Positions 1 to 64,000 of a DNA stretch of 64,000 bases are shown here, piece by piece; the stretch's first letter is position 1, and every line of letters starts with the position of its first letter. The stretch is from NCBI GenBank assembly GCA_001244265.2, contig CDLV01000013.1:1116001-1180000 (forward strand), given 5' to 3'. The position numbers were made by a program, and so were the translations under genes. The DNA is from Microbotryum violaceum (taxonomy: Eukaryota). Under the pieces are notes generated by a model. The model was not told the DNA's origin and did no database searches. It worked only from the letters and a program-made list of their open reading frames with translations.

Positions 1-60
1 AGAGTGGCCTCGCTAGCTCGAGCTCGAGGGAATGACCCCGTCTGGCAGCTCAGGACTGAC

Positions 61-201
61 CTCTCGAGCGGCCCTTTGACCAACAAAGCCATTCCTGTCT
101 TCACGAGCAAAGCCTTCGTCATCGAGTCCGAGGCCCTTGATGTGCGAGTGCGAGGCGACTCGCTGTTCCCGGGACGAGGAGGACGTCGTCGCGGCGGCCA
201 T
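61..201 (-). CDS. RVB1: RuvB-like AAA+ helicase 1 (Rvb1/pontin), first exon; gene continues beyond the window start
   Basis: [47 protein letters not shown] matches the Rvb1 N-terminus ([17 protein letters not shown]); GTCAGT donor at position 60. Confidence 0.9.
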
Positions 202-824
202 GGATGCGATCGCGCTAGACTGAGCAGAGGAGTAAGGCGAGAAAGTATAGAAGAGGCTTGATCACAGAATATGGGTGCGGTGCGAACAGTGGATCGGGGA
301 GAGAAGAGGGCGACGTATGGGGAATACCGGAAGGGAGTAATACTTGGACGGAGCTCGAGTCGAGTCCTTGCGACGAGTGAACGAGAGTGAGCGTGAGCGC
401 TTGAGCGCTTGAGAGCTTGAGCGGCGACGAGCGGCCGACGGCGGCGGCGAGAGACATTCCTGTGGATTACCAAGCTGTAGAGGCACAGCACTTTCGCCCG
501 GTCAAGTGTTGGAAAACTGAGAGTCTCATCTTTTGTGATTTTTGCAGTTTGTGGCACGCTTGTAGGCCAAAAGAGCAGGTGGTATTCCCCAATGCAGCTG
601 TTTACTAACAGCGGGTTAGAACACCTCTGAGGCCCAAAATTTGTCCAGCCCACGAGTGTTGGCATGTGGGGGCCACAGTGAGATCCCTCCGTTCCGTTTC
701 GCTGCTACCCGACTGCACCACGTCGCGACCAAGTCACTTCGTACTGTGAGCAAGCGTCGCTGTGCTTCTCTTTGGAACCCGTACGCTCGAAGCTGATGCT
801 GTTGCCCGCTTCGCAGACGTTAGG

Positions 825-3029
825 ATGAGCTCGTCGACATCCTCTTTGCCCTCATCGTCCTCGGTGCGCCCAGACCCCGTCGTAACCGATCACCAGACCC
901 TGATCGACCGACTCAAGGCGATCCTGTCACGATCATCACCCGCAAAGCTCTCTTCGGCGGATCTACAACTCGTCTTCACCTCTTTGGCCACCCCAGCGTC
1001 CTCCTCTTCGTCTTCCTCAGCTCGATCGCTCTCTCTCGCCATCCTCGCACGGGCCTACCCATCTACACCGACTTCACAACCCTCCAAGGAAGAGCTCAAG
1101 ACCTTGAGGGAGACTCTCACATCACTGCTCTCAGGGACCGATTCCAATGACCTCGTGGCTGGCCTTTCGGGGCTCTCGGCCCTGTTGCAAGTTTCTCCGA
1201 CTTGGACAACGGTCTCGCTGCTCTCCTCTCCCGAGCCCACGACTTTGGTCCAGCACCTCATCTCTACCGTCGAACACATCTCAATCAATACCTCATCGAA
1301 AGGCAACTCGAAAGGAAAAGAACGAAAATCGAGAGAACAAAGCGCTCTGATCGAATTGCTGTCAATCGCTTCGGGCCAATCCAAATTGAGGAAACTGATC
1401 CGCGATTCGTCAAACGACTGGCTGGATTCGTTGTTGGGCTCTCCCAAGAAGAAGAATGGATCGAGCGAGAAACTGATTAAAGCGATGGCAGCTTTGACGG
1501 TCGTCAAGTTGAGATTGGGCACCGGACCACCGGAGGAAGGAGGGGCTACGACGACGTCTTCGGCCATCAAGGAGGAGCAAGAGGTGCCCAAATGGAGTCT
1601 TGAGGAGCTTTGTAGGGTCTTCAGCGAACTGTTTGTCGAGGAAACCAAGGGCGAAGAGAAGATATCTTTACCGTTGGATCCGACAAAGGAAGCGGTCCTG
1701 CTGGCCTCGCTCGAAGGGCTGGCCTACCTCACCCTCGTACCGACCGCTGCTTTGAAGGACCAACTCGTCTCGAACAACGGGGGTTTCCTTCGCGCCTTTC
1801 TCGATTTGCTCCCGAAGCTGTACCCTAAACCAACGGACAAGACCTCTACTCCCGCTCTTGATTATTCAATTGCTACCTTGCTGTCCCACCTCGTCAAATT
1901 TCCCGAACCGTTGGACTCGACTTCGGATCAAGCCCAATTGAACCGGCTCAAGAATTTCGCGTCGGCTCAGGTAAAGTCACCTATGCAAGCCAGTCAAACG
2001 GAGACGAAGGAACAAGTCACCTCCAGGATGGACGGTATCATCTCTGCGTCGCCTATACCAACTCTTCGACATTTCTGCTTGTCTTCGTCGCTTCAGACTC
2101 GTCGATTGGCGGGGAGGATCCTGCATGCGCTGGTGACGCCTCAAGCGAAGCGAGGTCTACTACTGCAAGCTGGTGTCGCCCGATTACTACTATTTCTTAT
2201 TCGACGACAACCTAAACCCATTTCGATCGAGGAAGGGGACATCGAGCCCATCCAAGCCTTGACCAAGTTGTTGATCACGACGAACCCATCGCTCGTCTTC
2301 CCCGATCCTCCTCTCCTCCTCGAAGCACTCAACATTGTTTCCACGCCCCTTAAAACTAAACCCTCCACGGCGACCCTCCCTTTGTTAACGATCTTTGAAT
2401 CGCTCATGGCTCTGACGAACCTGATCTCCCTTTCCGCGGAATTGGCGAACCATCTCGCCTCGGCTCAACAAGGGATCTTGAAATCTCTTCACGAGGAAGG
2501 TTTAATTTCCTCCCAGCCCATGATCCAAAGAGCATCCACCGAATTGGTATGCAATTTAGTCAACTCCCCGAACGGAGTGGAGTTTTACTCCGTCGGTACT
2601 TGTTCGACTTTGGCGACCCAAACGTTGCTCAATCAACGCCTTTCGATCCTTTTAGCTTTATGTTGTTCCGAAGATAGGGCGACTCGATTAGCGGCTAGTG
2701 GCGCATTGGCGATTTTATGCTCGCATTCGGAAGAAGTTGGGTTCGTATTGTGTTTGGAACAGGGGATCAACGGGCTGGAAAGGATAGGGGAGTTGGTGCG
2801 GGAGGAGGACGAGGGGTTGAGGCATAGGGGTTTGGACGTGTTGAGTTCCATACTGGGGGCTGTGGAGAGGTGTCAGGTGGCAGAAAAGAGGAAGGAAGGT
2901 GTGGAGAGGTTGACGAAGGGTGATATTTTGAGGGTGCTCATAGAGTGTGAGAGAGCGGAGAAGGTAGGGATGTTAAAAGAGTTGGCGGGGGCGGATAGGA
3001 AGGTCTTGGAGAGGTTGCTAGGGATTTGA
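825..3029 (+). CDS. SHE4: UCS-domain myosin chaperone (She4/UNC-45/CRO1 family), ARM repeats
   Basis: Single long ORF with ATG at 825; motifs EGLAYLT, QALTKLLITTNPSLVF, FESLMALTNL, IQRASTELVCNL, TRLAASGALAIL typical of the UCS domain. Confidence 0.85.
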   Translation: MSSSTSSLPSSSSVRPDPVVTDHQTLIDRLKAILSRSSPAKLSSADLQLVFTSLATPASSSSSSSARSLSLAILARAYPSTPTSQPSKEELKTLRETLTSLLSGTDSNDLVAGLSGLSALLQVSPTWTTVSLLSSPEPTTLVQHLISTVEHISINTSSKGNSKGKERKSREQSALIELLSIASGQSKLRKLIRDSSNDWLDSLLGSPKKKNGSSEKLIKAMAALTVVKLRLGTGPPEEGGATTTSSAIKEEQEVPKWSLEELCRVFSELFVEETKGEEKISLPLDPTKEAVLLASLEGLAYLTLVPTAALKDQLVSNNGGFLRAFLDLLPKLYPKPTDKTSTPALDYSIATLLSHLVKFPEPLDSTSDQAQLNRLKNFASAQVKSPMQASQTETKEQVTSRMDGIISASPIPTLRHFCLSSSLQTRRLAGRILHALVTPQAKRGLLLQAGVARLLLFLIRRQPKPISIEEGDIEPIQALTKLLITTNPSLVFPDPPLLLEALNIVSTPLKTKPSTATLPLLTIFESLMALTNLISLSAELANHLASAQQGILKSLHEEGLISSQPMIQRASTELVCNLVNSPNGVEFYSVGTCSTLATQTLLNQRLSILLALCCSEDRATRLAASGALAILCSHSEEVGFVLCLEQGINGLERIGELVREEDEGLRHRGLDVLSSILGAVERCQVAEKRKEGVERLTKGDILRVLIECERAEKVGMLKELAGADRKVLERLLGI

Positions 3030-3209
3030 ACACGCATGATGGTATGCTACAAGACTTTGTTGTAGTTCATTGGCTCTTCAAGCGCAAGGGTATATGATGG
3101 AACAAAACAGAAGCGGGGAGAAAGTCATGCAAAGCTACAGCTAGGAATAGACAAAGCCCGAAGGGTTTGCCGATCAAGTCAAAATTGAAAATCGGGGGAA
3201 GCGAATCTA

Positions 3210-6200
3210 TCACGCCAACACATCCGTCGCCTTGGCCAAGAACAATACGACAGCACTCCAGAGGATGAGAAAAATACCCGTCAACACTTCGGGACCACGA
3301 TGTTGGTTCCAGGGGGCCAAGGTCTTGAAATGTTGTTTGGGGCGAGCGACGAAGGAATAGTGGTCCCGGACGACGAAGGCTTCTCTAGGGGTCGTGAGGA
3401 TGAGGGAGGGGAAGAGAAGGGTGGTGCTGGAGAGAACGCTGATGTGTGTTAGTAAGGTATATTGGACCAGGAAAGGGGATGCGTGAAGAGTCACTCACAA
3501 AGGCACGAGAGAAGCGAAGAAAAAGTCCAGCCAGACCAAACTCGGCCAAGTAAGCGTCAAGATTAGAGTCAAAATCACATGATGCGAATGCTCCATCGCG
3601 GCGTCAACTTGATACTCCTTGAAGACTCTCCAGAGGGAGACGCCGATCGCGGCGAGGTAGACGGCGAAGTAACCGACGTGAGGGTCGATGATGAACCAGA
3701 AGAGGCGCTTGAGGAAGGAGGGACGGGCGACGGTCTCTTTGGTTTGGGAGACCGAGACGTCCGAGGCGTTCGAGAACCCTCCGATTGCTTTGGGAAGGAT
3801 GAGGCGGAAAAGGGCAAGACCATGATAGGGGGCGGCGAAGATCCAGGCTTGGAGTGAGCGACGGGGAGAGGAGGTCCCTGTTGCCCAGCACCAGACGACT
3901 TCGTGGAGGCGAGAGAAGACAATCATGACCAGCGCGGATTCGAGCAGAGAGGTGAGCTGGACGACGTCGGGGGTGATTACCAATAATCCACCATAGGAAA
4001 GCAGGAAGGGGTAAAAGGATGTGAGGGCCATGAGGAGGAGGGAAAAGAAGGGGACCATAGCCCGGCCGAGGAAGTACAGTCGGTTCGCGAGAGACTGCAA
4101 GAAGCACCGCACAGGGAAGCACGAGCGTCAGCAAATCAAAGTGCGGAAAAAATGTAAATTATTTCAGACTCACCATGCTCTTGATCTTGCTCGAGTAGAG
4201 AAAAAAGTTGAACCTCGACGCCGTTCGAAGAGGACCAATGGCATTGATCATCATCGCGTTGATCTGCGCGCCATACGTGGGTTGGGCCATGGTCCACTGC
4301 AGCACCTCATTAACGACCTCGACTTTGTACCCATTACCCCACATCAGCGCTTCAAGCTCGCCATCGGGGATCCACGACTTGGATGGGAAACCACCGATCT
4401 CTGTTACCGCGCTGCGGCGCATGACGAAACCTGAACGATGTTCAGAAGAGGTCTCGGCGGCGTGTAAGAGCGTCAAGACGGACTGCAAGACTCGACGAGG
4501 GAGGTTGATGAAACCATGCGGGGTCTTGATGAGGCCGATCTCAGAGTCCGCAACGATGGTCGGCAGCGTAGCTCTAAGGTAGTTGCGATCGGGGATGACA
4601 TCGGCTTCGAGAATGGCCACGAACTCGGCGGGTCCTTTGGCACCGAACGAGCTCGCTTCTTTGAGGCCAAAGGTGACCGCTTCAGCGCGAGTGCGGAACA
4701 CACCCTTGTCGTTCGCTGTCGAAGCTGTACGGTGGTAGGACAAGTGGGGGCAAGCTTGAGTTTTGACGTGCTTTTGGAGCTCGCGTTGAAGCGTGAGTGA
4801 ATTGGCAGAGTCGAGGACCATGACGCGGTATCGGTGAGCGGGATAGTCCATCGCGGCCGCTGCTATGGCGCAGTCAAAAACGATTTGGTCGGGTTGTCCG
4901 GAGGATACGATCAAGACATCCACCGAGGGCAAGTTGATGTCACCTCGGAGGCGGAGCTTGGGTAGACTCGCTGCGGAGCGGTAGATGTAGACGGTCCAGA
5001 GCGAGGACAAGGCTGGCCACAAGATGTGAACGTCAGTAAGAGATCGCTTAAACTGTAGTCGAGCTTGTGAACTTGGACTCACTCAAGATAACAGCAATGC
5101 AAGTTTCATATGCCAAGAAACCCCAACCGCTCACCAGGCTCAGCGCGGACGAAAGGTCCGTCTCGACCATTCGGAACGAGCGCAATCGCTGCGCCAGATA
5201 GATCCAAGTCGAGATAGTGCTCAACAGGACCGTTAGCCAAGTCATTGCCCCGGCTACTTTATTAGCCCCATTTGGGAAGCTATGACCGTTGGTTCCGACT
5301 GAACTCGGGTAAACGGGTAGAGCGACGATGGAAGGGCGTTTGATGTCCATTTCTGTTCCGCCGCTTCCGAGGGACTCATCCGACCAGCCTGCGGACTGGG
5401 TTTGACCTAGTAATTTGAAAGAGTACGCCTCGTTGAACACGGACTTTTCCAAAAACCCAGGACCAAGCTCGCCGAGATCCGTCGTCGCACCATCCGAAGG
5501 CTCGTAAAGAAGGCGAGACGTTGTGGTCATCAAGAAGGGTTTGACAGGCTTGGTCGCAGGGAATTGGAAGGATGGGTTGATACCAAACTCAAGGGTGAGG
5601 CTACTGTTGGCCGAATCGTTGAGATTTGATCTCATTTCGGTGTCGTTCTCGCTTCTCGATTTACCGGTAAGACGATGTTGCCATTCTGACTCGCGACGAG
5701 CACTATCGACCGCACGCACTTGGTTCGCCATATCGGCGATCGCAGCCTCCATAGGTGGGAAGTGCGAAGGTCCGAATCCCGCACTCGTGAGGGAACTTTG
5801 ACGCGATCCAATCCCTTGACGCTGCGATCGAATACCCGCAGTTGGATCTTGTCGTCGTGGCTGAGTGCGGCCGCTCTGCTCGCCTATGTTAACTCGTCCT
5901 TCGTACATCCCCTTGCTGTTGAACACCTCGCTGCCTCGAGTACGGTTCTGATGTTGGCGCTGGCCTTGGAGCATCTCGACGCTCGCGAAAGCTTCGATCG
6001 GGGTGCGCGTGCCTCGAAGGCCTTCATTGGTGGAAGTAAGGGCTGAGCCTGAGGCAGTTGGCGCGAGTGAGATCGAAGGATGGCGGGTGTGCGAGCGGCG
6101 ACGTTGGTGAAGGCCTTCTTCAGCTAAGACGGGTCTTAATTTCTCCTCAATCTGACGAGATCGACGAGACTCGTTCGCTGCTGCAGCAGCGGCCGCCGCA

Positions 6201-6760
6201 CTCCCGGAAGCGCGTTTGCCGAACGTAGAGGAAACCCCTGTATTGGAAACCAGCTCGCGCTGTGACAACCCGGCCGCTGAGGTCGTGGACAAAGGGTCGA
6301 TCGACGAAGATCGTCGAATAAAATTGAGACTCGTATGTTCGGGCGTACCAGGAGCCGAAGAGGCCGAATCGCTCCTAGCTTCTTTCCCAGTTGCCGAGTG
6401 GCCTGATTCGCTCAGTCCTTCGGCGAACGGGTTCGGGTTCGTCGGTGCGGGGATCGTCGTGACGAGGCGCATCGAGAGGGGTCTCATGGGTGGTACAGGT
6501 GGAATAGATTCGCGTGATAATGAAACGGTAAAAGAGATCGAATCCGCGGAGGAGGTCGAACGACGCAAGAGGTTCGGTCGAAGCGCCGTCGCCGAGGTAG
6601 GCTCGATGCGAATGCTGCTCCGCTCCTCGCCTTTGGTCGACGAAGGCGGGAGGGGCAGAGGTGGAGGTGGTTCCGAATCGCCGGCGCCGCCGCGGCTCGA
6701 GCGCGAAAAGAGTCGCGAGGCTCGACCGCCTGGTGTCGACGATCGTCTCTTGCTGGGCAT
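3210..6760 (-). CDS. Cellulose-synthase-like family 2 glycosyltransferase homolog with degenerate catalytic motifs, long low-complexity N-terminus and multiple TM helices
   Basis: Spliced from ORFs 5048-6799, 4159-5082, 3495-4112 and 3210-3494; LPSVDVLI...AMDYPAHRYRVMVLD, EFVAILEADVIP, AVTEIGGFP resemble CesA-like GT2; ATG (MPSKRR) at 6760. Confidence 0.75.
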
Positions 6761-8310
6761 CTTATTTCTTGTGCAAACAGTCCCAGCAGTTATCGTCAAA
6801 GAACTCTGTGCGATGAAGTCATGACGGCGGTTGGGTGCGCCGGGGCTGCGGTCAGCCTCTCGGACTCTGGAGCGCGCCGGGCGCTTGGGGGAACCTTTGG
6901 CACCTCAAGATACTCACCTGGATTATGGCAAGATCGGTCTGCTTCGTGAAAAATAGGGAGTGTAAAGTAACGAGTGTGAGTTTCACCTGTTGAGGCGCTT
7001 AGTGGCTGGGACAGACGGTTGGTGTACAGAGAAAGAAGGTCGAATGCTACGTGACGGAGGTGAAGGGAAGGCACCACTCGGCGCTGGCGATCCCTCCTGC
7101 CATAATCGGAGATCTTGAGGGGGTGGCTGGGCCTGGCCCTGCGCGGAGCCAGAGAGCATTTGGGCGGTTTCGCCCAGCATTGCGCGCTTGGGCTTGTGCA
7201 CTAGCAGAAAAGCTTTAAGGTTGATCCGCTGAATTAAAGAGAGTTGAATTCGTAGATCTGCTCTTTGGTCTTGCAACTCTTACTCTCCTCGTGGCCCGGT
7301 GATCTCGGTGACCACGCTGGCACTGCGGCAGTGACCGCCGACCGAGTGCCGCGCCGAAATTGCTCAGCGCTCATTCTTCCCTTCCTTCAGCTAGTGAGCT
7401 CCTTCCGATCCACACGAGCCTCAAGTGATACCAAAGTTACTGGCTTGGTAGCACGCCGAATATTGAAGCAATTCTGGTGGTGGTTCTGATGGTTGGTCGC
7501 GCGAAAAGGTTTTCCCGATCGGTGGCGATCGCGCTTCCGCGCCTGACGAGGCTCCTAAAGCTACTCGCCCGGCAGTCTCTTCAGGTAATTTGACCGGTCC
7601 TCGGCAGAGCTAATCGCAGTTGATCCCACAAAGCACAGCGATGTAGCTACTTTTATGTGGCTACTTTCTCCGCTCTGTCCATTGTGATCTATGTATTGTG
7701 GGGTCTGGTGTTCCGGGTGGAGAAATAGTTTTGTGTGGATATCGAATATCAACTGAATTGGCAGTGAGTTTGTACGACGCGAACGAGTTCCGCAGTTCTG
7801 CCACAGACTCTATTGCCCTTTGGCAGTCCTTTGCTGGGTTGAAATACAGGGAGTTCGTCTACAACCTACTTTCACCTCCTTAAACCTGCCCTCTGTCCGT
7901 TCAGCTTGGGCCAGCGTTTGGGCCACTAACAAAGCGGACCGGACCGTTTCAGAGCGCGGTGCGCGCCAATCTCAAGGTGTCGGGTCATTGTCTCAGCAGC
8001 TCAGCGCTCAGCGCTCAGCACCCTACATCGCCCACCTCTCGACTGGACGCGTGACTCTCGACTCGAACTGTTGCCGACCCCCTTCCTCCTGTTGAGCCCG
8101 ATCCTGTCCTGCTACGCGGCGTTTGCGACCACGACTGTTGTCCCTCGGCACTTGCTGCGCCTACAAACCGCACCTCTCGGCGTAGATTCTTTGTGGGGCC
8201 AGACCACCCACTGCACCGGCTTGTTGTGGTCGCGTGCAGAGAGGCGCAGTGCAACTGCCTTCCCGATCGAACACTCCCTCAAACCTACGACCCAAGTCCG
8301 GATTTGCAAC

Positions 8311-10447
8311 ATGATCCAAGACGTTGCATCGTCGTCCAACTTGGCAAAGGGTGAGCTTTTTTCTCTGTGGGTCTCTTAGTCGAGCGGGCAAGCGCTATCC
8401 GGTTCCGAGACTCCGAGCCCAAGTGGGGCAACGACCGAAGCTGCTGCACCGCCGTCGCTGGCGTGCTTCGATCACCGTATTCGACCCAGTTCGGTGTCCT
8501 ACAGTAGGAACTGCATTCGCCCCCCGACATGGACACGGCCTCCGACCCATACGAGGGAGTCACCATCACCTCCTCCAAGGGCCACCATCCCTCGCCCGCC
8601 CGCGGCTGAGACGTGCAGGAACGGCTTACTCATCGCGATCAGCCCGGTACACACGCGACCTCCCCCACTCGAACTATAACCTGGCATCCAAAGGTAGTAC
8701 TTCGAAGTGGCCCAGGCGAGACCGACGACCCGTCTCGAGGCGCGACTATAGCTTCTCGAGTCCTCGTCCCCCCCCCCGGGTCCTTCGCGGTTCACAGCAT
8801 CCCGGTACACCGATCGTTGCGCAGGGGCAAACGCACTGAGCACCCGAATGGCCTCCACCCACAGAGTTTACCCCGCGCAGGGAAGGAATACCAGAGCGGC
8901 TCAGATTGGACAAGCACGCCTCGCCAGACTCGTCCGCTGCCCGGTCGCGCCCCTCGTCGCCGCACATCTCGTCCATTTCCACCCCTACCACTGCCGCATT
9001 CGATGTTCTAACCCCTGGCTCAACACCCAAGGCATCGAAAACACCTCAGCCTCCACCCGTGCCCGAGCAAGCCGCAGCGCCTCCGGATGCCACACCTGAG
9101 ACCGGCGGTGCTCTGACCGAATCAACCTCACAGCGCGAGTTGAATGCCGCTCGTGCCGCGCTCGCCGATGTGCACCTCACCAAGGCTAACACCGACCCCG
9201 AACACTATGGTCGCCATGCCGAACCCTCTTCCTCCACTTCATCCCAGCCTGCGAATCTTGTCATCTCCATCGATGCAGTTCGAGCCGTCTCCCTCTCGGC
9301 ATCGGCTTCCTCGTCTCGCAACGCATCCCCAACGGCGCCAAAACCTCCGACCTTCCCTCGTCGTCATTCGGGATCCCAGACCTCTCTATCATCGCCACGC
9401 AACAGTAACGCGAGCATCCTGCACGAGACGACCCGTCGACTCTCGACGACTTCGACCCACCTTCTCTCGCCTCGAGCCGCGGGCGAGTCGGCAGGGTGGA
9501 CCCCCACGGATGTGCAGCATTCCCCTGTGACCGAAGGCGTCGTCGATTTCTTCTCTTCGACGAACCAATCCGCTCCCTCGACTTCAGCTTCGACCTCTTC
9601 GACCAAATTTGAATTGATCGTCAGGGACTTTGCTTATCCTTCCGACGACCCGAGGTTCAAAGGTCTGCCGCACCCGGATGAGGTCAATGATAAGAGAGAT
9701 AGTTCGTCGAGGGCGAGTCGGATGAGTGGGCTGAACTCACCGGCGATTGGGAATGATGCGTTCGGCGCTTCGGGTTCGAGTGCTTGTGAGTTGGACGGCT
9801 ACTGCCGAGCGCGTAGAACGGCGCCATAGACACTCGCACTTACGGAACTTTCCATTCCGCTATCAGTTTCGTGGGGTTTCGTCACCTCCCACGCCACCGA
9901 TTTCAACACCTCCGAAGACGATTCCCAACTCTACTCAGAAGACGACGCCTCCTCCCGCTCCGAATTCGACTACGCCGATGCGCACTCCGCCGAATTGAAA
10001 CTCGGTGAATTCGTCCCTGGCATTTATTCGGCCATGTACGACTTTGCCCCTGAACTCGATACGGAAATGTCGATCAGTACGGGCGAACTCGTCACCGTGT
10101 TTTCGAGACAATGTGCGGGGTGGGTTCAGGCGGCGAGGGTGGGGCAGGATGGGAACGTGACTGGGGAGATGGGCTTGGTGCCGGAGAATTACTTGGCGTT
10201 GATTGAGGAAGGGGAATTCGTGACGAGTGAGACGCCGATGATGACTGGCGTTGGAGTTGGGGTTGAGGTGGAGTATAATGATGAGACGCCTTCGGCGAAT
10301 GAGGTGAATCCTTACGAGGAGGAGAGCGAGGACATGGACGAGGGTGCGGATGGGCAACGGAGAGGCGGGGAGGCGTTGAGCGACGAAGATGGGTCTAAGG
10401 TTTCGATGTCGACAACACCGACGAGCGACCCGAGAACGGAGGCGTGA
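8311..10447 (+). CDS. SH3-domain adaptor, Nbp2/Skb5-like (HOG pathway regulator)
   Basis: IVRDFAYPSDDPRF motif plus C-terminal SH3 (YSAMYDFAPELDTEMSISTGELV...GWV...GLVPENYL). Proposed introns 8351-8504, 8805-8864 and 9786-9867 keep frame; 5' start is uncertain. Confidence 0.7.
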
Positions 10448-11568
10448 TTATGTTGCCCTTGAGGCGCCGAAAGGACATTTGCGTGGATTTTTAACTACTT
10501 ACTCTTCTGTGTTTCTGCCCTTTCTACCCTTCTGCCGTGCCCCTTTTGCGTTCTCATCCTTTCCGATGTACGATGCTGTTTTTCTACACTGTTTTGCTTA
10601 TTCCCTACCGCCCACCTGGGGACCATGGTACACAGACACACAGACACATACACAAACCTACACCGCGCGCCGCAAACTCTCACTGTTTGCTTGATATGCC
10701 ACAAAAACGCAGAGAGAGACGAGAGCGAGATGTACAGCATATCTTCAGGACAATTTCTTGGACTCGGAACATTACAATTCTTAGGATACTAGGTGCGGCG
10801 GCGCGCTCCGCGCGCCACCTCCCACCGTAAGAGTTGACCCGCTGCAACGTGATGTACCTGGCTGCAACAGCTGCTGTACTGTTGAGTCACGGAAGCGTAG
10901 TGGATGAAGTCGGGAGAGGAGCGCGCGACGACGATCAAATGTACAGAGCCTTCATTTCATCACTGAACCATTTTTTTGTTCTCTGGGAGCCCGATGATGG
11001 GCTCAGATCGTCGTCGACACCTCGAGCAGAAATAAAAATACGCCTCAACAGGCGCAGACTATGACTGATCCGGTATTTCGAACGGGGCGTTCGTTCAGAC
11101 TGTCGCAAGGTGACGGATGTTCGTTGTATAGTTCGTTACTTCGTATACGTAGTAGGGGGCGATTGAGCAAAGCAAAAGAATGGGCGGTGCGTCGCCGCCA
11201 TCTCCAGCGTCTCTGCCGGCCAGTCCCGGCCCCAACTTTTTCGCGCGACCCGTGCCGAATCACGTGTTCGAGGTAGAGCTCTTGTTCAGCTTGCAGAGGA
11301 AAATAGTAACTCCCAAAAAATATGCCAAAATCCCGAATGCACTATTGTTCGCCGACTGTGCCTTTGTTTTCAGGTTTTCCACCGAGTTGTAGTGGGGTTG
11401 AACGAACGTCTTGGTAGCTCGACATCGAGGTGGGCATACCTCAACTGGGTCAAGTCGGCCACCTGGGGTAGCAAGGTTGCACCCGGCTGGGGTTGTGGCT
11501 TGGAAGGCGCGTGAGGGGGCGCTGCGCGCGCGCCTGTTGAGGCGTATTCTTTATGTCTGCCCGAGGTG

Positions 11569-12313
<745 letters not shown>

Positions 12314-12923
12314 CCGAGCCGTTGAGGATCTGCCACGGGATGGTGAGCCACAATTCATGAGGTGTGATGGGTAAGGTGTGAAGAGCAGGAGGGAGAAAGA
12401 TGGAGAAGCCTGCGCCTCAATTTAAACCGGGCTCAGAATGTCGCGGAAGGCCGCGGAACGCCGTGGAGTGAAGCCTAGTGTCGGCAAGCCGTGACACGCT
12501 GGCGGCCCCTAACGGCGGAATTGGCGCACTGGCCAACACTACCCGAGGTCTGGCATAGATTTCGGCGGTGGCAGGAACTGGATGATTGAAGGAACTACGC
12601 TACGATGTGGTAGACACGCTAGACAGGTCGTTTTAGTCTGCTTCGGGAAGCAGAGAGTCATGTGCCAGCCTAGGCTGCTTTGATGGAAAATGGAACCTCG
12701 GCGAACGTAGGCAAAACGGGTCTGTCGCTGGCCGACCCAAGCTGAAACAGCGCTACACAGCTAGCTGGGACGCGCTGGACCGAGAGCTGCCTATGACGTC
12801 ACGCCACGTGGTTCGTCTCCCGCTCTTTGACGTTCTTTGTGTCTTTGTCTTGGGGTCAACTTTTTTATTATATAGTTGTAAGGATAGTTGTAAGGATACT
12901 TGGCGAACTGGACGCACTACATT

Positions 12924-15900
12924 TCATTCATCCTCATCCGACGACTCGATGAATTCACTGTGAAACCAAAGGCACAACTCGAACCATCAGTATTCATCCT
13001 CCGATTCTGCACTTTCAAGCTCTCGATAATTGAACTGACTTTGATTTGATGTTCTTTGACGCGCGCCCAATCCTCTTCCTCCTGTTGCCACCGGTGACGG
13101 CTTCTTCGCCATCCTCGTCGAGGTCCATCTCCGCTCCTGGAGTTTCACTCTTTTGGCGGTCCTTCTTGGACTTGCCCTGCGTTTTGAACGAGGGAAACGT
13201 AAGCAGAGCATGGTCAGTACTGCGGATCAGAGACAAGCGCCTTAATGGCCTCCCGGAAACTCACCTTGACCCTCTTCTTCTTAGGCTTATCCTCCTCCCC
13301 CTCACTCGAGCTCTCCGCCGTCTCCGACCCCTCCCTCTTCTCCTTCTTACCCCTCTTCTTCCCTCCTCCAACACTCTTTTTCTCCCTCTTCTTCTTCTCC
13401 TTCCCTTCCGCCTCGAACCCATCCTCATCACTATCCGCAAAAGTAGCCGATAAAGTCCACTGCGCCGCCTCTTCTTGCATCCTCTTCCTCTGTTCGGCCA
13501 ATCGACTGGCCTGTTCCTGCAATTGAGCTAACCGTTGCGCCTCCATCTCGTCCCTTCTTCTTCGTTCTTCCTCGCGCGCTTGTCGTGCTCGATCCACAGC
13601 AGCTTGTTCAGTCGCTTCGTACGTTTCTTGCGCTTCTTGGATCAGAGGCGCTCGAGTCAACAGCCCCTTTCCATAGTTGAAGCGTTGACGAGGGAAATCT
13701 TTCTGATAAGGTGCCGGATCCGTAGGGTCGTTCTGCAACTCGAGGAACAACGCCTGCGATTCATTCGCGTCCTGAATCGCCAAACGCAATTGTTCCAAAG
13801 TCCTTCGTTGGGGAGTAAGGTCAAACAGGACCTGAACGCCTTTTTGTTGCATCAAAGCGATGTTGTACTTGATCGACAAATCGCGCGGTTGGAGTGAGAG
13901 CGCCAAACGACCTTTTTCGAGGGCTTGACGGATGCCGTTGAAGGACTGGTCCTTGACTCCTTTGTGGTACCATGCTCGAGCGAGGTATTGCAAGATTGTT
14001 GCGTCCTGATCCATGTGGTAACGTTTCGAGGCCGTTTCGTACTGTGAAGTTCCACGTTCGCAATTCAGCGCTTGGCCCAACACGGGAAAGCACCCCGAAA
14101 CGGGAGCAGGACTCACACTCTCGATCGCCCGTTCGAATTCCTCGCGATGGAAATGACAATGGCCGATATTGACGTAAACACTCGCATCATTGACGCTCTC
14201 CTTGACCTTGTTCAGAATCGTCAACGCATCCCTCGTATTCTTGTTCATCGCCACCATCGCCGTATTGACCTCCCCCGCCATCGTCGAGGTCTCGATCCCA
14301 CTGCCCAAAACATTCTCCGCGATCAAGATTGCGATCCCTTGAGCCGCGATCGCACAATGTTTATGTTGTTGTAATGCGCGTTCAAAGTACTGTGCCGAAC
14401 GAACGAACAGTTGTTGACGCATCTTGCTTCCTTCTCGAGAAGGATCTCGGTTTTCCCTCGCTTCGTGGAAAGCGATGATCCCTCGTGCGGTGAGCGCATA
14501 AGCATCTTTCGCGTCCAACTCCAACGTCGCGCGAGCGAAATCCTTCAAATTCCGATACAACCCCGCGGTGTAGAGGTAGTAACTTTGCAGAGCACGTACT
14601 TCGAGGCTAACGGAACTAGTCGTGAGCATCTCCTTGAGGTATTGGTTCGCGAGCTCAAAGTTATTTTGTCGTTGGGGGCCCGTCACTCCACGTAAAGCGA
14701 TGAGCGCGAGGCGAGCTTTGGCTTCGATGTATTCGGGGTGTTGGCACAAGAGTTGGTTGTAGCATTCGTTGATCGCGAGTTCGTCGTCACCCAAAGCCTC
14801 GAGGATCACCCCTCGGTTGTAGGTGCATACGCTCAATGCCGCATCGTCCTGTTCGGAGATTTTGCCCCCACTCGAAGCGATCCTTTCGCCAATCTTGACT
14901 AAAGCCGCTTCGACGCTCTCCTGCGCCGCGATCGGATCCTGTCGATGGTATTCAAGCACGCCGATATTGTTCGCCAACCTGGTCGCCAAAAGTGCCCTTT
15001 CCTCCCTCTTTGTTTCGGCTAGTTCGGCATCTTCCTCATTCTCATTCTTCTCGTCCAAGATCCTTTGGGCTTCGCGATACGCCCTCAAACACCTTTCCCC
15101 ACCTTGCATCTCATCGTCCCACACTTTGGCGATCTCGACGAACATTTGCTCATCCCTGGCCAGTTCTCTTACGCGTTCACTCTTGGCGATGTACTTGTTG
15201 ACAACATGATCGTGCACGCCTTCGAGGGCCTCCTTACCGGATGCGAACAACCTCAAAACTTGATCGTAAGCGTCCTTGGCCTTTTTTCGTTCGGCCTGGG
15301 AATCGACGACCGACGAATCGGAAAAGGCCAAATGCGCGTGAATCGAAGCGAGCGCACAAAGCGCTTCTGGGCATCTAGGATTCCTCCTCAAAACGTTCTC
15401 GTACAAATTGACCGCCGCGGGCCAACTGTTGGATTCGATCAAGAATTGCGCTTCGGATAAGAGCGCCAACAATTGGTCGGGGAACATTTCGGACGATTGT
15501 TGGTAAACAGACAGAGCGGCGCTTCGATCACCCGTGGACTGGAGCGATCGAGCGAGGTGGAGGTAACCTTCCGAAGCGAGGATGCGCGCATCGGCAAATT
15601 GGATCATGCGTTCGGCGAGTTTGATTGATCCCGGTCGACCGGAGAGGAGGAAGAAGTTGGCCAAGGCGCCTAGCGCGGCGGCGCTGGTGTTGTCCTTTTT
15701 GAAAGCGGCTTGGATCAACTCGATGCCGCGGGAGTATTCTTCGGTGCGCGCTTCTTCACCTCCGGCCAAGGTAGGGTCTTTGGAGGTGTTGAGGTGGGCA
15801 AGACCGAGGAGAAGGGTTGCCGAGTTGCTCGACGAGTCGGGGTGCTAAGAGGAAGAACGGGTTATGAGGTTTTTGGGGGACGACCAAGAGGGCACGTTGG

Positions 15901-16998
15901 AACTCACAACGACGATGGATCGGTTCCATGCGGCCTTTGCCTTTTTGCGATCGCCCATGAGCCAGCAGCACAATCCGATGCCGATGCGAGGGTCGGGGAG
16001 AAAGTTGGGTGCGAGGGTGAGAACCTGTTGGTACGCTTTGAGCGCGAGTCGGAACGATCGTCGGGCAAAGAGGATGCGAGCCTGCGGGAGGGTGGGCAGG
16101 AGATGAGTTCAATCATGCGTCTAAGGGCTGGTAGGATGGGTCTTGCGCACCCTTGCCATGAGCGCGTAGAGGTGGGTTGGTTCGGTCGCGAGGATCGACT
16201 CGAAGAGCCTCGATGCCTCGTCCAATCGTCCACGTGCGAGCATGAGAACGGCTGTCGGATATCTCGAGCAGATGAGCATGATGCGCGAGTCACGGAATAC
16301 GGCTGGAGCTGGTCTGGAATGATAACCGACCTTTGAGATCGGTGATGGTCTTGTCGTTGACGTGGGTCCCCTCGGCCCTACCGATACAAACCTCGGCGGC
16401 TTGCCAGAACGCATCTTTGGTGTTGGGGGGTGCGTGGGGGTCGCGCAGCTTGGATTCGGGGTGGTTGGGATCGGTGGAGTGGGTCAAGGGGGGACCTCCT
16501 CCTGCGTGATGATCGGAGTGGGTGAGTGACTCGGGGGGGGGGGGGGGCGGAGGAGATGATCTGGAGGTGCGTGGATGGACTGGACTGACTTGGCTGGGAG
16601 AGGACGGTCTTGGGTGCCTTGCGCGCCAATGCGACAAGATAGTTGGCTTTGAGACACAAGAGTGTACACTTGCCCTTTGTATCCAAATGGGCTATGCCCT
16701 GCTCCAAGATCTCCAACGCGAGAGTATACCTCTTGATCCGCCACGCCTCTTGGACCAAGCGCACCCAAAAGACGACGGGCGCGCGTTCATCCTTGAAGAG
16801 GTCGACGACGATCTGCGTCTCCGAGTCGTCGGGGGAATAGAAGAGGTCGTCGAGGTTGATGGTGATGTCGTCGTTGTCGAGGCGGGAGGGGACGAGCAAG
16901 GTGCGGTTCGAGAGTGGTTCGGCGTCGAGGTGGTGGGAGGAGCTGCCGCCATTCTGGTGGTGGTGGGGCAGCTGGCCACTCGTCGAGGTCGAAGCCAT
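12924..16998 (-). CDS. CTR9: Paf1 complex subunit Ctr9 (TPR protein)
   Basis: Multi-exon; TPR repeats, PDPRIGIGLCCW, IAAQGIAILIAE, VYVNIGHCHF, YLARAWY; charged tail ending KNIKSNEFIESSDEDE* at 12924. Confidence 0.9.
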
Positions 16999-17267
16999 CG
17001 TTTGTGAGGGGGGATGCTCTCCCAGAGAGGGGAGGGGGGGCTGGGGGCAAAGTCAGGAGGTGCAGAGACGAAGAAACGAGCGGACAGTTCCAAGTGAAAG
17101 GTGCTCCCCGCGCTGAATGGCTCTCCCCTGCGCAGCTCGGCGCTCCTTTCCGCAGCTGAACGCGCTGTGACTCGCTGTGAGCCAAGCGCGGCTCTCCTTT
17201 CGCCGCTCTCACCTCTTGTGCTCCGTACGACCGACCACCTCGCACCTCCTTCGTACATTCGCACATC
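16999..17267. promoter_or_regulatory. Putative bidirectional promoter between CTR9 and CCT7
   Basis: Only 269 bp separate the two divergent start codons. Confidence 0.5.
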
Positions 17268-19599
17268 ATGGCTGGTCGAATGCCCCAACCTGTACGTTCA
17301 CTCTCAGTATATCAGGGTCTGTACACTGCAACTGACTCGCAGTCGAACTGAATCCTTTCCTCGCCGCGTCGTCGTCGCACGACCCACGACCCACGACCCA
17401 CGACCCATCTCGCACTGGTCATCCATCGCCTGCGCTCACTACTGCCTCACGGTTCATTCATCATTCCCCCAAACACCCTCTTCCGCCTCCACAGCAAGTC
17501 ATCGTCCTCCGGGAAGGAACCGATACGTCCCAAGGTCAGTCTAGCTTTCCCGCGATGACCAGATGTCACGACGCGTGCGCAGACACTCCAGTCAGCCACA
17601 CTTTTCCCTTTCTCATAACCCGCTACCAACACTCTTATAACATACCCAATAGGAACCCCTCAACTCTTGTCCAACATCGGCGCTTGCCTCGCGATCGCGC
17701 AAACGATCTCCTCGACCCTCGGTCCCCGTGGCATGGACAAGCTCATCGTCGGCAACAACGGCCAGGCCACCATCTCCAACGACGGAGCGACCATACTCAA
17801 ACTCCTCGAGGTCATTCACCCCGCCGCCAAGACCCTGGTCGATATCGCTCGAGCGCAGGATGCGGAAGTCGGCGATGGCACGACCAGCGTCGTCTTGCTG
17901 GCCGCTGAGCTGTTGAGGGAGAGCAAGGCCTTTGTCGAGGACGGCGTGAGCCCTCATGTCATTATCAAGGGGTACAGGAAGGCCGCTCAACTGGTCAGTA
18001 CCTCGTCGACGTGTTCCGTTCAAGCGTGTGAGCATGACACTGACAAGCTCCAACCACAGGCCATCGCACGAATCAAGGAGATCGCCGTCACCATCGACCG
18101 ATCCAACGATGCGTGAGTGCAACCAACACCCGCAAACCCATTCCTCGGACCGTAGCTAACCTCTTGACTTGCCGCACCACAGCGAATTCCGCGACTTGTT
18201 GCTCAAGTGCGCCTCGACGGCCATGTCGTCCAAACTGATCCATTCCCAAAAACCCTTCTTCTCCCAAATGGTCGTCGACGCCGTGCTCACCCTCGACCAA
18301 ATCGATCTCGACGAGGCCTTGATCGGCATCAAAAAGATCCCCGGTGGTGGAATGGAAGATTCACTCTTGGTCAAGGGCGTAGCCTTCAAGAGGACGTTCT
18401 CCTATGCCGGGTTCGAACAACAGCCCAAGAGCTTCAAGAACCCCAAGATCGTATGCCTGAACGTCGAGCTCGAACTCAAGGCTGAGAGGGACAATGCCGA
18501 AGTCAGGATCGAACAGGTTTCCGTGAGTGGTGGCCGAACTCCAATCGAGTCAAGGGCGCGCTAAAACTGTCGCCGGCGATTTCTCTCAGGAATACCAAGC
18601 CATCGTCGATGCCGAATGGTCCATCATCTACGCCAAACTCGACGCCCTGCACAAAACCGGTGCCCAAGTGATCCTCTCCCGTTTACCGATCGGCGATCTT
18701 GCAACGCAATTTTTTGCCGACCGCGACATCTTTTGCGCCGGACGTGTCGCCGTGGATGACTTGAAGCGCGTCGTTTCTGCCGTAGGAGGCTCAATCCAAT
18801 CGACGTGTTCGGATATCCGTCCAGAGCATCTAGGGACGTGCGAGAGGTTCGAAGAGAAGCAGATTGGTGGGGAGAGGTTCAACCTCTTCGAAGGCTGCGT
18901 TAAAGCCCAGACGTGCACGTTGTTGTTGAGGGGTGGAGCAGAACAGTTCATCTCCGAGGTCGAGAGAAGTTTGCATGATGCCATCATGATCGTCAAGAGG
19001 GCAATCAAGAATAACCATGTCGTGGCTGGGGGTGGAGCTACAGAGGTCAGTTGCAGGCCGTGTTTTTCGACAGTCATACCCGTCCTCTGACCAACTGCCG
19101 AACATTACCACGGCGACAGATGGAAATCTCGAAATACCTGCGCGACACGGCGCGCACGATCCAAGGTAAACAACAACTCATCATCGCCGCCTTCGCAAAG
19201 GCCCTCGAAGTGATCCCTCGTCAGATCTGTGATAACGCCGGCATCGATGCAACGGACGTGTTGAACAAACTTCGTATGCTTCATGCGAGAGATGAGATGT
19301 GGGCCGGCGTCGACGTTGATAATGATGGGGTCGGGAATAATATGGAGAGGTTCGTTTGGGAACCGGCTTTGGTCAAGACGAACGCTTTGGAAGGCGCGAG
19401 TGAGGCGGCGTGTTTGGTGTTGAGTGTTGATGAGACGGTTACGAACCCGAGTTCGGTGAGTCCTTCTTGGGTAGGTTGCGGGATCCAACGTCCGCGCTGA
19501 TGCCTATTTTCTTCTTGTCAGTCACAGCAACAGCAAGGTCGAGGCGGTCCCCCGGGTCGAGGTGGGATGGGTGGTAGGGGTCGAGGACGAGGGCGGTAG
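17268..19599 (+). CDS. CCT7: T-complex protein 1 subunit eta (CCT chaperonin)
   Basis: [78 protein letters not shown]-rich C-terminus. Confidence 0.95.
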
Positions 19600-19798
19600 A
19601 TAAACCTTCTCTTGTCCCCCCCCCCTATCACAAAAATAAAAGCAGTGCTACTTTCCCTCATTTTTGTTCGCTCTTGCACGTGCTAGAATTGCAATCTACC
19701 CTTTTCTTCTATCCTTTCGCCCTCGCTCGTGAGATCTAGTCCCAGAGCAAAAGTTCGCTCGAGAGCCAAAAGTGCTTTTCTGCCTCATGTCAAGACAT

Positions 19799-21290
19799 CT
19801 ACTTTGTCCTAATCGTCACCTCGCACCAATTCTTATACACCTCCCCACGTCTCAACACCGTATCACCCCCGACGATCTCCTTCAGTTCCCGATGCAAGAA
19901 CGTCGCGATCGGTTGATGAAATTCCAAAAACGTCGCCCCTAGTGTGTGGAAGCGAAAACGAACACTCAGCAGGTTCGATGCCTCATCTTGGAGCTCGAGG
20001 GAAAAGCAAGACCACTCACCGAATCGATTATAACCCCTCCCCTCCCCCTTCCGATCATGCAATTCTTTCTTGACCGGTGAAACACCATTGAACCCCGCGG
20101 CGGTATAACATTGCACCGAACTTTGATTTGTGCGGAATTCGAGGCCTAGGCGACCATCGGGGCAGGTGAGGGTGACTTGGGGGGTTGCCGGAAAGGGTAA
20201 GGTGAATAGAAGGTTATGGTCTGAGTTTTCAAGACGGTAAAGGGGTGGTCAGGTCTAGGAGAGGAGGCCGATTGAAAGGTGGTGGTGAAGAGGACTGACC
20301 TATGCCATTCCCGGGAAAGTTGGCTCCGATCTTGCGAGAGGTCGAAAAGTTGAGAGGGTCTTCTTTACTCAGTTGAAATATTTTTCCGGTCGGGAGCATA
20401 TTGGGGTACAATTCGGGCGTTCGGTCACCCTTTCAGGAAGAACCGAAAGGAAGCGAGAAAAAATCAGTCTGCAGAATTTTCTCCGACCTGAACTAACTCG
20501 CCAAACGCCAGAGAGGAAAGACTTACAGCGATCCACAAGTCGTATTCCTTCACATCCTTTTCTTCCCTCCCATCGAATCCACCGAATCCCCAATGGATCG
20601 TCAGATTGAGGGGCGTAGCATCCACTTTCATCCCCTCTTCCCCCTCCACAATGTTCGCCCTCAACACCACCTCCAACCGACCCGCAACACCTTCTTCCCC
20701 CTCGTTCGGTTCGGACAAAGCTATGAACGCCTCGATCAAGAGATCGCCGGGGAAGCCATCTGTTCCGTGCGGAGAGAGGTGACGGTATATCGTGGAGCTT
20801 GAGGAGAGTTCCTTTTCGGTGAAGAGTTTCGAATTCGAGGGAGAGGCGACTAGGTCCCAATCGACTGTATCGATTCCGGTGCGGCCGCCGTGGAGGCAGA
20901 CGTCTGTTTCGAGTTAGTTGAGAAGGTTCAATTATGAGTACAAGCGTCACCCTATTCTCTCTCGAACTCGACCGCTCCCTTCCGTCGACCACGCAACTCA
21001 CCCTTGCCCTCGGTCCTCTCCAAATCTAATACCAACCCCTCATACCCGCCCACCTCCACCCGTCCACTGGGTAACCTGTTCGCGTACCTCCCCACAGTCT
21101 GATTCAAGAAACCTCGACGTCGCACATGATCGTTCAAGTCACGAGGGCCGATGAGCACCTCACGTTCCTCGGAAGCGGTCGAGGAAGATTCGCGAAGTTT
21201 GACGAGAAGGGAAGAGAAGGTCAGGCCGTAGGGGAGAAGGGAGAGGGTGAGGTGGGTTGTGGAAAGGGTGTGAGGCTCGAGGGAAGGCAT
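19799..21290 (-). CDS. Aldose 1-epimerase (galactose mutarotase family)
   Basis: VGRYANRL, then VCLHGG after splicing, TPLNLTIHWGF, QCYT and FLEFH correspond to GalM motifs. Confidence 0.8.
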
Positions 21291-21645
21291 CTTATACCTA
21301 ATTGGGCGGGCGGGTCGGAGGGAGTCAGGGGAGCGAAGCAGAAGTTAGAGCGGAAGCATCTCATCGCGTTTCATCGATCGATGTGGGGGACGGCGGCATG
21401 CACAGCCGGGCCGGTCCGGTCAATTCCTGCCGCTCATTTAGTGAGCAATCTAAGCAATGCATTCAGGAACTCTTTGCCTTCTCATCACATAGTACGTATC
21501 CACCAAAAGCATGTATAATTAGTCTAAATCGAATTGCAACAGGAACTATCCCAAATCCCCGGCGGATCTACGAACGATTCAAGCGCTGACGGCCACCTCC
21601 CCGGGAGACTATTTTTCTTCCACCTCCACCCCACACGAAGACACC

Positions 21646-27043
<5,398 letters not shown>

Positions 27044-27345
27044 CTTTGCGGCTTGCACCCGAAGTACCGAGGTGAGACGATCGGGCACGTAGACGAACGG
27101 TCGGAGAGAGAGAGAGAGAGAGAGAGCGGCAACGGCCGGACAACGACCCCGACCCGACGCCGCCTTGAAAATGATCGAGTCAAAAAAGGCTGGGAAAAAA
27201 GGGCCACGCCGAGCGGTCCGTGCGACCGCTGCAACCCAGAATGGGCTCACGTTGAATCCGCGAGCCCTGGCCCGGCAGGATTCGGAGAAGATGGAACTTT
27301 ATATATGCATATTATCTATAAATTTGATTTCATCAAGAACTTCAT

Positions 27346-28708
27346 CTAGGGGATCGTCGTCACTTCCCAATCCTGCATCGGATCAGAACATCAAGGCCCA
27401 CAGGTCAGACTCGAAAAACTCTCGTCGACTTGAAGATGGTCATCTCCTCTGCTGACCAACTCACAGTGATCAAAAACTCGTCCAACGACGTCAAGTGGTC
27501 AACGTCCTACACACCCATGATCAATGGTGTCAGTATGACGCCGAATCGCCGAGACAGGACCGAGTCCCTTAGCTCACCTCTTTGGACATTTGGAAATCAA
27601 ACACGTTGGCATTATCCGCGATCCGGTTCTTCTTGGTCGATTTGGGAATCACGACGAAGCCCTATTCATACACAGTAGAACCAAAAAAAAAAAAAACCCC
27701 GCTCGCAATCAGCGCCTCTCCCTTCCCGCTTTCTCAAACCCTGGAAATCCGAACCTACCCTCTCCAACCCCCAGCGAATCAAAACCTGCGCCGGCGACTT
27801 GTTGTATTTCTGCGCCATCTTCACAATCTCGGGATGATCGAACCTTTGACCCCTGACCAACGGACCCCAAGCCTCGAGGACGATGCCGTTCTTTTCGCAA
27901 TAAGCGACGAGGTCATCCCGGGTCATGAAGGGGTGAAGATCGACTTGGTTCACGGAGGGGATTGCGCGGGGTTGAGAGGCGAGTAAATCGGTGAGGTGTT
28001 GAATCCCAAAGTTGCTACGAGTGAACGAGTGCAAAGAAGAGGATGAGAGCTTCGTCGGTAGAGCACCCCATCAGCTTACGAAGAACCGACTCACGAAACC
28101 CCAATACTCTTGACCAAACCGATTTCCTTGGCCCTCACACACCCTTCCCAACTCTGGGCCCTCACCTCCGGACCCCCTTGAGGTCCATGAATCAAATACA
28201 AATCCAAATAATCCTGCTTCGACTTTTCGAGCGAGACTTTGATGGCATCGATGACGCGTTGGGGATCGGATTGGTTGTGCATCAATTTGGAGGTGAAGAA
28301 TATGTCGGAGCGCTGCACGGAGGGGTTCGCGCTGAGGAAGGCGTTGATGGCTTTGCCGCAATCTTGTTCGTTTTCGTCTGGTCGTTGAAAGTGACAGTGG
28401 TGTGATGGGTTAATACGGTGAAAGGTAGGCAGCTCGTGCAAGCCCGAGCCCTCGAAGCCCAACTCACACCATTCGGCCCCATCGATATGCTACATATCCA
28501 AACACAAAACACCGCATAACGTCAGCCACGCTACCCCAGTTCAACTCCCATCCTCAAAACTGACCCTATACCCCGCTTCCAGCGCCCACAGCACCGCATT
28601 ATAACACTCCTCCCCCGGTTCGGATTCGTAGACTCCCAACCCGAGTCGGGGCATCGAGTTGCCGTCATTGAGTTTTACGGTCGAGGTGAGGTGGTAGGTT
28701 TCGGACAT
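27346..28708 (-). CDS. Aldo/keto reductase
   Basis: [71 protein letters not shown]. Confidence 0.92.
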
Positions 28709-28996
28709 GTTGGGTTGATTTTATGGTGGAGAGAGGGGTGGTACGAGAGAGGGAGAGGGAGAGGGAAAAGAAAGAAGCGAAACCGGAAGTGGAAGCGATG
28801 CGCGCGGCGCACGTCATCAGAAAAGTGGGGGGGGGGGGGGCGCTGAAACCTGACCAAAGTGAGCGACACGAAAGGCAATTTTCGACCTCGGCAAACAGTT
28901 TTCGCATGCGAAACTCCGTCAGCTGCATCCGCTCTAATTTTTTTTCCAGCTCATATCGTACTCCAAGACAAGTACAGGCGAGCCTCTTCTTCGTCC

Positions 28997-30344
28997 TCAC
29001 AGCGCCTCCAAATAAGCCCTTGGCACGATCCCCTTTCTCCCATCCTCGGCCTGGCATTTCCACCATTCGTCCGAGACTGTCGCGAACGCAAGCCGATGAA
29101 TTTGAGTACATGCAAACATCTTTGAACCTGAAAAGGACTCACCATGTTCCACGACGGTAACCACTTCCCCCTCGCTGATTTGCAAATCTTCCTCCTCAGC
29201 GCCTTCATAATCATACAGCGCCCTCGCCCTCCCCAAACCCGAAGCGGCGTTCAACGGGACCGTCCGATCAGGTGGAGAAACAGCGGCTTGAGTTCTGTAA
29301 GTCGGGGTGGGTAGGTGGTTGGACTTTATGGGGGCGTGCGTGGCGAGGGATTCGGTGTAGGCCGCCTTGGAGGGGTCGTGTTTCGGCATCGGGGCTTGCA
29401 GGGAGGTGATGGCCTTGCCGAACTAGAGAGGAAACGGATGAAGAGTGCACGTGTCAGTAAACGGAAAAATTGGTCTGGACGTGGTCGATTTCGTGGTTCG
29501 GCAAGTTGACTCGGTCCTTTGCCCACCCGCTCTCGTCGAACCGACTCACCGATTTCGCACTGGTCGTAATCAATCCACTCGGTGGTTTAGGTCCTCTCTG
29601 TCAACACACAGCCCACTCATCAGCTCGTACTCGTTTCGAAGCACACTTCCCTCCCCAACTGACCGCAGGCGGCATCCTCGGCTGCTGTGGCTGTGGCCGT
29701 GGCTGTGGCTGTGGCTGTGGCTGTTCTTGCTCCTGTCCTCCACCACCACCGCCAGTCTGAGCCTGCTGAGCATTCCACCCTCTCTGCGCGGCATTCGCCA
29801 GATGAGGAGCCAGAACAGTGTGATGTTTAGCCCGAATTGAGCAGCCAACCCGGCTGCTTTGGGCGAGAGACCTGCGTGACGGAGCGCGGCGGAGGACAGC
29901 GCCGGCTGTTGCAGGGCCTGATCGGCTAGGGTCGTTTGGAAGGAGGTGGGGGTGCTGCTGGGTGGAGCCGGTTGGGGGATAGATGTTGAAGGAATGTAGG
30001 CGGCTGTGGGTCGTGTAGAGGTGGGTGCGGCAGGAGGGGGAGCAATCGGCCTGGGAGGCGAGGAGCAGCCGCTGGTGATGGCGATGGTGTAGTAGGGGCA
30101 TGACGGGTAGTCAATGGTGTTCGATCCGGAGCAAAGTACTCGTCCAAAAGAGAGAAGAGCGCGGCTTTCTCCGTCGCCGAGTTTTGGACGGTCGACCACA
30201 TCCTTGGCTCGATCGGTGACGAAAAAGGAGTGGGCGGTGTCGGCGAAAGAAAGAGCGAGCAGTGGGCAGCCGAGCAGCGAGCAGCGAGTGAGCAGCTTGA
30301 GCACGTGAGCTGGAGCCCCACTTGCCTTTCGTTTGCGCGGCCAT
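28997..30344 (-). CDS. Pro/Gln-rich protein with C-terminal SH3 domain
   Basis: ARALYDYEGAEEEDLQISEGEVVTVVEH...DEWWKC...GIVPRAYL; N-terminal EKAALFSLLDEYF helix; start (30344 or 30201) is uncertain. Confidence 0.7.
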
Positions 30345-30520
30345 GATAACGAACTGAAATCATCGGTTAACTCTGAGACTAATCGTGCATTCGGAAGGCT
30401 AACCGCGGCGCGCTGCCGAAAGTGTGGTCATCACTCGCTCTATTAGGCCGCCTTTCCTTGGCGCCAGCTCCGCTTCGAAGACGAAGATCTTCCTCTCCTC
30501 TCCCGTCTCGGGGCCCGACC

Positions 30521-32442
30521 ATGCCTTCCCGCAAATCGAAATTCGAGATATCGGCCTCCCCCACACCGTACGACTCGGACCTGGAAGCCAACTATCAAAA
30601 CTCGCTTGGCACCTCATCCCCTTCCACTTCCACATCGAGGGGTCGTCCCAGTCGGTCGTCCAGCTCAGCCGGGGGCAGTGAATCCATACCTTCCAAAGAG
30701 GGCTTGCATACAGGGACAAGCGTGAGGACTTTGTCTCGAGGGAGAGGTGTGACCGCTGCAACGATTCATGAACATGTCGTCTATGATGCGACGAACCATC
30801 ACGACGAATCAGGTGGGCAGAGGGAGAACGAGTCGAGTGTCATTCTAGCACCGACCGCGAATCGGAATCTTTCGAAACCGAGTCATCGGATCAATTATGG
30901 CACTTTGATGGATGGTGTTCCAACACCGCCACCGCCACCGCCACAGAGTGGGAATGGCAGTCAATATCCCTCGAGCGGGATCAAGATCAAGCGGCAGGAG
31001 AGCATACTGAGGGTCAGTTCGAGCGACGGGCATCAAACTTGGCGTCTTGGGGACTGATCAAATCTCGGCGACATCGTTCAGTTGACGGGCATGATCGATG
31101 ATCGAGCGGGCGAATACGACAAGTTTAGGTGAGTGCCCCTCGACCCCACACTCGGAGCACTCATCCCCCACAAAAGCCCTCACCTCCACCCCCGTCTCAC
31201 TACCCAGGGTCCCCCAAGAGCAACTCAGAAAGATGTCTCGCAAACTGCGTCACTTTTACAGCGCCCAAAACAACCTCCTGGATGGCTTTGCTGAAGTCGA
31301 CGAGATCCTCGACAATGTCGAAGCCGAGGCCGCAACAGGTCAACTCGCCCCTATCGTCCCGAAAAGACCGTCGCAGGAAAGGGAAGACGAGTTTGCGAAC
31401 AAGGTCAAGTTGATAATCAATGTCAACGTTGCGATAGTCCGTTTGCTATCCTCCGTCAATTTGATCGGTCGGCGAAGGATCCTAATTCTTACACTGGACC
31501 ATCGCGAACGCACAGAACATTGTCCTCCTAGCCGGCAAGGTTGCCGTCGTTCTTCTATCCAACTCCATGTCCCTCGTCGCATCAACAGTCGATTCAGCGA
31601 TGGACCTGCTCTCGACTATGATCATCTTTGGCACAAGTCGAGTGATTGAACATCGCACGTGGAAGTCGCAATATGAATGGCCCACGGGCAAGAGGAGGTT
31701 GGAGCCTGTGGGAGTGGTTGCGTTTTCGGTCTTTATGATTGCTGCGTTTATTCAGGTGGGTGCTCCTAACTCTTGGAAAAGGCCCTCCTTCTGGGACTGA
31801 ACCCCCCACTGGTCCCTGTCTTCTTCTCCCCAGGTCTTCATCGAATCGATCCAACGTGTATTTGAAAAATCCTCCACCGCCCCCGTCACCATCCCCTTAA
31901 TTGGTGGCATCGTCATGGCTCTGACCATCGCCGTGAAACTCGTCGTCTGGGTCTGGTGTCGAGCCGTGAAGAACACCTCTGTCGAAGCTCTGGCCCAAGA
32001 TGCAGAAAACGACATCGTCTTCAACTTCTTCTCCCTCGTGTTCCCCTTTATGGGTCAATGGTTGGGATGGAACAAATTAGATCCTATTGGGGGTATGGTC
32101 TTGTCCTTGTACATCATCGTAGAATGGACCGGAACACTTTTGGACAACACGGCCAAGTTGTCAGGTCGTCGAGGCAGTCCCGACGATCATAAACGAGTCG
32201 CGTACCTCCTGTCCCGCTTCTCTCCCCTCATCACCGGCATCCAACATTTATCCCTTTATCATGCGGGCGAACATCTCGTCGTCGAGGCGGATGTGATCTT
32301 ACCTCATACGACCGCCTTGACGGTCGCTCATAACTTGGGCGAAAGTGCACAGTTCGCAATCGAACAACTGGAAGGGGTCGATCGAGCGTTCGTGCACGTC
32401 GATGTGACGATGAATAATTTGAGTGGGCACTTGGAGAGGTAA
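30521..32442 (+). CDS. Cation diffusion facilitator, Mn-CDF (MTP8-11-like) type
   Basis: SLVASTVDSAMDLLS (DxxxD), PTGKRRLEPVG, ALAQDAENDIVFN (DxxxD), AHNLGE, VDRAFVHVD. Confidence 0.9.
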
Positions 32443-32709
32443 GGGATGAGTCGGATGCTGGATGGGCGGCTCGGCCGCCCTAGGTCACGGTTTGTTCGTA
32501 GCATGGGTTGTTCTTGTTCGTAATGTATGTTGGCCACCTCGTCGCATGTTTCTCACTACCGGACCACGACTGTCAAAGCTGAGGCCATTGAGGGTATGGC
32601 ATTACAACTCTAGCACAAATTTCAGATACGTATTACTTCTTCTGGTACCACAACACAAGCCGAATTCACATCGTCCCAGAACAAAGAACCGTGCGCTCAA
32701 CTGCTCCTC

Positions 32710-35700
32710 CTATCGCCTGCTGCTACTTGCCATCGTCGTCGCCGAAGCCGCTCGCCTCGCGCTGCCGCGTGAAGCTCTGACGGGGATCGCCGGCGGTTTT
32801 AGGGCATTCAACGTGGGAGAATCGCCATGGGCTTGGGCCTGTGATCTAATACGATCAGTCACGAAGCCAACTTCCAGAAGTGGATATTAACCATCGAAAC
32901 TCACCCCTGTTAGCTCGCTACCTTCCTCCCCACTGCCTTCCCTCTCCTTCACGGCCGATCCATTAGGTGACGACCCCACATCATTCTCAATCACCGGCCT
33001 CTGCTTCAACTTGGCAATCTGCAGCAAAGCTTTCTGCTTCGCCCTTTCCTCCACTCCGACCCTATTGTGCGCGCGCTTTAATTCCCCTTCCTTGTTCGCC
33101 AAATCAGCATCCCTCTTCGCGAGCTCACGTTCCATCAACGCCATCACTTCATCGACCTTTTGTCGCTCGCGTTCTTCTTGTCTCGTGACGAGCGTTGCAC
33201 ATCGTTCAGAAGCTTCATCGCGCGCTTTCTTGACTTGCTCCAATTCGTGTTCGAGGTTGATTTCGTTCTTACGACTGGCAGCCAATTCAAGTTGATCCGA
33301 AAGGTTCGTATCACGTTGGCGTTGTAGATCTGCTTGAAGAGCTAGAACGTGTTGTTGGGACGCTTCGAGGGTGTTGTTGAGGTTTACAGCTTGCAATGCA
33401 GCGGTTTGGTTCGTCGCTTCCAAGTTGGAAACCGTCCTTTCGAGATTCGAAATGCGCTCCACGTGCTTCGCGTTCGTGGTAGCTTGGCTTTGTATTTCCT
33501 CGTCCTTTGTTGCGACTCTGAAGATTCAGGAAGTTATGAGGATCATGAGTCATAAAGGAGGTAGCCCTCGTACATTTCGACGACTCACAGATCTTCAAGC
33601 TTGGACAGGTCGGCCCGGAGGCCCTGAATGATTTGGTCGCTCTGGCTCCTGTGCTTCGCAAGCTCGGCTCTGGCTTCCTCAATTTCCTCCCTAAGAGCAT
33701 CAAGCTTTCCGTCCGATTAGCCCTATGATGGTGGTAGTTTGGAATACACAACTAGGGACCACACTTACCTAAGTGGTCTCAGCGTCTCCAGCTCCCTTTC
33801 CTGCCCTTCGTTCTCACCTCGAAGCCGCCCCAGTTCCATTCGCTCGCTAACATCAACACCGAAAAATTAGCGATTGCCGCACGCTCTGAGCGGGATATGG
33901 TGCTCGCTCACGTGTGTAGATCTGTTGCAAGCTGTTTGATCTCGTCATCCTTTTTGATGTGCGATTGGTCCAATTCCTCCTTTCGCCGAGTGACGGTTTC
34001 ATGTCGAGTCTTCCACGCTTCGAGTCTGGGGGTACAAAGTGCGTGTCAGGTCAGCTCCAGAATACAACTCAAGAATGATATTGTTGCTCACTCGGTCACC
34101 AGCTTCTCCTTCTCGGAGGTAGTAGCGGCGATTATCGAGTCCCGCTCCTGAACCTCTTGACAATGCTTCGCTCGCTCCGCTTCGCTCTTGGACACCAACC
34201 CTTGGACCACTCCCTGAAGATGTTCAACCTGACCCTCGAGTTTGCCAACTTGAGTCTCCAACGCCGAACGCTGAACATTCGCCTCGGCGAGTAAGCCGGT
34301 GTTCATTTCGAGTTTCTCTCGTAGGAGCGAGATAACGTCGTCGCAATTCTTGAGCTCCTGCTGTTGTTGGCGGATCACCTCAAGCTTGGTAGATTCAATT
34401 CGCTCGAGGGTTAGACTGCCCGAGGAATTGGTGTAGTCTCGCTGCAGAGCTGTCAAACAGAGGCCAAAGAATAAGGTACGAATGAAAACGGTCAACAGAG
34501 AAGGTGAAAGCGCTCCGTGCAACTCACTGCCGAGTGAGTCCTGAATCTCCCGCCGTAATTCCTCGAGTTCCCGAAGATCGCTTTCACGATTGAGCCGCTC
34601 CGCCACGTCCTGAAAATTCTTCTGGGTTTGAGCCATTGCTAACCCAGCTTGAACATACCTGAAGAAAAAGATAGCCATTTGAGCCCCCAACTTTTGGAGA
34701 CATGAAAGTCGTGCAACTGACTTTTCCAGCGCGGTTTCCACCTTGGTCCGAACGGTTTGCTTGAGCTCCTGCTTCTCCCCTTCGAGCGCGCGAACCCTCT
34801 TCTCGGTGTGCTCCAATCGACGCTTGTACTCGAGGTTCTCGTTGTACTGTCGGAATAAAAGAAGAGATTCTTGGTCATGTAGAATTGAGCACAGCCGAAA
34901 ATGGTACGCACCATTTGCGTGCTCAATTTCTGCATCACCCCAGCCTGCATCGCCAAAGGGTTATCCTGCGCAGTCGTTGGACGAGCAGTCCGTCCGGTCT
35001 CGGTGGCAGACCCACTTCCACCATTAGTGCCACCCGACGTCTTGATCCTTTTGGATTTCGGTTCCTCCTTGCTTCTTTCCAACCCGCGGTGACCAGCGCC
35101 CGGCTTCTGGAGACTCATCCCGCTCGTCCCGCTGCCGGTTGGTGCGGCGCCCTGAACAGAGCCACTCAAAGAGGCGCGATCTTCAGCGAGGGGCTTCTTG
35201 GGCTTTGATGGCGCGGGCGGATTGTTTTCTGGATGCCCCTTCCCTTCGGGTACCACTGGTGGGGCGACAGATGAAGGTCGCGAATTCGATGGTGTCCGAG
35301 GGGATGCCGAACGTGTCGTCGCGTCCCGTTGAACATCAGGGGAAGACGGCAAGCAGGAGTTTTGAGTGACGACGCTTGTCGAACTAGAGCCTGCGATAGA
35401 CGAAGCTTGCCTTAAAGCATCCTTCTTGGCTGAGGCGCCAGACCAGGTCGACGCTTTCGAGTCGTTGCCTCGGCCTGTGTCTTCTTGGGGGGTGCTAGCA
35501 CGTGGGCTGGAGTTGGCGGAGCTGAATGGCCTCGCGATCACAGCGGCCGAGCCGATGACGCCTCCTGAGGCAGCCAGACGAAATTGGTTGATGAAGCTAT
35601 CCTTTCTAAAGCGCTCAAAGCTCGGTGCATGACTTTTGCTTAAAGTTGCCGGGTTTGTACGACCGCGTTCGTCGAGCGCGCTCGCTGCTGAGCTGCCCGC

Positions 35701-36048
35701 AGTATGTCCTACGCCAGCAACGGCGCCTGCCGGCCTGTGCGGGTTCGTGAACCGGAACTCGACGGTGGGCTGGATATGGGAAGTTGAGCCGAGGTTTTTT
35801 GCTGCATAAACATCCAACGAAGTCGTCGAGGTCGAGGCTCTTGAAGGGGTTGCTGGCTGGTCGTGACTTGGGTCGGCGTGGGAAAGTGACAGCGGTGCCG
35901 GCGGAGACGACGATGACGGTGATGCTCCTGTTGGTGGGCCCGAAGGCAGTGCCGTCGACGTGAGGGGAGGCATGGCAGTGGTCAGATCTGTGCGGTCTTG
36001 AGCTGGGGTGGTGGGTGTCCAAGCCAGTGGTTCCGTCTTGAACGACAT
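32710..36048 (-). CDS. Hypothetical protein: Ser/Pro-rich N-terminus and long coiled-coil C-terminus
   Basis: Chain of same-strand ORFs (34639-36048, 34088-34816, 32887-33462) with GT-AG introns and E/Q/K/L-rich helical segments; last exon inferred to stop at 32710. Confidence 0.6.
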
Positions 36049-36248
36049 CGAGTGACATCATCTGAGCGCGGCGCACCGCACAAGCTCCCGCGACTCTTCG
36101 GTCGGCGCGGCAGCAGTTGACATCGCGCTTCAGAAGTCAATTTGGTTCCTCGCAGCCACAAAGCCTATTCGCCGTCCAGGAATCTAATATCTACGTTTTG
36201 TAATTGCATGTGGAAAAATCCGTTCCTTTATTTCCCGTAAGTCATTGG

Positions 36249-39200
36249 CTACCCGGTTGCCTTAAACACGGCCTTGCGCAGGATGTCGGCCTCGCTGATG
36301 TTGCTGCGGCTGCACATCGAAGAGAAGATGCCGTCCTTGTTGCGGAACAGGTTGATCGGCGTGTCGTACTCGGCGACCTGGCCTTCGGACATGACGAGCA
36401 CGCGATCGCAGTCAATGATGGTACGCAGTCGGTGCGCAATGATCAGCAACGTCTTGTCGTTGAACTCGCTGCGAATCGTCTGCTGGATGTGGCTGTCGGT
36501 CGCGAGATCGACCGAGGCCGTCGCTTCGTCGAGCACAATCACCCGGCTGTCCTTGACGAGCGCGCGCGCGAGCGAGACCAGACTACGTTGGCCGACGGAC
36601 AGGTTGAGCCCTTCGTCCTCGATGACCATATCGAGCGTAAATCGGCTCGTCGCCGTCGTCGCTGCCGTCACCGCGGTCTCGTCTCCCGTTGCTGCGGTGG
36701 CGGTGGCGGTGGCTGTGGTGGTTGTGGCGGTGGCGGTGGCTGGGGTGACTTCGCCGGCGGGGACCTGGTCGACGAGGTACGCTCGCCTCATCGCGTCCCA
36801 CAGCACACGGTCCTCGTAAACGTTGAACGGGTCGAGGTTCGACCGGAGCGTTCCACTGAACAGAAGCGCATCCTGCGGGATGATCGCAATTTTTTCGCGC
36901 AGTTGATTCAACCCGAGCTTCGAAATGTCGATGCCGTCGATCGAAATCTTGCCCGACTGCAGCTCGACCATGCGAAACAGGCACTGCAGGATCGTCGATT
37001 TGCCCGCACCGGTCCTGCCGACGACGCCAATCTTCTGCCCGCCCTCGATACGGAGACTGAGCCCCTTGAGGACCGGCGGTAGCTCTGGGCGGTACGACAT
37101 GAAGACGTTTTCGAACTCGATCGCGCCGTGCGCAGGCCAGCTCGGGTCCGGGCGTGTCTCCTCGATGTCGGACGGCGCCTCTTGCTCGAGGTTGTTGGCG
37201 TAGTGCAGCATACGCTCGACCGAGTTCATATCGTTTTCTGTGTCGACAGTTGCAATCCAACGTCAGAAAACCGACTATTAGAAAGCGGGGGACCAAAGCA
37301 TCAACGCACCGACTTGGGCCAACAAGGTGATGAGCCACGAGAATGCCCCCTGGACCGAGATGATGGTTGCCAAAAGTAAACCAGTCTGAGCAGGAGATAC
37401 AGATTCCCTCGCGACGACAGTAAACAGAGCTACGAGAAGGACGAGAATGGTGCCGAATGCGTCGAGTCGAACTTGGAGCCACTGCTGATTGATGACCGTC
37501 AAGGCGTACGCGCGATTTTCGATGTCGATGTACTTTTCGTTCACCTTCAGGAACTGTTTGGTCCACATTTGAGAATCAGTCTACTTAAGAATCGTCCGAG
37601 GATGTGTCTTCCCCCGCATGAACATACCTTGCCAGACTCTCCGAAAGCTCGGATCGTTGCGAGGCCGGTCAAACTCTCGCTGAAGTGAGCGTAGATAGAT
37701 GACCGCAGCAAGTTATCTGCAGCGGAAGAATGACACCCGAGTCAGCCCAGGAAGGGACACTGCCTCGCTCAAGACTGCTAGACAGTCCATCGATGGTGTG
37801 ATCACCTAGTCGTTTGATCTCGCGTGCCGAGGTCCTATAAAAGCTGCCCACGTAGAAATAGGCACATAGGAGGAAGACAACGACGACGAGGAAATACGGT
37901 ACAACGATGGACACGAGGATGACAGACCCGATCACGAAGCCGCTCAAGCTGAGCGCCCCTTCTATAGAATCGTTGAGCTCATTGTCGATTGTGTCGATGT
38001 CCTTCGAGAACCTATGCAGGGCACGTGGAAGCGGAACGCCATCAGCAACTCTGACGGACACGGCCGTCAAGCGAGGTTGGCGGAGTTCATGGGCGCACCG
38101 GTTCATGATGCGACCTAGTGGGGTCGTATCAAAAAATGCCATTGAAGCATGCATGATTGAGGCAAGCGCCTGCTGGTGCAGAGATTTTGAGGCGTTGTAG
38201 CCGAGGATGACCACCGCCAAAGTCATAGCGAAAGTCAAGACCGCCTGGGCGACACCGAGAAGGGCGTAAACACCCATGTATAAGCCGTTGGGAGAGTGGA
38301 AGCGACTGAAGCACGGGCGAGGGAGAACTGCTCAATCCAAATATACAACAGCGCCTGGACCCATCGTCGCGGAGGGTAAGCAACTCACTCTTCCTGCCAC
38401 CACACGAGCCAATAGGAGCCTAGCACTTGCGCGCCTTGGGCGAGCGCCAGACTGAGGATGAGCAACGGCACCGTGATGTGGCCCTTGGCCGCACGCAGGA
38501 AGGCCATATAGACCCCGCCGTCGACTGCTCCCGTCGCACGCTCCTCCTCTTGCATCAGCCCTTTGCCCTTCTTCTTCATCTTCTTCGGTGCGTCCACGAG
38601 CTCCCCCCCGGCGGCCGCGATGGCATCCTCCTCAACTTCCTCCTCCTCCTCCTCGCGCTTCTCGGTCGCGTCGCCGCCAAACTCGGCGATCATCTTAGAG
38701 AACGGCCCATCCTTGTCCGCGATCAGATCCGCGTACGTGCCCTCCTGCTGGATCCGGCCCTGGTCGATCGTGATGATCCAATCAACGCGAGGCAAGAAGT
38801 GCACGGCATGGGTCACGAGCACGCGTGTGCGGTCCTTCAGCGCACCGCAGATCGCATCGTCGAACAGGGCCTTGCCAACGTGAGCATCGACGGCCGAGAG
38901 TGGGTCGTCAAGCAGCACAATATCCGCGTCAAAGTAGAGCGCACGCGCGATGTTGACGCGCTGCTTCTGCCCACCCGAGAGCGTCACACCCTTCTCGCCA
39001 ATCTCGGTCGCGTCACCAAAGGGCAGCATTTCGATATCCGCGTCGAGGCACGCGTTCGTGATCGCGCGTTCGTACCGGGCCTGGTCGTAGGGCTGACCGA
39101 AGAGCACATTGTCGCGCAACGACACGCTCTGCATCCAGGCGACTTGCGGCGCGTACGCGAGCGAGCCGTTGAAGGTGACCGAGCCCCGAGTACACTTCAT

Positions 39201-41121
39201 CTCGCCGACCAAGGCCTGCAACAGCGAACTCTTACCGGCTCCGATGGGGCCGACGATTGCACAAAGCTGACCCTTTGGGATGCGCAAGTTGATATTGCAC
39301 AACTGCATCAGCTCCTCTGCCTCGGCCGAAAGATTGTGTTGCGATGGTGATGGTGTATTGACAGGCGGAGAACCTTTTGCTTCCTTTGCCTCGCTCTCGA
39401 CAATATTCTTCCTTTTAGACGTGGCCTTGTGACTTTTCGATTCGGCCGCGCTCTCGGCAGGAGGTGGTCCTTCCCACTGAAAGTCGGCGTCGTGGACTTG
39501 AATGGCGTACGGAGAAGAGCTATCGTACTGGAAACTGTCCGCTCTTTTCTCAGCAAGAAGAACCTCGATGATCCTGCCCAACGCGTTGTGTGCATCCATC
39601 ATGTGTGCCAGCCCGTTGGGCAGTAGGCTCAGTGGCAGATTGAGCAGATTGAACAAGGTCAACGAGGTGAAGATGATGGCCGGGTTTTGAGAGTGGCCAG
39701 TACCGGCATACACGAGGAAGGCGATGACGCTTGCCAACGTGGGCAGGCATGTGGCGAAAGCGGAACTGGCGGCTCGCATGGCGAGCAATCCTTTGAGGTG
39801 GGACATCTCTGCAGCGCGTATTCCACCGACCTTGGCGAGGTATGGTTGTTGCCAGCAGAAGAACTTGATGATGCGCTGGCCTCCGATCAATTCTTGGATA
39901 CACTTGGCTCGCTTGTCGGTCCAAACCATGATTTTCTCGCGCGCCGCAAGCATCTTCGTCATTGCCCAAGCTTGCAGAGGGATTGCCAGTGCGAGGAAGA
40001 GGAAGCCAGCGAGCGAACTGGGGCCGAGATTAACGAGCAGTATAATTACGATGACTGCCATCTGTACAGGCGCCGTCCAAGTCATATGGAATAGGAAAGC
40101 CGCATCGTCGATCCTTGAAACGTCGGTCCCAATGTGGTTGACGAGGCGTCCGTTCGTCATGACCGTCCTTGCTTTGGCGGACAGCAACATGGACTGCCGA
40201 TAAATCAAGGCGATGAGAGTACCGCGAGCGAGCACGCCAGTGGTACCGGCACGGGAAAGATGCTGATTATTGCATGTCGAACGAATCAACTGCATGATGC
40301 AAATGGCGAAGGCGAGACCGAGGCCATATCCGACGGGCTGGGCCTCATAACCGGGGACGCCCTTGGCATGATTGTAGGCCTTGGTGCTGAACTGGATGAT
40401 GGCCTTGACGACGAGTGGCGAAGTCACTTGGGCGGTGTCAGCGACGACCTTGATCACGCCGGCACTCCAGAACTGGTACTTGAACGTGTCGCTTAACGCC
40501 AGGGCTAGGCCCGGCTTCCGTCGTCCATCCGCTGCGCCGAGGCCGATCGAGGCTCGCATCTTCCACCACCCACGACGCAGAACCGACGGCTTAAAAGACC
40601 CGTTATCAAGCGATTGGTTCCACGCCTCGACGTCTTGGCGGCGGCGCTCGAAGTTCTCCATCAGCTGGTCCGCGAGGGGACCGCACTCCATCGTCGGAGG
40701 CAGCTTCCACAGGTCCGTCGCGACGAGCGTGCGCTGGTAGCCGACAATGAGCAAGGGTTGGATCCAGTGAAACGTCCATATCGAGAGCAACGACGGCTTG
40801 GGCCAATCCGCGGCTTCGTCGAGCGACGGGTATGGGTCGCGCGGCTGCACACGTCCGAGGAAGGGGATGCTAGATTTGGACAATGTGGGCAGGGGTCAGC
40901 ACGAAAATTCGGAAACCGCGATCACGTTTCCGTGCTCGGGTCGCGAAGGCATCGGCTTTTATTCAGTACGTGGAATGAGTGCAAACTCACAATCTCGGCC
41001 TCGAGGATTTCGACTGCGGTTTTTCTTGTAATACCGACGGGTCTTTGAGATCGTCGCCAGATACCGAATCGCCCAGCTCCGACCCCTTTTCGAAGTTGCC
41101 TGGGTATGAGGGTGCCACCAT
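36249..41121 (-). CDS. ABCC/MRP (Yor1-like) full-size ABC transporter, copy A (divergent TMDs)
   Basis: Walker A GPIGAGKS and GRTGAGKS, signatures LSGGQ and LSVGQ, LLDDPLSAVD, LDEATASVD. First exon MVAPSY...EKPQSKSSRPRF starts at 41121; all exons splice in frame. Confidence 0.92.
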
Positions 41122-42399
41122 TTGTCTCACAGTTTGCGCCAATCTTTGAGAACAGGCGAAGCTTAACAGTGTCAGAAACGGCGAGTCGGCGGTAAGGGGT
41201 TCGATGCACGATGAAGCTTACTATAGATGCCGTGTGGTGCGAGTCGGACTGACAGGGCTTGCTTGATTGCGTGCCCACGTGATCGGGGCTGCCAATAGAG
41301 TCGAAGCCTACCGCCTCCTGTGAGCTACTTTCTGTGTGCAGCACCCTGTGATAGACCAGTTTCGAGCTTCCCTATATCTTTGTAGTGGCAAGGAAGCAGG
41401 TCAATTCGAGTTGAATACCTCGGTAGTGTCGTGAAGTGCCGGGAGAGACTTCGGAAGTGTAGAGTGGCTCGGTGACTGGTGATCGTTCGAGTCATACCCG
41501 CGCAACAGCTTGCGACAGTGTGCGGCGTTTCACTGGAGGGCCTGTCATAAGGAGGTGCCCCTGAGATAGCTAGTACCTTAATGCCGCTAGTCGCTTATCT
41601 CGCGAATTGTGCATTCGAACCTATGGCCGACCCAAAACGACTGAGATTGAATGACTCGACGGGCAGTCGACCGCGTGGTCGGTGAGACGCGCACGCGCCT
41701 ACAGAGTAATCGGGCCGATCACCGGCCACAATTTGATCTCAGCACGCGCCGCCGCCAACTACTGGCACTCCTGAGCTCCGTAGATATCCGGGGGATTGTC
41801 GGCTAAAATTATAATGTCCTACCTATTTATATATAACGCGGCTACCACCCATGCGGCGTCATCCAAGAGATTGCTTTACTAACTTTTGTATGTAAATTGC
41901 GGGCCCGCGACTTAAAATCGCTGTTATCGACTGTATTGCGGCCTGGGCCGCTCGAGGTGAATGTGTCAGCATCCTGCTGAGTCTGCCCTACCTGGAAATA
42001 GTCCTAGGTACGGTACCGGTCTGCTTACCTGGACGCTAGCTAGCCTACAACTGGTTCTACTCACCGGTTGATCTGTGTCGCTTGATCTGTGTGGGTGATG
42101 TAGGCGAACGTGGACTATTGCGAATAGAAGAAGCTCGGACGGGACAGGTGGCCGATCGCACCAGTCCTCGCGAGAAATGTGTGAGAGTAGGGTATCATCG
42201 AGTATTGCAATGACAAACCGCTCGAGGGAGTCATCAAACTAATGGGGAGTACTGTCCGAGAAATGCACGCTCTGCTTCCGTTGATCACGATTGCTTGGGA
42301 ACGCTGTGAGAGTGGCGAAGGCGAGCCGAGGTGTACGGGCTGCGGCGGGGCGAAGATGACAGCAAGGGGTCAGTGCATCTCGATTAGGGACTCGACTCG

Positions 42400-43110
42400 T
42401 ACCAAGCACGGAGGCTCAACTCGCCACACAGACTTGTTGTAACAAAACTTGTTCGCAACATCGGCAGGGCACTTGCGGTGGTAGTCGGAGCATTGGCGGG
42501 GGACACCGTCGTGGACGACGCCGTGCGAGTATCGGAAACCGTCGAATTCACCGCCGCGAATCAGAGGAAGCCGCACTGGTTGCCGCCCCCAGATGTCGAA
42601 CGAGGCGCAGCCCCTCAGTACGCGGCGCATGCATTGATGGAAGCAACGGTGACGGCGGGCTCGCCGTTCTTGGTGGTCTGGAAGTTGTCGTGCAAGAGAT
42701 CGACTTATTTGCGCAGAGAAACGAAGTGAAGAACCAGCATCAGTATCCCGATAAGAAAGCAGAGGAGATGGCAGCGATAATCTCACGAATCTGGGACGCA
42801 TTGGCCCGAGACATTTATGAAGCCTGACTTGCACTTCAAATCGCATTGGCCGGAAGTGTTGCATATCGGAGCGCCGTTGTCGTCGGGGCAGAGGGCCACT
42901 TAGATGCGTCGCAGACAGGGTCTTGGGGATGCAGGCGCCGCTGACCTTGTTGTGGTAGCCGGTGTCGCAGGTGATGTCGCACTTGCCCGCGGAGGTGCAG
43001 ATCGGGGTCGGGCACTTGATCACGTCGAAGACAGGGGTGTTGGGAAGGCAAGCACCGGTGACTCTCTTGTAGCCAGTGTTGCAGTTGCTGTTGCACTTGT
43101 CGCAGAAATG
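42400..43110 (-). pseudogene. Decayed Cys-rich tandem-repeat (probably secreted) protein gene
   Basis: Repeats CNTGYKRVTGACLPNTPVFDVIKCP / CDTGYHNKVSGACIPKT.VCD / CNTSGQCDLKCKSGFINVSGQCVP, broken by frameshifts; downstream exon has in-frame stops; no start or signal-peptide exon seen. Confidence 0.7.
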
Positions 43111-43133
43111 TTCTCAGGTGGAATCTGATAATG

Positions 43134-43245
43134 ACCACGACTCAGTCCAATGAACAGGGACGAGAACAGAGTGAGGTAAGATTCCAAAGAGCTGACCTGA
43201 TGATCACCACGACTCAGTCCAATGAACAGGGACGAGAACAGAGTG
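43134..43245. repeat. Perfect 40-bp direct repeat (43134-43173 and 43206-43245)
   Basis: ACCACGACTCAGTCCAATGAACAGGGACGAGAACAGAGTG occurs twice with a 72-bp period. Confidence 0.95.
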
Positions 43246-43559
43246 GCCAGAGACTAAGGGACAGCTCGCGGAAGGCTATAAAGTGAAGCGTAAAGCTAAT
43301 AAGGAGAGAGCTTAGAGACTAGCAAATTTAAGTAGGGAGATTGAGTGACTAAGGAGTGAATGACACGCCGACCCGACACCCGAGGCAGAGCAAAACTCAA
43401 GATCACCCCCTCGAGCGGTGAGCGTCAAGCCGAGGCAAACAGACCAAGGCAAACAGCAAGCAAGGGTCCAATGCAATGCAAAACTACCAACTAAAACAAA
43501 CCCCAAACTACCAAAGAAATCATACCCAAATACTCCGCTTCCTTGAGAGCCCAAGCCCC

Positions 43560-46511
43560 TCACGCCTCCTCGGCCTCGGCGCGCGCAATCTCCTCATCAA
43601 TTTCGCGCTGCCTCCTCTCCTCCTCCTCAGCCTCTTCATTGTCCTCCTCATCTTCCTCTTCCTCGCCCTCTCCCCCATCCTGCCTGGCCGCCCTCCCTTC
43701 CTCCTCTTCAACGTCCTCCAATTCGACCTGTCGCCCCGCACCAGGTACACCTCGCTGACGACTTGGGCCACCGTACCCACCAGGCATGACTGAGTTCTCC
43801 CTCTCCAGCTTCTCCGTCTCTTCGCGGTGCTTGTTGATGCGATCCATAGGGTCCTCGGGTATAGGCCCTGAAAGATCTTGACCGGTCAAAGCGGCGTAAC
43901 GATCCAGATCTGCCAACACGTTGTTGCACATTCAGCTCCCCAGTCGCCCAGGTCCAATGAACCCAATGCGCACAAATAAAAAATACTGACCAATCTCCTT
44001 CTTGTTCATCAATGCCGCCGTGATTTTCCTGGGGTTCTCCTTATCCTCCCTCACCCACTTGCTCTTGATCTGTCTCCGCGTCCTAGTAGGGAACAAACCG
44101 GCAATCATCTCGAAATCTGTTCCAAATTGCCTCAGCGCGTCGTAGAAGACCTCCGTCTCGAACGCGGTCCATTTGGCCGTCGCCCTCGCTTTGCCCCAAC
44201 TCGCCGAATTCGTATACTTGTTCTGTTGGTTGTCCTCGACCCTCTCCAAAGGCTCTAGTTGCGCATTGCGGGCTTGCTGCGCACGATCGACTTCGAGGGA
44301 GGCTTCGTCGATCTGGAATTCGCCGTCGATGAAGCGCACTTGAGCCGCGTACCCCGTCTCGACGAAACGATCCTCCTCATCGTCGTCATCCTCCCCCTCT
44401 TCGGCAGCACCTTCCTCATTCCCGGTCATGGCACGCATTCGTTCTTCGATCGAAGGTGGTTCAGGTGTCTCAATCTCGACTTGACGAGGGGGTCGCACAT
44501 CAGTCGGATCCGGCAACTCCTCTTCATCCGTCGCAATCTCAGGCAATGCATCCCCTCTCTGATGCGCCGCCTCAATGAACCCCATCATGACTTGGCCCTG
44601 TTCCTCGTCCTCCGTATCGCTCGGCAGACCTTCCTGCCTCCTCTTCATGTGTCTCTTCGTGCGTTGGCGCTTCTCTGTTCTCTCCTGCTTGGTCATCTCG
44701 TGCTTCTTCAGCAACGCCTTGCCCCTCGCAGAGACCCTCCCATCCCATTGATCCTTCCCCGTCGCAATCTCGGACATGGTCGTCAACGCCGGATCGAGGT
44801 CTTTGAGTCTCTTGTGCGGCACGAAACGGGGTCGAGCTTCTTGCTGAGCAAGGCGACGCGTCTTGTCTTGCAGGCGTTGCGTCTTGGATTTCTTCTTCCT
44901 CTTCTTTTGAGATCCATCGGCCCCGATCGCGTTGTCTTGAGAATCGTCCGACCCATCCTTATCGCTATCGTTTTCCTCCTCGGCATCCTCATCCTCATCC
45001 TCATCGTCGGAGTCGGTATCATCCGATGTCTCAGGCGCATCGACCCCAGTGCGCGCCGCATCATCCGTCATCTGATAGTCCTCATCCTCGGTCGCCGCAT
45101 TCGCAGCCGCCAACAAGGCCTGTAAACCCCCACTGGCAGTCTGGTCATTCGCTTTTCCCTTCCCTTTCGTCGGCTTCCGTAAGGCCAATGGTGCGGTTGC
45201 GCTTTTCTCATGCGGTCCTGCAGCTTCGTCCGAATCGTCGCTCTCGTCGGCGACTTTGCTCTTTTTCGCAGGTCGCCCGCGTCCACTTTTTACTGTCGAA
45301 GGTCTCTTCGTCGCCTTCTTCTTCCCCTTCTCCGCCGTCGTCCGAGGGAGCTCTTCTGCCTCGTCCTCCGAACTCTCCTCAATCATCCTTCCCTTCCCCT
45401 TATTCCCCTTCTCCGGCGATACCACCGTCGCCCTCGTCGACCTCCTCTCCCCGACCCCCGAATCCTTCTTCGCCGCCTTCTTCGTAGTCGCCGCGGTTCC
45501 CACCACCCCCGTCTGTCCTCGCTTGACCTGCCCGCGTTTCATCATCTGCAACTTTTTCCCTCTGATAACGCGCTGAGAAGGCGGTTCTTCCTCATCCGAA
45601 GAATCCTCTTCTTCTTCGACGGGCGGAGCTTGTGTAGTCTTGGCCAACGCAATCGCGTACCTCGGCACGCGTTTCCCCTTTGCGTTCGAAGTGGAACTCC
45701 AAGTCGCAGCGAGCCTCTGTTCTTCTTGCTCATCCTCTTCCGCAGTGGGCGTAGGAGGTAATGAAGGATAAGTCGTCGGTGGATCGATCGTGTTCTTGGA
45801 CGTAGAAGCGATGGGGGTTGGAGGTCGAGGAAGGGTAGAAATCTTAGGGCCACCTCTCGGGCTGCTGGTGGAAGCCGTAGGTTGTGCGGTCGTCGGTTGA
45901 GTCGAGAGCGTTGGATCGCGAGGGGTGAAGGATAAAGGTCTTGAGGAAGTTGGTGCAGTGGTCTCGGGGTGGGTAGATGCCGAAACGATCGTAGGTGGTC
46001 GAACGGGCGAGGACGAACCCCCGCTCGTCGCCGGCGTCGTCTCGCGCCAGGTCGGATCCCGGGGTGCGAAACCGTTCCCGTTCCCTTTGCCCTTGCCCGT
46101 CGTCGACAAGGTACTGGGTAAAGCTGGCTCTTTGAACGCCTCCGCGTCTCCATCGCGCTCTGTAGGACTAGTCGCCTCTGGATCCAAGTCGAATTCCTCG
46201 ATCCCTCCTAAAGGGTTCAACCCCGTCGCTTCAAAGCGAGGTGTCGCCGTGCCTACGGAGGCCAAGGAAGGTGTGGTAGAAGAAGCACGTTGGAATGAGG
46301 ACAAGGTGTTCTTGCGCTTGGGGACGAATCGGGTCGTGGATTTGTCTGTGGTGCGAAGGGGAGGGTGTTAGTCGGTTTTGGTCGGCAAGCTGGGGGAGGG
46401 GAGGAGAAGGGGTTGTTTGGCACGGCATGGAACGGGGTGTATCCACGTGAGGAAGGAGGAAGGAGGAAGAAGGGAAGGGGACAACCTACTTATTCGACTT
46501 GTAGTGGACAT
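43560..46511 (-). CDS. BDP1: Transcription factor IIIB subunit B'' (SANT domain)
   Basis: KWTAFETEVFYDALRQFGTDFEMIAGLFPTRTRRQIKSKWVREDKENP, AQVRFIDGEFQIDEASL; short first exon MSTTSRI starts at 46511. Confidence 0.9.
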
Positions 46512-46653
46512 CCTGGAGGTTGTGCAAGACACGCCCCACAAAGGAGGGTGGAACGGGGGAGGCGACGGAGCGTGTTTGTTGGGCGTGTCGGAGGCTAACC
46601 GGTCTGTACAGTCCGAGCGGCGCGTCGACTCGGGACTGGCACGGACTGGGCAG

Positions 46654-46688
46654 TAGTGACTAGTGACTAATGACTAGTGACTATGACT
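46654..46688. repeat. 7-bp tandem repeat (TAGTGAC, about 5 copies) in the BDP1/ESS2 divergent promoter
   Basis: TAGTGAC TAGTGAC TAATGAC TAGTGAC TATGACT. Confidence 0.85.
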
Positions 46689-47045
46689 GGGCCAACGGGG
46701 CACGGCACTCTCCAAAGGCCAACACTGCAGTGATCGGAGCCGTGCCTTTACGAACAAATTTTAAATTTTGCCACAAATTTGCTTAAGAAATCAAGCCTCG
46801 GATCGGATCTACTGAGAAGATGCGTTCTGGCTGGGGTCGTTGCCACTGCTAACTGCTCGGGCATCCACTCCGAGTCGGTAGCCGGCTTCGATCATGAACC
46901 GACCCCGAGGTCCGAGCGTTCCCATCGGGCGCCATCATACTGCCATCATCATCCTCGTTTCTCTCCTCTCTCCTCTCTCCGCAGCGTCTTCCCTCTTTCC
47001 CACAACGGGTTAGCATCGATCACCTCCTCACTACTCTCAACAACC

Positions 47046-49399
47046 ATGCCACCTTCTGTATCCACCTCCTCCCCCCATCCCTATCGCCACCGCCACGAAG
47101 CCTCGACCTCGACCACTCCCACTCGTCATCCCAACGACGAAACCCACCCCGATTCCGATCTGCAAGTCCTCACGACGCGAGGCGCGGCCAACACGGCTCG
47201 TTCATTACTGAAGCAAGAGATCCTGTCCGTACGTCCTCGCCTCCCATACCCATACACCATCCTTTCCACCAGATTTACCCCCCCCCCTACCTAGTCGTGT
47301 GTCCGTCACTTGACGACCTCCCTTACCCCCCTCTTCTCACTTATCACAGGAAGAAGAATACATCAATCATCTCTCGCACATCATCAAACGAGACTTTTTC
47401 CCTTCCCTCGCCAACTTGGACGCACAACATGAGATCCTCGATGCGTTCGAAAGTGAGGATCCCAAAAAGGTCGAAGAGAGTATCAGGAGGATGAGGACGT
47501 TGTGGACGCCTACACCAGCTAGTACGAGGGGTGGTGATGGGAAGTGGGACAAGAAGAAGAAGAGCGGTGGGTGACGATGATTCATGCACGATGCTCTCCG
47601 TTCGTGGTGGGTACTGATACGCGAGCAGTACGGGACCGACCCCACAGCTGGCTCAGCGACCCCTCTGACTTGGACAACTCCTTACGACGACTCGACCCCG
47701 ACCTACTTTGGTCACACACCCCTCCCTACCACCCCTTCCTCAACCACACGACCCCGCGCTTCCCCACCCCAACCACCCCGTATCGACCCCAACATCAGTC
47801 TCGACTCGTTCCAATCGCGCTACACATCCGAAGACAATTCCTCTTTCGCCGTACTGTTGGCCAGGGACAATGCCGCTCGGAAACAGAAATACGCGTGGGC
47901 ATGGGAAGCGGAGAAGAGGGCCAAAGTGTTGTCCATTCGAGGCAGGGAAGCGAGGGAGAGGTTGGTCGACGTCACACGGGATTTGATCGAGGGGAGTGAG
48001 GATGGGAGTGTGAGGATGTTGGATGGTGGAGCGGGCAGACCGGGGGAGAGGAAATTGATCGTGGGCAAAGGGACGAGGATCGGTAGGGATGATCGGTTGA
48101 TGATCGCTTCTTCGGGATCGGAGCGTGGAACTCTTTCGAATAACGCCCTGTTGATCCAAGATACGCCCGAATCCCGACCGCGCGTAGGCGAACTTGAACT
48201 GATCAAGCGAGGATCCCACAAACTCGCTCCTCAAGGCCCCGACCCAAAAGACCAAGGTCTTCAATACGTCGATTACGACTCGACCACCGTCGAAGAAGAC
48301 GAATCGAACCGAGCACCTACGATCGATCAAGTCCAACCTAAGATGGAGTCGTGGGACTTCAGGAACCGTAATTCGTTCATGTTCCCTCCCGATGCGGATA
48401 CGGATACAGATGCACCTTCCGATCCGAGTTTGGCCAACGGCGACAAGGGAAAGGGAAGGCTGATCAAGGCGGGGGAGGAGAAGGCCGTTAATTACGGGGC
48501 TACAAGGCTGACGACCTTCGAGAGGGGTCGGGTGGGGGAAGGTGGAGAGGATGATGCGATGACGGAAAGTTCGGGTCCTTCGAGGAGTAGGATCGGCGCG
48601 GCGATCGCTGGAACACCTTGTACGTCCTCGGGTCAACTCCTTCATCACCGTCGTAGATCACAACACTAATCAGAAAATATACCTGACCGCAGACCACATC
48701 GACCCAAGTCGCACCCCCAAAGTATCCGGTTTCTCCTTCGTAGACGCCCTCCCTTCCCCACAAGCCGCGACGCTCCCTCCTCAGGCCTTACAAGAACTCA
48801 TGACCTGGGGAACGATCGAAGCTACGCCCGTCACACTTCGATCTTCAACTGAATACGATGGCTCGGTGGGACCTTTTAGGATTCAGGAAGGTTCGAGGAG
48901 GGAGGGTTTGGCGCTTCGTATGGCGACGCAGGCCAAGAGGAGTTTGTCGGATCGGGTGGAGGCGGCTTCGAATAGGAGAGGAAATCGACCAGGGGGTTTG
49001 GGGTCCCTGCGTAGTGTTAGGGGAGGGTCGATCCTCTCCCCTTCTTCTTCCTCCTCCTCTACGAGTAGGACGCAAGTACCCTATACACCGCGATCAAACT
49101 CGACCCTGTCCCTCTCCCCCGCCGCAGCGTCCATCCTCCACCGAACGAAACAAGGTCGTTCGTTGGGCAAAGGCATGACAAGGACCATGTCCCCTTTACA
49201 TCCAAGCACCTCTTCCTCCTCGTCAAGGAAGGGGGATTCAACGATGGATCATTTGATGTTGAAGTGTTTGAAGGCGAAGGTTGAAGCGAGGGAGAAGGAG
49301 AGTAAAAGGAGGTTGGAGAGGGAACGGTGGAGTGCGAGTCCGGCGCCTGTTCCGGGACCGGCACCGACACCCGGTGAAGAGGGGAAAGAAGGTCACTGA
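47046..49399 (+). CDS. ESS2: Splicing factor ESS2/DGCR14 (nuclear protein Es2 family)
   Basis: EEEYINHLSHIIKRDFFPSL, SLDSFQSRYTSEDNSSF, RNSFMFPPD, LMTWGTIEATP, PFRI. Confidence 0.9.
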
Positions 49400-49723
49400 G
49401 GTTGCTTGCGTACTTAAGCTTGGCTAGCAATGCAGTGATGAAGCATAGCAACGTGTATAATGAAGTCAAGAAAAGATAGCTTTACGATCAGTCAGGGAAA
49501 AGGCGATAACGATACACATCGCAAGTGTAGGGGAATACAAGTATATCAACGGAGCGTCGTTACGAGAGCAAGCGAGTCTGTGTCAAGCATACGATAAAAA
49601 TAGAGAAGGGGGGGTCCTTACGTCAGTCCCCTGTTTAGTTTTGGGACGATGATGATGCACAGAATAAGGGAAAAGCGGATGGACTATAACAGACAGATGG
49701 TCGATGTTATCGTCGCTGGCGAA

Positions 49724-51658
49724 TTAGAAGTAGTCGACGCTTTGTTCGAAAAGCCAGCTTTTCAGCAATTCCCTCGTATGAACGGGGTACCTAGAGTCCA
49801 CGGAAGATAATCGACCAATTTCAATTTCCACGCAGTAAGAGTCTTTACCCCGCTTTGAACTCACTTTGGCAGCCCTTCATACCGAACCTTCACACCCCTT
49901 TCTTTCGCCTGTGCGACCTGCCTCCTCACTTCCTCCATTTGTTCCTCGTCCAACGTCTCCCTATTCCAGCCCCCCACAGCCCTCCCCAAATCCCCTCCCG
50001 CAACAGGACTTAACGCCTTCTCCACCCGATCCAATGTACGCGAACAGATATCAGCTTCGACAAAGAGGAAGCGCGTTGTTTCCGAAGACCCTTCGGCTTC
50101 GAGCAAGAGTTGACTCCTCGACACTTCACCCGTGATCAGCGCCGTGATGGGTCCCTGAGTGAAGAGTTGCGATCGAGGACAATAGGTCGTCAATAATCCC
50201 GCATCAAGCAGAGGCGACAAGGCATGTCGAATAAATTGGATCGTCATCGCAGGATCGGTTTGGATGTCGAGCAAGAGTAGGAAAGGGTGTGAGGGTGAAC
50301 AGGCAGTCAGGTAAGCAGCGCTGCTAGACGAGTTAAGCGAGCTGTTCGATAAGTGGCGGCGGTGTAAGAAGGCGCCGCTCGAAGCGGCGGGGCTGTCGTT
50401 TGATGCTGAGGAGACGTCATTGGATTCCTTTGGCTCGTCGCGGAAGACAGTGATGAGGGGGTCTGTGAGCAGAGTAGTTGACGGCGCCAGCCGGCTTAGC
50501 AATTCGTCGTCGCCGGCTCATGACCGCAAAATTTTAGAACGCTCACCAATGTATGTCGAGGAGAGGGTAGTTTCGGTCGAGAATTGTGCTCCGCCCTTGA
50601 CCTGCCAAAGTTTCGAACGGTCAGTGTCACGCATCGAGAGAATATAGGCCGGAGCGCATTGGCAACAAACCCACCAGCAACTGTCCATCGGCAAGCGCGA
50701 CAGGTACAACGACAAACGTGTTGCCATCTCGTAACAATGACCTGAAATTTGATTCGTGCTCGAGTTCTTAGTATGAGAGTGGAGGATGTCAGCATCGCCC
50801 ATCGCATCATTCGGATCGGTTCTCAGCCCCCACATTGGCCCGTGTGAAAGTGGGGGAACCACTTGAGACGAGAAACTCACCAGTCGTGTAGAGTTTGAGC
50901 GAGCCGAACCCCAAACCAGCCGAGCGACTCGACCTCCTCGCTACATCTGGCATCGTTAGTTCGGGAACACCTCTGACGTCCTCGCTCGAGGTGGAGAAGA
51001 GCGAACCCCGACTGGCCCTCCTCGACCGGGTCCTGGACGATGAGGCAGGAGGTGACACCGGGGGGGCCTGCGTGTCGTGCGCGTCGTCCTCGGTTTCCTC
51101 GGCCTCTTCTTCAATAATCTCGTTGAGGAAGGAGCCACCGTCGGGCGTCGGGTACGAAGAGTTCGTGGGTCGCGTGGGTGAGCTGTTGCCAGCCCCGAAT
51201 GAGACATTGGCACCGCCGACGATGTTCATCGCCCCTGACTCAGCTGCTCCTCTGTCCCACACGGCGGGAGGAGCGAGCGAATTGCCGCCGGCCGAGCTGG
51301 AAACCCACGCGCTTATCGAACCCAATGACGGGGAGACCGACGCCGACGAAGGGCTGAGCGGTGGAGGTAGATGATGCAAAGGCCGATGGGGCAAGGCATC
51401 GGATGAAGGATAGTGCTGCTGGTGGACGTGGGCGTGGTCTTGCACGACTTGCTTCTGCGCCTGCACGGCTTCGTGTCCGACCGATCGAGCTAGCGATCGA
51501 ATTCGCTCAGCGAGGGCATCTGGGGTAGCCTGCGGGGCCCGACTAGCGCCGCGGAGCTGATCACCAGCAGTCATAGCGGAGGCTTTGAAAGAGGGGATCG
51601 TCAACATGTCGCATAGGGTGAGGTCAGGTCGAGGTGCTAGTCGTGGATCGTCTTGCAT
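49724..51658 (-). CDS. AIM6-like PLC-type phosphodiesterase homolog, catalytic residues degenerate
   Basis: TLSSTYIDPLI, LLLLDIQTD, LSPLLDAGLLTTY, GPITALITG, QVAQAKERGVKVRY, VDYF* follow the AIM6 family pattern; multi-exon; start uncertain. Confidence 0.65.
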
Positions 51659-52142
51659 GGGCAAAGTGACGTGGATGGTTGCCCGCGCAACTTGGATGCG
51701 GTGGATGCCAAGGCGCGACTCGTTCCCCCATCGCGAGGCTTGCTCGTCATTCGAAGCTCGAGAAAGTTGAGGAGCCTTTATCAGGTCGAATATCACTTTC
51801 GCTAGCCATTGCAACGGCCATAATACTAGATGTCGGCCGATTCACTTCGAAGCAAAGACACTCAAGGTCATGTTGTTTTTGAGAGAGTCATACACGTCGG
51901 TTGTGCATGGACTCCCGCTTAAATACCGTGCCAAAAAAAGTGCAACCGAGCCCTTCACGAGCACCGTCGTGTGATACCCTACGAAGTACGCGTAGTTCGA
52001 AGCGATCATCACGATTTCTACCGTGCACCACCTACTGAATTTTTCTCTTTTTTTGTGTAGGATCTGCACGTGTCACCACCGGACAATCATCACGATTCAC
52101 GGACCGACGCCGGTGGCGACGGGTGGCAGAGAGAGTCGGGAG

Positions 52143-52197
52143 CGGCTGTGCCATTCGGCGCGCCTCCGGCTGTGCCATTCGGCGCGCCTCCGGCTGT
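52143..52197. repeat. 24-bp tandem duplication (2.3 copies)
   Basis: CGGCTGTGCCATTCGGCGCGCCTC twice, then CGGCTGT. Confidence 0.9.
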
Positions 52198-53622
52198 TTG
52201 AGCGTGAGTCGATTTACCTACCCCTTCCTTCAAGCCTTAGGTAGGCAACTACACCATGAACCACGGTACGGTACCTTCTACGACACAGCACTTTGTTTTC
52301 AATCAGCTTGTGAACGTCCATGCGGACTGTAGAGGAAGTTGACGACTCGGCACATGACCATGATGAGATGTCTCGGGCCGGGCACCGGCCATGCACGTCG
52401 GAGCGGAGCGGAACACCCCACCCTCGCACCCGAATTCGGCAGCGACCGATGGGCAATGTGGAGACCCTCTGGGCCTCTGCTGCCCTCCGCTCGTCGGAGT
52501 CATCGCTGTAGGGTCTTCGCGATCACTGGAGGGTTTGACGTTAGTCAAGTGAGCCTGAGACCCGGCTCGTTACAAATTAAAGTAGGGAGGCACGCCAGAT
52601 GGGTTGAATGTGTCAATCGTGTGAATTGAGACCACGACCGCCGTGACACGGCGCGGATCCGAATATCCGAACCCTCCCTTGTAGGACGAGACAGGCGACA
52701 GACCCCTCTCGAAATGGTTTGCTGCTATTTTTGAGCCGAACTTTGGTAAGGACCTGCTGTCGGCGCTTGAATGGAGCAAAAAGAGCCCCACAGATGCTTG
52801 CAACAATTGTCGATGATTGATAGGCCCATGCTTTGTGATGCTTGCTCAGCGCAAGCTAAAGCTAATTCGGTGATTCGGAAGCGCGGCCGTCCACTCGGAA
52901 TCAAGGTTTATTCGAGGCCACCTCGCGCACCAGGCCTCACATGCCTCACACTCCGCCGGTCAGCGCTTATCCCTCTCATGGTAGAGTTCCACGCCCGCAG
53001 TGACTCGAGTCGCTCGACGGCTTCGACAAGCTCTGACACCGCCGCAGCCCTTCCAAGCCACAGCGTTCTGTTCCCTCCCTCTCACCTCCTCCCATCCTCC
53101 GTATTAGGTGACTATCAGCCTACCTGCACCGCCTGACGAGCCTAGCCCCGTTTTTCAAAACCCACCACGTGTCTCTCGGCGACGGCGACCGGATTTGTGT
53201 AGGCTCGTACTCCTCGAGGGAGACTGGATCGACAACCAGTAAGTACACGAGACAGAGTACGGGTTGTAAGGGAGTATTTGGAGCATTAGGGGAAAGACTA
53301 GAGGCGCGCAGTGCGAGTGTGCGAAATATCTCTTAAGTCCAAAGAGAGGTCCAAGCGGCGCGGCCGGCTAGGCCCGGCGCGGATTGGAGATCGATCTAAG
53401 CAAGACAATTTGTAGGTCGACCTGGCTCACGCTGCTCAACTCTGCGCCGAGCGCCAGCCGCGTGCCTTCGCGATCGGCCGGTCGGCGGCGGCGGCGGAGA
53501 CCAGCGGAGACTCGACCCCGTCTACCCGGTTGACCTTTGCTGACCACGCGCTCCGTTTGGCCTTTCTCACGTTTCCCTCCGTTCCTCAGGTCACAGCAAT
53601 CAGACCACCAACAACCGTGGTC

Positions 53623-56600
53623 ATGGTCGCGAACGTGCCATCCTCATCATCCTCGGTCACACGGGGTGATACAGGCTCCAAGGAGGACGTGGAAAGGCAC
53701 TCGGAAGAGGGCAGCCACCAAGACGATCTCGCCCACAAGCCGACGTTTGGAGATCTCGAGAAGCAACAGACGAACGCGACGCAGGCCTCCGCGATCCTGA
53801 AGGAGAAGCCCAAGCTGCAAAGGAATAAGCTCAAGTTGTAGGTCCTTTCTCTCCTCCCACGCTTCACTGTCATAGGGGACATTCGAGCGCATTGCATTGA
53901 CTGACATGCCATGTACACCTCATACCTTCGTCGCGCGCGCCTCCACCCTCGGGGTTGTTCTCGCTTCGTCATTCCTCGATCCTCGATGCCGTTGCCCGAT
54001 CCCCGCCGCAAAATTCAATTTGCAGTATCCCCTTCCTCGGACGTGTACAGCCACGTGATCCTTACCCCTCGCTCGACGAGGCTGCGGATTGGCCCAAGCC
54101 GTCGTTGCTCTCGATATGGACGTTTTACTGGATCCAACCCTTGCTCATTGTCGGCTACCAGCGCACGCTCGTCGCGACGGACCTGTGGAAGCTGCCTCCG
54201 ACGATGGAGTGCGGTCCCCTCGCGGACCAGCTGATGGAGAACTTCGAGCGCCGCCGCAAAGACGTCGAGGCGTGGAACCAATCGCTTGATGACGGGTCTT
54301 TTAAGCCGTCGGTTCTGCGTCGTGGGTGGTGGAAGATGCGAGCCTCGATCGGCCTCGGCGCAGCGGATGGACGACGGAAGCCGGGCCTAGCCCTGGCGTT
54401 AAGCGACACGTTCAAGTACCAGTTCTGGAGTGCCGGCGTGATCAAGGTCGTCGCTGACACCGCTCAAGTGACTTCACCACTCGTCACCAAGGCTCTGATT
54501 CAATTCAGTACCAAGGCCTACTATCATGCCAAGGGCGTTCCCGGCTATGAGCCGCAGTCGGTCGGCTATGGAGTGGCGCTCGCCATCATCGTATGGCTTA
54601 TGCAAGTCATTGCATCGCTCGGGTCCCACCAATTCTTCGCGCGCAGTGCCAGTACCGGTGTCCTGGCTCGCAGTACGCTCATCGCGTCGATCTACCGCCG
54701 GTCAACGACCTTGTCGGGCAAGGCGAGGACGGTGATGACCAATGGACGTCTTGTCAACCACGTCGGCACGGATGTGTCGAGGATCGATTTCGCCGCTGGC
54801 TTCTTCCATATGTCTTGGACGGCACCAATTCAGATGATTATCATCATCGTCATTCTTCTCGTCAACCTTGGCCCCAGTTCGCTCGCAGGCATCTTTTTCC
54901 TCTTCTTGTCGATCCCGCCTCAGGGTTGGGCCATGAAGAAGATGTTGGCGGCCCGCAAGCGTGCCATGGTCTGGACCGACAAGCGCGCCAAACTGATTCA
55001 GGAGCTCTTGGGCGGCCAACGCATCATTAAGTTCTTCAGTTGGCAACAGCCTTACCTTCGCAAGTTGCGCGAAATCCGTGAATCCGAAATGTTCCACGTC
55101 CGCAACCTGCTCGCCATTCGCTCCGCGACTTCGGCCGTGGCGATGTCGATGCCAGCCATCGCAACCGTCGTCGCCTTCCTCGTCTACTCCGGCACGGGCC
55201 ACTCGCAGAACTCGGCCATCATCTTCACCTCGCTGACCTTGTTCAACTTGTTGCGCATGCCGTTGATGATGCTGCCCGTCTCGCTCGCGACCATGACCGA
55301 CGCACACAACGCCTTGGGTCGGATCACCGAAGTCTTCCTTGCCGAATCTCGCTCGGGCACGTACCAATTCGACGCCGCCTCCGAATTTGCAATTCAGGTC
55401 GATGACGCTGATTTCCAATGGGAAGGCGCCCCACCCGAGGAAGCAGCCGCTGGTTCGAAGAAGGAGCAGCAAGCCTTGGTGCACAAGCTCAAGCAGGAGC
55501 AGAAGAAGGCGAAGCACGACAAGAATAAGAGCGAAAAGAAGAAGCTCCCTGCACCGGAGCAAGTCATCGTCGACGAGAAGAAGCCCGGTGTTGCACTCGA
55601 CCTTGCCAACAAAGCTCCTGCCGACGGCGTCGACGCTGTCGACACGGACGTCTCGAGGGGGGTGCCTGCACCTGCTGAACCAACCCCTGACGAGTCGCAA
55701 GACGAGTCGCCGGCCGATAAGGAAGAGGACCTCATGCAGCTTAGCCACATCAGCTTTCGCATTCCCAAGGGTCAATTGTGCGCGATCGTCGGCCCCGTCG
55801 GAGCCGGCAAGAGCTCGCTGTTGCAGGCCTTGGTCGGCGAGATGAAGCGTACTCGGGGCTCGGTCACCTTTAACGGCTCGCTCGCGTACGCGCCGCAAGT
55901 CGCTTGGATGCAGAGCGTGTCGTTGCGCGACAACGTGCTCTTCGGTCAGCCCTACGACCAGGCCCGGTACGAACGCGCGATCACGAACGCGTGCCTCGAC
56001 GCGGATATCGAAATGCTGCCCTTTGGTGACGCGACCGAGATCGGCGAGAAGGGTGTGACGCTCTCGGGTGGGCAGAAGCAGCGCGTCAACATCGCGCGTG
56101 CGCTCTACTTTGACGCGGATATTGTGCTGCTTGACGACCCACTCTCGGCCGTCGATGCTCACGTTGGCAAGGCCCTGTTCGACGATGCGATCTGCGGTGC
56201 GCTGAAGGACCGCACACGCGTGCTCGTGACCCATGCCGTGCACTTCTTGCCTCGCGTTGATTGGATCATCACGATCGACCAGGGCCGGATCCAGCAGGAG
56301 GGCACGTACGCGGATCTGATCGCGGACAAGGATGGGCCGTTCTCTAAGATGATCGCCGAGTTTGGCGGCGACGCGACCGAGAAGCGCGAGGAGGAGGAGG
56401 AGGAAGTTGAGGAGGATGCCATCGCGGCCGCCGGGGGGGAGCTCGTGGACGCACCGAAGAAGATGAAGAAGAAGGGCAAAGGGCTGATGCAAGAGGAGGA
56501 GCGTGCGACGGGAGCAGTCGACGGCGGGGTCTATATGGCCTTCCTGCGTGCGGCCAAGGGCCACATCACGGTGCCGTTGCTCATCCTCAGTCTGGCGCTC

Positions 56601-58699
56601 GCCCAAGGCGCGCAAGTGCTAGGCTCTTATTGGCTCGTGTGGTGGCAAGAAAAGTGTGTATATCTGCTTACCGCTTTTGACACGTTGTCCGGGTTGTTCC
56701 GAAAAGCTGCTCTTGCTGATATGCTCTGGCTTCGTTCATCAGTCACTTCCACACCCAGAATGGCTTCTACATGGGCATCTACGCCCTCCTCGGGATACTG
56801 CAAGCCGTCTTCTCCTTCCTCATGGGTTTGGCCTCCGTCTTCATCGGCTACAACGCATCTCGCTCGCTTCATCGTTGCGCGATCCAGGGTGTCATGCACG
56901 CACCCATGTCCTTCTTCGATACCACCCCTCTTGGGCGCATTATGAACAGGTTTTCCAAGGACATTGACACCATCGACAACACGCTAAACGACTCTATGCG
57001 CATGGCTCTGAACACGTTTGGTTCCGTCCTTGGCGCCATCATCCTGATCTCGATTGTCCAGCCTTACTTCCTGATCGTAGTCACCTTCATCTTGTGCTGC
57101 TACTTCTACGCTGCCAGCTTTTACCGCACTTCTGCGCGTGAGATCAAGCGATTGGGTAGGTGCATCACGCGACTCGGTGCTCACCGATGGCATGCTAATC
57201 TTTCTCGTTTGAGTTCCTCAGACAACTTGCTTCGCTCCTCCCTGTACGCTCACTTTAGTGAAACTTTGTCCGGCTTGGCCACCATCCGCGCCTTTGGAGA
57301 AACGGACAAGGTCAGCATTAGTCCTACAGTCGGCTGTCCTAGGAGTTTGAAAGACTGATTCGGTATCATATCGCTTTCCCCACACAGTTCTTGAAACGCA
57401 ACGAAGAGTACATCGACATCGAGAATCGCGCCTACGCCCTCACCGTCATCAACCAGCGATGGCTCGGATTCCGTCTCGATATGTTCGGTGGTCTCCTTGT
57501 GTTCATCGTCGCGATCTTTGGTGTCGCCACGAGGACCAAAGTTTCACCCGCACAGACCGGTTTGATTCTGTCGTACATCCTCTCGATCCAAGCTGCGTTC
57601 TCTTGGATGGTTCGTCAACTCGCCGAAGTTGGTATGTACAGGCCTAATGTTTCGGTTCCCCGCTTTCTAGTAGTCGGTTGTCTGATGTTGGGTTGCAACT
57701 GTCGACACAGAAAACGATATGAACTCGGTCGAGCGTATGCTGCACTACGCCAACAACCTCGAGCAAGAGGCGCCGTCCGACATCGAGGAGACACGCCCGG
57801 ACCCGAGCTGGCCTGCGCACGGCGCGATCGAGTTCGAAAACGTCTTCATGTCGTACCGCCCAGAGCTACCGCCGGTCCTCAAGGGGCTCAGTCTCCGTAT
57901 CGAGGGCGGGCAGAAGATTGGCGTCGTCGGCAGGACCGGTGCGGGCAAATCGACGATCCTGCAGTGCCTGTTTCGCATGGTCGAGCTGCAGTCGGGCAAG
58001 ATTTCGATCGACGGCATCGACATTTCGAAGCTCGGGTTGAATCAACTGCGCGAAAAAATTGCGATCATCCCGCAGGATGCGCTTCTGTTCAGTGGAACGC
58101 TCCGGTCGAACCTCGACCCGTTCAACGTTTACGAGGACCGTGTGCTGTGGGACGCGATGAGGCGAGCGTACCTCGTCGACCAGGTCCCCGCCGGCGAAGT
58201 CACCCCAGCCACCGCCACCGCCACAACCACCACAGCCACCGCCACCGCCACCGCAGCAACGGGAGACGAGACCGCGGTGACGGCAGCGACGACGGCGACG
58301 AGCCGATTTACGCTCGATATGGTCATCGAGGACGAAGGGCTCAACCTGTCCGTCGGCCAACGTAGTCTGGTCTCGCTCGCGCGCGCGCTCGTCAAGGACA
58401 GCCGGGTGATTGTGCTCGACGAAGCGACGGCCTCGGTCGATCTCGCGACCGACAGCCACATCCAGCAGACGATTCGCAGCGAGTTCAACGACAAGACGTT
58501 GCTGATCATTGCGCACCGACTGCGTACCATCATTGACTGCGATCGCGTGCTCGTCATGTCCGAAGGCCAGGTCGCCGAGTACGACACGCCGATCAACCTG
58601 TTCCGCAACAAGGACGGCATCTTCTCTTCGATGTGCAGCCGCAGCAACATCAGCGAGGCCGACATCCTGCGCAAGGCCGTGTTCAAGGCAACCGGTTAG
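53623..58699 (+). CDS. ABCC/MRP (Yor1-like) full-size ABC transporter, copy B (canonical TMDs)
   Basis: Same NBD motifs as copy A; canonical LFNLLRMPL, FFDTTPLGRIMNRFSKDID, NQRWLGFRLD, WMVRQLAEVENDMNSVER. Confidence 0.95.
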
Positions 58700-59458
58700 C
58701 CAATGACTTCAATGATATAAAAGGAGGACGTGGGATGGTAGACGCGTCGCAGTGATTCACGATTGGGGTTCGAACGAGATTCGGGCATTTGGCCCACCCC
58801 TTTATTATCTGGGTTTAGAGCACATGTATGAACCGGAAAAACACGTAGATCTACCCTTGCTGTATCGATGAAACTATCTCATGTATATTTGCCGTTCGCG
58901 TTGGCGTCTCTAAAAAAGCCTTACAGCCAGCATCATGCCTCTTTGGTTGACGCCGTCTACACAAACTACAGCGAATATTAACTTTGCACTGAATCTTCAC
59001 TGGTCTGCTCTCAAGGTTGTAGCCAAATGTACGCTTCCGCGGATGAATGAGCTGAGCGCGACTCGACCGTGGATTACGTAAGCCCGTGACGCCGCTCCTG
59101 TAAGGGGACGCCTTACGGAAACAGCAGTATAAGTAGCCTCTGAGTAGCTAGAATTATCCTAGTTACGACTTGCTTTTAGCCTGGCGGTCAAGAACGAGAG
59201 AGTGTATTTCATGCACATCAGAGGCGCATACTTTACAGATCTGCTGCTCCGCACCTGGTAGGGCGCTTCAATTCTGATGTGGCGACCTCGAAGCACTTGA
59301 GACTCGCAACCTGCGCCTTCGCAAGCGCAATTGTTGGATCGATGCCGTGAGTACCTTTCCCCACTTGAGTCCTGGGCACAGCGCCATTTTGGTATCGTCT
59401 GCCTACCCCTGTCCCCTCGACTGAGACTGACTCCGGCCCTCGATCCCCTATCTTTGCA

Positions 59459-59660
59459 GATGCAAAGTCTCGTTCTGCCCCACCGTATCGAACGGTGTCG
59501 CATGCCCAGCTCGTGGCATCAACTGAAACTGGCTACAACAAGGTCGGAACCACCTGCGTCTCTAAGACCCCTGTATATGACTCGTACAAGTGCCCTTCGT
59601 GCCCCAAAGGCAACGGCACGCCGTGCAACAGCTCAGGAAAGTGCTTGTCAGGGAAATATG
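59459..59660 (+). pseudogene. Second remnant of the Cys-rich repeat gene family
   Basis: CKVSFCPTVSNGVAC... stop/frameshift ...TGYNKVGTTCVSKTPVYDSYKCPSCPKGNGTPCNSSGKC, the same repeat unit as at 42.8-43.1 kb. Confidence 0.65.
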
Positions 59661-59828
59661 GTTGTATCGTCCTTCACCCGATTTTCGTTCTTATTATGGT
59701 ACTTGGGTGAGCCTAGCGGCCCGCTCAACCGGAGGCTACCGGAGGCGTTCGCGCGTTGACTCGAGGGCTGCGCGCTTTCAGCTTGAGCCTCTCCCTGCCT
59801 CACTACACTTCAACCACCTGACCACATT

Positions 59829-61856
<2,028 letters not shown>

Positions 61857-62236
61857 AGTGCGTTGTAATGAGGTGATGAACTGGGTGGATGAAAAAAGAT
61901 GAGCGAAAACGTTTGCAATCTTATCTTTGGTGATCAAACAAGTGGACGGTTCGAGTGACGCGGAGGCTCTCTTCGCCCTGGGACTGAAAAACGACCACCA
62001 TTCAAAGAGCATGAAGCAGTGGGGCACGAGCAATGCATGCAGTATTGCAGGGATGATAGCATAAGGGGTGAACGACAGGACACGACTAGAATTATGAACC
62101 TCCCAAAAGCCGTGACTTAGCGCTGAAAATTAAAAGTCTCGAATGCGCAGTCGTCGGGTGGGTGTCCGTGAAGCGGTTTGGTCGTGAGTGGTGGGGTATG
62201 AATATCTGAAGGGCCGCAAGGAATCGAAAAGGAAGC

Positions 62237-64000
62237 TTAGAAAGGAGCCTTGTAGTTGGGGGGGTCTGTTCGGTTCAAAAGCGGTCAAGAGAGAAATTCA
62301 AAAGAGAAATGTCAGTCTTTCAATTTCCGCATCCCGTGTGGGATCAAGCAAGAGGTTCAATTTACTCGAGCCGTCGCCGACCATGATCTTGTGGCCTTTA
62401 CTCGGGATCTTGCCCTCGCAGACGGTGATCCATAAGAAGGCGGGGCCTATAAGAACAAGACACCAACTGTCAATATATGACAAAGACACTAGATCACACC
62501 TCTCCACTAACCAGGAGGCCAAATCGTCCCATCATGCGGACTCTGGAAAGTGATCGTCGATTGATTGGACGAAGTGACGAGCAACTCGACCGATCGTTGA
62601 TTCATGTGTAGAGCGTGGGTCGCGTATCCGCCATCGATGAGGACTACCCTGACGTTATCGCAGCCCATGGGGTTCGACATCGTCAAGGTGTAGCGACCGT
62701 TGTATTCTGCGGAAAGAGGGGAGTAATGGAAGTCTGAGGCAACACGGATGGGCCCAAGCTAAGGGTGATATATAGACTCACTGATCTGCTGAGGATAATT
62801 CAAGATGGCCGGTCGCTTCTTGGTCATATACGGAGGGGCGATAAGCTCGACCTCGAACCTGCGAAGTTGAAAAGGGCCCTAAGATGAGCCTCCCCGCGAT
62901 CCCAGTCGAAACGAAAGGGGAGTAAACTAACCGAGACTTGTACGTCAGTCTGGTGAGTATGCGAGGGTTCGGAGACGAGCCCATTGTGAGGACGGATCCT
63001 TCGGTCGTGAGCAAGGAAGTAGAGTGGTACATGCGCTCAATCTTGGCCGGCGGGAACTCTTCGGAGAACCGTTGACCCCTGGGCGCGTCCGGGTTGTACA
63101 AGGTGGGAACAAGATTGGGGACTGCGGCATCTAGCAGTTGGGGATGAGGTCGGAGTCAGTTCTTGGAAGTGCGCCTGCGCGGAGGCTCTGGCTGGACATA
63201 CTACTGTGACCAACTGTAGTAAAAAGCAGACGTTTTTGGGCAGAAAAGCACACCTCAGTCAAGCACGAGCCTTCATGGCGTAGAGGACCTGCGACCAGCA
63301 GACGCGTACTCACCCATCCCGATCGCGTTTCCGTAGCCCGCGGTGCCCGTTTTGGCTCCGCCCACGATGAGCACCTGGCCATCAGGAGTGATGACGGGGT
63401 CACCCATGATACGAGGGCTCAACATGTGCTCGACCTCCCAGCCCGACATACTATTTCCTCTCGGGAAGGAGGTACGAGCGCATTGATCACTGACGGGTTC
63501 GTCGGCTCGAACGTTGAACCCCGGGTTAGTCAAGTTGACCGTGTTGAACACGCCCCCGCAGATGAGCACCTCCGAGATCCAGTTATTCTTGATCGTCAGA
63601 GGCAAAAGGACTGCTGTTCCCGAGCCGGGGTAGGTGGCCACGATCCCTCCTGGAACTCCTTTGACTCGGTGCTCGCGGTTATGCTTCCAGTCGTAGATCA
63701 TCGCGACATGGTTGGCCACCACAAATATATTGCCCGACCCGGACAGCAGGAACGCAAGAGGGAACAAATTCGAGTCGAGCGCGTCTTGCAAGAACTTGGA
63801 GTAGAATTGAGGTCCTTTGCTCGGAAAGAACTCCATCGTGGGATTGTCAACCTTCGGGTCGTTGTTGTACTGCCCTTTCTTGCTACCGCCCATAATGAGA
63901 GCCGAGCCGTCCGTGACGCGGACGACGGACGCGTACCAACGAGCCGATTGGATGTGGACCTTTTTCGGGTTGTCGAGGAGCCGATGGCTCGTCGGTTGGA
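62237..64000 (-). CDS. Glyoxal oxidase / copper radical oxidase (AA5_1), 3' portion; 5' end lies beyond the window
   Basis: RWYASVVRVTDGSALIMGG, TYPGSGTAVLLPL, EVLICGG, PRIMGD, RMYHSTSLL, THALHMNQR; stop inferred at 62237. Confidence 0.9.

What the first reader, a model, noticed from the sequence alone, without database searches (positions are those of the whole stretch)
36239..58709. Inverted ABCC paralog pair with homogenised NBDs and diverged TMDs: a possible invertible, domain-shuffling locus
Seen: copies A (-) and B (+) share three near-identical inverted blocks. These are 40432-40811/54084-54463 (380 bp, about 3 differences by eye), 38395-39227/55815-56647 (833 bp, NBD1, about half a dozen differences) and 36239-37255/57693-58709 (1017 bp, NBD2, identical 326-aa ORF including the T/A low-complexity insert). 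Between the blocks, TMD1, the linker, TMD2, most introns and the first exons are heavily diverged, so the duplication is old but these tracts were recently homogenised. Inference: repeated gene conversion spares the specificity domains. Because the repeats are inverted with their 5' ends facing inward, a crossover in the NBD1 block would flip the inner segment (BDP1, ESS2, AIM6-like) and create in-frame TMD1(B)-TMD2(A) and TMD1(A)-TMD2(B) chimeras. A crossover in the N-terminal block would swap promoters and first exons.
Basis: partly seen in the sequence, partly recalled or inferred. Interest (0 to 1): 0.8.

Follow-up and report, generated by a model that had tools for sequence, protein, structure and literature searches.

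The report
Gene-converted inverted ABC transporter pair
Two old, oppositely oriented copies of a drug-pump-type transporter gene in an anther-smut fungus keep their ATP-binding parts nearly identical by copying them onto each other, while their membrane parts have drifted far apart; this is a clear but known kind of gene evolution, and no flipping or domain swapping was seen.

Summary
Copy A (-, CDS 36249-41121) and copy B (+, CDS 53623-58699) share three inverted tracts: 380 bp with 3 differences, 833 bp with 6 and 1017 bp with 2. The rest of the genes is about 55-75% identical. The gene models equal Microbotryum lychnidis-dioicae MVLG_01830 and MVLG_01826, both YOR1-type ABCC pumps.

Synonymous divergence is about 0 inside the tracts and saturated (>1.5) in the membrane domains. 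The same mosaic, with nearly the same edges, occurs in four Microbotryum species. Within the tracts, 39 of 56 variable protein columns vary by species and none by paralogue. In the membrane domains, 70 of 193 are fixed A/B differences.

Contigs from four independent public runs break at the tract edges. Tract contigs mostly have about twice the depth of their flanks, and the edges shift slightly between genotypes. This is recurrent interlocus gene conversion, not an assembly artefact.

The "invertible, domain-shuffling" reading is geometrically correct but unsupported. None of 8 proteins from 4 species is a chimera, and no data here can show orientation. It is a new member of a known kind, of moderate interest.

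The parts
36249..41121 (-). Copy A: YOR1-type ABCC transporter gene. It has 7 exons (41121-40991, 40869-38389, 38305-38099, 38011-37806, 37716-37628, 37553-37310, 37237-36249) and encodes 1448 aa.
   Evidence: Spliced model built against orthologues. Its translation is 100% identical to P0125 = MVLG_01830 of M. lychnidis-dioicae. Pfam finds ABC_membrane and ABC_tran twice each.
53623..58699 (+). Copy B: YOR1-type ABCC transporter gene. It has 6 exons (53623-53837, 54026-56653, 56743-57155, 57222-57310, 57388-57631, 57711-58699) and encodes 1525 aa.
   Evidence: the translation is 100% identical to P0121 = MVLG_01826. Best solved relatives are ABCC3, ABCC2, MRP1 and YCF1, E about 1e-249 to 1e-225. 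Walker A, signature and Walker B motifs are intact in both NBDs.
40432..40811 (-). Block 1, arm in copy A: N-terminal cytosolic region up to the start of TMD1.
   Evidence: 380 bp with 3 differences from 54084-54463. No synonymous differences in the two 40-codon windows inside the block; the 3 differences are nonsynonymous.
54084..54463 (+). Block 1, arm in copy B (B residues 92-218).
   Evidence: In runs X3, X11 and X9 a separate contig spans exactly 54084-54463 at about 1.3-3.5x the depth of its flanks. In X10 it spans 54084-54521.
38395..39227 (-). Block 2, arm in copy A: NBD1 after Walker A, the following linker and the first helix of TMD2.
   Evidence: 833 bp with 6 differences from 55815-56647. 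It ends 6 bp before the exon end.
55815..56647 (+). Block 2, arm in copy B (B residues 669-946).
   Evidence: Contigs span 55815-56626 (X3, X9), 55815-56347 plus 56349-56647 (X11) and 55798-56647 (X10), at about 1.4-1.9x flank depth.
36239..37255 (-). Block 3, arm in copy A: last 18 nt of the last intron, the NBD2 exon with its Thr/Ala-rich insert, the stop codon and 10 nt of 3' flank.
   Evidence: 1017 bp with 2 synonymous differences from 57693-58709.
57693..58709 (+). Block 3, arm in copy B (B residues 1197-1525, identical protein in A and B).
   Evidence: A 991-bp contig 57693-58683 occurs in X10 and X11, at about 1.6-1.9x flank depth in X3 and X10 but 1x in X11 and X9.
41122..53622 (.). 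Inner segment between the two start codons. It holds a BDP1-type Myb gene (ORF 43932-46367, -), an ESS2/Es2 gene (ORFs 47581-48669 and 48563-49399, +) and at least one unidentified gene (about 49.8-51.9 kb).
   Evidence: Pfam: Myb_DNA-bind_7 E 1.4e-24; Es2 E 2.6e-40 and 9.1e-19. No family was found for 49861-51841. Three locus tags, MVLG_01827 to 01829, lie between the copies.
38012..38098 (-). An 87-nt intron present only in copy A.
   Evidence: A exons 38305-38099 plus 38011-37806 total 413 nt, the same as the single B exon 56743-57155.

Best explanation
Two YOR1-type ABCC transporter genes lie head to head, 12.5 kb apart. They arose by a duplication in the Microbotryum stem lineage, before M. 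intermedium split off. Since then, recurrent non-allelic (interlocus) gene conversion has kept three tracts nearly identical: the N-terminal cytosolic region, NBD1 with its following linker, and NBD2. It has done so independently in each species. The two membrane domains, the TMD1-NBD1 linker, the first exons and the introns have escaped conversion and diverged to saturation.

Shown here:
- the mosaic itself;
- its age;
- that it recurs in four species with nearly the same edges;
- that tract ends still move between genotypes.

Inferred, not shown: conversion now starts inside the identical tracts and stops where homology fails, that is at introns, indels and membrane-domain sequence that is about 30% diverged. 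This makes the pattern self-sustaining. Selection for different membrane domains (copy A evolves several times faster than B) probably created the pattern and helps to keep it. Crossover outcomes, which would invert the inner segment, are possible in principle but were not seen.
For: - Tracts and edges.
- Nei-Gojobori dS is 0.00-0.12 in 40-codon windows inside the blocks. It is 0.75 to saturated across TMD1, the linker and TMD2 (most windows above 1.5), with dN 0.08-0.36 in the membrane domains.
- Third-position identity is 0.98-0.99 in the blocks and 0.46-0.47 outside.
- In all 4 species examined, A versus B within a species is 96.9-100% identical in the blocks and 68-74% in the membrane domains. 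Orthologues in the blocks are less alike (93-98%) than paralogues within a species.
- 12-row trees: the membrane domains split into an A clade (100/100) and a B clade (83/90) inside a Microbotryum clade (100/100). In the blocks, M. intermedium A and B pair up (100/100) and all four M. lychnidis-dioicae/M. silenes-dioicae copies group together (91/91).
- Column patterns in the blocks: 39 of 56 variable columns have A=B in every species and 0 are fixed A/B differences. In TMD1 plus TMD2: 2 and 70 of 193.
- Protein-level block edges agree within about 10 residues in the 4 species.
- The identity runs 18 nt into an intron and 10 nt past the stop codon. This excludes protein-level constraint and cDNA-templated repair as causes.
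- Independent reads: 4 of the 24 listed runs were laid. In all 4 the contigs end at the block edges. Block contigs have about 1.3-3.5x the word depth of their unique neighbours in 9 of 12 block-run combinations. X10 and X11 have different tract ends, and X11 carries a 55848T-55871T combination absent from the window.
- GC3 is 0.80-0.83 in the blocks and 0.66-0.74 outside, as GC-biased conversion would give.
Against: - No DNA of the other species could be reached, so the cross-species evidence is at protein level only, from annotated models. Some of those models read introns through.
- In X11 the NBD2 block contig has only 1x depth. In X9 a contig runs through the right edge of block 3 at 1x. 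The A copy of that tract may therefore differ in some genotypes, or this may be noise (X9 has about 7x cover).
- X3 and X9 show no differences from the window in unique sequence, so they are probably the same strain lineage. Truly distinct genotypes number about two or three.
- High GC3 may reflect NBD codon usage rather than biased conversion.
- Selection and a mechanical barrier were not separated as causes of the edges.
Confidence: 0.9

Rival explanations
1. One reading: the locus is an invertible, domain-shuffling unit. Crossovers in the inverted blocks flip the inner 13-20 kb, giving TMD1(B)-TMD2(A) and TMD1(A)-TMD2(B) pumps (NBD1 block) or swapped promoters and first exons (block 1). On this reading the isomers exist in populations and matter functionally.
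For: - The geometry is right: the repeats are inverted, in frame, 0.4-1.0 kb long and 13.3-20.4 kb apart.
- Conversion is recurrent, and by established knowledge of recombination a share of such events resolves as crossovers.
- Weak hint: one M. saponariae assembly carries a full copy A on one contig and a second 513-aa N-terminal piece of A on another contig together with B.
- Weak hint: the number of locus tags between the copies differs between species (0, 1, 3, 8).
Against: - 0 of 8 annotated proteins from 4 species (M. saponariae from two haploid assemblies) is a TMD1/TMD2 chimera or carries the other copy's first exon. There are 43 fixed A/B differences in TMD1 and 27 in TMD2 that hold across all four species.
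- No joints were reported in the 4 runs laid (table 5), although contigs cannot bridge the blocks.
- No recombinase gene or dedicated site was noticed in the inner segment.
- Membrane-domain halves that diverged together for this long may not work when mixed (inference).
Confidence: 0.07
2. Neutral inversion polymorphism only. Crossovers in the NBD2 block occasionally flip the whole 20-kb interval, which changes no protein and only swaps which flank each gene body adjoins. There is no functional shuffling.
For: - Block 3 is the longest and most perfect tract (991 bp identical), and its exchange would be silent at protein level.
- Nothing here tests flank adjacency in the other species. The left-flank gene search returned only the window's own species, MVLG_01831.
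Against: There is no positive evidence. The window's order, MVLG_01831 - A (01830) - three tags - B (01826), matches the published numbering.
Confidence: 0.15
3. The identical tracts are an assembly or polishing artefact in which one copy was overwritten by the other in the consensus.
For: Near-identical repeats of about 1 kb are a known place for consensus errors (general knowledge).
Against: - In 4 independent runs from 4 studies the contigs break at the same edges. Block contigs have about 1.3-3.5x the depth of their flanks in 9 of 12 block-run combinations.
- The same mosaic is present in separately assembled and annotated genomes of three other species.
Confidence: 0.01
4. A recent duplication in which the membrane domains diverged very fast (positive selection or repeat-induced mutation), with no gene conversion. 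Alternatively, extreme purifying selection on the NBDs.
For: Copy A's membrane domains do evolve fast (branch 0.29 versus 0.034).
Against: - Synonymous sites in the membrane domains are saturated.
- The A and B membrane-domain clades each contain all four species.
- Species-specific substitutions and each species' own low-complexity insert are shared by both copies.
- The identity covers synonymous sites, 18 nt of intron and 10 nt of 3' flank.
Confidence: 0.02

Closest known systems
ABC11-ABC1 pair of Pichia kudriavzevii (Candida krusei), PDR/ABCG pumps. Source paper: Lamping et al. 2017, Genetics 205:1619, which is not held. It is known here only from passages of PMC6053246 and a reference-list entry in PMC8544900.
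   Same: Neighbouring fungal ABC efflux-pump paralogues are kept alike by recurrent gene conversion. Recombination between the copies can make chimeric pumps (ABC11-1), which in that species go with lower fluconazole resistance.
   Different: - That pair is tandem, about 98% identical over the whole gene and of the ABCG class. Crossovers there contract or expand the array.
- This pair is inverted and of the ABCC class. Only three tracts are homogenised while the membrane domains are about 30% diverged.
- A crossover here would invert rather than delete, and no chimera was seen.
Arm-to-arm gene conversion between inverted paralogues or palindrome arms, for example human Y-chromosome palindromes and C. 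elegans hsp70 pairs (recalled, not from a call). Also this scan's earlier notes on inverted ABCB half-transporters of Naegleria.
   Same: Inverted neighbouring copies exchange sequence by non-allelic conversion, giving tracts with dS near 0 in older duplicates.
   Different: Here the mosaic is domain-wise. It is stable across a whole genus, with nearly fixed edges, and covers about half of each coding sequence.
Partial concerted evolution with islands of divergence, for example primate red/green opsins and RHD/RHCE, and the models of Teshima and Innan for duplicates under conversion plus selection (all recalled).
   Same: Conversion homogenises most of two paralogues while functionally distinct segments stay different.
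   Different: Those cases are tandem or differently arranged animal genes. Here the diverged part is large (both membrane domains), and intron and indel barriers coincide with three of the six tract edges.
Inversions by crossover between inverted repeats, for example F8 int22h, IDS/IDSP1 and FLNA-EMD in humans, and bacterial hsdS shufflons that swap specificity domains (all recalled).
   Same: Inverted repeats inside or beside genes allow flips that rebuild genes.
   Different: In those systems both orientations have been observed, and the bacterial ones use a dedicated recombinase. Here no second orientation, no chimera and no recombinase was seen.

Membership tests
ABCC (MRP/YOR1-type) full-length ABC transporter | TMD-NBD-TMD-NBD architecture in one polypeptide | tested here: met
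   Pfam ABC_membrane and ABC_tran each hit twice per gene in the exon translations. The full models are 1448 and 1525 aa.
ABCC (MRP/YOR1-type) full-length ABC transporter | Closest sequence relatives are ABCC members | tested here: met
   phmmer of copy B against PDB chains: the 60 hits shown (of 114 matched) are all ABCC-family proteins. They include ABCC3, ABCC2 and MRP1 (E about 1e-249 to 1e-243), YCF1 (1e-225), ABCC4, ABCC5, SUR and CFTR.
ABCC (MRP/YOR1-type) full-length ABC transporter | Intact Walker A, signature and Walker B motifs. NBD1 has Asp in place of the catalytic Glu and NBD2 has Glu (this criterion is recalled). | tested here: met
   Both copies carry GxxGxGKS twice, LSGGQ and LSVGQ, IVLLDDP in NBD1 and VIVLDEA in NBD2.
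ABCC (MRP/YOR1-type) full-length ABC transporter | Orthology to S. cerevisiae YOR1 specifically | tested here: inconclusive
   Several basidiomycete hits are named YOR1 by their sources (P0063, P0079, P0086). No reciprocal search against yeast and no tree including yeast ABCCs was made.
Interlocus gene conversion / partial concerted evolution | Tracts with dS near 0 inside paralogues whose remaining parts are anciently diverged | tested here: met
Interlocus gene conversion / partial concerted evolution | In the tracts paralogues group by species; elsewhere they group by paralogue | tested here: met
   (39 of 56 versus 2 of 193 variable columns follow the species). This is at protein level only.
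Interlocus gene conversion / partial concerted evolution | Tract ends and tract variants differ between individuals, showing that the process is ongoing | tested here: met
   block 1 ends at 54463 in three runs and at 54521 in X10. Block 2 spans 55815-56626, 55815-56647 or 55798-56647. X11 carries a recombinant 55848/55871 combination. Contigs come from only 4 runs.
Invertible / domain-shuffling locus | Inverted repeats positioned so that exchange keeps the reading frames | tested here: met
Invertible / domain-shuffling locus | Both orientations (isomers) exist | not testable with these tools
   Only short-read contigs were available. They end at the blocks. No eukaryotic genome DNA collection is on hand.
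Invertible / domain-shuffling locus | Chimeric products (TMD1 of one copy with TMD2 of the other, or swapped first exons) exist | tested here: not met
   0 of 8 proteins from 4 species are chimeric.
Invertible / domain-shuffling locus | Dedicated recombinase or site | tested here: not met
   No recombinase family appeared among the Pfam hits of the ORFs scanned in the inner segment and flanks. Small or spliced genes could have been missed.

The most novel reading that the evidence does not exclude
The pair is structurally bistable in nature. Crossovers in the 1-kb NBD2 block or the 0.8-kb NBD1 block flip the 13-20 kb between the copies. This would produce silent inversion isomers and, rarely, TMD1/TMD2 hybrid pumps or promoter swaps on which selection can act. 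Two observations would then be traces of it: the broken and duplicated copy A in one M. saponariae assembly, and the differing number of genes between the copies across species.
Probability: 0.12. Interest if true: 0.65.

Novelty: new member of a known kind. Interest (0 to 1): 0.35.

Why it matters
- **A clean natural example.** One gene pair evolves as two histories at once. The ATP-binding engines behave as a single shared sequence, while the substrate-facing membrane domains are free to diverge. This has held through the divergence of the four Microbotryum species compared.
- **Practical consequences.** Trees, orthology calls, dN/dS scans, read mapping, SNP calling and RNA-editing calls on these genes will be wrong unless the tracts are masked or treated separately. 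Short-read assemblies will break here.
- **A test bed.** The locus could show whether selection or mismatch rejection sets conversion boundaries.
- **If inversion isomers exist.** It would be a rare eukaryotic case of transporter domain exchange by inverted-repeat recombination.

Tried and rejected
- **Whole genome:** none is held for this window, so other paralogues, genome-wide repeat counts and long-range context could not be checked.
- **Inner-gene search:** the Es2 ORF returned 19 proteins, none from Microbotryum. The likely cause is the length filter of 199-634 aa. The position of the inner genes in other species stays unknown.
- **Left-flank search:** it returned one cluster only, the window's own species (MVLG_01831 and a variant). 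Flank adjacency in other species was therefore not tested.
- **Sequencing runs:** no RNA holder is listed, so expression was not examined.
- **Contigs laid:** no contig spans a whole block with unique sequence on both sides. Orientation and linkage of TMD1 to TMD2 could not be read, and no joints were reported.
- **Metagenome scan with copy A:** 23 loci, all 33-54% identical, that is other fungi. Not used.
- **Earlier notes of this scan:** none for this genome or sequence. Two notes on another organism describe a similar but smaller conversion patch.
- **'AIM6-like' gene:** no Pfam hit up to E=5, and the best Atlas score was 0.81, below the useful range.
- **RIP-like mutation as the source of the 11 tract differences:** 9 are transitions and 3 are at CpG. 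This is ordinary, so it was not pursued.
- **cDNA-templated conversion:** rejected, because block 3 includes 18 nt of intron and 10 nt past the stop codon.
- **Literature:**
  - No paper holds MVLG_01826 or MVLG_01830 (0 papers).
  - 'Microbotryum' + 'gene conversion' + 'paralogs' gave 11 papers, of which 10 were listed and judged by title and abstract start only. None concerns this locus.
  - 'Microbotryum' + 'ABC transporter' gave 31 papers, of which 12 were listed. Passages of two were read and neither mentions this pair.
  - Supplements were not opened.

Full report
**Observation.** The region holds two copies of one gene in inverted orientation.
- The repeat finder reports inverted pairs of 1075 nt (99%), 940 nt (97%) and 588 nt (92%), plus two weak ones at 72% and 70%.
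- Block 1 is 54084-54463 / 40432-40811: 380 bp with 3 differences.
- Block 2 is 55815-56647 / 38395-39227: 833 bp with 6 differences, and its longest perfect run is 584 bp.
- Block 3 is 57693-58709 / 36239-37255: 1017 bp with 2 differences and a perfect run of 991 bp.
- Between the blocks, 100-nt windows are 14-74% identical, with indels in the introns and the linker.
- Blocks 1 and 2 have graded shoulders of 60-150 bp at about 77-90% identity. These look like the decayed ends of older, longer events.

**What the genes are.**
- Pfam finds ABC_membrane and ABC_tran twice in each copy.
- A protein search puts the window in Microbotryum. The best hits are annotated proteins of M. saponariae, M. 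intermedium and M. silenes-dioicae. The 90% clusters also hold M. lychnidis-dioicae MVLG_01826 and MVLG_01830.
- I built spliced models against these orthologues. Copy A has 7 exons and 1448 aa, 100% identical to MVLG_01830. Copy B has 6 exons and 1525 aa, 100% identical to MVLG_01826.
- The gene to the left of A is MVLG_01831.
- Copy B's nearest solved relatives are ABCC3, ABCC2, MRP1, YCF1, ABCC4 and ABCC5.
- Both copies keep Walker A, signature and Walker B motifs in both NBDs, with the ABCC-typical Asp in NBD1 and Glu in NBD2.
- Several basidiomycete homologues are named YOR1 by their sources. Orthology to yeast YOR1 was not tested.
- The start codons face each other 12.5 kb apart. Between them lie a BDP1-type Myb gene and an ESS2 gene, plus sequence I could not assign. 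The 'AIM6-like' label is not confirmed.

**Where the blocks lie in the protein.**
- Block 1 covers B residues 92-218, the cytosolic N-terminal region up to the start of TMD1.
- Block 2 covers residues 669-946. That is NBD1 just after Walker A, the linker behind it and the first helix of TMD2. It stops 6 bp before the exon end.
- Block 3 covers residues 1197-1525. It starts 18 nt inside the last intron and ends 10 nt after the stop codon.
- Diverged parts are exon 1 (25% aa identity), TMD1, the TMD1-NBD1 linker (which includes a 77-residue length difference), TMD2 and the introns.
- Copy A has an extra 87-nt intron (38012-38098) that B lacks.

**Conversion, not constraint or artefact.**
- Nei-Gojobori dS in 40-codon windows is 0.00-0.12 inside the blocks. 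It is 0.75 to saturated, mostly above 1.5, in the membrane domains and linker, where dN is 0.08-0.36.
- Third-position identity is 0.98-0.99 in the blocks and 0.46-0.47 outside.
- Identity extends into intron and 3' flank. This excludes protein-level constraint and cDNA-templated repair.
- Four of the 24 listed public runs were laid on copy B: X3, X11, X9 and X10, from four studies. In all four, the de Bruijn contigs end at the block edges.
- Block contigs carry about 1.3-3.5x the word depth of the unique contigs beside them. Examples are X3 at 422, 402 and 412 against 201-253, and X10 at 59.5, 53.4 and 59.2 against 23-32.
- The tracts are therefore two-copy sequence in independent data, not a polishing error.
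- Exceptions: block 3 has 1x depth in X11. In X9 (about 7x cover) a contig runs through the right edge of block 3. I cannot explain either.

**Recurrent and old.** I compared the A and B proteins of four species: M. lychnidis-dioicae, M. silenes-dioicae, M. saponariae and M. intermedium. Four outgroups were added, namely the best non-Microbotryum hits P0005, P0006, P0007 and P0010. The other 100-odd listed hits were left out.
- Within every species, A versus B is 96.9-100% identical in the three blocks and 68-74% in the membrane domains. Orthologues in the blocks are less alike (93-98%) than the paralogues of one species.
- The membrane-domain tree has an A clade (100/100, long stem of 0.29) and a B clade (83/90, stem of 0.034) inside a Microbotryum clade (100/100).
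- The block tree pairs M. intermedium A with B (100/100) and groups all four copies of M. lychnidis-dioicae and M. silenes-dioicae (91/91).
- In the blocks, 39 of 56 variable columns have A=B in every species and none is a fixed A/B difference. In TMD1 plus TMD2 the numbers are 2 and 70 of 193.
- Each species' own version of the Thr/Ala-rich insert in NBD2 is shared by its two copies in three of the four species. M. silenes-dioicae differs there.
- Protein-level block edges agree within about 10 residues in all four species.
- The duplication therefore predates the deepest split sampled, and the same three tracts have been homogenised independently afterwards.

**Still going on.**
- X3 and X9 match the window in unique sequence. 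X10 and X11 differ from it at a shared set of sites, so they represent another lineage.
- Block 1 ends at 54463 in X3, X11 and X9 but at 54521 in X10.
- Block 2 spans 55815-56626 in X3 and X9, reaches 56647 in X11, and spans 55798-56647 in X10.
- X11 holds T at 55848 together with T at 55871, 23 bp apart and so within one 31-mer. The window's copies have C-T (B) and T-C (A).
- Tract ends therefore move on the time scale of strains.

**How it most likely works.**
- Shown: mosaic concerted evolution by interlocus gene conversion.
- Inferred: events start in the identical tracts and end where homology fails. Three of the six edges coincide with an exon end, an intron or the stop codon. The other three lie inside exon 2, where identity falls through shoulders to about 70%.
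- Once the membrane domains had diverged, rejection of mismatched heteroduplex would confine conversion. The pattern would then maintain itself.
- The initial escape of the membrane domains probably needed selection for different substrate-facing parts. Copy A's membrane domains evolve much faster than B's: orthologue identity between M. lychnidis-dioicae and M. intermedium is 81.5% and 76.9% for A, against 96.4% and 97.9% for B.
- GC3 is higher in the tracts (0.80-0.83 against 0.66-0.74). This fits GC-biased conversion but could also reflect codon usage.

**The inversion and shuffling idea.**
A crossover in block 2 would invert the inner segment and make in-frame TMD1(B)-TMD2(A) and TMD1(A)-TMD2(B) genes. 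A crossover in block 1 would swap promoters and first exons. A crossover in block 3 would flip everything without changing a protein.
- None of the 8 annotated proteins is a chimera. There are 43 fixed A/B differences in TMD1 and 27 in TMD2, and they hold in all four species.
- No alternative junction appeared in the laid contigs. These contigs cannot bridge a block, so this is not a test.
- Two loose hints remain. One M. saponariae assembly has copy A on one contig and a second N-terminal piece of A, with B, on another. The number of locus tags between the copies is 0, 1, 3 and 8 in the four species.
- I could not reach that DNA. I put about 0.07 on a functionally relevant shuffling locus and about 0.15 on silent inversion polymorphism.

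**Comparison with what is known.**
- The nearest fungal transporter case is ABC11-ABC1 of Pichia kudriavzevii, a tandem ABCG pair. It is about 98% identical through recurrent conversion, and unequal exchange gives an ABC11-1 chimera linked to lower fluconazole resistance. This comes from passages of PMC6053246. The primary paper, Lamping et al. 2017, is not held.
- Conversion between inverted neighbours and partial concerted evolution with islands of divergence are well known. Y-chromosome palindromes, opsins and RH genes are recalled examples, not taken from a call.
- Two earlier notes of this scan describe a 200-bp patch between inverted ABCB genes of another organism (not checked here).
- No paper in the library names these two genes.
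- The Microbotryum papers listed for gene conversion or ABC transporters do not treat them (titles and abstract starts only, with passages of two papers).

**Verdict.** This is a new, unusually clean and long-lived member of a known kind. Interest is 0.35.

Noticed in passing
window 38012-38098 (-) versus 56743-57155 (+): Copy A has an in-frame 87-nt intron that copy B lacks, so an intron was gained or lost between the paralogues. The annotated A proteins of M. silenes-dioicae and M. saponariae read it through as 28-29 extra residues.
   Followed up: partly
window about 53217-53433 and about 59076-59292: Two short stretches, one on each side of copy B, have about 6-15x the word depth of their surroundings in all four runs laid. 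Each occurs only once in the window. They are probably fragments of dispersed repeats.
   Followed up: partly
copy A versus copy B membrane domains (B residues 240-520 and 955-1196): Evolution is strongly asymmetric. A's membrane domains are 77-82% identical between M. lychnidis-dioicae and M. intermedium, and B's are 96-98%. The tree stems are 0.29 versus 0.034. Copy A looks like the copy that took on a new or relaxed role.
   Followed up: partly
locus tags of other species, no window coordinates: In M. intermedium the two paralogues have consecutive tags (3464, 3465). The other species have 1, 3 or 8 tags between the copies. One M. saponariae assembly has a duplicated, truncated piece of copy A at a contig break. 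The structure of the locus may differ between species.
   Followed up: no
Its best Atlas score is 0.81. Its identity is open.
   Followed up: partly
window 57693-58683 in runs X11 and X9: The NBD2 tract has only single-copy depth in X11. In X9 it is joined without a break to the right flank. Copy A may lack the identical tract in some genotypes, or this is noise.
   Followed up: no
window 31801-32442 (+) and 61418-61876 (+): Flanking ORFs match Cation_efflux/ZT_dimer (E 6e-9) and, weakly, Aminotran_1_2 (E 1.7e-4). They are ordinary neighbours and not part of the finding.
   Followed up: no
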